Source: Bugula neritina (taxonomy: Eukaryota > Animalia > Bryozoa). Taken from it: a DNA stretch of 64,000 nucleotides. The notes under the pieces are model-generated. The model did not search any database. It saw only the letters and a list, made by a program, of their open reading frames with translations, and was not told where the DNA came from. The stretch lies in assembly GCA_964035545.1 (NCBI GenBank), contig OZ037766.1, positions 12,142,722 to 12,206,721 of the forward strand. The letters run 5' to 3'. The first letter of the stretch is position 1. The number at the start of each line of letters is the position of its first letter. This document shows positions 1 to 64,000 of the stretch, one piece after another. The position numbers were made by a program, and so were the translations under genes.

Positions 1-1812
1 GGGAGATGACGATGACATCATCGAGATATATGAGCAAGGTCTTCCAGTGCAGTCCACTCAGGACCTGCTCCATGAGTCGCTGGAAGGTGGCTGGTGCGGA
101 CGTAAGTCCGAATGGCAACACCTTCCATTTCCAGAGCCCATCCCGCATTATAAACGCGGCCTTGTCCTGTGCTTCAGGACTCAGGGGCACCTGCCAATAC
201 CCGCTTAACAAGTCCAACGTGCTGAAGAACTTGCTACCAGCTAAGGCATCGAGCGACTCATCGATCCTCGGGAGAGGGTAAGCGTCCTGGATGGTCACGC
301 TGTTCAGCCTGCGATAGTCAACGCAAAACCTCCAGCTACCATCCTTTTTCCGAACCAGGACGACTGGAGAACTCCAGGCCCCATGGCCTGGCTCAATCAG
401 GTCCCGGTTCAGAAGGTCTTGCACCTGACGGCTCACTTCTCTCTCCTTCTCAGGACCTAACCGGCGGGTCGGCTGCCGAATCGGCACCGTCCCCGCCGCC
501 AGGGGTATCTCATGACGAACCGTCTCAGTCAGACCCATGTCATGGTCGCCGCAACTGAACACATCCTTGTACTCAGAGAGTAGCCGCGCCATCTCCAGGC
601 GTTCTCGCTTGCTCTCACAGCCATCACAGGCATCCTCGTACAACTCTGCTACGTGTTCAGGCACCGGCCCCCTGCCGTCTCTAGTGGGTACTCCCTGGGC
701 ACCGTCCGCTGTTTCCAGCGCGGGCCCTACATCCTCCTCTTGCACGGAGTGGAACTTCCCTACTAGAGACCCAGCCGGTAATTCTACCGGCTCCGTGAAA
801 GGGTTTACGCACTGGACCAGGAACTCCCTCCGCTCATCCAGTCTATTCAGACTGTTAGCGAGCTGGACGCCCCCCAGTGCACCTTCCACCACTCCGAGTT
901 CGGAGATCTCCCTACAGTTCACTCTGCAGCGAACTGTAGCCCGGGAGCGCCCAGGTACAGTACAGCGCTGTACCACCTGCACTCCCCCCACCAAAGGTCG
1001 GCCAAATCGGTCGACACAGGCCAGCTCACGCCCCGCCATCACTACTGCCGACTTGCTAAAGTCGATGTAGCACCTGTGTCGCTTCAGAAATGGCATGCCC
1101 AAGATGGCATCCTCCTTGAGTTGACTGACGATGAAGGTCTCACTGATCATCTGATCACGGACTCTACCAGTCAACTGGATTACCCCATAGAAAGGAATAC
1201 ACGACCCGTCCGCCAACGTGCCGTGTTCCCCTTCATATGGTTCTAGGCTAGCCCTGTCCTTGGCACTGAGAGTGTCGAAGAGACGCCGACTCAGTAGATT
1301 TGTGGTACACCCAGTATCCAACAGGAATGTGGCAGCTTTACCAGCAATTTTGCCGGGGAGGAAATAGCTGCTTCCATATGGCTGGGCGCTCACTGAGCGA
1401 TTTGTCTCTTGAGGCGACACCTCATGTGCATGGAATTGGGGATGCACCTGTGCTTTTCGGTTGCGAGGGGGTCGTCGACGTTGCATGGGCGGGCAGGGTA
1501 CGTCTCGGTCTCGCTCACACACGGGCGGCCGAGTGAGTTCTCGGACTGATGCTCGTGTGGGCAACTGAGGAAAATCCCTGTTGTGCTCCCATTCGTCGTT
1601 CACTCCCTCATCAAGCAAACCTTCAAAGCGGTTTTTGAGTGCCCAAGCCGGAGGTATTGGTGGGCCTTGCGGCCGACTCACTCTCCTTGGGACTTGCCAC
1701 TCTGGCGAAGGCGGCCTCCTCACCCGATGGGGTGGGAGCCGTAGCCTTTGCCTTGGGGGGTTAAACTCGGGCCCACGGTAGGCGGAAGTTACCGTGGGCC
1801 GTCGCTGTTTAA
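1..1812 (-). CDS. pol: Pol polyprotein (aspartic protease + reverse transcriptase), -1 frame relative to gag, truncated by the window edge
   Basis: Manual translation gives ATFLLDTGCTTNLLS (DTG at 1310-1318), LVRKKDGSWRFCVDYRRLN, FFSTLDLLSGYWQV, LPFGLTSAPATFQRLM and LIYLDDVIV (YLDD at 17-28), all in one frame. It is missing from the ORF track, consistent with no stop before position 1. Confidence 0.93.
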
Positions 1813-1814
1813 CC
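1759..1814 (-). promoter_or_regulatory. Programmed -1 ribosomal frameshift signal (G_UUA_AAC + stem-loop)
   Basis: Minus-strand G TTA AAC at 1813-1807 in gag phase, a 6-nt spacer, then a perfect 11-bp stem (1800-1790 with 1780-1770) with a 9-nt loop, overlapping the gag stop. The -1 frame is open into the protease. Confidence 0.8.
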
Positions 1815-2658
1815 GCCTCCCACTGCCGCGGAGGCAACTTCGTAAGAAGTGCCCACCGCTACCACAGCCCCAGCATACGGGGCCGCGCCTGTCGGCGACA
1901 GCTACCGACGACCTCTTGGGTCTCTCGGCTGTCGCCTGCTGGCGCAGTTGCCTGAACTCGGCGAGCAGTTCTCGAATCAAGCTCGTGGTTAAGCTAGATT
2001 CGTCTGCTGCTGCCGCTGCGACTTGTACAGCTGTCTTCGTTGACGACGTCGACACGTCGTCTGCCCCGACTTGCTGTACTGTCGCGCCAGGTCGACTTGC
2101 ACTGTCGGCTTGGAAATAGGCATTCCCAAGCCTTAGAGCTCTCTCCATAGTCTCAACTTCGGCCACCAGCAGATGCTGTTTAAGACCGAGGTTGTTAATA
2201 GACTGGAGGAATGCATCCAGTGCTAGGCTCTGTCGACCATCGGCAGGCAAGTCGCTGTAAGCAACTTGTGCCAGTCGTTCGACTACGGTAGCGTGCTCTC
2301 GCAGATTGGTCTTAGGATTTCTCCTAAGACTCTGCAGTTGCACGCGAGCATCTCGAGCGGTTAATCCAAACCTAGCTCGTATTGCTTCAAATATGTCACC
2401 GACATTCTGGCTTATCCCATAGGGTTTAGCCGGCCCTGTCAGACACAACCGCAGCTGGATCAGAGTAACCCTATTCGGCCATCCGCAGATGTCCGCCACA
2501 TCACTGAACTCAGTGATGAATTGCTCCACATCTTCTTCTCCAGAGAAGGTGGGAGCCCGCAAGTGGTACCTGTCCATAGGCAGCGCTGGGCCGCCTATGT
2601 GATCCTCCTCCATTGCTGCTGGCTCCTGTCGGGGCGCGTCGACGACTTCGTCGGCCAT
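1789..2658 (-). CDS. gag: Gag polyprotein with C-terminal CCHC zinc knuckle
   Basis: 289-aa ORF with PTFSGEEDVEQFITEF..W..LxLCLTGPA capsid-like motif and CWGCGSGGHFLRSC (CX2CX4HX4C). It lies between the PBS and pol. Confidence 0.93.
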   Translation of the reverse strand: MADEVVDAPRQEPAAMEEDHIGGPALPMDRYHLRAPTFSGEEDVEQFITEFSDVADICGWPNRVTLIQLRLCLTGPAKPYGISQNVGDIFEAIRARFGLTARDARVQLQSLRRNPKTNLREHATVVERLAQVAYSDLPADGRQSLALDAFLQSINNLGLKQHLLVAEVETMERALRLGNAYFQADSASRPGATVQQVGADDVSTSSTKTAVQVAAAAADESSLTTSLIRELLAEFRQLRQQATAERPKRSSVAVADRRGPVCWGCGSGGHFLRSCLRGSGRRLNSDGPR

Positions 2659-2694
2659 CTTACTCCCTGACTAGGGGCATTTGTATTAAGTGAG

Positions 2695-2712
2695 ATCCCA
2701 CCGCTGCCACCA
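2695..2712 (-). promoter_or_regulatory. Primer-binding site complementary to the tRNA-Leu 3' end
   Basis: Minus strand TGGTGGCAGCGGTGGGAT, 1 nt after the LTR-terminal CA. The plus strand ATCCCACCGCTGCCACCA matches the known 3' end of metazoan tRNA-Leu(AAG/UAG) plus CCA. Confidence 0.88.
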
Positions 2713-2713
2713 G

Positions 2714-2945
2714 TGTAGTGAATTTTGCCAGTTCACTATTATTATGTGTGGGTCTACTTAAACAAAGCCACTGCGACAGGTTGTTTACGATAAGATACTT
2801 TATTATTTACACAAATACAAGAAGGTTATTTACTGCTAGCACGAATAGAAAACGATTACATAATTAGTGAGCTTTAATACACAACTGTTCTAAATGAAGT
2901 CCCAAGCTGCTCTGCCGGCTAGCTACTCAGCGTACTGCCACTACA
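2714..2945 (-). repeat. 5' LTR (about 232 bp)
   Basis: TGTAGTG (2714-2720) and CACTACA (2939-2945) terminal inverted repeat, abutting the PBS. Minus-strand AATAAA at 2798-2803. The outer boundary cannot be confirmed because the second LTR is outside the window. Confidence 0.65.
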
Positions 2946-4239
2946 AGTAGCTAGCTCCACCTGCTATCAATTAGTGTCACTGTCCTGATTGGTGGCTACT
3001 AATGGTGCCACTACTGTCCATGGTTACACTCCGACAGTGTCGAACTCCAAGATACATAAAACAATATAGAGTAAACCTTTTCGATTAATACAATAATACT
3101 TGCACCACTAAAATCTACCACAATATCCATGTCATCTGGTACCTTGTAAGAGTACAATCTTGCTATCTAAAGTTTTTTTGCAATTATCTACTGGTTCAAA
3201 GCAGCAATAGATATAAAATAAATATGAGACAGTCTGTTGGTTTTAATTATTGAAATTATTGTTCATATTTTGCTTGCTACTTTCCGGCAACATATCACAT
3301 AGGGTTCTACAATTATGTTGGTTGACTGTAGGGGAGTAAAACTCCAAATAAAATGCTTGATTGGCCATTGGACACTAACTGTTACACAATCATCTCTTGC
3401 TGGTTCTGCCGACACATACTTTGCAGCCAATTTACTTTAATTTGCAGCCATGCTCTCTCTCAGTTTAGGAATGTGATATAGAATAGTTTGCCATATCATA
3501 GTTTTATCTAGAAGTTTTCTTATTATTATTTGGTCTTATTATTGATCGATATTACTGTCAACATTATACACAAATATCACATTACTATGTTGCAAATTAA
3601 TTCTATTAGTAGAGACGTTGTGAGAATTATACAAAGCCTATTATTAGGTAGATAAGAATAATAAATACAACTTTTATAATTTTAAACTTCGAGGTAACAA
3701 AATAATTATCATTCACGAAAGTGCACATACGCGCTCAAAACGTCATCAACAACCACTTTAGCGCTGAAAACAAAATGCAGGCAAAACTCAGCATGGTAAA
3801 GTACTTCTAACCAGCATATAGTAAGCGAAGAAACTCAGCTATGCAATAAATAGCTACTGGGCAAGGCATGACTCTGAAGAGAGCCGTCGCTTGGTCGGCA
3901 ACAGAAGTAGCTGGTGTAATTGTGTTGGTTAAGGTTTCAGCCTGAGTCGCAACCCAAATAATTTTCATCCAAGTTGATGTTGGGAAATGGCCATAATCTA
4001 CTACAACTCTGACCTTTTTCCACTGAATCTGATTGCCTGGTCTGATTGGATTTGACTCATTCTGATTCAGTGATTCACATTCACATTGTCATTGTGATGG
4101 TGATTACTGTTTACAGTTTGAGTCACTGATTAGTGGTTAAGATTATACTTATTAGCTTTAAGCTAATCAATAATCATTATAATTATAAATATAAACATTA
4201 TGAAAGATATTAATAGTAACAGTTGATGTAATACTAGTA

Positions 4240-4410
4240 TTCTTGAATTCAAATATTAATATTATTGTACTACTACTAGTACAGTAGTAGGATACTGTAT
4301 AGTAGTGAGTAGGTTGGTAGTACTACTACAGTACTAGTATTAGTATAAGTATTAGAAATAGAAGCAATATCAATATGGATATTATTAATTTATTATAATT
4401 ATTACTATTG
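4240..4410. repeat. Low-complexity degenerate (TAG/TAC/TAT)n tract
   Basis: Runs such as tactactagtacagtagtag and tactactacagtactagtattag. Confidence 0.5.
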
Positions 4411-5792
4411 TTTTTTTGATGCTCATGCACATGTATTTACTCTAAATTTATTTATATAATTATATTTTCAAACTATTTCTGATGTTTACTGGAGTCGATC
4501 TACAGTAGTGAAAAAAGAATTTTAAACTAGATAAATAGGTAAAATCACGTATTGAAATGATCACATAGCATAGATTAAAAAAGCTATTCAAAAACCTTTT
4601 GGGGCCACATATTGGCACTGTTACATTTATTGGTTAAATCTAAAAGAGCAACTGCCATTGTTGGATAAAACCATCGAATTCATTAAAGGATTTTTTTCAC
4701 TAATGAGTTTTGATAATGGGAAGGGAGTTATGGCTATATTCTCCACCTAAGAGACGTTTAGTAAAATAATTCTTGGTGAATATTTCTAGATTTTCTCAAT
4801 TTTGGTCCATGCTACCTTCTGTGATCAAGCTGAACAATACTGGCTGCATGCATAATCAATGTCGGTATATGAGCCATAAAGAATGTCAGCAGACACTTCA
4901 CTAGCCCCCATGCTCTTCACTCTTCATGTATTATTGAGTTGAATAAGACTACGTGTGACAAGATCATTGAAATTTTTTGAAAATGGTGGCTGATTGATGT
5001 CGAATAGTTAAATACTGTTGACATTAAGATGGTGGTTGTCTGCAGACCATGGCTCAATCAGCAAGGATACCATCAGCTGAGTTGTTTATTGTTGAGCTAC
5101 GTGTTCTTCTGTTCGTCTACTTTATTGTCTAGTTCAGAAACTTTTGCATTTCTAACACTACGGGTTTATTATTGTGAATGATGTTGCAGGCTGTGATGTT
5201 ATCTGCAAATGTGCCAGTCTGGCATTGGAGTATTAGCTCATTGATATACACTAACCACAGCCATGGGCCAAGTTTAGTAGCTACTCTGTGGTGACAGGTA
5301 GTGGATGGGAGATGTTGCGATGAATTTTTCTCTACCTGCCCGGTTGGTAAGACAATTATTGATGAGTCCATTCAGTAAATTTATTCCGGAAAGTTTGTTA
5401 ATGAGAGTGTCTGGGTTCATTCGGCAACAGAAATATGACTGGTCTCATGGTTGGCTAAAACTGAATGTCATTGATAAAATCGTTTTACGGTGGCATCAAT
5501 GGTGCTGTCGATATGCAAACTGATCGACATTTAGTTTGCTGTATATAGCAGATTAATGTAGTTGTCTTTCTGTGTCTCAAGGATTTTGTTTTCGATGACA
5601 CAATATATTCAGTTCATTTTATGTTTTTCAACTTACAAATAAGGGTGGTGTATTTTGCCCTAAAGTCATATATTGCTATTTATAACTCGGTGCAGTTAGC
5701 CAACTCTTTTTCTAGAGCATTTGCAGTTTCTGTTCTCAGTTTAAACTAACAACTGTTCTAGTAATAGACTGATTACTAATTGATTGATTATA

Positions 5793-5999
5793 CAGTTCTC
5801 CCTCCATATCTAACGGTCTAGTTCTCATAAAATGCTATAGGTCATGAGAACGGCCTAGACTCTCGTTTTGTGGCTTATGTATGTGTTTATAGGACAAAAT
5901 GGCCAAATTTAGAGGATCTGTGAGTTAAATCTGGTATTCTACTATGTCACGAATTGAGGTTTCGGACCCGTAGGTTAGTGTGATACAGATAGAGCACTG
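5793..5999. mobile_element. Possible decayed Tigger/pogo-like MITE
   Basis: TA|CAGTTCTCCCTCCATATC ... GATACAGATAGAGCACTG forms an imperfect inverted repeat with CAGT..ACTG ends. The right-hand TSD is not intact. Confidence 0.35.
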
Positions 6000-7258
6000 T
6001 TCTTTTGAACATCATTTTACTAGGAAGTTTTTCCTGGAGAGTAAATCAAACTTATAGCCTACATTATGTTCTTTATGTTAGATCAAGCAGAGATGATTAT
6101 GAATTCACAGCAGCTGTTAATAGACCAATCTGAGTTTGATTTTCTGTTCTCCTGGGTCTATGTTAAAATTTTAGGAGTTGCCTTCACAATATTTGGACTA
6201 GCTTTGATTTTCTTAATAAAGTTCGTTTCACTTTTTTGCAGCATTTCTACTCGTATACTTTAATAAGGCCTCAATTTTGTTTCTTAATAAAAGTTTTCAC
6301 TTGTTTTCTCACTTTTTTCTAGATACTATTTTGATCTTCAATTCAACAAACCAAGTAACCACCTACTAAATCTCTAAATCTTTCTAGAAAACACCTTTAT
6401 ATTTTAGATTGCTAAATATGTATAAGTTATTTTCTTGCTTCAAACAATGTAGGTGGCCATTTGTTTGTGTTACTGGAGCTAAAGAAGTTGAAGTTTGCTA
6501 ATAATTGCTTCCACATGTTGCATAGCAGATATAAATGCATGTTTGTTTGCCATGTTATATGGTCAAATAGTATTCGATTGAGCAATTTCTATATGTATAG
6601 TCTAAACTCTAAGATATATTGCAACATGGCTGTTAGAGTGATAGTTATTTCTCAAATGTGGGTAGAAAATTTAAAGGAAATGTAGGTAATTGGAGGCTGA
6701 TGCAAAGATAAATTGTTTCATAGAATTTGTAGTGCAAGATATGTTGCTGTTTTGATAATATGTAGCATGAAATCACATGTTTTAAAATACTATATACCAT
6801 GCCAGGTTTATGCTGCTATGTAATAGTAATATAATGTTATGAGATTGCATAGTTAATATACTTTAAGATATAGTTATCTCATATATTACTATATAATATG
6901 ATATACTATGATATGTATTGCTTATACTTGTGTACTCAAGAAAGTCACTATTTTACATTTGATGATTGAAAATTGTGTTGTTCAAAATTCAAAACATGCC
7001 AAGATAAAATGCTTCAACAGATGGAATTTAAGCTTTTACTAACTGTAGTTTGTATCAATATTTTAGTTCTCAAAGGGAATCAGGCAAGATATGGCAACCA
7101 GATGAGTTGAAGATGGTCAGACTGGAAATGGAGGACATTTTATAACTATTAAAATAACTCTAGTTCCTACAGGTTTGTAGGTATATTGAAATTTTACAGT
7201 TATAGCTAGTTTATCTTGGTTAGCTGTATTATGTTAGCACTGCACTTGACTAAGTGTA

Positions 7259-7669
7259 GGGCCACACGAGGCGTTTATATACGTCCTAGAAAACCCGTTC
7301 AGATATGCCACACACAATGCGTGTGTTGCGAGTAAGAAAATTTATTAGCTAATGATTTTAGAGTTAAACTTTACTGCTCGCCTACAGAAGTTTGTTTATA
7401 AAACTACGTCATCGGCAAAGTGACTTTAGATATTATAAAAGCGGAAATGTAAATTATATGAAACTGTTTTAATTCAGTTCGCTAAAAGCTAAAACGTGAA
7501 CTGAAATAAAAAAAGTGTGCTCGCTAAATGATAATAAGCCAATTGGATTAAACACACACGAGCTTGCCGCTGAGCTCGCTCAGCATGTTAGACGTGAAAA
7601 TCCCACTCATGACGTTCAATTTTTGGGCCAAACGGGGGTTTCTCGCACGTCATGAACGTAGTGTGGCCC
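7259..7669. mobile_element. MITE (non-autonomous DNA transposon) with GGGCCACAC termini and TA duplication
   Basis: tgTA|GGGCCACAC...GTGTGGCCC|TAca. The imperfect inverted match extends about 40 bp inward (cgtt.at..acgt...agaaa.cccgtt). No ORF inside. Confidence 0.75.
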
Positions 7670-10457
7670 TACATTTGGGAAAAATACCTAAGATTTCTAA
7701 CACCAAGTAAGCCAAATGGATATAATACTAGGTAAGTCAGCTAATGCTATATCTATTAAGGAGATATGTAGTAACCTTACAAAACAGCTGTGTGGTCTAT
7801 TAATCTAATTAACTATTATAATTGGCAAAATAATTCTGTTTGTAGGCCAAAGAATCAAAGCTACTTTATGGCATGGAAGATGGGTTCGAAACATAGCTTG
7901 TATGAACTGAGCTCCATCTGCTAATGTACAGAGCTCTAAAGAGAAGACAATTTTTGTAATGGCTGAGCCAACAGGTAGCCATTTTTTCACAAGTGTTCTA
8001 TTTTGCTATTTATTTCTTGTTGGCATTAATTATGTTTCTCTTTTGCTGCTTCAACTCCTCGGTTGATGTAATACGTATTTGTTTCAAATAACAAGAAATA
8101 ATTCCGTGTATCAAATGATGGGAATAATAACTGCAACATTTTCTCAAGTTGGGAAATATGATTAAGCAACAAAGTTCTATCATTAACATTAAGCAGTGGT
8201 AATTGCTATCTGTGATGTATTGGCTCTTGCTTTGTTGAACCGAATCAGCTGATTGGTGGAGCTATAGTAATTATTACACTCTCAAATCTATATATGGGTA
8301 TGGCCGAGCCTGTGAAATATGATATAGGAGTTAATATGCTGTGCTGCCGTAATTCATATTGTTGTCTATAATGTATGCTTGTAATTACCTACATTCTGTA
8401 ACTGTGAAGGGCAATCTTTACCTGCTTGTTAATAAGTTAATTAAGATTTCCAAAGCAGGCATCTCTCTGTATAATAATTACTCGATTGCTCTTTCTCTAG
8501 TTTCTTAATGGTCTCCCAGTCTATAATATAGTTTGGGGCAGTGCACAGTACACACTTCTAATGCAGATTTGCTTGCAATAGTATCTGAGGCTACACATAT
8601 ATGCTTGTAGTGTATGAATAAGAAGACTTCCTTCCTAAGACGTATAGCCAGCTAGCAAGGAGGTGGATAGAGAATATCTGTATCTCATTACTCTATAATC
8701 TGTTCGAGCAAGTTTTCTTCTAAACTCTTGAATTTTAAAACCCTGAGGTAAGTATCAACTTGATGTGGACAAATGGCCTCATGTGTAGGACCAGTTTTTG
8801 AAAATACTGCTGTATACTATAATGCTATTCTTAAATTGTGTGTAGTGTTTGAAATGATAAACTGATTTGTTTTACCTGCAATCTAGAAACACTAATGTCT
8901 TTAGGATTTATCAATATATGTACAAGTTCGTTATTTTGTTAAAGCAGTTTTAAGTTGCTAGCCTAAAGCTAACTTTTTGCTAAGAGTTGTACAATTTATC
9001 TGCTAGTATTTCTCAATTTCTTTATATAGCAATTTAATAATGCCAAAACTGTTTTTGTGTACAAGCAGTGCAGGCTTTTTGTCACTGAGGTAAAGTGTTG
9101 TGTACCACAGAACCAAAATTCTTATATTTGTTGAAGGGTCATGTGCTTGTGAAAAAATAAATAGTAGACCTTTGCTAATTTTTGTGGAGTTTGAATTGTG
9201 TTTTCATTAAAAATCATTTCAAAAATTAAATTATTCAAACTGAGTCAAGCGAAGTGTTGTTCGCTCAACTCTAAATTACACCTACTGTTGATTTATTTTC
9301 AAAATTCAATTTGAATTTATGTTCAATAACTTGACTTTACTTTTATGAGTTTTATGCAGTTCTGCTCATCAATTTTTTGACTAGTCTAACTAAAACATTA
9401 TTTCAATTTTTAAATGAATTTTGGCTGCTTACAAAAACTGTGACCTTTCTTAGAAGTACAAGAACAAACTTAGCAAACTTGTTGTCCGTACTTATCCTAA
9501 AGTCAATATTTTAAACTTCTGTTTTCCTTTAATAGATTAGAGAATTTAACAAATTCAAGCTTTATTTACATGATCATAGCAGTTCCTCTCATGCTTGCTT
9601 CAAAATGGCTGACTTGATCAGCTTGTCTTTATGAACTATACTTCAATACCTGACTGACCTTTTGGATTGTTAAGCATATTATCTAATGACGAGTCTTAGT
9701 TCATTAGGCATTTGATTGCTTGCCGGTGTTCTAGAACAATCCTTCATTATAATATTGTTGCGATGATAACTTCCCAGTTGATATTTCTGCTCATTAGTCT
9801 CTCAGCGATTTATTATTTCTTTGCTTTGATGGCTGCCTTAACTCAGAAAGTGTATTGATGGTGCTATAAATGATGCTAATTATGATATTTTTAAATTAAT
9901 TAGTCAGCTACAGTTAGCATCTGTAGAGGTGTGTGTAGTGAAGTATAATATATACCAATTGCTTCTTCAGTCTTAGTCTAACTAGTATGCAGTCTGTACA
10001 GTCTGTACTTTGAACTGTATACTCACACACGCTGTACTCACACACCTTGTCCACATACACATTGTTCAGATACACATATACCTAACTATTGTATATTTAA
10101 ACCCTATATGCTTCTACACTGTATGCTTCTACACTGTATACTTGCTCACTTTTACTTGTCCTACACTCTGTACTCACATGCTGTGTCCTTACACATTTTA
10201 TACTTAGACTATTCTTTTGTTTAGTGCTATTCTCATTCACCAGAGAGTGTGATGTCAACATACTAACTCAGAGACCTGTTTACCTGTTTAATAGTAGCTC
10301 AGGTTGTACAGTGCACTACCTCTACCTGTTGCCTATGAAATTGCACTGGATACTGCTATTAGACTTTATAGGAAGTTGAATTATTCTTTAGGCTGATGCA
10401 TAATGCAATTATGTAATTATTGACAATGTAACATATACTGAACTTTGTATATTTCAG

Positions 10458-10513
10458 ACAAAATGGCCAACAGAGTACACGATATGGGAATGGACAGAGC
10501 ACAAGGCTCAAGG
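10458..10513 (+). CDS. First coding exon, MANRVHDMGMDRAQGSR (ATG at 10463)
   Basis: tttcag acceptor, AAAATGG start context, AGG|gtatgt phase-0 donor. The peptide resembles the transgelin/calponin N-terminus (MANRGP.YG..R). Confidence 0.85.
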
Positions 10514-13500
10514 GTATGTAGAATCAAACAACACATTGACTTTGCAGTTAAACATTTGAGGTAGGTGCAGTGATGGAGAAATTGAGAAACGCCTGTGATC
10601 TAGAATAGAAATGTAGCAAAAGAAGTTATGTCCACGTGAGAATTTCAACCCGTGCCCCAAACCAAAATTAAATAAAAAAAAAAAACTTAGGCTACCTCAA
10701 TTTCTCCACTACTGCTCCTAAATGACTGTGCAATGCCAAGCTCTATAAATATTGTAAAATATTGATTCTCAAGCATTTCCGATTAGCTTCTATGATCTTA
10801 TTATTTCATTGATATATTTCATCAAGTGTTGTGCTAAAACTGTGGGTTTTTATTTCGAAGACATTTTTTGTACTTTATTTTTTATTTTAAGGCAATTCAG
10901 GTATCAGAATTTTAGATTTACTTTTTAAAATATTTTATTTGGTTTAGTTTAACCATTCACCAATACTAGTAGTCTGGTATATTATGGTGTTTCTGGTCGT
11001 GATAGTTAAACCAGCCATGACTCTAACTTGCGTTATTAAGTGAGTTTGACGCTAGTTAGCTAGTTAGGGTTGGCGGAACCAAATAAATAATTTTCCAGAA
11101 TTTCTTATGACTTTTGGTAATCTACTACATAGAAAGAACCTTCCCTTTGAGCATCTTCTACTAATTAACTACTAGTTACTTTAGCAGTACTCATAATTAC
11201 CTGGTATCATCTGCATGTATACAAACTATAAGATATGCCTGGGAACTTCATTGATGTAATCATAGCCCTATATATTCATACTTTGATTAGTTATATAGGG
11301 ATTATATTTAGTAGTTATGGATATTATATACCATTCATTATAGAATTGCATGATGGTGATACTTATCTGTTTTCCTTGGTTTTTGCTACTTTGTGAAGAC
11401 TACAGTTTAAAGTTTCCACTGAGATTTGTTATTCAATCTACAATAACTACAAACAGAATAAAAAAATATTCACTTTAAATCAATCTGGGAGAAAAATAGA
11501 AAATTTTTATTTTTGTAATAAGAGTATTTAGTAGGAAAAACTTTTCTTGTACGAAAACATGAAGTAATGCTATAACAACATTAATAAATTTTTTATTAAA
11601 ATAATTTTTACAAAAATCAAAGAATGGTTGCATAAAGCCCTGTTAATATTACTTAGTTGGCAGTCCTAACTCAAGGCGCAACATTGTGTTAATTGACGCA
11701 TTTATTTCTGAAAGTTCAAAAAGTATTTTACGCCCCAGCTGATTGTGTTTGAAAAATAATAAATTGCTATGCAGAAGAAGAAGGTGCAATCTTATATATT
11801 TTTTTTTCTCTATAGCTTCAAAATTTTTTGTTGCTGATGATTTAGAAAGCTTTAATTTAGTTAGAATATAAATGATTTCATTGGCCTATTGGTTATAACA
11901 AAGGCCTGGTGTGACACAGGTTATGGGTTCAAATACCAGCACGGCCATTGGTGATGTCAGGAAGATCATCCAATCATATTTGCTCCTGTGTCACAGTAAA
12001 AGCTCTCAAACCATGTTGCTAGCGTAGTCACAGTTCTTAACCCACTCATAAACCCTTGTAATCAGGGATGAAGACTTTAAACAAATGTGATTTTTTCAAT
12101 AAACCTTTTCATTATATTTTGTCTCTTAAGTTTGGGAAGCTTTAGAAAATGCATATTGAAGATTTGAAAACGGAGTTTTGAATTTAAGGATTCTGTGTCT
12201 TAATTGTAGTAATCTAATATAGGGATTAATTTGCTATTTAATATTTAAGTGCAGACTACTTGTACAATACTTTTTGTAAGCAGGATATTAAAACTCAAAC
12301 ATTCAAAGAGACAGCTGCTGATGGCACTGTCACCGTTACAACACGTACCACTACTACGTATGAGGGAGGGGTGAGAGTCGGTTTGCTACGACCTTTATAT
12401 GTTACCCTGACCTTTAAATGTTTCCTTGACCTTACCTGCTGCTTAAGCTATGATCATTAATTGATGGCGCAATGCTTGATGAACTGATTGTGCAAATGCC
12501 TGCAGCTGTTATAAAGCGCATAAGGAATTCAAAATATTTCCATAATGAAGAGCCAAAACGGTTTGGTATGCTCGCAGTAAAAATAGCTAACGTCTGTTTT
12601 CGTTTCGAAGATATTTAAGCAAAACCAATAATTCCAACACACATTGCTCTACGCTGACCCTAAAGCAGTTTGTCTCTGTTAACCCACCTTGTCATTCTGA
12701 TGTCTTCTTTGCTGATGGAATGTGAAAGTCTTACCTAAAAGTCGTGTTTTGACCTCAAAACCAACTTCTTGTCTTTAGCCAGGTAAGCCTAGAATATGCA
12801 TTGAAATGTTATTGCAATTGTTTTCAATCGCTAGAGACTTGATTTTAGTTTTGTTTTATGATATTAACATAGTAAATGTTTCGTGAATTGATATTACGAA
12901 ACTGAACAGTGTTGTGATAATATTTTAGAGAACTGAGGTTCAGGAAAGTAAAGAGGTTCACAAACCTCAACAGCAAATTGTAATAAAACAACCAGAGTCA
13001 CGGCGGCGACAGGTTTGCTATAAGTTTTCTGATCTAAATAGTATAATATATACACATGTAGCCATAACCATTGCTGCTATAGATAATACCATTACTTATC
13101 TTGTTGGTTTGGTTTTGACTGTACAATCACATTTACTGTTCTGTGTAAATGATGTGTATATATGCATGGAAAACTGTTATTTGGGTTTATGCTAAAGCTG
13201 TGTCGCTAGTACAACCTTGTAAAACTATCTGTAGGATGGGAGAACTGTTGAAGAGGTTTTGCCGGATGATAGTGTGGTTAGAAGAAGAACCTCCAGGAGT
13301 AGAGTATCGTCCAGCAGTGGTGATTCGTTGACTTCTCGTAGATTCCAACGTGTATGTATAGTAGTCAATTCATGGTTCTTGTATTTGTGCTATATTCTAT
13401 AGCTCAAACATAGTTTATATGCTATTTAATGTTACATATATTTATGTTCTAATACACATTGTATAAAATAATTCCAAATATCATTACATAGTCGAGTATT

Positions 13501-16500
13501 ACATATAATAACCATTGCTGCTATAGATAATACCATTACTTATCTTGTTGGTTTGGTTTTGACTGTACAATCACATTTACTGTTCTGTGTAAATGATGTG
13601 TATATATGCATGGAAAACTGTTATTTGGGTTTATGCTAAAGCTGTGTCGCTAGTACAACCTTGTAAAACTATCTGTAGGATGGGAGAACTGTTGAAGAGG
13701 TTTTGCCGGATGATAGTGTGGTTAGAAGAAGAACCTCCAGGAGTGGAGTATCGTCCAGCATTGATAGCAGTGGTGATTTGTTGACTTCTCGTAGAGCCCA
13801 ACGTGTATGTATAGTAGTCAATTCATGGTTCTTGTATTTGTGCTATATTCTATTCAAACATACTTTATGATATTCAGTGTTATATATATTTATTTTCTAA
13901 TACGGTTGTATAAAATAATTCCACATATGTTTTTACATAGTAGAGTATTAAATATAATAACCATTGCTGCTATAGATAATACCATTACTTATCTTGTTGG
14001 TTTGGGTTTGACTATGCAATCACATTTACTGTCCTGTGTAAATGGTGTGTATATATTCATGGAAAACTGCTAAAGCTGTGTCGCTAGTACAACCTTGTAA
14101 AACTGTCTGTAGGATGGGAGAACTGTTGAAGAGGTTTCGCCGGATGATAGTGTGGTTAGAAGAAGAACCTCCAGGAGTGGAGTATCGTCCAGCTTTGATA
14201 GCAGTGGTGATTCATTGACTTCTCGTAGAGCCCAACGTGTATGTATAGTAGTCAATTCATGGTTCTTGTATTTGTGCTATATTCTATTCAAACATAGTTT
14301 GTGATATTCAGTGTTATATATATTTATGTTCTAATATGTGCTGTACAAAATAATTCCATATATCATTACATAGTAAAGTATTAAATATAATAATCATTGC
14401 CACCATAGATAATACCATTACTTATCTTGTTGGTTTGGTTTTGACTACACAATCACATTTCCTGCTCTGTGTAAATGATATGTATATATTCATGGAAAAC
14501 TGCCATTTGGGTTTATGCTAAAACTGTGTCACTAGTACAGCTTTGTAAAACTATCTGTAGGATGGGAGAACTGTTGAAGAGATTTCGCCGGATGATAGTG
14601 TGATTAGAAGAAGAACCTCCAGGAGTGGAGTATCGTCCAGCATTGATAGCAGTGGTGATTCGTTGACTTCTCGTAGAGCCCAACGTGTATGTATAGTAGT
14701 CAACTCATGGTTCGTGTAGTGGTGCTATATTCTATAGCTCAAACATACTTTATGATATTCAATGTTATATGTGTTTATGTTCTGAGACATGTATAAAATT
14801 GATTGCATTGACTATATAGTAAGGTATTACATATAATAATGTAGAACGCCGACACTGCTCAGGAACTTGAGGATGATGACTCAATGAATATTGTAAGACG
14901 CTCTCGGACAAGCTTGCCTGGGCGCAGCAGAATTACCCATAGACGTATTGGAAGTGAATATAAGGCGGTAAGCTCATCAACGTTTTTTCTATGACTATTA
15001 ATACTTCTGCTGAAATCAAAACTTTAAAGATTATATATTTCAAAAATCTAAGTTTGAATATTTGTATTTTGTTTGGGAATTTTATCAAAGTCCATAAGTT
15101 GTCAAGTTCTGAACCGAAGTATTCAAGCAAGTCATTGTCTATCCCAGTGAATCTGGTGACATTCTCAATAATGTTGTGTCATATTTCTTTTGCTTACAAA
15201 TTTGCATTTTTAGTATTTCAAGCTGCAAGTTTCTGCAACCACACATTCTTATTACATATGTTGTTGCATGATATGACAGCATTGATGCTGACTAGATTGA
15301 TGTCAGTGTGCGGCTAATATTTCTAGTCAAATGAAGACCAATCAGAAGAAGGCATCTCTTCGAGTTCTCAGCATAGCTTTTCCTATGGAGGTGACGGTGA
15401 AAGCCAAATATTTCGTACAGGTTTAGAAGATAACTTGCATAGTGTGAGTAGTTAGTGAATGGCAATTTGACAAATGTAAATGCCATTCTTGTGATTTTGT
15501 GTGTTTCATGCTCCAGTTTTACTCTGCGTACATTTTAAAGGCAAATTTTAGGTAAATAAAAGAGAGTATGAACGAGATACCAGAAAAGACCCATTTTCTT
15601 CAACTTCAACTTCAACAACTAAATTTGAGTACGGAGAGAGTAGAGATACTGCTCCTACTTTACAAAAAGTAGAAGGCCTCCCAGAAGAAAATGATGATGT
15701 GGTGAGGAAGGAGCAGCCATATGTGTTGACCCAAGACCCGATAAGTTCACCCGTACCCAGTCTATCTCTGCTGTCTATTCCGTGCTTTACCCACGCTACC
15801 ACCATCCTTCTCACCATATATATGACTCATCATTTGACATTGTTTATAAGTAGTGCTCCAACTTTAGTATTGTACCCAGGGTTAGCGTAGTGTTGCATTG
15901 TAGACCAACAGTCACCTGCTTTTAGTGTATGTTATTACTGTTATCCCCGCTCCACTTTTATTGATATTTTTTGTTTAACTTAAAAAAAATTCTTTTCTAC
16001 TACTCACTTAGCTTGGGAGCCCTGCGTTCCCAAGTTCTTGAGTCAGTTTCAAATGTCATGTAATAAACTTGTTAGCATCTGTATCACTAAATATATACAC
16101 ATATTGTACATAAAGCACCATTTTTACATGTAGTAATATTATGGCAATAAACTATTCCAAACAAGAAAGCCACCGTCTGGTTATTGCATGCTATAATAAC
16201 TTTATATACTGCTGCTGTCCTTAGCAGTATTCATATTCACTTGCAGGAACTATTATATTATTTTATTATTATACTATTATATCGCTGTAAATATAATAAT
16301 AGTTGAGAGTGTATTTTGTAGCTGCTGGCTAAATATGATTATGGAGCTGAAAATGAAGTAAGAGAATGGATCCAAGCTGTAACTGGTACCAGTATTCCTG
16401 AAGGCCCAGATAATGTATACAGAGAGCTGAAAAGTGGAGTTGTGCTGTGCAAGTAAGAGTATAAACAACAGAAAATTCATGTCTTTTATGTCTTCAACCA

Positions 16501-19500
16501 TTTAGTAATTAGTACAATTTAGCTGTAACCTAATTTTTGGTAAACTTTTAGTTGTTAGATGCCTCTTATTACATGTTTAAAAAAACATTACACGGTAATT
16601 AAAAGTTGAAAATAGGCTATACTTCTCTTTTTTACACCTACAGTTATACTTTCTTCTTACAATCAATCTTGAAATAAATTAAACTTTTATGAAGAAATTT
16701 TATGTTTATGGTTGCCTGAAGCAAAAAGTTTCAACTGTATTTAGACTCTATGGTAACTTCATAGTCTTGAATAGTTGGTATTGATGTTAGTGATAGCTGT
16801 GAATTCAATGGAACACCTTAGCTTGTGTTTTAACATTTGGTTTGTCTCCTTTTAGCTTAATTTCTGCTCTTTATGATGGATCTTCTAAGTTATCTCCTGA
16901 AGCTCAAGCTTTCCGGCCAAGGATTAAGTCAAGTAACATGGACATTGCCTTTAAGCAGGTAAAGTTTCATAGCAGAGCATTCTTCTATTAGTATTGTGCT
17001 ACTGTCACTCTTTTGGCAGATTAGCAATTGAACTCTTCTGTTGTAAGATTCACACTTCTATAATAATTCCGTCAACTTATTTGGAATTTAATGTATTTAA
17101 ATTACTGATTATCTTAATAATTTATCTTTACTATAAAGTTTTAAAATACGGTAAAGTAAGTTCAGTATACCAGATCTTCATATATAGTAGTTTTCTTTCA
17201 AAATAATGATGTAAGGCTAAGAGATTTTATTACGTTATAATACTTGTAATTTATATGTAATAAAGTTGCATGAGTTTGCTTTTATTTTTCAATAATTATG
17301 TTGTATGATACGGTAATTATACTTATAGTTTTATGTATTCTGCAATAATTTCTATGTCAATATTTTCTTTTCTCAGCCTGACTGCATTTTTCCATACCTC
17401 ATTACTTACTGGCCTTTGCCAATTTCATAAAAAGTCTTAGTTTTTTCTCAGTAAATTAGTTGATCATGTTGTTAGGATGCTGATAAAAAAGATAACACTG
17501 AGGTTGGTTTTTGTACAGCTAAAGCTATTAGCTATAGCATACCTATTACATGTGCCACAAAGTTACCTGTCTCTATGTGTGTTCAGTTTAACAGAAGTGT
17601 CACTTTGCCAGCTGAAAAACTTGTATAATGCCCATTATAGTGAAACGTTCCTGTTTATGCTTATAAGATTATTTGCAACAGGACATTTCTTCCAAGAGTA
17701 ACTTGGTCAAAATAAAGTAAATACTTGAACAATAGCTGTTAAGTATTGCGTTCTGCAGTATACTGATAAATTCAATCATACATACTTTTATAAGTCTGAA
17801 TCATTGCAGCATATTTTGCTTGCCTCTGTCTAAATCCCGTACCCTGTACCTCGGTTATATCCTCAATACACCTGTATTGTACAGTGTTGACTGTATTGGT
17901 ATGTTGCAACCGTAAATGTTGTTCACCTTTCAGCGCCATGTCCTGATTGGGTGGCGGTATGTTGCAGCCGTAATTACTCCTCCAATTTGCACACTTTGTG
18001 ATGCAGGATGTAATATTGTCAGATTGCTTACTATATTACATGCATAATTGTGAAATTGTGTTATATATTTTACTAGTTACAATGAATGTAATAGTAATAC
18101 AGGGTGTACACTTTTATAAGTTTTATAGTTTTCAGCAGTAGCATGTGATGTATCACTTGTATAGTTATTAAAACAAATTGTTCAACATTTGTAGATGGAG
18201 AATATTGAGATATATTTGAAAGCTGCCTCTTTATATGGGGTTCCAATCACTGGCATCTTTCCAACTGTAGACCTATTTGAAAATAGGAATCTAGGTGCCG
18301 TCATAGCAGGTCTTCAATCACTTGGTAGTGAGGTAATGGAATACTTTGCTCTTGATCTACCGGCCCCTTCAACCCTTCAATTATGTTAACAATACTAGCT
18401 GGCTAACATTTCTAGTAGATTCTTCTTTGGTATTCCAAATAACGAAGATGCTAATGGTTGCCAAACTACTGTATGTTGTTATTTTTATGCTGATATTTCT
18501 CTCTTGTTTGACTCTGAACTTATTCAATAGCAGAAAATATTGATATTGTCAGGCACAGAGACATGAATTCAGTGGTGCTACATGCGGTCCCAAACCAACC
18601 GTAAAAAATAAGAGGAACTTTACTATGGAACAGCTCAAAAATGGCGACTCTATCATTGGTCTTCAGTCAGGTAGGTTATAATGCAATGAGTATCAGATGT
18701 GTTACTGGAATATAGTATTTTGTATGGCTTAGTGGTTTTAATGCATAAAATAAGTGGGTCTTTTAAACACATTCTGCTGATTTTCGTATCTGGATTTGAA
18801 AAATATTTAGAGAATACTTTGTTTTTAAATGTCTATTTATATTATATTACTGTGTTTTATACAATACGTGCACATGTATGTATATATCATTATGTGTAAG
18901 AACTGATATTTTCTTAAGTTTAAACTTTAAACAACTTTTTGGAGAAAAGTTAAACAATAACTGTATCTTAAGGCCAATAAGCACGTTTTATGCTGAAGAG
19001 TGGGCTGATGGAGAATTTGTGATGATAGCCTTACTGCATGTTATAAATTTCCTACATTAGAATGCATGTTTTCTGCAGTGAATGTAAATAGTGCAGTAGC
19101 TGTTGATCAGACAACTCTTAAACATTGCAACTGCAGAATTTGTTATTCGTTTAGTCTGTCATTCAACGTGATACAGTGTACCCATCTTTTGTTTTTTTCC
19201 AGATTTCTTTATCTAATTGCTATACATATTAATGAGAAGCAGTGTTTAACCATCATAGGGTGGGCAGATTTGGCTGGTTTTAACACTTGACACATCAAAC
19301 TAAATTATTTATTTAATTGAAACCTTACACCCCCAGTGCTACCTTCCTCTGTCCTGTCTTACCAAACCACCACCTAGTCTTGTGATTCTAGGTACCAATA
19401 AGTTTGCTTCACAAAAGGGAATGTCAATGGGTGCTGTCCGTCACATTGCGGACATCCGGGCTGATGACATGAATCAAAACGGGCAAGGAATTATCAATTT

Positions 19501-22500
19501 GCAAGCAGGCACCAACAAATTTGCCTCGCAGAAAGGAATGAGCATGGGTGCTGTTCGTCATATTGCTGATATTAGAGCTGATGATATTAATCAAGACGGG
19601 CAGGGATTTGTTCAGCTTCAGTCTGGTTAGATAAAGCTCTTTTGAATTTAGTATCCATTTTTAGAAAGCAATTTCTTAAATTCACTTTCAATTCTTCCAA
19701 CATTTAAAGTCTCATCTAAGACATTGACTATTTATTTCCAATATTCCTATAAAACTATGCCAAGTAGATTATTCCTTAATTCTTACTTTCTCACTGTAAG
19801 CCAACATGTAATAGGATCACAGCTGTTGATAATTACATAACCAAAGTTATGATAATAAGCTCCAAAGTCCTTTAGGTACTATTTACTAACTTTAGCAGTT
19901 ATGACTTTATGTAGGAATAAATAGTTTTCTATAATCTTCTTTGATTCAACATGCTTAAATATTTTGGATGCATAAATTTTTTTATATCATTAAATAAAAT
20001 TTGTGCCTTGACAGTGTTTTTGCCGCACATGCTGCTAAGCTCTCAGTAGTGTAAAGTTTCTTGATGGCTTAAACTAATCATAGATGCCAAGTGTTTGAAG
20101 GAAATAGTAGGCTTTATATGCTTTAGATGATATATATGTTTTCTGCCACCACCTACATTGCTTGATTGCACTACTTGTAGTACCTAAAATCTACTCAAAA
20201 TTGTAATGCTGTTAATTGAAATTTTTGGGATTCTAGTTTTGTATATGATGAGCTGGCAAAGTATAATCGGTAGCGATTTGATTTAAATGACGTCTAGGTA
20301 CCAACAAATTTGCTTCGCAAAAGGGAATGTCAATGGGTGCTGTCCGCCATATCTCTGATATTCGAGCCGATGATATGGATCAGAATGGACAAGGAATTAT
20401 CAATTTGCAAGCAGGCACTAACAAATTTGCCTCGCAGAAGGGAATGAGCATGGGTGCTGTTCGTCATGTTGCTGATATTCGCGCTGACGATATGAATCAG
20501 GAAGGGTGTGGTGTCATTGGCCTTCAGTCAGGTATAATTAAATAAGTCATTTAGAATTAGTCTCAAAGTGTCCTAGAATTCTGCATTGAAGAAAGGCTAA
20601 TGCTTCTTTCAATTCTTTTTTAAACTTGGTTTATGCAAGAATACTTGGAGTAACCTGTTTTAAAGTAAGCGCGGGCTATTGTAGGTACAAATAAGTTTGC
20701 TTCACAAAAAGGTATGTCAATGGGTAAAGTACGTCATATTGCCGACATTCGAGCTGATGATATGGTGCCAGAAGGGCATGGTCAAATACAACTTCAGTCA
20801 GGTACAAATAAGTTTGCATCGCAGAAGGGTATGTCTATGGGGAAAGTAAGGCATATAGCAGATATCCGTGCCGATGATTTGTCTCGGGACGGAATGGATC
20901 ACATTCAGTTACAGTCAGGTTTGTTTAGCTAGACATTGCTGCGAGGAGTTGAAGATTGTTGTGCATTCTTGCACGAGTCAGCTTGGGAAATTTGTTTGAA
21001 ACGGGGTGTCAGCATTACAATTTTGAGTAGATTTTAGTTTGCTAGCTAGCCACTTCCTGCTTGCTCTAATCCTTTCTCACCGGATCTCACTTTTTGCATA
21101 AAACTTGGCCTGTCGGGTGAGTTCTATTTAGCTAATTGTAGTAGTAGTAGCTAGTAGTAGTAGCAGCTGGTTATATGAGCTCTATAAGTTTGAAATTGCA
21201 TTTGTGTGACTTTGTGCATTGAGTAATTTTCTTAAATACTAACACACCTGAAGAGGGTGGTAGCTCAGCAAAATCTCAAGGAGTCGTCTACGGTTCGATG
21301 AGACATGCAGCTGACACCAAAGTTGAACCATGGATTGACCAGAAGGGTCAAGGCATTGTCACTTCACAAACTGGTACTTTATACGTATTTAAAAATTGTT
21401 AGATAACTGTTGATATGATAGAAAGGTTTTAGGTTAGTGACTTCAGTAACTATACATTTTGTAGAGAGTCTAGCATGAATCATTTCTAGTAAATTTAATG
21501 AAATTAAACAACTTAAATGATGACAAAAAGGAATTATTCGCATAGGTGCAATTGAGAGAAATTGTACGATTTTAAATTTGTAGAGCGTTGAAATTTTTTC
21601 CAATTTTTTGAATCCTACTTTCAAGCTGTCTGATCTTCAAACTTTGTCATATGCTGATTTTTACTTATTTTTTGCAAAACCTAAATGAAAATGATGAAAA
21701 GATTAAAAGAACTGTATATATTTTTAGAAAAAGAAAAAATGCATCAGTTGAACGATTGATTATTTAACTAACTTGTTACATTGACAAATAATAAAATGTA
21801 TTTGTAGGTGAAGTCCATGAGAACTTTACTCTACAGTTTGTGAGATTAATCACAGTTTAAAATTAATTCAGCAAAGATTATAATTATGATCATTATTGTT
21901 TTTCTTTACGTCCAGTTTCTAATAGTTGGCACTGTAATTTCTTGAATAAAATTGAAAGAAACAAGTGCAGCCCTGAAACAATCATGCAATATATATGCAA
22001 ATTATTTAAACTCTGTGAATTGATGAATATGAATTGGCCATTTTCATTTTACCATGCTTGATTAATGCTACAAAAATTGAAAAGAAGTTAATAATGGATT
22101 ATCCTCTTCCTGAGCAAACTAGAAATATTGGCGATTTGTTAACAATATAAAACCTTTTAAAATTGCTTAAGAAAGTTGTTATATTTGCCCTAGCCTACTA
22201 CCCTTTTAGAATAAATTATCAGAAAAATGAAATTTACTGACTTCTATGACAACTCGTCAACAAAATTCACACGCAGCTACTTTTACTTAATACACCCTTA
22301 TTAGAGGTTTCATCGCTAGGCGAAATGTAGTGTCTAACTGGGAAGTGTCTATCTGGGATGACACCTTATTAAATCTTGAGAGAATATACAAAATCATGAA
22401 AAGGCTAAAGAAGTTGATAAAGAAAAACGTAGTATACGATGAGAAAAGATTTGATGACCACGGATCAGTTTTCACAAACGCAGATTATTTTGTGTATAGT

Positions 22501-25500
22501 AAATTGTTGCTCTGTGAATGAGGTCTGTTATGGTTATATGTATGCGAATAATTTTTAACGTCTTTTTTTATAACAGAATAGCTAAAATCAGAAATGGCTT
22601 TGAAATTAGACTCACACTATAAAAATCAAAGCTATTTATGATTTCGGTCAACTAAAGTAGAAAAAACTATCAATAGGGGGACCAAAAGCTACAAAGTGTA
22701 TATAGAATTTTGGTTTTTGTACTTCAACCGGAATAAAAATAGTAAAGTATCTAAAAACATGTTTTGAGTATTAATAAAGGAACGCCATAGGCTCTAGATT
22801 TTAAAGCTACTGGAAGCAGAATGGAAATAAAAGCATGCTGTGGCGTTGCAACTATTTTATTTACCTCTACAGGTACTGGAGAACATGCATCTCTGAATGG
22901 AATGAATATTGGTAGTATTAGACATGCTTCTGATATTAGAGCTGAAAATGTTACTCCGCAATCTCAAGGAATACTAACTGAACAAACAGGTATACAATTT
23001 CGCTGAATGTTTTTTTATTTTGGCTTAGTTTTTCAATTAAAGGTGTTATTTTCTCAATTCATTCAATTTCTAGCCATTCAACATACTTTCATAGGTACTG
23101 GAGAACATGCATCTCTGAATGGAATGAATATTGGTAGTATTAGACATGCTTCTGATATTAAAACTGAAAATGTAACTCCACAATCTCAAGGAATACTCAC
23201 TGAGCAAACAGGTGTGTAATTTTGCTGTATGTCCTTTTAATTACATTTACTTGTTCAATTCAAGCTTTTAATTCTTTTAATTTATTCAAAATGCAATCAT
23301 TGAATATGCTTCGATAGGCACTGGAGAACATGCATCTCTGAATGGAATGAATATTGGTAGTATTAGACATGCTTCTGATATTAGAACTGAGAATGTTACT
23401 CCACAATCTCAAGGAATACTAACTGAACAAACAGGTATATAATTTTGTTGTATTTCATTTTATTTTAGTTTAGTCATTCAAATAAAGCTGTTAATTAACT
23501 TAATTTATTCAAAATGCAATCATTGAATATACTTCGATAGGTACTGGAGAACATGCATCTCTGAATGGAATGAATATTGGTAGTATTAGACATGCTTCTG
23601 ATATTAGAACTGAGAATGTAACTCCACAATCTCAAGGGATACTAACTGAGCAGACAGGTGTGTACTTTTGCTGTATGTCCTTTTAATTACATTTAGTTGT
23701 TCAATTCAAGCTTTTAATTCTTTTAATTTATTCAAAATGCAACCATTGAATATACCTTTCTAGGTACTGGAGGACATGCATCTCTGAATGGAATGAATAT
23801 TGGTAGTATTAGACATGCTTCTGATATTAAAACTGAGAATGTTACTCCACAATCTCAAGGAATACTCACTGAGCAAACAGGTGTGTAATTTTTTCTGTAT
23901 GAAAAAATATTTTGGTTTTATTTTATTCGATTAAAACTGTTTATTCGTTTATTTTATTTATAATGCAACCATTTAATATATTTTTATAGGTACTGGAGGA
24001 CATGCATCTCTGAATGGAATGAATATTGGCAGTATTAGACATGCTTCTGATATTAAAACTGAGAATGTTACTCCGCAATCTCAAGGAATACTAACTGAAC
24101 AAACAGGTATAATTTTTTCTGTATGGAAAAATATTTTGGTTTTATTTTACTCGATTAAAACTCTTTATTAGTTTATTTTTCTTATAATGCATTGATTTGA
24201 TCACTTTTTTATAGGTACTGGAGGACATGCATCTCTGAATGGAATGAATATTGGCAGTATTAGACATGCTTCTGATATTAAAACTGAGAATGTTACTCCG
24301 CAATCTCAAGGAATACTAACTGAACAAACAGGTATAATTTTTTCTGTATGGAAAAATATTTTGGTTTTATTTTACTCGATTAAAACTCTTTATTAGTTTA
24401 TTTTTCTTATAATGCATTGATTTGATCACTTTTTTATAGGTACTGGAGAACGTGCATCTCTGAATGGAATGAATATTGGTAGTATTAGACATGCTTCTGA
24501 TATTAAAACTGATGATGTTACTCCACAATCTCAAGGAATACTCACTGAGCAAACAGGTAACTGCATATTTTAAGATTGCTGGTTTCAGTCATGTATAAAT
24601 GTAATTTCCTTGAATACTCACTGAACAAACAGGTATAATTTTGCTGAATGTTTTTTTATTTTGGCTTAGTTCTTCAATTAAAGGTGTTATTTTCTCAATT
24701 CATTCAATTTCTAGCCATTCAACATACTTTTCTAGGTACTGGAGGACATGCATCTCTGAATGGAATGAATATTGGTAGTATTAGACATGCTTCTGATATT
24801 AGAGCTGAGAATGTTACTCCACAATCTCAAGGAATACTAACTGAACAAACAGGTATAATTTTTTCTGTATGGAAAAATATTTTGGTTTTATTTTACTCGA
24901 TTAAAACTCTTTATTAGTTTATTTTTCTTATAATGCATTGATTTGATCACTTTTTTATAGGTACTGGAGAACGTGCATCTCTGAATGGAATGAATATTGG
25001 TAGTATTAGACATGCTTCTGATATTAAAACTGATGATGTTACTCCACAATCTCAAGGAATACTCACTGAGCAAACAGGTAACTGCATATTTTAAGATTGC
25101 TGGTTTCAGTCATGTATAAATGTAATTTCCTTGAATACTCACTGAACAAACAGGTATAATTTTGCTGAATGTTTTTTTATTTTGGCTTAGTTCTTCAATT
25201 AAAGGTGTTATTTTCTCAATTCATTCAATTTCTAGCCATTCAACATACTTTTATAGGTACTGGAGGACATGCATCTCTGAATGGAATGAATATTGGCAGT
25301 ATTAGACATGCTTCTGATATTAAAACTGAGAATGTTACTCCGCAATCTCAAGGAATACTCACTGAGCAAACAGGTATTACTTTGCTGCATGTCTTTTTAT
25401 TTCGGCTTAGTTTTTCAATTAAAGGTGTTATTTTCTCAATTCATTCAATTTCTAGCCATTCAACATACTTTCATAGGTACTGGAGAACATGCATCTCTGA

Positions 25501-28500
25501 ATGGAATGAACATTGGTAGTATTAGACATGCTTCTGATATTAGAACTGAAAATGTAACTCCACAATCTCAAGGAATACTCACTGAGCAAACAGGTGTGTA
25601 ATTTTGCTGTATGTCCTTTTAATTACATTTACTTGTTCAATTCAAGCTTTTAATTCATTTAATTTATCCAAAATGCAACCATTTAATATACTTTTATAGG
25701 TACTGGAGAACATGCATCTCTGAATGGAATGAATATTGGTAGTATTAGACATGCTTCTGATATTAGAACTGAAAATGTTACTCCACAATCTCAAGGAATA
25801 CTCACTGAACAAACAGGTATAATTTTTTCTGTATGAAAAAATATTTTGGTTTTATTTTACTCGATTAAAACTCTTTATTAGTTTATTTTTCTTATAATGC
25901 ATTGATTTGATCACTTTTTTATAGGTACTGGAGAACGTGCATCTCTGAATGGAATGAATATTGGTAGTATTCGACATGCTTCTGATATTAAAACCGAGAA
26001 TGTTACTCCACGGTCTCAAGGAATACTTACTGAGCAAACAGGTAACTGCATATTTTGAGATTGCTGGTTTCAGTCATGTATAAATGTAATTTCCTGGAAT
26101 ACTTACTGAACAAACAGGTATAATTTTGCTGAATGTTTTTTTATTTTGGCTTAGTTTTTCAATTAAAGGTGTTATTTTCTCAATTCATTCAATTTCTAGC
26201 CATTCAACATACTTTCATAGGTACTGGAGAACATGCATCTCTGAATGGAATGAATATTGGTAGTATTAGACATGCTTCTGATATTAGAACTGAGAATGTT
26301 ACTCCACAATCTCAAGGAATACTCACTGAGCAGACAGGTGAATGCACATGTTATGATTGTTGGTTTCAATTTTATTTTTGCATACATTTCTTTTGATATA
26401 GTTGTTTATTTAAAACTAATAATTCGATTAAGTTATTTGAAATGCAGCCATTTAATATTAGTCTAGAGGTAACTTCCCAATGATGCTCGTAAAATTACAT
26501 TATTGCACTTTAATAGTCGACCACTGAAATTGTTCTTTTTCTCGATTCAAATTTTGTATTGATTCTGAATTTACAAGCTCTAGACTCCTATATTTACCAA
26601 ATTTAAGAAAAAAGGTGCATGCATTTGATAAGTGATTCAACTACGAGCGAATATTGTGCAAATTAGCATCCATCAATAATTAGCTGTCTATAAACAACAA
26701 AATCTGGTGAGATACCAAAATTGGTTGTTTCTTCTTTAAAGTTTTACACTGATTCTGATTTCATAAATTGCAAAATGCTCTTTTTATTCAAAACCTTGTT
26801 GTCAACAGAAACACATGTTTGCTGTATAAATGACGCATTACATATGGCAGAAGCATACGTGTAATAAGTAACTGAAAGAAGCCAGTTATGTATGATTAAA
26901 AGCTTTTTATGGTCAAAAAACATATCATGCATGCGTGTTGAAATCTTTTGAGCGTCGACCAAACGAATCTCCTGTTGATCTTTCAGTGATCATCAAATAT
27001 CTGCAAAACATGAACAAGATTCTGTAAATGTATTTTAAAATCACAAATTCTTCATGGGGATGATTAAAACATGCAATGTAAACTTTCTCGTGTCCAGCAA
27101 ATTACATGAAAATTATTTCTAAGTGGTGCTTTATTGTATAAAGTTTTCTAACCATCATTGCTATACATCCATCAATATCATTTGCCTCTTTTTCTCCAAA
27201 GGATCTTTTGTTTAGACAATCTTTGCATGGACATACAGCAGTGCATTGCATTGAAGACTTCTGACATTTACATCAGGATGTCTTGCAACTGGTTTTACAG
27301 CAGCAGTATATACAAGTACTTTTCAATGCATTCTCAGGCGCAATGGTTTGAGTCAATCAATTTATAGTCATGCTGCCATTCCCAACAATATTATCCTAAT
27401 ATTCTGGAGATAGTGTTGATAAAGGCAATTGTTGCCCTTCTCTAGATGGCTGCCTGGTAGCTTTTCTTACGCGCATTATAAGTTCATTTTTTTGGGGAAA
27501 GCTGCAAAATCCATTGAACCATCTTAGTTGGAAAACAGAATACAGCGCATCAAGCATCATCTATGCTTATTTACAAAAGTCCTTTTATTTAAGTTATTGC
27601 AGTTGTGACTTGAAGTACTTTCCAAGCTGTTCAAAGCTTTCAGCACGTTCTGAATGTTTTTCTCAATGAGGAGTAGAATGTGCACTTTCCTTTTTTATAC
27701 AAGTGCTAATGAAATCACAGCCTGCTAGAGTATGAAAGCCAGGGAGTGTTGCACACAACTCATATCCATGTTCATTTGCAGCAAAATTGGTATCTAAATA
27801 TCTCATGTTGCCATCAGGTTCTGTGAATGAATGTACATTTTCAAATAGTAATATATTGCAAATTTCGAGACTCAAGATAAAGACATCAATGTCTTGTGAC
27901 TTTATTATTCTACACTGATACACAATATTTTGCTTGTAAGATCATGTGTGTATGCATGTGTCTCATCATGATCTGAATTTAAACATTTGACTTTGGTTTT
28001 CTTATGAACTCTGCCATGTTTTGAAAATTCTAGCTAAATGCAGTTTTCTTTGAATGCAACAACTTTAAAAATCTAGCCATTTTCACCCTATTTTTTGCAC
28101 AAAATATGCATCTGAAATTTTTCTTGTTGCTAATTGCCAGGAAATTGCAAAAGTTGGCGAGAAATTTTTTATTTGAACAGCTGTTCCATGACCACGTATT
28201 ATAGCATGCTTTGATCTATCCATATACTTGAAATTGGTTTCTGAATGAGTCACAGAAAAAATCCATCCTGCAGGTAGAATAGATATAGGTTTTCACAATA
28301 ACTTTTTAAGGAGTAAATCACTATGGAAACCAAATGCAGGGGCAGTTTTCAGTTCTTGAAATTCTGTCATTTTATCAAAGATAATAGTGCAGTTTTAGAC
28401 GTGATGAATGTTTGAAACGTAGTACTCTGTGCTCAATTCTTTTCCAATAGCATTCATGAGAGCACATTTAGGTTCATAAAATTATTATATATAATATAAA

Positions 28501-31500
28501 ATTAATTTAAGATTTTGATTAAGTGTTAAAAGCCTACCAGAACCAGACTCTAAAAAGATCTGACAGTACAGAACGATTTTAATGGAATTCGAAATGGGTA
28601 ATCATGATTTTGCGAGTTATTTTTATCATCAGTTGACTACTTATAGCAATGCTGTATGCGTTTGATGGGGAAATTTTTGTTGGACTTATAGCATCATCAT
28701 TATCATCTAAGCTTCTTCCTTACTTTCTGATGTGATAGCAAAAATATTGCCTAAAATGCGATAGGAAATAATTTCATAACGCCAATACATGCCTATAGGT
28801 AACCCTTAGTTTAAATGTGTTAAGTCTGTGATAATAAACCTGCTCAGACTTAGGATGATACCTGGTGTTAGTGTTTCTGGTTTACTCAATCAGTCTAAAA
28901 CATCTTGTCTTAGTTTTCTAGTAAGAAATTATTCTCTATTGTAACACAGAGCACGGATAGAAGAAGTACTGGCCTAGGATCGTTGAATAGGGCACCACCA
29001 GATCTTTTTTCTATAATGGGTGATTTAAATATAATTACATTATATATTTTCAATTGTAGCAAAGCTTTTGGGCCTTTCCTCTGTAACTATAACTGAGGTA
29101 ACAAAGTTTTGACTCGGAAATTATTATAAGAATAGTATAAAAAATAGGTGTTTTAATCAACAGCTTTCTCATGCTTCTCGTTACTGTTTTTTGTAAAAGT
29201 ATCGACAATATTTAAAATCATTAGCTTTAATTATTTAAATATTTTCAACAAATTTAGACAAAGTTAGGGGAAAACAACTTCCTCATAAGTTTGAAGAGCT
29301 TTTGTGGCTAACTGGGTGCACAGCGCAATCTAGAATTTTCACAGATTAATTAGGACCTTTCAAACTCTCAATTTTTAAAAAAAATTGTGTAGACCACCCA
29401 CCCCCCCCCTGAAGTGTAGAAAGTGAAAGATAATGGGATGTTAAACTTCTAGACTATATCATTTTATAGGTACTGGAGAACATGCATCTCTGAATGGAAT
29501 GAATATCGGTAGTATTAGACATGCTTCTGATATTAAAACTGAGAATGTTACTCCACAATCTCAAGGAATACTAACTGAACAAACAGGTAACATTTTTTCT
29601 GTATGAAAGAAGTTTTGGTTTATTTTATTTGATTAAAACTGTTTATTCGTTTATTCTATTTAGAATGCAACGATTTGATATATTTTTATAGGTACTGGAG
29701 AACATGCATCTCTGAATGGAATGAATATTGGTAGTATAAGACATGCTTCTGATATTAAAACTGAGAATGTTACTCCACAATCTCAAGGAATACTGACTGA
29801 ACAAACAGGTATTATTTTGCTGCATGTGTTTTTATTTGCTTAGTTTTTCAGTTAAAACTGTTATTCAATTTATTTAAAATGCAACCACTTAACATACTTT
29901 CAATTAAAGCTTTTAATCATTTAATTTATTTGAAATGAAACCATTGGATATAATTTTATAGGTACTGGAGAACATGCATCTCTGAATGGAATGAATATTG
30001 GTAGTATTAGACATGCTTCTGATATTAAAGCTGAGAATGTTACTCCACAATCTCAAGGAATACTCACTGAACAAACAGGTACAATTTTTTTGTATGAAAA
30101 AATATTTTGGTTTTATTTTCTCCGATTGAAACTGTTTATTCGTTTATTTTATTTATAATGCAACGATTTGATATATTTTTATAGGTACTGGAGGACATGC
30201 ATCTCTGAATGGAATGAATATTGGTAGTATTAGACATGCTTCTGATATTAGAACTGAGAATGTTACTCCACAATCTCAAGGAATACTCACTGAACAAACA
30301 GGTATAACTTTGCTGTATGGAAAATATTTCGGTTTCATTTTACTCTATTTAAACTGATTATTCATTAATTTTTTTACAATGCATTAATTTATTATATTTT
30401 TATAGGCACTGGAGAACACGCATCTCTGAATGGAATGAATATTGGTAGTATTAGACATGCTTCTGATATTAGAACTGAGAATGTTACTCCACAATCTCAA
30501 GGAATACTAACTGAACAAACAGGTGAATGAATATGTTAAGATGGTTGGTTTCGATAAGGTGTTATAAATGTTATTTTTCAGTCAAGATATGGGTCATTTT
30601 ACTTGATTTAGTGCACACTATATCTCTAGTTTATTACTATTTTCACACTTTAGCTGCTAATGCAAATGATTTTTCACCTCAAACTATTGAAATATCAACA
30701 AATGGAACTCAGTAATCAAGGTCATTAATTTTGCTTGATTTTCTATGCCTGTTACTAATTTGCAATCCGGACGGTGATGGAAGAATGATCATGGTCTGCA
30801 CATATATACTTAGCTCATATGACAATAACGTTGCGCTTCAACATTGCAGAACCCCCTCCCAGCTTTTTTGCTATGCATAATTCGAATCAACACATACAAT
30901 TTTCAATATAGTGAATTATCATGAATTTTGAACAAATTTTTAATTTCTGGTGCTGGTTTGCTGATGTGTACTTAATAAATTGAAATGACGTTTTTGGGAA
31001 TGCTCGCGTCTTTCTACAGGTACAGGTGGTCACGCTTCCCAGAAAGGAATGAATATGGGTTACACTTGGCATGCTGGTGATCATCCTTTAGACAAATTGT
31101 CTCAAGAATCTCAAGGAATTCTACACCATCAAACTGGTACTGGTGAACATGCTTCCCAAAAAGGAATGTCGATTGGTAAAGTGAGAATGGCAGCTGACAC
31201 TCCCACTGATGAAATGGCAATGGAATCTCAAGGTGTTCTCCACTCTCAAACTGGCACTGGGGAACATGCTTCTCAAAAAGGCATGAATATGGGCTATACT
31301 TGGCATGCTGGTGACCATCCCTTAGACAAATTGTCTCAAGAATCACAAGGAATTCTACACCATCAAACTGGTACTGGAGAACATGCATCTCTGAATAGAA
31401 TGAATATTGGTAGTATTAGACATGCTTCTGATATTAGAACTGAGAATGTAACTCCACAATCTCAAGGAATACTAACTGAACAAACAGGTACAATTTTGCT

Positions 31501-34500
31501 GTATGTCCTTTCATTTTGGCTTCCTTATTTCATTACAACAGTTATTTTTTCATTTCATTTAAAATGAAACTATTATTATACATTGATAGGTACTGGAGAG
31601 CACGCATCTCTGAATGGAATGACTATTGGTAGTATTAGACATGCTTCTGATATTAAAACTGAGAATGTTACTCCACAATCTCAAGGAATGCTAACTGAAC
31701 AAACAGGTATTACTTTGCTGCATGTCTTTTTATTTGCTTAGTTTTTCAGTAAAAACTATTATTTAATTTATTTAAAATGCAACCATTTTACATACTTTCA
31801 ATTAAAGCTTTTAATTATTTAATTTATTTGAATTGAGACCATTTTATATTCTTTCATAGGTACTGGAGAACATGCATCTCTGAATGGAATGAATATTGGT
31901 AGTATTAGACATGCTTCTGATATTAGAACTGAGAATGTTACTCCACAATCTCAAGGAATACTCACTGAACAAACAGGTATAGTTTTGCTGTATGGAAAAT
32001 ATTTTGGTTTCATTTTACTCGATTAAGACTGATTATTCATTTATTTCATTTATAATGCAATAATTTAATGTATTTTTATAGGTACTGGAGAACATGCATC
32101 TCTGAATGGAATGAATATTGGTAGTATCAGACATGCTTCTGATATTAAAACTGAGAATGTAACTCCACAATCTCAAGGAATACTAACTGAACAAACAGGT
32201 GTGTAGTTTTGTTGTATGCCCTTTTATTTTGGTTTAGTTTTTCAATTTAAAGTTTTAAGGATTTTATTTATTTAAAATGCAACTATTTATTATAATTTTG
32301 TAGGTACTGGAGAACATGCATCTCTGAATGGAATGAATATTGGTAGTATTAGACATGCTTCTGATATTAGAACTGAGAATGTTACTCCACAATCTCAAGG
32401 AATACTAACTGAACAAACAGGTATTACTTTGCTGCATGTCTTTCTATTTGCTTAGTTCTTTTAGTAAAAACTATTATTTACTTTATTTAAAATGCAACCA
32501 TTTAACATACTTTCAATTAAAGCTTTTAATTATTTAATTTATTTGAATTGAGACCATTTCATATTCTTTCATAGGTACTGGAGAACATGCATCTCTGAAA
32601 GGAATGAATATTGGTAGTATAAGACATGCTTCTGATATTAAAACTGAGAATGTTACTCCACAATCTCAAGGAATACTCACTGAACAAACAGGTATAGTTT
32701 TGCTGTATGGAAAATATTTTGGTTTCATTTTACTCGATTAAGACTGATCATTCATTTATTTTATTTATAATGCAATAATTTAATGTAATTTTATAGGTAC
32801 TGGAGAACATGCATCTCTGAATGGAATGAATATTGGTAGTATTAGACATGCTTCTGATATTAGAACTGAGAATGTTACTCCACAATCTCAAGGAATACTC
32901 ACCGAGCAAACAGGTACAATTTTGCTCCATGTCCTTTTATTTTAGCTTGGTTATTCAATTAAAACTGGTAATTCATTTAATTTATTTAAAATGAAACCAT
33001 TTAACATACTTTTCTAGGTACTGGAGAACATGCATCTCTGAATGGCATGAATATTGGTAGTATTAGACATGCTTCTGATATTAAAACTGAGAATGTTACT
33101 CCACAATCTCAAGGAATACTAACTGAACAAACAGGTAACATTTTTTCTGTATGAAAGAAGTTTTGGTTTATTTTATTTGATTAAAACTGTTTATTCGTTT
33201 ATTCTATTTAGAATGCAACGATTTGATATATTTTTATAGGTACTGGAGAACATGCATCTCTGAATGGAATGAATATTGGTAGTATAAGACATGCTTCTGA
33301 TATTAAAACTGAGAATGTTACTCCACAATCTCAAGGAATACTAACTGAACAAACAGGTATAACTTTGCTAAGTGTAGGATTGTTGGTTTCAATCATGTAT
33401 AAATCTATTTTTCCAGTCAAAATGTATTCATGCTCATGTTTTTCTACAGGTACAGGTGGTCACGCTTCCCAGAAAGGCATGAATATGGGTTACACTTGGC
33501 ATGCTGGTGATTATCCCTTAGACAAATTGTCTCAAGAATCACAAGGAATTCTACACCATCAAACTGGTACTGGAGAGCACGCATCTCTGAATGGAATGAA
33601 TATTGGTAGTATTAGACATGCTTCTGATATTAAAACTGAGAATGTTACTCCACAATCTCAAGGAATACTAACTGAACAAACAGGTGTGTAATTTTGCTGC
33701 ATGTCTTTCTATTTGCTTAGTTCTTTTAGTAAAAACTATTATTTACTTTATTTAAAATGCAACCATTTAACATACTTTCAATTAAAGCTTTTAATTATTT
33801 AATTTATTTGAATTGAGACCATTTCATATTCTTTCATAGGTACTGGAGAACATGCATCTCTGAATGGAATGAATATTGGTAGTATTAGACATGCTTCTGA
33901 TATTAGAACTGAGAATGTTACTCCACAATCTCAAGGGATACTAACTGAACAAACAGGTATAATTTTTTTTGTATGAAAAAATATTTTGGTTTTATTTTAT
34001 TCAATTTAAACTGATTATTCATTATTTTTTGTACAATGCAATAATTTAGTATATTTTTATAGGTACTGGAGAACACGCATCTCTGAATGGAATGAATATT
34101 GGTAGTATTAGACATGCTTCTGATATTAAAACTGAGAATGTCACTCCACAGTCTCAAGGAATACTCACTGAACAAACAGGTATAATTTATTTTGTATGAA
34201 AGATATTTTGGTTTTATTTTATTCAATTTAAACTGATTATTCATTATTTTTTGTACAATGCAATAATTTAGTATATTTTTATAGGTACTGGAGAACACGC
34301 ATCTCTGAATGGAATGAATATTGGTAGTATTAGACATGCTTCTGATATTAAAACTGAGAATGTCACTCCACAGTCTCAAGGAATACTCACTGAACAAACA
34401 GGTATAATTTATTTTGTATGAAAGATATTTTGGTTTTATTTTATTCAATTTAAACTGATTATTCATTATTCTTTTTACAATGCAACAATTTAGTATATTT

Positions 34501-37500
34501 TTATAGGTACTGGAGAACATGCATCTCTGAATGGAATGAATATTGGTAGTATTAGACATGCTTCTGATATTAGAACTGAGAATGTTACTCCACAATCTCA
34601 AGGAATACTCACTGAACAAACAGGTACAATTTTGCTCTATGTCCTTTTATTTTAGCTTGGTTATTCAATTAAAACTGGTAATTCATTTAATTTATTTAAA
34701 ATGAAACCATTTAACATACTTTTCTAGGTACTGGAGAACATGCATCTCTGAATGGAATGAATATTGGTAGTATTCGACATGCTTCTGATATTAAAACTGA
34801 GAATGTAACTCCACAGTCTCAAGGAATACTAACTGAACAAACAGGTATAACTTTGCTAAGTGTAGGATTGTTGGTTTCAATCATGTATAAATCTATTTTT
34901 CCAGTCAAAATGTATTCATGCTCATGTTTTTCTACAGGTACAGGTGGTCACGCTTCCCAGAAAGGCATGAATATGGGTTACACTTGGCATGCTGGTGATC
35001 ATCCCTTAGACAAATTGTCTCAAGAATCACAAGGAGTTCTACACCATCAAACTGGTACTGGAGAACATGCATCTCTGAATGGAATGAATATTGGTAGTAT
35101 TAGACATGCTTCTGATATTAGAACTGAGAATGTAACTCCACAATCTCAAGGAATACTAACTGAACAAACAGGTGTGTAATTTTGCTGCATGTCTTTCTAT
35201 TTGCTTAGTTCTTTTAGTAAAAACTATTATTTACTTTATTTAAAATGCAACCATTTAACATACTTTCAATTAAAGCTTTTAATTATTTAATTTATTTGAA
35301 TTGAGACCATTTCATATTCTTTCATAGGTACTGGAGAACATGCATCTCTGAATGGAATGAATATTGGTAGTATTAGACATGCTTCTGATATTAGAACTGA
35401 GAATGTTACTCCACAATCTCAAGGGATACTAACTGAACAAACAGGTAACATTTTTTTTGTATGAAAAAATATTTTGGTTTTATTTTATTCAATTTAAACT
35501 GATTATTCATTATTTTTTGTACAATGCAATAATTTAGTATATTTTTATAGGTACTGGAGAACACGCATCTCTGAATGGAATGAATATTGGTAGTATTAGA
35601 CATGCTTCTGATATTAAAACTGAGAATGTCACTCCACAGTCTCAAGGAATACTCACTGAACAAACAGGTATAATTTATTTTGTATGAAAGATATTTTGGT
35701 TTTATTTTATTCAATTTAAACTGATTATTCATTATTCTTTTTACAATGCAACAATTTAGTATATTTTTATAGGTACTGGAGAACATGCATCTCTGAATGG
35801 AATGAATATTGGTAGTATTAGACATGCTTCTAATATTAGAACTGAGAATGTTACTCCACAATCTCAAGGAATACTCACCGAGCAAACAGGTACAATTTTG
35901 CTCTATGTCCTTTTATTTTAGCTTGGTTATTCAATTAAAACTGGTAATTCATTTAATTTATTTAAAATGAAACCATTTAACATACTTTAATAGGTACTGG
36001 AGGACATGCATCTCTGAATGGCATGAATATTGGTAGTATTCGACATGCTTCTGATATTAAAACTGAGAATGTAACTCCACAGTCTCAAGGAATACTAACT
36101 GAACAAACAGGTGAATGAATATGTTTAGATTGTTGGTTTCAATAATGAACAACGTATTATAAATGTCTTTATTCGGTTAAGATACCGGTCATTTCACTTA
36201 ATTTAGTGCACACTATATCTCTAGTTTCTAACTATTTTCACACTTTAACTGCTAGTGCATATGATTTTTCACCTTAAACTATTGAAATATCAACAAATGG
36301 AACTCAATCATCAAGGTCATTATTTTTGCTTGATTTTCTATGCCTGTTACTAATTTCTTAACGAACTAGGATATATGGACTGTGATGAAAAAACGATCAC
36401 GGCCCGCAGATATATACTTAGCTCATATGACAATAACGTTGCGCTTCAACATTGCAGAACCCCCTCCCAGCTTTTTTGCTATGCATAATTCGAATCAACA
36501 CATACAATTTCCGATATAGTGAATTCTCATGAATTTTGAACAAACATTAAATTTTGGTTCTGGTTTGCTGATGTGTACTTAATAAATTGAAATGACCTTT
36601 TTGTGAATGCTCGCGTCTTTCTACAGGTACAGGTGGTCACGCTTCCCAGAAAGGAATGAATATGGGTTACACTTGGCATGCTGGTGATCTTCCTTTAGAC
36701 AAACTGTCTCAAGAATCACAAGGAGTTCTACACCATCAAACTGGTACTGGAGAACATGCATCTCTGAATGGAATGAATATTGGTAGTATTAGACATGCTT
36801 CTGATATTAAAACTGAGAATGTTACTCCACAATCTCAAGGAATGCTAACTGAACAAACAGGTATTACTTTGCTGCATGTCTTTTTATTTGCTTAGTTTTT
36901 CAGTAAAAACTGTTATTTAATTTATATAAAATGCAACCATTTTACATACTTTCAATTAAAGCTTTTAATTATTTAATTTATTTGAATTGAAACCATTTTA
37001 TATTCTTTCATAGGTACTGGAGAACATGCATCTCTGAATGGAATGAATATTGGTAGTATTAGACATGCTTCTGATATTAGAACTGAGAATGTAACTCCAC
37101 AATCTCAAGGAATACTCACTGAACAAACAGGTGAATGCCCATGTTAAGACAGTTGGCCTCTATTTAAGCTGTATGTGTACGTCTTTGGTGTATTAATGTT
37201 GTAATGTCAATTAAAGTCCATGTCTTGCTATACCTAATAGCTATAATTAGTAGACCTCTTTCAATCACTCATTTCACCATTATGCGTCTGTCTCGACCCC
37301 ACTGAACTAACTTAATAAGTGTATCTTGACGGAATACTTTTCATTGCCCACAGCAACTTAGATTTTCTCAGAATTGTCAAATTTGTGAGTTTCTCAACAT
37401 TAGGTGCAACTTCAGGGTTTTTGGCAATTTGAATTAGATGATGATAGCAGTTGTCTCACTACAATTGCTACTCCATTTGGCTGATATGGATTTTTGAGGC

Positions 37501-40500
37501 TAACCTTCAACATAAGTTTGGCATCTGAAATAGTTCATAGAAAGTAAGCAAATTATTATCAGATGTAGTCAGAGTTGAGACTTTCGTAGATTATTTATTG
37601 ATACATGTTCTTACAAAGGTAGCCATTTTCAAATGACGTTCTGCGTAAAATGCTTGGGAGATGCGAGAAAGTTATCTTGAAGCTTAACTTAGCGAAATGT
37701 AGTTTTGAGAAGTCTGAACATAGGTATTTAGATCACATAATTGGACAGGGTGTCATCACAGCCGACCCAATTATGATTAAATCTACAGTCGGCATGTCTG
37801 TGCTACAGAATGTGTTAGGATAGCCGCAGCTAAACTCATACTCAAGTAAGGCTACATATATTCCTCAAGGTTTTGTAGGAGGGATGGAAGTTTAGGTTAG
37901 AATGAGACATAGGAATTGGCTATGAGGAACAGTTAAGCTGAAAGTTTCATAATTAGGCTTTATGATTGTAGAATTTTTAGATGGTAAGCAATCTTGTTCG
38001 AAAATTTGAAAATTTCCATTACATCTAAGTTCTGGGTTAGAGGGAATTACACCACCCACCAACCTAGTTCATGTTACTAGAGTGAGTAACTCTGTTTCGC
38101 ATAGTACACCCAATTCAAGTTCTGTTCAGGGAATAGACAGGCGCAGTGTTCCTAATGGGCATAGCACAGTTACTTGAGTAGGTAGGGTTTCAGAGCCTCA
38201 CGCCAGATTTGGTCAGAATCTGTACGATGCCAAAACTTAGTTGACTTAAGTAAATGTACCATTGGAAGAATGTTTAGTAGTGCACATATATATTATGTTA
38301 TATAACTTTGCTTTAATCTTCAACTACATGCTTTTGTAACTTTTTATACAATTAAATATTGTTACTGAGTCACTAAGTCTTCGTTTTTGACTGCGGATAG
38401 GATGTTATAATGTCAACTACAGTTCATGTCTTGCCATACCTAATAGCTGTAGTGAGTATATCTATATGTGAATCATGCATTCCCTTATTATTGTCAGAGT
38501 CAGCATCTATATAAATATTTGTCTCTAGATTTCATAGTGTTATCATCATTTATATTATTGGTAATTGCACCTAATAAATCTACAATGTAATTCATTGCAA
38601 GTCAATATCATCTTGTTACATATCATTACACTTCGTAATGCCAACAAGAAACAACAAAATATAACAGTTGATCAATTTGAATTTTTATTTAGTTCAAAAT
38701 TTTAACTATTATACTTTTATAGGTACTGGAGAGCATGCATCTCTGAATGGAATGAATATTGGTAGTATTAGACATGCTTCTGATATTAAAACTGAGAATG
38801 TTACTCCACAATCTCAAGGAATACTAACTGAACAAACAGGTATAACTTTGCTAAATGTAAGATTGTTGCCTTCAATTATGTTTAAATGTATTTTTTCAGT
38901 CAAAATATATTCATGCTCATGTTTTTCTACAGGTACAGGTAGTCATGCATCCCAGAAAGGAATGAATATGGGCTACACTTGGCATGCTGGTGATCATCCT
39001 TTAGACAAATTGTCTCAAGAATCACAAGGAATTCTACACCATCAAACTGGTACTGGAGAACATGCATCTCTGAATGGAATGAATATCGGTAGTATTAGAC
39101 ATGCTTCTGATATTAAAACTGAGAATGTTACTCCACAATCTCAAGGAATACTCACTGAACAAACAGGTACAATTTTGCTGTATGCCCTTTTATTTTGGTT
39201 TAGTTTTTCAGTTTGAAGTTTTAAGGATTTTATTTATTTAAGATGCAACCATTTAATATACTTACATAGGTACTGGAGAACATGCATCTCTGAATGGAAT
39301 GAATATTGGTAGTATAAGACATGCTTCTGATATTAAAACTGAGAATGTTACTCCCCAATCTCAAGGAATACTAACTGAACAAACAGGTGAATGAATATTT
39401 TAAGATTGTTGATTTCAATAACGTATTATAAATGTCTTTATACGGTTAAGATATGGGTCATTTCACTTTATTTAGTGCACACTATATCTCTAGTTTCTAA
39501 CTATTTTCACACTTTAGCTGCTAATGCATATGATTTTTCACTTTAAACTATTGAAATATCAACAAATGGAACTTAATCATCAAGGTCATTAATTTTGCTT
39601 GATTTTCTATGCCTGTTGCTAATTTCTTAACGATTTAGGATATATGGACTGTGATGAAAAAATGATCACGGCCCGCAGATATATACTTAGCTCATATGAT
39701 AATAACGTTGCCCTTCAACATTGCAGAACCTCCTCCCAGGTTTTACGCTATGCATAATTCGAACCAACACATACGATTTCCAATATAGTGAATCTTCATG
39801 AGTTTTGAACAAACGGTAATTTTTGGTTCTGGTTTGCTGATGTTTACTCAATAAATTGAAACGACCTTTTTGTGAAAGCTCGGGTCTTTCTACAGGTACA
39901 GGTGGTCATGCTTCCCAGAAAGGAATGAACATGGGTTACACTTGGCATGCTGGTGATCATCCTTTAGACAAATTGTCTCAAGAATCACAAGGAGTTCTAC
40001 ACCATCAAACTGGTACTGGAGAACATGCATCTCTGAATGGAATGAATATTGGTAGTATAAGACATGCTTCTGATATTAAAACTGAGAATGTTACTCCACA
40101 ATCTCAAGGAATACTCACTGAACAAACAGGTGTGTAGTTTAGCTGTATGCCCTTTTATTTTGGTTTAGTTTTTCAACTGAAAGTTTTAAGGATTTTATTT
40201 ATTTAATTTATTTGAAATGAAACCATTTGACATACTTTCCTAGGTACTGGAGGACATGCATCTCTGAATGGAATGAATATTGGTAGTATTAGACATGCTT
40301 CTGATATTAAAACTGAGAGTGTTACTCCACAATCTCAAGGAATACTAACTGAACAAACAGGTGTGTAGTTTTGCTGTATGCCCTTTAATTTTGGTTTAGT
40401 TTTTCAGTAAAAACTGTTATTTAATTTATTTAAAATGCAACCACTTAACATACTCTCAATTAAAGCTTTTAATTATTAAATTTATTTGAATTGAAATCAT

Positions 40501-43500
40501 TTTATATTTTTTCATAGGTACTGGAGAACATGCATCTCTGAATGGAATGAATATTGGTAGTATTAGACATGCTTCTGACATTAAGACTGAGAATGTTACT
40601 CCACAATCTCAAGGAATACTAACTGAACAAACAGGTATAATTTTGCTGTATGTCCTTTCATTTTTGCTTCCTGATTTCATTACAACAGTTATCTTTTCAT
40701 TTCATTTGAAATGAAACTATTTATTATACTTTGATAGGTACTGGAGAACATGCATCTCTGAATGGAATGAATATTGGTAGTATTAGACATGCTTCTGATA
40801 TTAAAACTGATAATGTTACTCCACAATCTCAAGGAATACTAACTGAACAAACAGGTGTGTAGCTTTGCTGTTTGCCCTTTTATTTTTGTTTAGTTTTTCA
40901 ATTGAAAGTTTTAGGATTTTATTTATTTAAAATGCAAACATTTAACATGCTTTCAATTGAAGCTTTTAATTATTTAATTTATTTGAATTGAAACCATTTT
41001 ATATTCTTTCATAGGTACTGGAGAACATGCATCTCTGAATGGAATGAATATCGGTAGTATTAGACATGCTTCTGATATTAGAACTGAGAATGTTACTCCA
41101 CAATCTCAAGGAATACTAACTGAACAAACAGGTACATATTTTTTCTTCATGTCCTTTTATTTTGGCTTAGTTTTTCAATTAAAGGTGTTACTTTCTCACT
41201 TCTTTCAATTTCTAACCATTCAACATACTTTCGTAGGTACCGGAGAACATGCATCTCTGAATGGAATGAATATTGGCAGTATTAGACATGCTTCAGATAT
41301 TAAAACTGAGAATGTTACTCCACAATCTCAAGGAATACTAACTGAACAAACAGGTATAGTTTTGCTGTATGGAAAATATTTTGCTTTCATTTTACTCGAT
41401 TAAAACTGATTATTCATTTATTTTATTTATAATGCAATAATTTAATGTATTTTTATAGGTACTGGAGAACATGCATCTCTGAATGGAATGAATATTGGTA
41501 GTATTAGACATGCTTCTGATATCAAAACTGAGAATGTTACTCCACAATCTCAAGGAATACTCACTGAGCAAACAGGTGAATGAATATGTTGAAATTGTTG
41601 GTTTCAATAACATGATATAAATGTCTTTTTTCAGTCAAGATATGGGTTATTTTACTTAATTTAGTGCACATTATATCTCTAGTTGATCACTATTTTCACA
41701 CATTAGCTGCTAATGCACATGATTTTTCACCTCAAACTATTGAAATATTACCAAATGGAATTCAATAATCAAGGTCATTAGTTTTGCTTGATTTCCTACG
41801 CCTGTTACTAATTTCTCATTGAATTAGGATATATGGTCTGTGATGAAAAAATGATCATGGCCTGCACATGTATACTTGGCTCATATGACAATAACGTTGC
41901 CCTTCAACATTGCAGAACCCCTTCCCAGCTTTTTTGCTATACATAATTCAAATCAACACATACAATTTCCAATATAGTGAATTCTCATGAATTTTGAACA
42001 AACTTTAAAATTTGGTTCTGGTTTGCTGATGTGTACTTAATAAATTGAAATGACCTTTTTGTGAATGCTCGCGTCTTTCTACAGGTACAGGAGAACATGC
42101 ATCTCTGAATGGATTGAATATTGGTAGTATTAGACATGCTTCTGATATTAAAACTGAGAATGTAACTCCACAATCTCAAGGAATACTCACTGAACAAACA
42201 GGTGTGTAATTTTGCTGTGTGTCCTTTCATTTTGGCTTCCTTATTTCATTACAACAGTTATCTTTTCATTTCATTTAAAATGAAACTATTTATTATACTT
42301 TGATAGGTACTGGAGAACATGCATCTCTGAATGGAATGAATATTGGTGGTATTAGACATGCTTCTGATATTAAAACTGAGAATGTCACTCCACAATCTCA
42401 AGGAATACTAACTGAACAAACAGGTATATAATTTTGTTGTATTTTTTTTTATTTTAGTTTAGTCATTCAAATAAAGCTGTTAATTAACTTAATTTATTTA
42501 AAATGCAACTATTTATTATAATTTTGTAGGTACTGGAGAACATGCATCTCTGAATGGAATGAATATTGGTAGTATTAGACATGCTTCTGATATTAAAACT
42601 GAGAATGTTACTCCACAATCTCAAGGAATACTTACTGAACAAACAGGTATAATTTTGCTTTATGGAAAATATTTTGGCTTTATTTTATTCTATTTAAACT
42701 GTTTATTCATTAATTTTTTTATAATGCATTAATTTAATATACTTTTCTAGGTACTGGAGAACATGCATCTCTGAATGGAATGAATATCGGTAGTATTAGA
42801 CATGCTTCTGATATTAAAACTGAGAATGTAACTCCACAATCTCAAGGAATACTAACTGAACAAACAGGTATAACTTTGCTGCATGTCTTTTTATTTCCTT
42901 AGTTTTTCAGTAAAAACTTTTATTTAATTTATATAAAATGCAACCGTTTTACATACTTTCAATTAAAGCTTTTAATTATTTAATTTATTTGAATTGAAAC
43001 CATTTTATATTCTATCATAGGTTCCGGAGAACATGCATCTCTGAATGGAATGAATATCGGTAGTATTAGACATGCTTCTGATATTAAAACTGAGAATGTT
43101 ACTCCACAATCTCAAGGAATACTAACTGAACAAACAGGTATTTAATTTTGTTGTATTTTATTTTATTTTAGTTTAGTCATTCAAATAAAGCTGTTAATTA
43201 ACTTAATTTATTTAAAATGCAACTATTTATTATAATTTTGTAGGTACTGGAGAACATGCATCTCTGAATGGAATGAATATTGGTAGTATAAGACATGCTT
43301 CTGATATTAAAACTGAAAATGTTACTCCACAATCTCAAGGAATACTAACTGAACAAACAGGTATAACTTTGCTAAGTGTAGGATTGTTGGTTTCAATCAT
43401 GTATAAATTTATTTTTCCAGTCAAAATGTATTCATGCTCATGTTTTTCTACAGGTACAGGTGGTCACGCTTCCCAGAAAGGCATGAATATGGGTTACACT

Positions 43501-46500
43501 TGGCATGCTGGTGATCATCCCTTAGACAAATTGTCTCAAGAATCACAAGGAATTCTACACCATCAAACTGGTACTGGAGAGCATGCATCTCTGAATGGAA
43601 TGAATATTGGTAGTATTAGACATGCTTCTGATATTAAAACTGAGAATGTTACTCCACAATCTCAAGGAATACTAACTGAACAAACAGGTATAATTTTGCT
43701 GTGTGTCCTTTCATTTTGGCTTCGTTATTTCATTACAACAGTTATTTTTTCATTTCATTTAAAATGAACCTATTTATTATACTTCGATAGGTACTGGAGA
43801 ACATGCATCTCTGAATGGAATGAATATTGGTAGTATTAGACATGCTTCTGATATTAGAACTGAGAATGTTACTCCACAATCTCAAGGAATACTAACTGAA
43901 CAAACAGGTGAATGAATATGTCAAGATGGTTGGTTTCAATATCGTGTTATAAATGTCTTTTTCAGTCAAGATTTGGGTCATTTTACTTAATTTAGTGCAC
44001 ACTATATCTCTAGTTTCTAAGTATTTTCACACTTTCACTGCTAATGCATATGATTTTTTACCTTAAACTATTGAAATATCAACAAATGGAACTCAAACAT
44101 CAAGGTCATTAGTTTTGCTTGATTTCCTACGCCTGTTACTAATTTCTCATTGAATTAGGATATATGGTCTGTGATGAAAAAATGATCATGGCCTGCACAT
44201 GTATACTTGGCTCATATGACAATAACGTTGCCCTTCAACATTGCAGAACCCCCTCCCAGCTTTTTTGCTATGCATAATTCGAATCAACACATACAATTTC
44301 CAATATAGTGAATTCTCATGAATTTTGAACAAACTTTAAATTTTGGTTCTGGTTTGCTGATGTGTACTTAATAAATTGAAATGACCTTTTTGTGAATGCT
44401 CGCGTCTTCCTACAGGTACAGGTGGTCATGCTTCCCAGAAAGGCATGAATATGGGTTACACTTGGCATGCTGGTGATCATCCCTTAGACAAATTGTCTCA
44501 AGAATCACAAGGAATTCTACACCATCAAACTGGTACTGGAGAACATGCATCTCTGAATGGAATGAATATTGGTAGTATAAGACATGCTTCTGATATTAAA
44601 ACTGAGAATGTAACTCCACAATCTCAAGGAATACTAACTGAACAAACAGGTGTGTAGCTTTGCTGTGTGCCCTTTTATTTTTGTTTAGTTTTTCAATTGA
44701 AAGTTTTGGGATTTTATTTATTTAAAATGCAACCATTTAACATGCTTTCAATTAAAGCTTTTAATTATTTAATTTATTTGAATTGAAACCATTTTATATT
44801 CTTTCATAGGTACTGGAGAACATGCATCTCTGAAAGGAATGAATATTGGTAGTATTAGACATGCTTCTGATATTAGAACTGAGAGTGTTACTCCTCAATC
44901 TCAAGGAATACTTACTGAGCAAACAGGTAACTGCATATTTTAAGATTGTTGGTTCCAGTCATGTATAAATGTAATTTCCTGGAATACTCACTGAACAAGC
45001 AGGTATAATTACGCTGTATGGAAGAGATTTTGGTTTCATTTTACTCGATTAAAACTGTTTATTCATCTATTTTATTTATAATGCAATAATTTAATGTATT
45101 TTTATAGGTACTGGAGAACATGCATCTCTGAATGGAATGAATATTGGTAGTATTAGACATGCTTCTGATATTAAAACTGAGAATGTTACTCCACAATCTC
45201 AAGGAATACTAACTGAACAAACAGGTATAACTTTGCTAAGTGTAGGATTGTTGGTTTCAATCATGTAGAAATCTACTTTTCCATTCAAAATGTTTTCATG
45301 CTCATGTTTTTCTACAGGTACAGGTGGTCACGCTTCCCAGAAAAGCATGAATATGGGTTACACTTGGCATGCTGGTGATCATCCCTTAGACAAATTGTCT
45401 CAAGAATCACAAGGAATTCTACACCATCAAACTGGTACTGGAGAGCACGCATCTCTGAATGGAATGAATATTGGTAGTATAAGACATGCTTCTGATATTA
45501 AAACTGAGAATGTTACTCCACAATCTCACGGAATACTCACTGAACAAACAGGTGAATGCCCATGTTAAGACAGTTGGCCTCTATTTAAGCTGTATGTGTA
45601 CGTCTTTGGTGTATTAATGTTGTAATGTCAATTAAAGTCCATGTCTTGCTATACCTAATAGCTATAATTAGTAGACCTCTTTCAATCACTCATTTCACCA
45701 TTATGCGTCTGTCTCGACCCCACTGAACTAACTTAATAAGTGTATCTTGACGGAATACTTTTCATTGCCCACAGCAACTTAGATTTTCTCAGAATTGTCA
45801 AATTTGTGAGTTTCTCAACGTTAGGTGCAACTTCAGGGTTTTTGGCAATTTGAATTAGATGATGATAGCAGTTGTCTCACTACAATTGCTACTCCATTTG
45901 GCTGATATGGATTTTTGAGGCTAACCTTCGACATAAGTTTGGCATCTGAAATAGTTCATAGAAAGTAAGCAAATTATTATCAGATGTAGTCAGAGTTGAG
46001 ACTTTCGTAGATTATTTATTGATACATGTTCTTACAAAGGTAGCCATTTTCAAATGACGTTCTGCGTAAAATGCTTGGGAGATGCGAGAAAGTTATCTTG
46101 AAGCTTAACTTAGCGAAATGTAGTTTTGAGAAGTCTGAACATAGGTATTTAGATCACATAATTGGACAGGGTGTCATCACAGCCGACCCAATTATGATTA
46201 AATCTACAGTCGGCATGTCTGTGCTACAGAATGTGTTAGGATAGCCGCAGCTAAACTCATACTCAAGTAAGGCTACATATATTCCTCAAGGTTTTGTAGG
46301 AGGGATGGAAGTTTAGGTTAGAATGAGACATAGGAATTGGCTATGAGGAACAGTTAAGCTGAAAGTTTCATAATTAGGCTTTATGATTGTAGAATTTTTA
46401 GATGGTAAGCAATCTTGTTCGAAAATTTGAAAATATCCATTACATCTAAGTTCTGGGGTAGAGGGAATTACACCACCCACCAACCTAGTTCATGTTACTA

Positions 46501-49500
46501 GAGTGAGTAACTCTGTTTCGCATAGTACACCCAATTCAAGTTCTGTTCAGGGAATAGACAGGCGCAGCGTTCCTAATGGGCATAGAACAGTTACTTGAGT
46601 AGGTAGGGTTTCAGAGCCTCACACCAGATTTTGTCAGAATCTGTACTATGCCAAAACTTAGTTGACTTAAGTAAATGTACCATCGGAAGAATGTTTAGTA
46701 GTGCACATATATATTATGTTATATAACTTTGCTTTATCTTTCAACTACATGCTTTTGTAACTTTTTATACAATTAAATATTGTTACTGAGTCACTAAGTC
46801 TTCATTTTTGACTGCGGATAAGATGTTATAATGTCAACTACAGTTCATGTCTTGCCATACCTAATAGCTGTAGTGAGTATATATCTATATGTGAATCGTG
46901 CATTCTCTTACTATTGTCAGAGTCAGCATCTATGTACAATATTTGTCTCTAGATTTCATAGTGTTATCATCATTTATATTATTGGTAATTGCACCTAATA
47001 AATCTACAATGTAATTCATTGCAAGTCAACATCATCTTGTTACATATCATTACACTTCATAATGCCAACAAGAAACAAAAACATATAACAGTTGATCAAT
47101 TTGAATTTTTATTTAATTCAAAATTGTAACTATTATACTTCTATAGGTACTGGAGAACATGCATCTCTGAATGGAATGAATATTGGTAGTATTAGACATG
47201 CTTCAGATATTAAAACTGGAAATGTTACTCCACAATCTCAAGGAATACTAACTGAACAAACAGATATTACTTTACTGCATGTCTTTTTATTTGCTTAATT
47301 TTTCAGTAAAAACTGTTATTTAACTTAATTAAAATGCAACCATTTAACATATTTTCAATTAAAGCTTTTAACTATTTAATTTATTTGAATTGAACTTATT
47401 TTATATTATTTCATAGGTACTGGAGAACATGCATCTCTGAATGGAATGAATATTGGTAGTATTAGACATGCTTCTGATATTAGAACTGAGAGTGTTACTC
47501 CACAATCTCAAGGAATACTAACTGAACAAACAGGTATAACTTAGCTAAATGTAAGATTGTTGGTTTCAATCATGTATAAATGTATTTTTTCCAGTCAAAA
47601 TATATTCATGCTCATGTCTTTCTACAGGTACAGGTGGTCACGCTTCCCAGAAAGGAATGAATATGGGTTACACTTGGCATGCTGGTGATCATCCCTTAGA
47701 CAAATTGTCTCAAGAATCACAAGGAATTCTACACCATCAAACTGGTACTGGAGAGCATGCATCTCTGAATGGAATGAATATTGGTAGTATAAGACATGCT
47801 TCTGATATTAAAACTGAGAATGTTACTCCACAATCTCAAGGAATACTAACTGAACAAACAGGTATAGTTTTGCTGTATGGAAAATACTTCGGTTTCATTT
47901 TACTCTATTTAAACTGATTATTCATTAATTTTTTTATAATGCATTATTTTATTATATTTTTATAGGTACTGGAGAACATGCATCTCTGAATGGAATGAAT
48001 ATTGGTAGTATTAGACATGCTTCTGATATTAAAACTGAGAATGTTACTCCACAATCTCAAGGAATACTCACTGAGCAAACAGGTATAACTTAGCTAAATG
48101 TAAGATTGTTGGTTTCAATCATGTATAAATCTATTTTTCCAGTCAAAATATATTCATGCTCGCGTTTTTCTACAGGTACAGGTGGTCACGCCTCCCGGAA
48201 AGGAATGAATATGGGTTACACTTGGCATGCTGGTGATCATCCCTTAGACAAACTGTCTCAAGAATCACAAGGAGTTCTACATCATCAAACTGGTACTGGA
48301 GAACATGCATCTCTGAATGGAATGAATATTGGTAGTATAAGACATGCTTCTGATATTAAAACTGAGAATGTTACTCCACAATCTCAAGGAATACTAACTG
48401 AACAAACAGGTGAAATAATAATTGGTTTATTTTGTAGTTGTTTGTTGTTGATTAACTTGGACTTGTTTTTTCGGCGGACATCCTCTCACTTTTCCTTTTG
48501 TTTTACATTACTTTTAACAAACAGTCTAAGTTCATGATTTTGCATCCTGCACACTACGTTGTGGCACTACTTCTTAGCTTTTATCATACAATAACCTAAA
48601 GGAGCTTAAATCTTTGCTTTTTAATAATTAACTCACTGACATAGAGTCAATTTTCTGTCTGCAAGTGTTTTGGCACAATATTCCCGGGTAGGAAGTTGAA
48701 ACTAGAGTCATTCATCTTGTAAATTGTTCTCTCTCTTTAGTAAGCTGAAACATGATTTACTAGACATCAACAGTAAGGAACAGAAAATAAATAAAACTGA
48801 GTTAGCACAAACAAATAACAGAAACTCATGATTTGGTTTGTCATTGTAACTATTTAACATCTCAGTTATTGGTACCGACGATGCTTCAAAAAGTAAACAG
48901 TAGCAACAAAGTGGTAGGCGAGCATTCATAAGTTGTCTTTCCTTAATTTATCCTTCAACAATTTGCATATTTGAAATGGGTCCTCTCATATGACATCAGG
49001 ACATATGAGGTGTGGCTGTGCATTACCAATTTTTTTAGAAGGCTGTTTCAAGGCTCTCAGTAAAGTCATGAGCTCTATGCCGCTGCCTTGCTTTAAGGTA
49101 TTCATTGGTGTAGCTAAGTTTTCCTTTTTTGTTTCCCTGTTTTTTACGTATGTAATTTTGCATTATTCCTGAAACATTTGCAGAATGGTTGAATTACAAA
49201 GTTGATCTACATTATCATTTAGTCAAAGACTGAATGTATGTGTGATTTTATATGGCTTTGGCGGAAAAACTTTAATTGTAAAAAAAAACTCTTGAATACA
49301 AAAATTGGTGGGCCCAGTTGTAATGAATATGGTGAAAATGATTATTGGGGGAAGTTGTACATGATTCAAAGGGCTTCAACTAGCCCCAACACTGTCACGG
49401 TACAAATTATTGGCATTGTCTGCTGTGAATGAGATATCTATGCAACTTTAAGTTATTGGCCAGCTTTGAAACCATGTTTGCGACACTTGGCTGAGTTCAC

Positions 49501-52500
49501 TAGACTGGGCTCTTAAAACTTGAGAGGCAATGTAACTTTTTATGAAACTTATTTATTAGTTTGCTCATTTATTATGCAAAGAATGTGACAAAATATTTGC
49601 TAGTCTGAAACTTCTGCTTTGATTCTATATATTTCGAGGCACCTGAGAGTGCGCCTAGAAAGGAGGTAAAATAGTACAATGATTAACAGGAAAACATTTT
49701 GAGCATATATTTCAATTAGCCCTGTGGTTCAACTAATCCCACTTTTCTCTATAAGTGAAGTTTACTAGTTTAGGAATACTCACCCAACAAAGAAGTGAAT
49801 GCTCGTGTTACGGCTCTAAGTCTCATTGATGTATGAATGTAATTTCTCAGTTAAAATGTATTAATGACTGTGTCTTTTTACAGGGACAGGTGGTCATGCT
49901 TCCCAGAAAGGAATGAATATGGGTTACACTTGGCATGCTGGTGATCATCCCTTAGACAAATTGTCTCAAGAATCACAAGGAATTCTACACAATCAAACTG
50001 GTACTGGTGAACATGCTTCCCAAAAAGGAATGTCAATTGGTAAAGTGAGAATGGCAGCTGACACTCCCGCTGATGAAATGGCAATGGAATCTCAAGGTGT
50101 TCTCCACTCTCAAACTGGCACTGGGGAACATGCTTCTCAAAAAGGCATGAATATGGGCTATACGTGGCATGCTGGTGATCATCCCTTGGACAAATTGTCT
50201 CAAGAATCACAAGGAATTCTACACCATCAAACTGGTACTGGTGAACATGCTTCTCAAAAAGGAATGTCAATTGGTAAAGTGAGAATGGCAGCTGACACTC
50301 CCGCTGATGAAATGGCAATGGAATCTCAAGGTGTTCTCCACTCTCAAACTGGCACTGGGGAACATGCTTCTCAAAGAGGCATGAATATGGGCTATACTTG
50401 GCATGCTGGTGATCATCCCTTAGACAAATTGTCTCAAGAATCACAAGGAATTCTACACCATCAAACTGGTACTGGTGAACATGCTTCCCAAAAAGGAATG
50501 TCAATTGGTAAAGTGAGAATGGCAGCTGACACTCCCACTGATGAAATGGCAATGGAATCTCAAGGTGTTCTCCACTCTCAAACTGGCACTGGGGAACATG
50601 CTTCTCAAAGAGGCATGAATATGGGCTATACTTGGCATGCTGGTGATCATCCCTTAGACAAATTGTCTCAAGAATCACAAGGAATTCTACACCATCAAAC
50701 TGGTACTGGTGAACATGCTTCCCAAAAAGGAATGTCAATTGGTAAAGTGAGAATGGCAGCTGACACTCCCACTGATGAAATGGCAATGGAATCTCAAGGT
50801 GTTCTCCACTCTCAAACTGGCACTGGGGAACATGCTTCTCAAAAAGGCATGAATATGGGCTATACGTGGCATGCTGGTGATCATCCCTTAGACAAATTGT
50901 CTCAAGAATCACAAGGAATTCTACACCATCAAACTGGTACTGGTGAACATGCTTCCCAAAAAGGAATGTCAATTGGTAAAGTGAGAATGGCAGCTGACAC
51001 TCCCACTGATGAAATGGCAATGGAATCTCAAGGTGTTCTCCACTGTCAAACTGGCACTGGGGAACATGCTTCTCAAAAAGGCATGAATATGGGCTATACT
51101 TGGCATGCTGGTGATCATCCCTTAGACAAATTGTCTCAAGAATCACAAGGAATTCTACACCATCAAACTGGTACTGGTGAACATGCTTCCCAAAAAGGAA
51201 TGTCAATTGGTAAAGTGAGAATGGCAGCTGACACTCCCACTGATGAAATGGCAATGGAATCTCAAGGTGTTCTCTACTCTCAAACTGGCACTGGGGAACA
51301 TGCTTCTCAAAAAGGCATGAATATGGGCTATACTTGGCATGCTGGTGATCATCCCTTAGACAAATTGTCTCAAGAATCACAAGGAGTTCTACACCATCAA
51401 ACTGGTACTGGTGAACATGCTTCCCAAAAAGGAATGTCAATTGGTAAAGTGAGAATGGCAGCTGACACTCCCACTGATGAAATGGCAATGGAATCTCAAG
51501 GTGTTCTCCACTCTCAAACTGGCACTGGGGAACATGCTTCTCAAAAAGGCATGAATATGGGCTATACTTGGCATGCTGGTGATCATCCCTTAGACAAATT
51601 GTCTCAAGAATCACAAGGAATTCTACACCATCAAACTGGTACTGGTGAACATGCTTCCCAAAAAGGAATGTCAATTGGTAAAGTGAGAATGGCAGCTGAC
51701 ACTCCCACTGATGAAATGGCAATGGAATCTCAAGGTGTTCTCCACTCTCAAACTGGCACTGGGGAACATGCTTCTCAAAAAGGCATGAATATGGGCTATA
51801 CGTGGCATGCTGGTGATCATCCCTTAGACAAATTGTCTCAAGAATCACAAGGAATTCTACACCATCAAACTGGTACTGGTGAACATGCTTCTCAAAAAGG
51901 AATGTCAATTGGTAAAGTGAGAATGGCAGCTGACACCCCCGCTGATGAAATGGCAATGGAATCTCAAGGTGTTCTCCACTCTCAAACTGGCACTGGGGAA
52001 CATGCTTCTCAAAAAGGCATGAATATGGGCTATACTTGGCATGCTGGTGATCATCCCTTAGACAAATTGTCTCAAGAATCACAAGGAGTTCTACACCATC
52101 AAACTGGTACTGGTGAACATGCTTCCCAAAAAGGAATGTCAATTGGTAAAGTGAGAATGGCAGCTGACACTCCCACTGATGAAATGGCAATGGGATCTCA
52201 AGGTGTTCTCCACTCTCAAACTGGCACTGGGGAACATGCTTCTCAAAAAGGCATGAATATGGGCTATACTTGGCATGCTGGTGATCATCCCTTAGACAAA
52301 TTGTCTCAAGAATCACAAGGAATTCTACACCATCAAACTGGTACTGGTGAACATGCTTCCCAAAAAGGAATGTCAATTGGTAAAGTGAGAATGGCAGCTG
52401 ACACTCCCACTGATGAAATGGCAATGGAATCTCAAGGTGTTCTCCACTCTCAAACTGGCACTGGGGAACATGCTTCTCAAAGAGGCATGAATATGGGCTA

Positions 52501-55500
52501 TACTTGGCATGCTGGTGATCATCCCTTAGACAAATTGTCTCAAGAATCACAAGGAATTCTACACCATCAAACTGGTACTGGTGAACATGCTTCCCAAAAA
52601 GGAATGTCAATTGGTAAAGTGAGAATGGCAGCTGACACTCCCACTGATGAAATGGCAATGGAATCTCAAGGTGTTCTCCACTCTCAAACTGGCACTGGGG
52701 AACATGCTTCTCAAAGAGGCATGAATATGGGCTATACTTGGCATGCTGGTGATCATCCCTTAGACAAATTGTCTCAAGAATCACAAGGAATTCTACACCA
52801 TCAAACTGGTACTGGTGAACATGCTTCCCAAAAAGGAATGTCAATTGGTAAAGTGAGAATGGCAGCTGACACTCCCACTGATGAAATGGCAATGGAATCT
52901 CAAGGTGTTCTCCACTCTCAAACTGGCACTGGGGAACATGCTTCTCAAAAAGGCATGAATATGGGCTATACGTGGCATGCTGGTGATCATCCCTTAGACA
53001 AATTGTCTCAAGAATCACAAGGAATTCTACACCATCAAACTGGTACTGGTGAACATGCTTCCCAAAAAGGAATGTCAATTGGTAAAGTGAGAATGGCAGC
53101 TGACACTCCCACTGATGAAATGGCAATGGAATCTCAAGGTGTTCTCCACTGTCAAACTGGCACTGGGGAACATGCTTCTCAAAAAGGCATGAATATGGGC
53201 TATACTTGGCATGCTGGTGATCATCCCTTAGACAAATTGTCTCAAGAATCACAAGGAATTCTACACCATCAAACTGGTACTGGTGAACATGCTTCCCAAA
53301 AAGGAATGTCAATTGGTAAAGTGAGAATGGCAGCTGACACTCCCACTGATGAAATGGCAATGGAATCTCAAGGTGTTCTCTACTCTCAAACTGGCACTGG
53401 GGAACATGCTTCTCAAAAAGGCATGAATATGGGCTATACTTGGCATGCTGGTGATCATCCCTTAGACAAATTGTCTCAAGAATCACAAGGAGTTCTACAC
53501 CATCAAACTGGTACTGGTGAACATGCTTCCCAAAAAGGAATGTCAATTGGTAAAGTGAGAATGGCAGCTGACACTCCCACTGATGAAATGGCAATGGAAT
53601 CTCAAGGTGTTCTCCACTCTCAAACTGGCACTGGGGAACATGCTTCTCAAAAAGGCATGAATATGGGCTATACTTGGCATGCTGGTGATCATCCCTTAGA
53701 CAAATTGTCTCAAGAATCACAAGGAATTCTACACCATCAAACTGGTACTGGTGAACATGCTTCCCAAAAAGGAATGTCAATTGGTAAAGTGAGAATGGCA
53801 GCTGACACTCCCACTGATGAAATGGCAATGGAATCTCAAGGTGTTCTCCACTCTCAAACTGGCACTGGGGAACATGCTTCTCAAAAAGGCATGAATATGG
53901 GCTATACGTGGCATGCTGGTGATCATCCCTTAGACAAATTGTCTCAAGAATCACAAGGAATTCTACACCATCAAACTGGTACTGGTGAACATGCTTCTCA
54001 AAAAGGAATGTCAATTGGTAAAGTGAGAATGGCAGCTGACACTCCCGCTGATGAAATGGCAATGGAATCTCAAGGTGTTCTCCACTCTCAAACTGGCACT
54101 GGGGAACATGCTTCTCAAAAAGGCATGAATATGGGCTATACTTGGCATGCTGGTGATCATCCCTTAGACAAATTGTCTCAAGAATCACAAGGAGTTCTAC
54201 ACCATCAAACTGGTACTGGTGAACATGCTTCCCAAAAAGGAATGTCAATTGGTAAAGTGAGAATGGCAGCTGACACTCCCACTGATGAAATGGCAATGGG
54301 ATCTCAAGGTGTTCTCCACTCTCAAACTGGCACTGGGGAACATGCTTCTCAAAAAGGCATGAATATGGGCTATACTTGGCATGCTGGTGATCATCCCTTA
54401 GACAAATTGTCTCAAGAATCACAAGGAATTCTACACCATCAAACTGGTACTGGTGAACATGCTTCCCAAAAAGGAATGTCAATTGGTAAAGTGAGAATGG
54501 CAGCTGACACTCCCACTGATGAAATGACAATAGAATCTCAAGGTGTTCTCCACTCTCAAACTGGCACTGGGGAACATGCTTCTCAAAAAGGCATGAATAT
54601 GGGCTATACGTGGCATGCTGGTGATCATCCCTTAGACAAATTGTCTCAAGAATCACAAGGAATTCTACACCATCAAACTGGTACTGGTGAACATGCTTCC
54701 CAAAAAGGAATGTCAATTGGTAAAGTGAGAATGGCAGCTGACACTCCCACTGATGAAATGGCAATGGAATCTCAAGGTGTTCTCCACTCTCAAACTGGCA
54801 CTGGGGAACATGCTTCTCAAAAAGGCATGAATATGGGCTATACGTGGCATGCTGGTGATCATCCCTTAGACAAATTGTCTCAAGAATCACAAGGAATTCT
54901 ACACCATCAAACTGGTACTGGTGAACATGCTTCCCAAAAAGGAATGTCAATTGGTAAAGTGAGAATGGCAGCTGACACTCCCACTGATGAAATGGCAATG
55001 GAATCTCAAGGTGTTCTCCACTCTCAAACTGGCACTGGGGAACATGCTTCTCAAAAAGGCATGAATATGGGCTATACTTGGCATGCTGGTGATCATCCCT
55101 TAGACAAATTGTCTCAAGAATCACAAGGAATTCTACACCATCAAACTGGTACTGGTGAACATGCTTCTCAAAAAGGAATGTCAATTGGTAAAGTGAGAAT
55201 GGCAGCTGACACTCCCACTGATGAAATGGGAATGAAATCTCAAGGTGTTCTCCACTCTCAAACTGGCACTGGGGAACATGCTTCTCAAAAAGGCATGAAT
55301 ATGGGCTATACTTGGCATGCTGGTGATCATCCCTTAGACAAATTGTCTCAAGAATCACAAGGAGTTCTACACCATCAAACTGGTACTGGTGAACATGCTT
55401 CCCAAAAAGGAATGTCAATTGGTAAAGTGAGAATGGCAGCTGACACTCCCACTGATGAAATGGCAATGAAATCTCAAGGTGTTCTCCACTATCAAACTGG

Positions 55501-58500
55501 CACTGGGGAACATGCTTCTCAAAAAGGCATGAATATGGGCTATACTTGGCATGCTGGTGATCATCCCTTAGACAAATTGTCTCAAGAATCACAAGGAATT
55601 CTACACCATCAAACTGGTACTGGTGAACATGCTTCCCAAAAAGGAATGTCAATTGGTAAAGTGAGAATGGCAGCTGACACTCCCACTGATGAAATGGCAA
55701 TGGAATCTCAAGGTGTTCTCCACTCTCAAACTGGCACTGGGGAACATGCTTCTCAAAAAGGCATGAATATGGGCTATACGTGGCATGCTGGTGATCATCC
55801 CTTAGACAAATTGTCTCAAGAATCACAAGGAATTCTACACCATCAAACTGGTACTGGTGAACATGCTTCTCAAAAAGGAATGTCAATTGGTAAAGTGAGA
55901 ATGGCAGCTGACACTCCCGCTGATGAAATGGCAATGGAATCTCAAGGTGTTCTCCACTCTCAAACTGGCACTGGGGAACATGCTTCTCAAAAAGGCATGA
56001 ATATGGGCTATACTTGGCATGCTGGTGATCATCCCTTAGACAAATTGTCTCAAGAATCACAAGGAGTTCTACACCATCAAACTGGTACTGGTGAACATGC
56101 TTCCCAAAAAGGAATGTCAATTGGTAAAGTGAGAATGGCAGCTGACACTCCCACTGATGAAATGGCAATGGGATCTCAAGGTGTTCTCCACTCTCAAACT
56201 GGCACTGGGGAACATGCTTCTCAAAAAGGCATGAATATGGGCTATACTTGGCATGCTGGTGATCATCCCTTAGACAAATTGTCTCAAGAATCACAAGGAA
56301 TTCTACACCATCAAACTGGTACTGGTGAACATGCTTCCCAAAAAGGAATGTCAATTGGTAAAGTGAGAATGGCAGCTGACACTCCCACTGATGAAATGGC
56401 AATGGAATCTCAAGGTGTTCTCCACTCTCAAACTGGCACTGGGGAACATGCTTCTCAAAAAGGCATGAATATGGGCTATACTTGGCATGCTGGTGATCAT
56501 CCCTTAGACAAATTGTCTCAAGAATCACAAGGAATTCTACACCATCAAACTGGTACTGGTGAACATGCTTCCCAAAAAGGAATGTCAATTGGTAAAGTGA
56601 GAATGGCAGCTGACACTCCCACTGATGAAATGGCAATGGAATCTCAAGGTGTTCTCCACTCTCAAACTGGCACTGGGGAACATGCTTCTCAAAAAGGCAT
56701 GAATATGGGCTATACGTGGCATGCTGGTGATCATCCCTTAGACAAATTGTCTCAAGAATCACAAGGAATTCTACACCATCAAACTGGTACTGGTGAACAT
56801 GCTTCCCAAGAAGGAATGTCAATTGGTAAAGTGAGAATGGCAGCTGACACTCCCGCTGATGAAATGGCAATGGAATCTCAAGGTGTTCTCCACTGTCAAA
56901 CTGGCACTGGGGAACATGCTTCTCAAAAAGGCATGAATATGGGCTATACTTGGCATGCTGGTGATCATCCCTTAGACAAATTGTCTCAAGAATCACAAGG
57001 AATTCTACACCATCAAACTGGTACTGGTGAACATGCTTCCCAAAAAGGAATGTCAATTGGTAAAGTGAGAATGGCAGCTGACACTCCCACTGATGAAATG
57101 GCAATGGAATCGCAAGGTGTTCTCCACTCTCAAACTGGCACTGGGGAACATGCTTCTCAAAAAGGCATGAATATGGGCTATACTTGGCATGCTGGTGATC
57201 ATCCCTTAGACAAATTGTCTCAAGAATCACAAGGAATTCTACACCATCAAACTGGTACTGGTGAACATGCTTCCCAAAAAGGAATGTCAATTGGTAAAGT
57301 GAGAATGGCAGCTGACACTCCCGCTGATGAAATGGCAATGGAATCTCAAGGTGTTCTCCACTCTCAAACTGGCACTGGGGAACATGCTTCTCAAAAAGGC
57401 ATGAATATGGGCTATACTTGGCATGCTGGTGATCATCCCTTAGACAAATTGTCTCAAGAATCACAAGGAATTCTACACCATCAAACTGGTACTGGTGAAC
57501 ATGCTTCCCAAAAAGGAATGTCAATTGGTAAAGTGAGAATGGCAGCTGACACTCCCACTGATGAAATGGCAATGGAATCTCAAGGTGTTCTCCACTCTCA
57601 AACTGGCACTGGGGAACATGCTTCTCAAAAAGGCATGAATATGGGCTATACGTGGCATGCTGGTGATCATCCCTTAGACAAATTGTCTCAAGAATCACAA
57701 GGAATTCTACACCATCAAACTGGTACTGGTGAACATGCTTACCAAAAAGGAATGTCAATTGGTAAAGTGAGAATGGCAGCTGACACTCCCACTGATGAAA
57801 TGGCAATGGAATCTCAAGGTGTTCTCCACTCTCAAACTGGCACTGGGGAACATGCTTCTCAAAAAGGCATGAATATGGGCTATACTTGGCATGCTGGTGA
57901 TCATCCCTTAGACAAATTGTCTCAAGAATCACAAGGAGTTCTACACCATCAAACTGGTACTGGTGAACATGCTTCCCAAAAAGGAATGTCAATTGGTAAA
58001 GTGAGAATGGCAGCTGACACTCCCACTAATGAAATGGCAATGGAATCTCAAGGTGTTCTCCACTCTCAAACTGGCACTGGGGAACATGCTTCTCAAAAAG
58101 GCATGAATATGGGCTATACTTGGCATGCTGGTGATCATCCCTTAGACAAATTGTCTCAAGAATCACAAGGAATTCTACACCATCAAACTGGTACTGGTGA
58201 ACATGCTTCCCAAAAAGGAATGTCAATTGGTAAAGTGAGAATGGCAGCTGACACTCCCACTGATGAAATGGCAATTGAATCTCAAGGTGTTCTCCACTCT
58301 CAAACTGGCACCGGGGAACATGCTTCTCAAAAAGGCATGAATATGGGCTATACTTGGCATGCTGGTGATCATCCCTTAGACAAATTGTCTCAAGAATCAC
58401 AAGGAATTCTACACCATCAAACTGGTACTGGTGAACATGCTTCCCAAAAAGGAATGTCAATTGGTAAAGTGAGAATGGCAGCTGACACTCCCACTGATGA

Positions 58501-61500
58501 AATGGCAATGGAATCTCAAGGTGTTCTCCACTCTCAAACTGGCACTGGGGAACATGCTTCTCAAAAAGGCATGAATATGGGCTATACTTGGCATGCTGGT
58601 GATCATCCCTTAGACAAATTGTCTCAAGAATCACAAGGAATTCTACACCATCAAACTGGTACTGGTGAACATGCTTCCCAAAAAGGAATGTCAATTGGTA
58701 AAGTGAGAATGGCAGCTGACACTCCCACTGATGAAATGGCAATGGAATCTCAAGGTGTTCTCCACTCTCAAACTGGCACTGGGGAACATGCTTCTCAAAA
58801 AGGCATGAATATGGGCTATACTTGGCATGCTGGTGATCATCCCTTAGACAAATTGTCTCAAGAATCACAAGGAATTCTACACCATCAAACTGGTACTGGT
58901 GAACATGCTTCCCAAAAAGGAATGTCAATTGGTAAAGTGAGAATGGCAGCTGACACTCCCACTGATGAAATGGCAATGGAATCTCAAGGTGTTCTCCACT
59001 CTCAAACTGGCACTGGGGAACATGCTTCTCAAAAAGGCATGAATATGGGCTATACGTGGCATGCTGGTGATCATCCCTTAGACAAATTGTCTCAAGAATC
59101 ACAAGGAATTCTACACCATCAAACTGGTACTGGTGAACATGCTTCCCAAAAAGGTATGTCAATTGGTAAAGTGAGAATGGCAGCTGACACTCCCACTGAT
59201 GAAATGGCAATGGAATCTCAAGGTGTTCTCCACTCTCAAACTGGCACTGGGGAACATGCTTCTCAAAAAGGCATGAATATGGGCTATACTTGGCATGCTG
59301 GTGATCATCCCTTAGACAAATTGTCTCAAGAATCACAAGGAGTTCTACACCATCAAACTGGTACTGGTGAACATGCTTCCCAAAAAGGAATGTCAATTGG
59401 TAAAGTGAGAATGGCAGCTGACACTCCCACTGATGAAATGGCAATGGAATCTCAAGGTGTTCTCCACTCTCAAACTGGCACTGGGGAACATGCTTCTCAA
59501 AAAGGCATGAATATGGGCTATACTTGGCATGCTGGTGATCATCCCTTAGACAAATTGTCTCAAGAATCACAAGGAATTCTACACCATCAAACTGGTACTG
59601 GTGAACATACTTCCCAAAAAGGAATGTCAATTGGTAAAGTGAGAATGGCAGCTGACACTCCCACTGATGAAATGGCAATGGAATCTCAAGGTGTTCTCCA
59701 CTCTCAAACTGGCACTGGGGAACATGCTTCTCAAAAAGGCATGAATATGGGCTATACTTGGCATGCTGGTGATCATCCCTTGGACAAATTGTCTCAAGAA
59801 TCACAAGGAATTCTACACCATCAAACTGGTACTGGTGAACATGCTTCCCAAAAAGGAATGTCAATTGGTAAAGTGAGAATGGCGGCTGACACTCCCACTG
59901 CTGAAATGGCAATGGAATCTCAAGGTGTTCTCCACTCTCAAACTGGCACTGGGGAACATGCTTCTCAAAAAGGCATGAATATGGGCTATACTTGGCATGC
60001 TGGTGATCATCCCTTAGACAAATTGTCTCAAGAATCACAAGGAATTCTACACCATCAAACTGGTACTGGTGAACATGCTTCCCAAAAAGGAATGTCAATT
60101 GGTAAAGTGAGAATGGCAGCTGACACTCCCACTGATGAAATGGCAATGGAATCTCAAGGTGTTCTCCACTCTCAAACTGGCACTGGGGAACATGCTTCTC
60201 AAAAAGGCATGAATATGGGCTATACTTGGCATGCTGGTGATCATCCCTTGGACAAATTGTCTCAAGAATCACAAGGAATACTACATCATCAAACTGGTAC
60301 TGGTGAACATGCTTCCCAAAAAGGAATGTCAATTGGTAAAGTGAGAATGGCAGCTGACACTCCCACTGATGAAATGGCAATGGAATCTCAAGGTGTTCTC
60401 CACTCTCAAACTGGCACTGGGGAACATGCTTCTCAAAAAGGCATGAATATGGGCTATACTTGGCATGCTGGTGATCATCCCTTAGACAAATTGTCTCAAG
60501 AATCACAAGGAATTCTACACCATCAAACTGGTACTGGTGAACATGCTTCCCAAAAAGGAATGTCAATTGGTAAAGTGAGAATGGCAGCTGACACTCCCAC
60601 TGATGAAATGGCAATGGAATCTCAAGGTGTTCTCCACTCTCAAACTGGCACTGGGGAACATGCTTCTCAAAAAGGCATGAATATGGGCTATACGTGGCAT
60701 GCTGGTGATCATCCCTTAGACAAATTGTCTCAAGAATCACAAGGAATTCTACACCATCAAACTGGTACTGGTGAACATGCTTCCCAAAAAGGAATGTCAA
60801 TTGGTAAAGTGAGAATGGCAGCTGACACTCCCACTGATGAAATGGCAATGGAATCTCAAGGTGTTCTCCACTCTCAAACTGGCACTGGGGAACATGCTTC
60901 TCAAAAAGGCATGAATATGGGCTATACTTGGCATGCTGGTGATCATCCCTTAGACAAATTGTCTCAAGAATCACAAGGAGTTCTACACCATCAAACTGGT
61001 ACTGGTGAACATGCTTCCCAAAAAGGAATGTCAATTGGTAAAGTGAGAATGGCAGCTGACACTCCCACTGATGAAATGGCAATGGAATCTCAAGGTGTTC
61101 TCCACTCTCAAACTGGCACTGGGGAACATGCTTCTCAAAAAGGCATGAATATGGGCTATACTTGGCATGCTGGTGATCATCCCTTAGACAAATTGTCTCA
61201 AGAATCACAAGGAATTCTACACCATCAAACTGGTACTGGTGAACATGCTTCCCAAAAAGGAATGTCAATTGGTAAAGTGAGAATGGCAGCTGACACTCCC
61301 ACTGATGAAATGGCAATGGAATCTCAAGGTGTTCTCCACTCTCAAACTGGCACTGGGGAACATGCTTCTCAAAAAGGCATGAATATGGGCTATACTTGGC
61401 ATGCTGGTGATCATCCCTTGGACAAATTGTCTCAAGAATCACAAGGAATTCTACACCATCAAACTGGTACTGGTGAACATGCTTCCCAAAAAGGAATGTC

Positions 61501-64000
61501 AATTGGTAAAGTGAGAATGGCGGCTGACACTCCCACTGATGAAATGGCAATGGAATCTCAAGGTGTTCTCCACTCTCAAACTGGCACTGGGGAACATGCT
61601 TCTCAAAAAGGCATGAATATGGGCTATACTTGGCATGCTGGTGATCATCCCTTAGACAAATTGTCTCAAGAATCACAAGGAATTCTACACCATCAAACTG
61701 GTACTGGTGAACATGCTTCCCAAAAAGGAATGTCAATTGGTAAAGTGAGAATGGCGGCTGACACTCCCACTGATGAAATGGCAATGGAATCTCAAGGTGT
61801 TCTCCACTCTCAAACTGGCACTGGGGAACATGCTTCTCAAAAAGGCATGAATATGGGCTATACTTGGCATGCTGGTGATCATCCCTTAGACAAATTGTCT
61901 CAAGAATCACAAGGAATTCTACACCATCAAACTGGTACTGGTGAACATGCTTCTCAAAAAGGAATGTCAATTGGTAAAGTGAGAATGGCAGCTGACACTC
62001 CCACTGATGAAATGGCAATGGAATCTCAAGGTGTTCTCCACTCTCAAACTGGCACTGGGGAACATGCTTCTCAAAAAGGCATGAATATGGGCTATACTTG
62101 GCATGCTGGTGATCATCCCTTGGACAAATTGTCTCAAGAATCACAAGGAATACTACATCATCAAACTGGTACTGGTGAACATGCTTCCCAAAAAGGAATG
62201 TCAATTGGTAAAGTGAGAATGGCAGCTGACACTCCCACTGATGAAATGACAATAGAATCTCAAGGTGTTCTCCACTCTCAAACTGGCACTGGGGAACATG
62301 CTTCTCAAAAAGGCATGAATATGGGCTATACTTGGCATGCTGGTGATCATCCCTTGGACAAATTGTCTCAAGAATCACAAGGAATTCTACATCATCAAAC
62401 TGGTACTGGTGAACATGCTTCCCAAAAAGGAATGTCAATTGGTAAAGTGAGAATGGCGGCTGACACTCCCACTGATGAAATGGCAATGGATTCTCAAGGT
62501 GTTCTCCACTCTCAAACTGGCACTGGGGAACATGCTTCTCAAAAAGGCATGAATATGGGCTATACTTGGCATGCTGGTGATCATCCCTTAGACAAATTGT
62601 CTCAAGAATCACAAGGAATTCTACACCATCAAACTGGTACTGGTGAACATGCTTCTCAAAAAGGAATGTCAATTGGTAAAGTGAGAATGGCAGCTGACAC
62701 TCCCACTGCTGAAATGGCAATGGAATCTCAAGGTGTTCTCCACATTCAAACTGGCACTGGGGAACATGCTTCTCAAAAAGGCATGAATATGGGCTATACT
62801 TGGCATGCTGGTGATCATCCCTTGGACAAATTGTCTCAAGAATCACAAGGAATTCTACATCATCAAACTGGTACTGGTGAACATGCTTCCCAAAAAGGAA
62901 TGTCAATTGGTAAAGTGAGAATGGCAGCTGACACTCCCACTGATGAAATGACAATGGAATCTCAAGGTGTTCTCCACTCTCAAACTGGCACTGGGGAACA
63001 TGCTTCTCAAAAAGGCATGAATATGGGCTATACGTGGCATGCTGGTGATCATCCCTTGGACAAATTGTCTCAAGAATCACAAGGAATTCTACATCATCAA
63101 ACTGGTACTGGTGAACATGCTTCCCAAAAAGGAATGTCAATTGGTAAAGTGAGAATGGCAGCTGACACTCCCACTGCTGAAATGGCAATGGAATCTCAAG
63201 GTGTTCTCCACTCTCAAACTGGCACTGGGGAACATGCTTCTCAAAAAGGCATGAATATGGGCTATACTTGGCATGCTGGTGATCATCCCTTGGACAAATT
63301 GTCTCAAGAATCACAAGGAATTCTACATCATCAAACTGGTACTGGTGAACATGCTTCCCAAAAAGGAATGTCAATTGGTAAAGTGAGAATGGCGGCTGAC
63401 ACTCCCACTGATGAAATGACAATGGAATCTCAAGGTGTTCTCCACTCTCAAACTGGCACTGGGGAACATGCTTCTCAAAAAGGCATGAATATGGGCTATA
63501 CTTGGCATGCTGGTGATCATCCCTTGGACAACTTCTCTCAAGAATCACAAGGAATTCTACACCATCAAACTGGTACTGGTGAACATGCTTCCCAAAAAGG
63601 AATGTCAATTGGTAAAGTGAGAATGGCAGCTGACACTCCCACTGATGAAATGACAATAGAATCTCAAGGTGTTCTCCACTCTCAAACTGGCACTGGGGAA
63701 CATGCTTCTCAAAAAGGCATGAATATGGGCTATACTTGGCATGCTGGTGATCATCCCTTGGACAAATTGTCTCAAGAATCACAAGGAATTCTACATCATC
63801 AAACTGGTACTGGTGAACATGCTTCCCAAAAAGGAATGTCAATTGGTAAAGTGAGAATGGCGGCTGACACTCCCACTGATGAAATGACAATGGAATCTCA
63901 AGGTGTTCTCCACTCTCAAACTGGCACTGGGGAACATGCTTCTCAAAAAGGCATGAATATGGGCTATACTTGGCATGCTGGTGATCATCCCTTAGACAAA
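10463..64000 (+). CDS. Giant calponin/transgelin(MP20)-family protein: CH domain + about 200 CLIK-derived 39-aa repeats (multi-exon, 3' end outside window)
   Basis: Frame-consistent GT-AG exon chain from ATG 10463 through the CH domain, GPK...RNFTMEQL...IIGLQSG linker and GTNKFASQKGM repeats into derived-repeat exons and a >14-kb open exon. Confidence 0.88.
10562..10720. mobile_element. Short intronic MITE (about 159 bp)
   Basis: TAGGTGCAGTGATGGAGAAATTGAG ... CTCAATTTCTCCACTACTGCTCCTA, a 25-bp inverted repeat with 3 mismatches. Confidence 0.7.
11882..12085 (+). mobile_element. tRNA-derived SINE-like element (decayed)
   Basis: A-box-like TGGCCTATTGG (11882) and B-box-like GGTTCAAATACC (11926) at tRNA-like spacing, followed by a non-tRNA body. 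No cloverleaf. The 3' end is approximate. Confidence 0.45.
12284..12370 (+). CDS. Phase-0 exon DIKTQTFKETAADGTVTVTTRTTTTYEGG
   Basis: cag|GAT ... GGG|gtgaga, 87 nt, open, more GC-rich than its flanks. Confidence 0.7.
12929..13012 (+). CDS. Phase-0 exon RTEVQESKEVHKPQQQIVIKQPESRRRQ
   Basis: ttttag|AGA ... CAG|gtttgc, 84 nt, open. Confidence 0.65.
13064..14840 (+). repeat. Four tandem units of about 440 bp, each with a phase-0 exon (13235-13351, 13679-13804, 14113-14238, 14561-14686) encoding DGRTVEEV.PDDSVVRRRTSRS.VSSS..DSLTSRR.QR
   Basis: Each copy has ctgtag|GAT ... CGT|gtatgt. Lengths are 117/126/126/126 nt, and the only exonic indel is 9 nt, in frame. Confidence 0.85.
14845..14967 (+). 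CDS. Phase-0 exon NADTAQELEDDDSMNIVRRSRTSLPGRSRITHRRIGSEYKA
   Basis: gtag|AAC ... GCG|gtaagc, 123 nt, open. Confidence 0.72.
15327..15443 (+). CDS. Phase-0 exon SNEDQSEEGISSSSQHSFSYGGDGESQIFRTGLEDNLHS
   Basis: tttctag|TCA ... AGT|gtgagt, 117 nt, open. Confidence 0.7.
15552..15701 (+). CDS. Phase-0 exon VNKREYERDTRKDPFSSTSTSTTKFEYGESRDTAPTLQKVEGLPEENDDV (3' boundary uncertain)
   Basis: ttttag|GTA, open hydrophilic frame, GTG|gtgagg donor at 15702. The frame stays open to 15890, so a later donor is possible. Confidence 0.55.
16322..18332 (+). CDS. Calponin-homology (CH) domain, three exons: 16322-16452, 16856-16958, 18195-18332
   Basis: Spliced translation LLAKYDYGAENEVREWIQAVTG...ELKSGVVLCNLISAL...AFKQMENIEIYLKAASLYGV...IFPTVDLFENRNLGAVIAGLQSLG has the calponin/MP20 CH hallmarks (KYD, EW, LKxGxxLC, FKQMENI, F.TVDL.E). 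Phases 2 and 0 match across the junctions. Confidence 0.95.
18553..18670 (+). CDS. Linker exon AQRHEFSGATCGPKPTVKNKRNFTMEQLKNGDSIIGLQS(G)
   Basis: Canonical calponin GPK....R.F..EQL..G..IIGLQ.G motif. gtcag| ... G|gtaggt, phase 0 to 1. Confidence 0.93.
19392..20918 (+). CDS. Three 234-nt phase-1 exons (19392-19625, 20298-20531, 20685-20918), each with two canonical calponin (CLIK) repeats
   Basis: GTNKFASQKGMSMG(A/K)VRHI(A/S)DIRADD....G.G.I.LQ(A/S) x6 with 39-aa period. Synonymous sites are diverged between copies. Confidence 0.95.
21254..21373 (+). CDS. 120-nt phase-1 exon, divergent transitional repeat (E)GGSSAKSQGVVYGSMRHAADTKVEPWIDQKGQGIVTSQT(G)
   Basis: TACTAAC branch point at 21237-21243, aag acceptor, G|gtactt donor. 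It keeps the G..RH.AD and QG.....Q.G repeat signature. Confidence 0.75.
26459..29456 (-). mobile_element. Decayed Academ-type DNA transposon (about 3.0 kb) inserted in an array intron
   Basis: TAT|TAGTCTAGAGGTAACTTCCCA ... TGGGATGTTAAACTTCTAGACTA|TAT gives an imperfect TIR with TAG..CTA ends and a 3-bp TSD. Internal remnants of an XPG-like GCD motif and a Cys-rich CXC tail match the domain content known for Academ elements. Confidence 0.75.
27210..27923 (-). pseudogene. Remnant of Academ protein: XPG/FEN1-like nuclease segment + CXC cysteine cluster
   Basis: IIKSQDIDVFIL...LPGFHTLAGCDFIS (27923-27663), and CCCKTSCKTS*CKCQKSSMQCTAVCPCKDCLN (about 27305-27210) with an in-frame stop at 27275-27273. 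Several further disruptions lie between them. Confidence 0.7.
31020..31487 (+). CDS. 468-nt four-repeat exon (B-C-B-A)
   Basis: ctacag|GTACAGG ... ACAG|gtacaa. It is the only exon before 49884 that contains the type C repeat (GMSIGKVRMAADTPTDEMAMESQGVLHSQT). Confidence 0.85.
37197..38666 (+). mobile_element. Internally deleted, decayed Gypsy LTR retrotransposon in an intron (copy 1)
   Basis: Diverged direct repeats start at 37197 and 38403. The 3' LTR (38403-38666) has TGTTATA..TATAACA ends after a purine-rich GGATAGGA. RT remnants read ATPFG*YGFLRLTFNISLASE and LKLNLAKCSFEKSEHRYLDHIIGQGVITADP. Confidence 0.75.
45618..47090 (+). mobile_element. Second copy of the same decayed Gypsy relic
   Basis: Near-identical to 37197-38666 at an offset of about 8421 bp, including the same intron flanks. 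3' LTR at 46824-47090. Confidence 0.75.
49884..64000 (+). CDS. Giant intronless exon (>14.1 kb, >4,700 aa): about 60 tandem 234-bp units encoding alternating B and C CLIK-derived repeats
   Basis: tttttacag|GGACAGGT phase-1 acceptor. The unit is GTGEHASQKGMNMGYTWHAGDHPLDKLSQESQGILHHQT-GTGEHASQKGMSIGKVRMAADTPTDEMAMESQGVLHSQT. No stop or indel was seen up to the window end, which is why it is absent from the ORF track. Confidence 0.92.

Follow-up and report, generated by a model that had tools for sequence, protein, structure and literature searches.

Giant filament proteins that are usually cited are either titin-like, composed of Ig and Fn3 domains, or built from nebulin repeats. Multi-repeat calponins of invertebrates contain 7–23 repeats, according to the passages of PMC10285543 that cite Ono 2021, and 23 is the published maximum given there. 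Molluscan calponins, represented by Mizuhopecten BAP84555.1 and the calponin-like protein of Crenomytilus, have a single N-terminal CH domain and repeats that share a motif and a spacing of 39 residues. UNC-87 of Caenorhabditis elegans is 374–565 residues long and lacks a CH domain, and its seven tandem CLIK repeats are the main functional element. Besides bundling actin, UNC-87 binds to myosin and blocks cofilin, and the number of CLIK repeats correlates with actin binding and stabilization (PMC4436780).

The locus described here was found in a 64,000-nucleotide stretch, the window, of the HiFi assembly of the bryozoan Bugula neritina; coordinates past 64000 continue the window numbering (Table 1). 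It shares the single N-terminal CH domain, the repeat spacing, and the motif with the molluscan proteins, and its short, nine-repeat isoform corresponds to an ordinary multi-repeat invertebrate calponin. By contrast, a 55-kb arm of the gene adds 235 units (1 transitional, 82, 135, and 17), which gives 244 CLIK-like units in the whole gene. The arm differs from multi-repeat calponins in having about ten times as many repeats, homogenized repeat types, a dimeric super-repeat of 78 residues, a 15.8-kb exon, and a tail of its own. The first-pass annotation put the repeat excess at up to two orders of magnitude; relative to the 23 repeats given in those passages of PMC10285543, it is about tenfold. 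The explanation that we favor, with moderate confidence, is that a single calponin gene can take either of two 3′ ends, a short nine-repeat default or a long end encoding a giant isoform that would coat or bundle actin.

Table 1 Features of the B. neritina calponin locus in window numbering
Feature	Position	Strand	Description
First coding exon	10463..10513	+	ATG at 10463, 17 residues, phase-0 donor
Eight optional phase-0 exons	12284..15701	+	313 residues, rich in Arg, Ser, and Thr; all AG..GT, stop-free
CH domain and linker, four exons	16322-16452, 16856-16958, 18195-18332, 18553-18670	+	
Canonical CLIK repeats K1-K6	19392-19625, 20298-20531, 20685-20918	+	Three 234-nt exons
Transitional exon t	21254-21373	+	120 nt, 40 residues; putative entry to the arm
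Small-exon array	22873..48409	+	69 phase-1 exons, 82 units (69 A, 12 B, 1 C)
Giant exon	49884-65678	+	15,795 nt, 135 units (exactly 135 x 117 nt)
17 divergent (D) units	66756-71363 (beyond window)		After the giant exon
Five non-repeat exons (tail)	71930-75054 (beyond window)		
Probable stop exon of the arm	75955 (beyond window)		
Canonical units K7-K9	76357 to stop at about 77190 (beyond window)		Close the gene

The first coding exon encodes a calponin-type N-terminus, which by inspection lacks a signal peptide, and the orthologous exon of the distant relative L029 is 88% identical. The optional exons, a candidate N-terminal insert, include four copies of a 434-bp tandem unit; they are present in the sibling lineage L025, and the first of them is 76% identical in L029. 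The joined chain of exons served for a local check of frame and length, and homology searches were run exon by exon. The CH domain proposed in the first-pass annotation was recovered as a partial match of PF00307 to the first CH exon (E = 0.0018); the CH exons are 57% and 50% identical to the PF00307 region of the scallop calponin BAP84555.1, and they are spliced in RNA. The six canonical and one transitional CLIK repeats of that annotation were located at positions 19392-20918 and 21254-21373. Profile PF00402 (cut-off 21.1 bits) matches the K exons with 85 and 70 bits, the first 372 residues of the giant exon with 59 bits, and the eight-unit D exon with 147 bits. The likeness of the giant exon and the D exon to calponin is therefore not due to chance, and the earlier proposal that the array repeats are derived from calponin holds. 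None of the single A, B, and t units matched PF00402, and a single C unit reached 16.5 bits, below the cut-off.

Units A, B, and C align to canonical units without gaps and with 46–49% identity; however, they agree with the canonical consensus at only 15–19 of 39 residues and are acidic, with a net charge of −1.8 versus about 0 in canonical units. In unit B, a Trp replaces a conserved Arg, as it does in alternate units of the lineage L032. Because of the divergent consensus, the acidic charge, and the Trp of unit B, the derived units may bind actin less strongly or no longer at all. The charge reversal, the Arg-to-Trp change, the five His residues of each B unit, and the resemblance of homogenized arrays to structural repeat proteins would fit a co-option of the derived repeats, away from actin, into an intracellular elastic or His-rich, metal-binding structural polymer. 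However, the derived units keep Ser in the ASQ motif as well as the CLIK positions Gly-Met, Gly, Asp, and Gln, orthologous expansions still match PF00402 strongly (316 and 233 bits), and there is no signal peptide, which makes such a co-option highly improbable. The missing signal peptide also argues against a cuticle protein, and a secreted structural protein was ruled out. An AlphaFold2 prediction of six B/C units (pLDDT 30) gave no confident fold and is uninformative, although compatible with the reported disorder of CLIK repeats. A search of the PDB by sequence found no solved CLIK structure, and the ESM Atlas returned only generic repeat proteins, under 0.9.

The introns of the small-exon array are mostly 93–181 nt long, and 68 of its 69 exons have AG..GT ends and phase 1, the copy at 47147 having AT as its donor. 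B and C units alternate in the giant exon and form the 78-residue super-repeat. Stop codons are absent from all derived units. The frame-consistent chain inside the window encodes 8,358 residues, or 8,671 with the eight optional exons, in agreement with the earlier count of more than 8,600 residues and a frame still open at the window edge; the giant exon runs on to 65678. The counts of about 82 repeats in small exons and about 120 in the giant exon were likewise reproduced, the latter as about 120.6 units within the window (49884..64000).

Exons of the small array diverge by 4%, and the flanking introns by 38–58%, about ten times more. The pN/pS ratios of 0.14 for A units and 0.08 for B units indicate purifying selection, which on B units is equally strong in the giant exon (0.10) and in the small exons (0.11). 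The ratio for C units is 0.61, from few changes. Because the BC dimers of the giant exon differ by a mean of only 3.8 of 234 nt, and exact duplicate blocks, the longest exact repeat of the giant exon, reach 1.6 kb, over-expansion in the assembly or a non-functional satellite was considered. However, the HiFi assembly has 132-fold coverage (PMC11480708), 38 distinct variants occur among 67 BC dimers, and there are 60 distinct A sequences. The excess divergence of introns, the spliced RNA, and the orthologues also speak against a satellite, so that the probability of either artifact is close to negligible. A non-coding satellite and pseudo-exons were both ruled out, as was a gene on the opposite strand, since the antisense frames only reflect the repeat.

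The sole complete isoform among the RNA contigs encodes a protein of 527 residues and 57 kDa with nine repeats, in which K6 is joined directly to K7 and the arm is skipped. This joint (20918 to 76357) is present in three runs. The contigs also contain the joints 18332>18553>19392 and, in X10 and X2, A-to-A joints with GT..AG ends, whereas the joints from K6 to t, from t to A, and from A to the giant exon were all unseen in them. Sampled words of the giant exon occur in three runs recorded as RNA, from two studies, and in further runs guessed to be RNA. The first-pass idea of a giant calponin therefore stands in part: the arrays exist and derive from calponin, and they are transcribed, spliced, conserved, and under selection, which makes a giant calponin likely; however, since the only complete transcript skips the arm, the giant would be one isoform beside the short one rather than the sole product of the gene.

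Each mRNA might instead take a subset of the phase-1 exons, or a part of the giant exon by means of internal donors, which would yield large calponins of tunable size. All array exons are of phase 1-1 and skippable, the exon at 47147 no longer has a donor, copies per molecule are uncountable from short-read contigs, and run X7 contains giant-exon words yet no contig of the A exons. However, the 135-unit exon is a single stop-free frame of exact unit length, consecutive A-to-A joints exist, and selection on B units does not differ between the giant and the small exons, all of which makes such sampling unlikely. Intact use of the giant exon would alone bring the product to at least 159 units.

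The acceptor of exon t is the sole AAG acceptor of the gene, and it is the only one of 96 acceptors that is preceded by TACTAAC, which we take to be a motif of the STAR/Quaking type. In L029, which has the same gene order, the orthologue of t encodes a full CLIK unit and is likewise preceded by the phase-1 CTGAAG acceptor with TACTAAC. This conservation suggests splicing into the arm, for which the donor of K6 would be the branch point between the short and long isoforms. An orthologue survey, as proposed in the first-pass annotation, found the arm retained with expansions of its own in at least four other lineages (L022/L027, L024, L028, and L032), and in two other species it is terminated by its own stop upstream of K7. 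The conserved entry splice site, the stops, and the lineage-specific expansions make an alternative 3′ end the most likely nature of the arm.

If the arm were a nested transcription unit driven by a promoter of its own upstream of t, it would produce a CH-less, UNC-87-like giant that starts from the Met at 21298. Contig X1 (21149-21315) reads unspliced across the t acceptor, the arm has its own stop, and two promoters are known for unc-87 (PMC4436780). However, X1, at a depth of 3, may derive from pre-mRNA or DNA, and the codons preceding the Met align without gaps to the start of a CLIK repeat. The comparison with L029 favors t as an internal entry exon, and a nested unit appears very unlikely. 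A paralogue in the same genome (G000:C1, about 268–274 kb) also has calponin repeats in duplicated phase-1 exons and, apparently, two alternative terminal exons; however, it contains 19 units in all, compared to 244 here.

In the two-ended gene that we favor, default splicing of K6 to K7 yields the observed nine-repeat calponin, and in some cells the weak AAG/TACTAAC acceptor of t would be chosen instead under regulation. From t, the long transcript would continue through the A exons and the BC giant exon, then through the D units and the non-repeat tail, up to its own stop. Its product would be intracellular, with up to about 10,100 residues (1.07 MDa) and up to 241 CLIK-like units, and its length could vary because the A exons are all of phase 1-1. 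The repeats alone are probably disordered and may attach laterally along F-actin, each unit with low affinity but the chain with high avidity, so that a giant chain would coat or zip micrometer lengths of thin filament. If one unit binds one actin subunit at the spacing that we assume, 241 units would cover about 0.7–1.3 µm. As seven-repeat UNC-87 does, the giant would protect filaments against cofilin and would dampen actomyosin or cross-link it. UNC-87 is the best functional model, although it is CH-less, whereas here the CH domain is most likely attached to up to 241 repeats. By analogy with the calponin family, the arm likely serves as a multivalent F-actin stabilizer or bundler, and a strict filament ruler is less likely. 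The likeliest site, as a guess, would be a specialized muscle, for instance the retractor of the polypide. The exceptional speed ascribed to bryozoan retractors was not confirmed by a literature search.

Nebulin (PF00880) is also a giant, with about 200 modules of about 35 residues (PMC2963174), and binding along the side of thin filaments is plausibly common to both. A true nebulin-like ruler would span the filament as one molecule, with one unit per actin subunit, and set its length. The 241 units of 39 residues resemble nebulin in unit size and number, the distinct non-repeat ends could serve as anchors, and PF00880 was absent from the genome search, although this is weak evidence since the positive control gave no match either; array pieces did not match PF00880. 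However, the seven-unit, tropomyosin-matched super-repeat of nebulin was found neither in the arrays here nor in L032, where the period is one or two units (the giant exon and L032 have period two and a lag profile that is flat beyond), and no periodicity was detected in the L028 expansion. The first D exon has eight units here and five in a sibling lineage, and nebulin itself works largely via stabilization (PMC2963174). The ruler of the first-pass annotation is thus not specifically supported and is decidedly unlikely; the repeat families are unrelated, and any likeness to nebulin is at most convergent. It is conceivable, as a tentative extension of our preferred reading, that bryozoans independently evolved a calponin-based analogue of nebulin, a 1-MDa protein of about 240 repeats under a conserved splice switch that spans and stabilizes, and possibly sizes, thin filaments, with a repeat number retuned in each lineage.

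Protein homology searches with the giant exon (length ranges of about 2,600–8,200 and 770–2,450 residues) and with exon t returned nothing, which is weak evidence because they also missed the published 23-repeat molluscan protein. In a profile search among 50%-cluster representatives, which can hide long members, none of the best 150 exceeded 785 residues or seven matched stretches. Exon t was not found in scans of metagenomes, and searches of the literature turned up no account of a calponin from bryozoans. Such genes may have escaped description because they fragment in short-read assemblies and annotation, as illustrated by the 70-residue fragment KAF6027298.1 of the older B. neritina assembly.

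A calponin of this scale would bear on how invertebrate muscles stabilize and size long thin filaments. The homogeneous A and BC units are easy to concatenate, and the natural series of 9, 19, at least 27, and 241 repeats could relate the number and sequence of CLIK repeats to actin binding, bundling, and myosin inhibition. If calponin has indeed been extended to giant scale in bryozoans, giant cytoskeletal proteins would have arisen by one more route, independent of the others.

The window corresponds to G000:C2:12,142,722-12,206,721 in the 216.0-Mb assembly of the cheilostome bryozoan Bugula neritina (longest scaffold 35.64 Mb), and coordinates past 64000 carry its numbering on into the fetched loci L004-L005. 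The exon chain of the first-pass annotation, running from the start codon through the CH exons, the canonical repeats K1-6, the transitional exon t, and the small-exon array to the giant exon, is right. The gene contains 244 CLIK-like units. According to a local frame check, it would encode 527 residues without the arm, 10,088 if the arm runs as far as its own stop, and 10,197 in case the arm rejoined K7. One C-type unit is identical to part of B. neritina KAF6027298.1.

Exon organization of the calponin gene, in window numbering
Feature	Position	Content
Start codon	10463	ATG
CH exons	between ATG and K1-6	four exons
Canonical repeats K1-6		six units in three exons
Transitional exon t	21254-21373	
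Small-exon array		69 phase-1 exons, 82 derived units
Giant exon	49884-65678	135 units exactly (67 BC dimers and one B)
D units	3' of giant exon	17 units, more diverse
Non-repeat tail	3' of D units	five exons, 543 aa, with 12-aa tandem repeat
Arm stop exon	3' of tail; stop at ~75967	short
Canonical repeats K7-9	3' of arm stop	normal stop and 3' UTR

AG and GT flank 68 of the 69 small exons. The A exon at 47147-47263 has the donor AT, not GT, and is probably a dead or skipped copy. The tandem repeat in the tail exon (L005:447-1652) is of Gln/Thr/Tyr type, has fewer copies in the sibling lineage, and has no Pfam match. Eight symmetrical phase-0 exons, of which a 434-bp tandem duplication accounts for four, lie between exon 1 and the CH exons (12284-15701); they could add 313 Arg/Ser-rich residues as a candidate N-terminal insert, which recalls the N-terminal extension of UNC-87A.

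The gene belongs to the calponin family, of which the short isoform is an ordinary member. Checked exon by exon, the CH region gives a partial match to PF00307 and is 50-57% identical to scallop calponin, and K, D, and giant-exon pieces match PF00402. Taken singly, A, B, or t units have no PF00402 match, and a single C unit scores under the cut-off.

Among the 67 BC dimers 38 are distinct, the longest exact repeat in them is 1.6 kb, and 60 of the 69 A units differ at the DNA level; the distinct copies by themselves amount to more than 130 units. The assembly, tzBugNeri2.1, was built from PacBio HiFi reads at ~132-fold coverage (PMC11480708), and the array should be within the resolving power of such reads. 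That it is an artefact is scarcely credible. The A exons are 4% divergent, versus 38-58% in an ungapped comparison of their flanking introns, and codon position 3 varies 3-9 times more than positions 1 and 2. The pN/pS values of 0.14 (A), 0.08 (B), and 0.61 (C, with few changes) are pairwise ratios whose counts are not independent of one another; they nevertheless show selection at the protein level.

Contigs assembled from four runs used as RNA evidence were compared with 18100-23250. GT..AG joints connect the CH exons and K1-6. In two runs the sequence after K6 is identical to that of the sibling lineage's K7 exon, and one contig of a third run reads K6-K7-K8; the sole complete isoform seen therefore skips the entire arm. 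The arm is represented by A-to-A splicing in an oligo-dT run and a second run, by B-to-A continuation, and by sampled words of the giant exon in three runs recorded as RNA (two studies), as well as in many runs whose RNA nature is a guess. Sampling of the arm exons into shorter forms is an unlikely reading. Exons in runs X2, X7, and X10 differ by ~2-4% from the window and at K7 match the sibling-lineage contig, so that most RNA evidence probably derives from another B. neritina lineage; run X1 is at least 99% identical to the window. No joints into or out of t are among the rows listed for the four runs' assembled contigs, an absence that is not proof, and one contig of depth 3 runs unspliced from 21149 into t. 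In three RNA runs, short contigs of high depth collect at a (TAG)n microsatellite 5' of t (21140-21175). A stretch of 30 nt matches elsewhere in the genome, and these contigs are probably unrelated to the calponin gene.

The unit profile retrieved fragments from relatives, whose contigs were then fetched. The arm is kept in at least four other lineages, with expansions of their own. The sibling lineage, whose introns are ~90% identical, retains t and A, the end of the B exon, the D units, the tail, and K7-9; its first D exon has 5 units versus 8. In a distant species (L029-L031, 44% GC) the order e1 (the first coding exon), CH, K1-6 is followed, as in B. neritina, by a t orthologue, which is a complete 40-residue CLIK unit with the same phase-1 CTGAAG acceptor and TACTAAC upstream. 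The t exon of B. neritina has the only AAG acceptor of the gene and, among its 96 acceptors, the only one with TACTAAC within 60 nt upstream. These shared signals argue for t as a regulated internal entry exon and for a joining of the arm to the CH and K exons; a CH-less product with its own promoter is very unlikely. In two further species a stop ends the exon after a large non-repeat exon, and in L032 K7-9 lie downstream of the arm stop exon, which makes the arm most likely an alternative 3' end. The giant calponin first proposed is borne out in part: its exon chain stands, but it is not the gene's sole product and is better described as a conserved 3' arm used as an alternative. Loci L022 and L027 hold a homogenized A-like array in small exons, and single-exon expansions of at least 7 (L023), 9 (L024), 13 (L028), and 27 (L032) units all reach the contig end. 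L032 alternates two units, each second one with the Arg-to-Trp change of B. The expansions are specific to each lineage.

A paralogue on the minus strand of G000:C1 (~268,200-274,000; L016-L017) is built in the same way: it has 19 repeat units, five two-unit exons that are duplicated, and what seem to be two alternative terminal exons. It is transcribed in X2 and X7. Contigs C3 and C6 carry three genes of the transgelin/MP20 type (L019, L020, L021) with a single repeat each. On the minus strand of window 2-2670, an LTR retrotransposon comprises a Gag-like ORF (1795-2670) and then an ORF running off the window start, with aspartyl protease and reverse transcriptase (PF00078, PF13650); GC is 58% in the first 2 kb. 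Downstream, L009-L012 (~113-137 kb, continued coordinates) contain, on both strands, a local cluster of several small genes that resemble one another; they have multiple exons and encode a hydrophobic segment at the N-terminus.

Derived units retain the ASQ-motif Ser, which probably corresponds to the regulatory site Ser175, together with the Gly, Met, Asp, and Gln positions. Ser175 is named as a regulatory site in PMC10285543, which gives repeat expansion in invertebrate calponins as known up to 23. The excess of one to two orders of magnitude claimed at first therefore holds at ~tenfold and not beyond. Databases yielded no longer calponin-repeat protein, in searches with little power for long, repetitive proteins of eukaryotes, and literature searches no description of a bryozoan calponin. 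The long isoform is thus an extreme calponin, ~tenfold past the published range, new in extent and not in kind. Nebulin, at 600-800 kDa (PMC2963174), is smaller than the predicted long isoform and has no sequence relation to it.

In the calponin family, F-actin is bound by the CLIK repeats rather than by the CH domain, and binding and stabilization grow with repeat number; UNC-87 bundles actin and binds myosin, has an inhibitory effect on actomyosin, and blocks cofilin (PMC4436780). In solution the repeats lack structure (PMC4436780), and AlphaFold2 gave no fold for six B/C units. The present analysis documents transcript pieces of two kinds as well as selection and conservation; the actin-binding mode of the arm would be carried over from the calponin family, and a structural role without actin is highly improbable. 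The derived units are net acidic and His-rich, which suggests that each may bind actin more weakly, made up for by number. A strict ruler is quite unlikely: a 7-unit super-repeat is lacking, and the number of units is labile. Derived-unit features and family properties favour, with slightly better than an even chance, an arm that would serve as a long, flexible, multivalent actin stabilizer or bundler in a specialized contractile cell.

What the first reader, a model, noticed from the sequence alone, without database searches (positions are those of the whole stretch)
22873..48409. About 69 interchangeable phase-1 cassette exons: a possible splice-tunable length module
Seen: every exon is a multiple of 117 nt, starts and ends in phase 1 within the same Gly codon, and (with one exception) keeps AG/GT signals, while the introns are visibly diverged. 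Any subset can therefore be skipped without frameshift. Inference: unlike Dscam-type arrays, the cassettes are almost identical, so splicing would vary repeat number (spacer length or avidity between the CH head and the giant exon) rather than specificity. The range is 0 to about 82 repeats.
Basis: partly seen in the sequence, partly recalled or inferred. Interest (0 to 1): 0.85.

Follow-up and report, generated by a model that had tools for sequence, protein, structure and literature searches.

The report
Exon array of bryozoan giant calponin
The 69 near-identical exons are real, selected coding exons in the middle of an apparently undescribed calponin gene of the moss animal Bugula neritina with about 240 repeats (about 1 MDa, against 3-8 repeats in other calponins found), but nothing yet shows that cells skip these exons to tune protein length.

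Summary
Observation confirmed: 69 exons (58x117, 10x234, 1x468 nt; 82 repeats of 39 aa), all phase 1, one with a dead donor. They belong to a Bugula neritina calponin gene with about 241 calponin-type (CLIK) repeats (9,400 aa), 135 of them in one 15.8-kb exon. The exons are under purifying selection (pN/pS 0.14). Relatives in four other sample sets carry large multi-repeat exons. One has its own homogenised small-exon array in the same position; two have none there. The splicing inference is unproven. Phase-1 symmetry is shared by every repeat exon of this gene and of its paralogue, so duplication alone explains it. Introns are short, and a relative's transcript-like contig keeps all nine symmetric 3' exons. 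Array repeats have lost core CLIK residues, which argues against simple avidity tuning. Best reading: germline expansion under concerted evolution, included largely as a block in a giant isoform, as in bivalve calponins. Graded, titin-PEVK-like skipping stays possible (about 30%). The notable result is the megadalton calponin itself. The scan earlier noted the giant exon on this window and an LRR cassette array elsewhere in this genome.

The parts
10463..10513 (+). first coding exon of the calponin gene (17 aa, starts MANRVHD)
   Evidence: 59-65% identical to calponin N-termini; conserved in relatives L028/L029
12284..15760 (+). about nine candidate low-complexity exons between exon 1 and the CH domain; four are a 434-bp exon+intron tandem duplication; boundaries approximate
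   Evidence: the first is conserved in L028/L029; absent from other calponins, where exon 1 and CH1 are contiguous
16322..18670 (+). four exons of the calponin-homology domain and linker (16322-16452, 16856-16958, 18195-18332, 18553-18670)
   Evidence: sequence; 44-64% identity exon by exon to mollusc and flatworm calponins
19392..20918 (+). three 234-nt phase-1 exons with six canonical CLIK repeats
   Evidence: Pfam PF00402 72-75 bits for the two exons scanned; profile score 117, equal to the reference mean
21254..21373 (+). 120-nt phase-1 exon with one diverged 40-aa repeat; weak acceptor
   Evidence: sequence; a similar 40-aa single exon lies at the same place in L028/L029
22873..48409 (+). 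array of 69 phase-1 exons, 82 degenerate CLIK-like repeats (69 A, 12 B, 1 C; 3,198 aa)
31020..31487 (+). 468-nt chimeric exon (units B-C-B-A) linking the array to the giant-exon sequence
   Evidence: PF00402 25 bits, over the cut-off
47147..47263 (+). array exon 65 with donor AT instead of GT; it lies in a 1.8-kb block duplicated at 97.8% whose sister exon (38723) keeps GT
26400..29400 (.). dispersed repeat (transposon-like) inside array intron 15
   Evidence: 89 genomic matches at 65-84% identity
49884..64000 (+). giant exon, 135 alternating B/C repeats, 15,795 nt, open throughout; ends 1,678 nt past the window. Beyond it: an 8-repeat exon, nine single-repeat exons, non-CLIK tail exons and two canonical terminal CLIK exons
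   Evidence: the same tract is in an independent assembly, L018

Best explanation
The array is the newest, lineage-specific expansion within a giant calponin gene of bryozoans. SHOWN: the gene has a CH domain, 6 canonical CLIK repeats, about 235 further 39-aa repeats and a low-complexity tail. The array grew by tandem duplication and reshuffling of exon+intron units of an ancestral layout with phase-1 introns at the repeat-boundary Gly. Its exons are homogenised within each species and held by purifying selection. INFERRED: the array is spliced in largely as a block, with few or occasional skips, in a giant isoform of about 1.1 MDa. A short 9-repeat calponin would come from the same gene by skipping the whole insert and using the canonical terminal exons, much as bivalve calponins choose between sets of repeat exons. 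Array length is then tuned mainly in the germline. INFERRED function: a muscle thin-filament scaffold or tether. It is anchored on F-actin by the canonical repeats near its ends, and the degenerate, acidic, His-rich middle repeats keep the 39-aa register and bind weakly and polyvalently along the filament (nebulin-like; 241 x 5.5 nm is about 1.3 micrometres if one repeat meets one subunit, geometry from my own knowledge).
For: Selection: pN/pS 0.136, 30 synonymous vs 18 non-synonymous alleles, p=9e-9; second species 29 vs 15, p=3e-10. Concerted evolution or parallel expansion: array units cluster by species (100/99 support), 96% and 92% identity within, 78% between, and no intron similarity between species. 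Block duplications of 1-2 kb at 83-98%. Phase-1 symmetry in all other repeat exons and in the paralogue on C1. L034 and L028/L029 have no such array after the canonical exons. Intronless contig L037 holds all nine 3' single-exon repeats in order and ends in the non-CLIK tail, not in the canonical terminal exons. Pinctada splicing isoforms 1-3 share 143 residues, then use separate sets of 4, 3 and 5 repeats. CLIK repeats bind actin and affinity rises with number (PMC4436780).
Against: No RNA read from the array itself was seen. No short isoform from a bryozoan was found among the homologues. Exon 65 cannot use its donor, so at least one skip must be tolerated if that base is real. Titin and nebulin, the closest analogues, do vary repeat number by splicing. 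Actin binding by A, B and C repeats is untested, and their profile scores (21, 7, 35) lie below every reference repeat (minimum 63). L037 comes from another species, has a probable 1-nt assembly slip, and is judged RNA only because it lacks introns.
Confidence: 0.58

Rival explanations
1. One reading: individual array exons or runs of them are skipped in a regulated way, giving isoforms with a graded number of repeats that tune the length or compliance of a disordered spring.
For: All exons are skippable in frame. The exon with a dead donor is retained. Small exons persist in two species next to a giant exon that shows introns are not needed. Non-consensus donors such as GTATAA and GTGTGT. Titin PEVK has about 74-109 exons with length isoforms (PMC6469411). 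No confident fold for four repeats, mean pLDDT 44.
Against: Symmetry is ancestral and required by duplication. Median intron is 106 nt, and skipping is enriched in exons flanked by long introns (PMC6142364). Non-consensus donors also occur in the nine 3' exons whose orthologues L037 includes. No conserved intronic element between the two arrays. Near-identical exons leave little handle for exon-specific regulation (inference).
Confidence: 0.3
2. Mutually exclusive use (Dscam-like): only one or a few array exons are chosen per mRNA.
For: Tandem array of homologous internal exons.
Against: No flank k-mer is complementary to more array introns than in shuffled controls. Introns of 93 nt or more give no obvious steric block (inference). 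Joined exons keep the frame, so decay cannot enforce exclusivity. The cassettes are nearly the same peptide.
Confidence: 0.05
3. The array is a non-coding, always skipped satellite, or an assembly artefact.
For: High copy identity; four exon 3'-end remnants and a transposon-like insert lie inside the array.
Against: pN/pS 0.14 and intact splice sites. 60 distinct units in mosaic introns. The first two array exons also appear in an independent sample (L017), and a homologous array exists in a second species.
Confidence: 0.04

Closest known systems
Lophotrochozoan calponins (e.g. Pinctada fucata splicing isoforms BBL87042-4; Mizuhopecten, Magallana)
   Same: N-terminal CH domain, CLIK repeats mostly at 39-40 aa spacing; the canonical repeats of this gene match their profile; alternative repeat sets by splicing.
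   Different: 3-7 repeats there against about 241 here; degenerate A/B/C repeats, a 15.8-kb exon, a homogenised exon array and low-complexity inserts.
C. elegans UNC-87 (CLIK-only actin and myosin binder)
   Same: Tandem CLIK repeats, apparently unstructured in solution, number correlated with actin stabilisation (PMC4436780).
   Different: Seven repeats, no CH domain, isoforms differ by promoter and N-terminus, not by repeat number.
Titin PEVK region
   Same: Long run of small duplicated exons in a giant muscle-type gene, with length evolving by exon duplication and loss (PMC6469411).
   Different: No homology; graded splicing is shown for titin and not here; the repeats derive from an actin-binding motif and are not Pro/Glu/Val/Lys-rich.
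Nebulin
   Same: Giant (600-900 kDa) chain of short actin-binding repeats whose length varies by splicing (PMC9140763); similar size.
   Different: Unrelated sequence; no 7-repeat super-repeat here (B/C dimers; spacings of 2-8 in the second species); actin binding along the chain is untested.
Dscam1 cassette arrays
   Same: Tandem arrays of homologous internal exons.
   Different: Cassettes here are nearly identical, no docking/selector signal was found, and joint inclusion keeps the frame.

Membership tests
Calponin family | N-terminal type-3 CH domain | tested here: met
   the four exons match PF00307-bearing calponins at 44-64% in local BLAST; the joined domain was not searched
Calponin family | CLIK repeats (PF00402) after the CH domain | tested here: met
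   over the cut-off for canonical exons, the 468-nt exon and the giant exon
Calponin family | array A unit keeps the CLIK core residues | tested here: not met
   NKF replaced by GEH and QK by LN; 21 bits vs reference 117 (minimum 63), yet far above shuffles (mean -175); no Pfam hit for one exon alone
Calponin family | F-actin binding, actomyosin ATPase inhibition | not testable with these tools
   needs biochemistry
Splice-tuned repeat modules (titin PEVK, nebulin) | array of frame-preserving repeat exons under coding constraint | tested here: met
Splice-tuned repeat modules (titin PEVK, nebulin) | transcripts that differ in the number of array exons | not testable with these tools
Nebulin-like thin-filament ruler | 7-repeat super-repeat | tested here: not met
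   2-unit period in Bugula neritina; irregular 2-8 spacing in the second species
Dscam-type mutually exclusive arrays | docking site complementary to a selector before each exon | tested here: not met
   simple exact k-mer test; best counts within the shuffled range
Dscam-type mutually exclusive arrays | diversified cassettes | tested here: not met
   96% mean nucleotide identity, purifying selection

The most novel reading that the evidence does not exclude
Bryozoans evolved, from calponin, a megadalton filament protein that is an independent analogue of nebulin or titin, and Bugula sets its length for each muscle type by regulated inclusion of 0-82 near-identical repeats.
Probability: 0.22. 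Interest if true: 0.85.

Novelty: new variant of a known kind. Interest (0 to 1): 0.62.

Why it matters
The calponins with a CH domain retrieved here have at most 7-8 repeats. A gene with about 241, with large multi-repeat exons in several relatives, points to a further independent route to a giant muscle filament protein besides titin and nebulin. It offers a natural test of whether tandem CLIK repeats follow the actin helix one subunit at a time, and of how invertebrates without nebulin stabilise thin filaments. The array is also a clear case of exons homogenised more strongly than their introns. No description was found in the papers searched, though that library lacks most subscription journals.

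Tried and rejected
The contig is bryozoan, not human. Length-gated protein searches with the A unit and the giant exon returned nothing, although ORFs of about 3,850 aa exist in the collection, so these blanks mean little. No calponin with more than 8 repeat motifs among 262 retrieved proteins; long hits at 19-25% identity were taken as unrelated repeat proteins. No relevant solved structure. The AlphaFold model was too weak for a fold search. Docking-site and cross-species intron tests were negative. Pfam hits other than PF00402 were below their cut-offs or had no passing stretch, and were discarded. Searches were a frame slip, corrected. The Pinctada isoform paper itself was not in the library; the claim rests on the deposited sequences.

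Full report
Observation. The array is as described. There are 69 exons between 22873 and 48409: 58 of 117 nt, 10 of 234 nt and one of 468 nt, together 82 repeats of 39 aa. All are phase 1 at the Gly codon, with AG acceptors and GT donors, apart from an AT donor after 47263. There is no stop or frameshift. A neutral simulation expects 8-16 damaged splice dinucleotides, against one seen. The unit was found only here in the genome.

Organism and gene. The window is G000:C2:12142722-12206721 of a 216-Mb genome. A giant-exon unit is 100% identical to KAF6027298.1 of Bugula neritina, and an older B. neritina assembly holds the same tract and downstream exons. The gene is a calponin. In order it has: exon 1 at 10463; candidate low-complexity insert exons; four CH-domain exons (16322-18670); six canonical CLIK repeats (PF00402); a 120-nt exon; the array; a 15,795-nt exon of 135 alternating B and C repeats; an 8-repeat exon; nine single-repeat exons; non-CLIK tail exons; and two canonical terminal CLIK exons. 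Summed exon by exon, the repeat region is 241 repeats, 9,400 aa, 997 kDa, of which the array is 34%. None of 262 retrieved proteins had more than 8 repeat motifs.

The exons are coding and selected. A units are 96% identical, with pN/pS 0.136 and 30 synonymous against 18 non-synonymous alleles, p=9e-9. This rejects 'always skipped'.

How the array arose. Introns average 69% identity, but most have a 90-100% sibling, they are mosaics of about 14 5' and 10 3' types, and 1-2 kb blocks are duplicated at 83-98%. Exon distance barely follows flanking-intron distance (rho 0.13 and 0.03), and four-fold sites differ by only 0.087, so exons are more homogeneous than introns. The 11 longer exons start with the giant exon's B unit, which shows exchange between the two regions. 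In another B. neritina sample (L017) a canonical exon is 98% and its intron 89% identical to the window, but the first array intron only 58%. That suggests fast turnover, with the caveat that it lies at a contig end.

Relatives. Samples tagged SAMN08714533/SRR6854717 hold, from an unnamed close relative, single-repeat 117-nt phase-1 exons directly before an ORF of about 3,850 aa of diverged repeats. At least 17 distinct units were seen, 92% identical to each other and 78% to the Bugula neritina units. They are under the same constraint (29 vs 15 alleles), cluster by species, and their introns have no similarity to ours. Other orthologous contigs have the same canonical 5' exons. L034/L032 go on to exons of about 27 and at least 41 repeats with no array; L028/L029 have a few small exons and then a multi-repeat exon; L038/L036 show large multi-repeat exons. 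So large repeat expansion is shared across these relatives, which I take to be bryozoans from sequence similarity, while the small-exon array is limited to some lineages. A single ancestral array under concerted evolution and two parallel expansions of one orthologous exon cannot be told apart here.

Is it spliced variably? Not shown. For skipping: frame symmetry, one dead donor, and the precedent of titin PEVK and nebulin (PMC6469411; PMC9140763). Against: every repeat exon of this gene and of the paralogue at C1:268-274 kb is phase-1 symmetric, and the paralogue has its own five tandem two-repeat exons, so symmetry needs no splicing explanation. 60 of 68 introns are under 200 nt, whereas skipping is enriched next to long introns (PMC6142364). 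No docking site was found. L037, an intronless contig from a relative, carries orthologues of all nine symmetric 3' exons in order. L037 continues into the non-CLIK tail and stops there without the canonical terminal exons, so the gene probably has at least two 3' ends. In Pinctada and Mizuhopecten, calponin isoforms share 143 residues and then use different whole sets of 3-7 repeats. Block-wise choice is therefore the documented mode in the nearest relatives with data.

What the repeats may do. On a profile of 169 non-bryozoan repeats, the six 5' and two scored terminal repeats are canonical (117 and 131 bits). A, B and C units score 21, 7 and 35, have lost the NKF motif, and carry a net charge near -2 against +0.5; the array units of both species also lack the Lys of the SQKG motif. 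CLIK repeats bind actin in proportion to number and appear unstructured alone (PMC4436780); AlphaFold gave no confident fold (mean pLDDT 44) and no structure is solved. The 39-aa register, the Gly positions and the G-x-x-R-H-x-x-D motif are kept across hundreds of units and several species, which fits contact with a periodic partner better than a pure spacer. I infer a thin-filament scaffold with strong ends and a weakly binding middle; a disordered spring is the alternative. Muscle location is inferred from the family, not tested.

Verdict. The gene is a calponin by domain content. Its array has the layout of titin PEVK, but the defining feature, transcripts with different exon counts, is untested. 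The stronger result is an apparently undescribed megadalton calponin in bryozoans. New variant of a known kind; interest 0.62.

Noticed in passing
window 1-3050 (- strand): GC-rich LTR-retrotransposon-like fragment with a gag-like ORF (1789-2658) and apparent reverse-transcriptase motifs; read from the sequence only.
   Followed up: no
window 12284-15760: About nine Ser/Arg/Thr/Glu-rich candidate exons between calponin exon 1 and the CH domain, four of them a 434-bp exon+intron tandem duplication; the first is conserved in relatives. Probably a giant-isoform insert.
   Followed up: partly
window 24612, 25133, 26088, 44973: 21-30 nt remnants of the exon 3' end with a GT donor inside 179-181 nt introns, likely scars of unequal crossing-over; they offer decoy donors.
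   Followed up: partly
window 26400-29400: About 2.9-kb dispersed repeat with 89 genomic matches inside array intron 15.
   Followed up: partly
L005:9931 to L006:3060: Non-CLIK tail exons with about ten 13-aa Gln-rich repeats; partly homologous to the Gln/Gly/Thr-rich tail in L037.
   Followed up: partly
G000:C1:268237-274500 (L013/L014, - strand): Paralogous calponin with 18 repeats, including five tandem copies of a two-repeat phase-1 exon: a small version of the same expansion process.
   Followed up: partly
window 49884-64000 and beyond: In the giant exon B units show purifying selection (pN/pS 0.10) but C units do not detectably (0.65, p=0.49); higher-order blocks of about 18 units recur near its 5' end.
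   Followed up: partly
L026:265, 1796, 2507: The second species' array includes a shorter unit type lacking about three residues, recurring among the 117-nt exons.
   Followed up: no

Follow-up and report, generated by a model that had tools for sequence, protein, structure and literature searches.

The last 14 kb and more of the 64,000-bp stretch of the Bugula neritina genome analyzed here (the window) read as a single open frame built from nearly identical 234-bp units. The locus raises the question of whether so large an array is a genuine exon, to which family its repeats belong, and what kind of protein a gene that contains it would make. In vertebrates, members of the calponin family carry 1–3 repeats and are regarded as small regulators of actin; the size indicated here is attained in muscle by few protein families, nebulin and titin among them. 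We consider it likely that the array is the largest exon of a giant bryozoan calponin-family gene, with a product that would bind along the sides of actin in muscle filaments.

Extent and Unit Structure of the Giant Exon

Tandem Repeats Finder reported an array at 49895–64000 with a period of 234 bp, 60.3 copies, 98% matches, and 0% indels, and a nested period of 117 bp with 69% matches inside it. A preliminary description, made from the letters alone, had counted about 60 near-identical 234-bp units in strict B-C alternation with only point variants, and both statements hold: in every unit printed the 78-residue translation consists strictly of a 39-residue B half followed by a 39-residue C half, and the three variants given as examples lie at 51044–51046 (S-to-C), 51275 (H-to-Y), and 58028 (D-to-N). 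The + frame from 49886 continues for 4705 codons without a stop and is the sole fully open frame among the six. Antisense ORFs of 2704 and 1954 aa also run across the array, and one antisense frame contains a single stop.

The window corresponds to G000:C2:12142722-12206721. We fetched the next 40 kb, as had been proposed earlier, and carried the window numbering beyond 64000 (extended coordinates). Seven more units (1.7 kb) lie past the window edge, and the exon ends at extended 65678 with a GT donor (...CAAACTG/GTAATT, where the slash marks the splice site); the stop codon follows later exons downstream. The exon and its acceptor are as follows.

49882..49883, + strand: AG splice acceptor of the giant exon, with the pyrimidine run gtgtctttttacAG/GG (from sequence; the exon opens at 49884 after ttttacAG)
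49884..64000, + strand: part of the giant exon in the window (repeat finder, open frame, unit-by-unit translation)
49884–65678 in extended coordinates (end = G000:C2:12208399), + strand: full giant exon, 15,795 bp = 135 x 117 bp

The full exon comprises 67.5 units of 234 bp, or 135 calponin-derived repeats alternating between B and C, and is of phase 1-1. On its own it encodes 5,265 aa (~562 kDa). The array has a pI of 5.9 with 8.9% His and 7.6% Met, and its computed net charge, about −220 at pH 7, shrinks to about −19 at pH 6. The acceptor pattern ...AG/G(T/G)AC... is common to the giant exon and the other repeat exons.

Assignment of the Repeat Family

Four B-C units scored 55.5 bits against PF00402 in 8 stretches (cut-off 21.1). 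Taken singly, B reaches 16.1 bits and C 19.7 bits, just below the cut-off, compared with 53.2 bits for the canonical motif, so that their membership of PF00402 rests on the summed score together with the flanking canonical repeats. Canonical two-repeat exons of the gene score 62.1 and 55.4 bits, and the 8-repeat exon just downstream of the array scores 144.6 bits. A genome-wide PF00402 scan of the 216-Mb assembly placed matches on both flanks of the array, where the repeats read ...LQxGTNKFASQKGMSMGAVRH..., which is the calponin-family (CLIK) motif. Within the array the period is exactly 39 aa, and the calponin core ...Q.G.n..ASQ.GM...G..R is present. Aligned with calponins of other animals, the repeats show little or no variation in the columns Q, G, SQ, GM, G, and R, apart from a Trp at the R position in B, and the ASQKGMxxG core is almost invariant across all 135 repeats. 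B and C are also strongly diverged from canonical CLIK sequence, with GTGEHASQ in place of GTNKFASQ. On sequence criteria, the 39-residue B and C halves are diverged repeats of the Pfam Calponin family (CLIK repeats), and their closest named relatives are the scallop calponin BAP84555.1 and nematode calponin-repeat proteins.

Other assignments were tried and rejected. No nebulin Pfam match was found at E values up to 10, and the higher-order period is 2 repeats rather than seven modules. A protein of the UNC-87/CLIK-1 type, which has no CH domain, does not fit the CH-domain exons found directly upstream of the first CLIK exons. Giant exons of the S100-fused, filaggrin-like, or mucin-like kind find no Pfam support, Pro makes up 2.6% of the array, and the upstream domain is CH.

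Searches for giant relatives were also made. A word search returned none in the 2587–8232-aa band and only two nematode proteins of ~710 aa in the 643–2047-aa band, and in an exhaustive HMMER search with 170 matches the longest true relative has ~1014 aa. Matches of more than 1000 aa were rejected as calponins: five of the six checked in Pfam are WD40/STAND proteins found through shared periodicity, and none of the six has a calponin repeat. The absence of giant relatives is weak evidence, because the libraries are thin for animals and the 23-repeat mollusc proteins discussed below were not returned either. As a separate observation, tandem calponin repeats (query L009:2770-3693) matched bacterial WD40/STAND proteins in phmmer with E values of 1e-11 to 1e-15, and beta-propeller lyases weakly. 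These matches are probably artifacts of the shared ~40-residue period and a trap for automatic annotation.

Architecture of the Gene

A protein-level scan of the surroundings found the same 39-aa module throughout the locus on the + strand. The gene as predicted spans ~61 kb, starts with a CH domain, and has ~246 CLIK repeats in ~85 repeat exons, a total summed over exons that were searched one by one. If all exons are used they encode ~9,800 aa, and the predicted product is about 1 MDa. The parts of the gene around the giant exon are listed here.

16322..18670, + strand: calponin-type CH domain and linker exons (Pfam and PDB matches), comprising the next four entries
16322–16453, + strand: CH exon 1 (PF00307, 20.7 bits over 44 aa)
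about 16860–16970, + strand: probable CH/linker exon (from sequence)
18195–about 18330, + strand: CH exon (PDB sequence matches)
18544–18670, + strand: linker exon, ending ...IIGLQSG/gtaggt in the same phase as the repeat exons
19392..21378, + strand: canonical calponin-repeat exons with 7 repeats, three two-repeat exons and one single diverged repeat (PF00402)
22873..48409, + strand: ~70 small phase-1 exons with 84 repeats, 57 single "A" exons of exactly 117 bp and B+A exons of 234 bp
31020..31487, + strand: intron-less B-C-B-A exon of 468 bp; apart from the giant exon, no other part of the genome has a C repeat
48410..49883, + strand: intron 5' of the giant exon, with a dispersed repeat inside at about 49000–49750
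extended 66770–71368, + strand: downstream CLIK exons with 17 repeats (protein-level scan)
extended 76371–77186, + strand: last 3 CLIK repeats, closing with the stop (protein-level scan)

The sequence at 18195–18386 matches the CH domains of transgelin-2, transgelin, and calponin in the PDB (E 1e-5 to 0.02), and the CH exons lie on the same strand as the giant exon, 31 kb upstream of it. The repeat exons are all of phase 1 with donors of the form ...ACTG/GT..., and all 57 single-A exons are bounded by AG and GT at a length of exactly 117 bp. Because all exons are of phase 1-1, length isoforms are possible. The genome contains over 40 copies of the dispersed repeat at 49000–49750, with identities of 68–77%.

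An A-type exon at 47147–47263 has GA in place of the GT donor and may be a dead exon within the array of small exons. That array is interrupted by gaps of 1.6–3 kb (26343–29469, 37136–38722, and 45557–47146), which were probably caused by the insertion of transposons into introns. An open frame of 451 aa on the + strand (extended 73425–74777; L009:9425-10000 and L010:1-777) is flanked by calponin exons of its own strand. It contains a 13-aa Gln/Pro-rich unit, TYQQPGNMQLQHT, repeated some ten times, matches nothing in Pfam, and may represent either a nested gene or an alternative C-terminal exon. At the start of the window, a GC-rich block at 1–2700 (58% against ~32% around it) contains a 289-aa ORF on the − strand (1789–2658) with a CCHC zinc knuckle. 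This ORF resembles a retrotransposon Gag, but Pfam gave no match to it at E values up to 0.1.

Expression and Copy Number

Four runs were compared with 47600–52400, namely X1 (DNA), X15 (oligo-dT RNA), and X2 and X9, which are RNA by guess. The run search had returned coded runs of one organism together with marine, biofilm, and symbiont metagenomes, and all runs are in the form of contigs, so that the depths given here are rough and not quantitative. A contig of X15 joins 47859 to 47964 at a GT..AG joint, with the 104-nt intron between two small exons removed, and in contigs of X2 and X9 an A exon is joined directly to an A exon, an arrangement absent from the DNA. Each of X2, X9, and X15 has a 264-nt contig in the array, a length equal to 234 + 30 and the closed-loop signature of a k = 31 graph, which in X9 and X15 reads C-B-C, an order unique to the giant exon. 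The intron and transposon sequence at 48415–49883 gave no contig in X2, X9, or X15, whereas DNA run X1 covers the region. The exon is expressed, since array sequence occurs in RNA libraries without the flanking intron, two of the three runs being RNA by guess; the suspicion that the region might lack RNA coverage was not borne out. In two runs the array contig and the A-exon contig had comparable RNA depths, a weak measure when taken from contigs. No contig of X2, X9, or X15 was found to join the giant exon to its neighbors or to the CH domain, and we therefore infer from phase and position that the giant exon and the CH domain share a mature mRNA.

In X1, the depth of the array is 4777–6041 against ~95–123 in the single-copy flank, which corresponds to ~40–65 copies, and the B-C repeats occur at no other genomic locus. 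The possibility of assembly over-expansion that had been raised for the array was thus answered by read depth in favor of a long array. The 67 units fall into 38 distinct DNA types in non-periodic order.

Selection and Conservation

Among the 67 full units there are 44 distinct point variants. Eighteen of the 44 are synonymous, against 21.5% expected (p = 0.003), third codon positions hold 24 of them (p = 0.003), and none creates a stop in the + frame. Read in antisense, the same 44 variants comprise 5 synonymous and 39 nonsynonymous changes, with one stop. The comparison of synonymous and nonsynonymous variants that had been recommended for the units therefore gives a synonymous excess in the + frame only. 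Antisense coding was rejected on these counts, and because the variants are unconstrained in that frame, its near-openness is a by-product of repeating a stop-free 234-bp unit. Nonsynonymous unit variants are concentrated in the variable linker part of C, the pattern expected if the CLIK core still matters. The 57 A exons are mutually 95.9% identical, compared with 71.1% for their introns, and their variants are 23 synonymous and 8 nonsynonymous.

The public draft GCA_010799875.2 holds the same locus on a contig (VXIV02002110.1:1-12586) that begins inside the array, contains at least 31 (31.1) units, and then runs on through the exons that also follow the array here. Between the two assemblies, 11.9% of aligned sites mismatch in the introns downstream of the array and 4.2% in the downstream calponin exons; the draft and the genome studied here are probably different cryptic lineages of a species complex. 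Of the 234 sites of the B-C consensus only 2 differ, both of them synonymously, and the two 78-aa consensus sequences are the same. At one of the 2 sites, unit position 135, C/T variation occurs in each of the arrays. With ~28 differences expected under neutrality, the finding of 2 synonymous ones indicates that the array predates the lineage split and has been under strong purifying selection. Judged by this comparison, the array is old, homogenized, and under purifying selection, and its conservation between lineages can be measured. A very recent expansion, as first suggested, does not agree with at least 31 units of so similar a consensus, with a shared variable site, in a lineage that is 11.9% diverged in its introns.

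The giant exon is a coding, selected exon. The earlier claim of a single coding exon with its frame retained is upheld by the 4705 codons without a stop, the bias of the variants, the RNA contigs, and the unchanged consensus in the other assembly.

Gene calls in the draft at the array are fragments broken by frameshifts. A word search yielded a single near-identical entry among public proteins, a "hypothetical protein" of 108 aa from Bugula neritina, and such fragments, the only calls of the public draft at the array, are a caution for annotation.

Origin of the Array

Mean pairwise identity of the units is 98.4%, and the order of unit types begins ABCCDEFGHIGCCDEFGJIK... One block of 9 units occurs twice, with 1633 bp identical between the copies, and more shared blocks occur at offsets of 8, 10, and 17 units. 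Block duplications of this sort are the pattern of unequal exchange in multi-unit steps. The array would have grown by unequal exchange of a two-repeat 234-bp module, with block duplications of up to 9 units, and its uniformity would be kept by concerted evolution together with purifying selection. Ongoing homogenization, which the preliminary description had offered alongside recent expansion, is plausible in view of the mean identity, the 38 types among 67 units, and the duplicated 9-unit block.

The two-repeat 234-bp exon is the common unit of the family in this genome and is found in three canonical exons of the gene and in most exons of a paralog.

G000:C1:268.2-275.3 kb, − strand: paralog with a CH domain and 18 canonical CLIK repeats, mostly in two-repeat (234-bp) exons, one of which is duplicated five times

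Because exons of this size are ordinary in both the gene and the paralog, the simplest explanation of the period of two is that it reflects the duplicated unit. The period had been likened to the super-repeat of nebulin; CLIK repeats are not nebulin repeats and the duplication unit alone can account for the period, which leaves a nebulin-like super-repeat unproven. Descent of B-C from the X-Y pair of the paralog was also considered and rejected, since B and C are instead nearest (66%) to repeats of the exon immediately downstream of the array and have no specific link to that pair. Two modes of repeat growth, exon-plus-intron duplication and duplication inside an exon, are thus found in one gene.

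Proposed Function of the Product

With a predicted CH domain at its start and no sign of secretion, the product is most likely a cytoplasmic, actin-associated muscle chain. It would be a largely unstructured, multivalent chain bound to the sides of F-actin, and by analogy with UNC-87 and calponin, in which the CLIK motifs have actin-binding and actin-bundling activity, it would stabilize or bundle long actin filaments in bryozoan muscle. Actin binding by the B-C repeats themselves may be weakened or lost, as suggested by the GTGEHASQ divergence, the single motifs under the Pfam cut-off, and the acidic, His/Met-rich character of the array. An AlphaFold2 model of four units (14-row alignment) was beta-rich and solenoid-like at low confidence (pLDDT 47.7) and is uninformative on order or disorder. 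It had no Foldseek match at E below 0.5, and a PDB sequence search found no solved calponin-repeat structure.

The exon could be coding and selected and yet have a different task, with B-C forming an acidic His/Met-rich disordered spacer or spring like the PEVK segment of titin, or a pH- or metal-responsive segment, placed between canonical actin-binding repeats at both ends of the protein. We regard this as the less likely account. It is favored by the low single-motif scores of B and C beside the canonical motif, the replacement of basic GTNK by GTGE, the composition of the array with its large change of charge between pH 7 and pH 6, and the retention of canonical repeats at both ends of the gene. 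It sits poorly with the near-invariant ASQKGMxxG core and with the clustering of nonsynonymous variants in the C linker, and no spring or metal-binding family was matched in Pfam.

Explanations in which the array has no role in a protein fare much worse. The high identity of the units, the block duplications, an antisense strand kept nearly open purely by repetition, and the lack of any junction read to neighboring exons would all suit a transcribed neutral expansion, that is, an exonized minisatellite usually skipped or tolerated and open only through recent copying of a stop-free unit. Such an expansion is very improbable when the protein consensus is unchanged, with 2 synonymous changes, in a lineage whose introns are ~12% diverged and whose array has at least 31 units; the synonymous and third-position excess also speaks against it, as does, with the weakness of that measure, the RNA depth of the array contig relative to the A-exon contig in two runs. 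More improbable still is a short B-C repeat over-expanded by the assembler. Mis-assembly is a familiar hazard of tandem arrays whose units are 98% identical, but over-expansion is unlikely here because the assembly-free k-mer depth is ~40–65 times that of the flank with no second B-C locus in the genome, the 38 unit types follow a non-periodic order, and the independent draft has at least 31 units up to the end of its contig. We retain, as likely, the reading of the array as the largest exon of a giant calponin-family gene with an actin-associated product.

A bolder extension of this reading, in our judgment improbable, is that bryozoans independently built a thin-filament protein on the scale of nebulin or titin. 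Some 246 CLIK modules would then lie along actin, and exon copy number, through allele length or splice choice, would set or stabilize filament length in very fast retractor muscles.

Comparison with Known Systems

A literature search found no paper linking Bugula with this gene. Nebulin, a vertebrate thin-filament protein of ~6669 aa (PMC7109182), is the nearest analogue in size and logic. It too is a giant chain, of comparable or smaller size, with more than 180 short (35–40 aa) repeats of an actin-binding family and many duplicated exons of the same phase. Its repeats are unrelated, however, and it has a seven-module super-repeat and a C-terminal SH3 domain where the gene described here has a period of two and a predicted N-terminal CH domain, so that a nebulin-like role would be an analogy only.

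UNC-87, with seven CLIK repeats, is described as binding actin and myosin and as maintaining muscle actin filaments (PMC4436780; bioRxiv 10.1101/2020.04.29.069104). UNC-87 and CLIK-1 of Caenorhabditis elegans consist mainly of CLIK repeats and offer the best functional model for a multi-CLIK chain, but they differ from the bryozoan product in having seven repeats, no CH domain, a size of ~40–60 kDa, and neither a giant exon nor an alternating two-type array. The paralog in this genome also differs, with only 18 repeats, all canonical, and no giant exon.

The closest likeness is to the invertebrate calponin-like proteins that, as predicted here, combine an N-terminal CH domain with tandem ~39-aa CLIK repeats and vary in copy number by repeat expansion. 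These have been reported with 5 repeats in mussel, 7 in tapeworm, and up to 23 in molluscs (Ono 2021, as cited in PMC10285543), and that 2023 review states the invertebrate range as 7 to 23. Against that reported maximum of 23, the bryozoan gene has ~246 repeats, of which 135, more than half, lie in one 15.8-kb exon, and the range of the calponin repeat is thereby extended about tenfold. Unlike the repeats of those proteins, the expanded ones here are a derived subtype (GTGEHAS for GTNKFAS), acidic and His/Met-rich, in a predicted product of ~1 MDa. The gene is a natural test case for multivalent CLIK chains as possible stabilizers or rulers of filament length.
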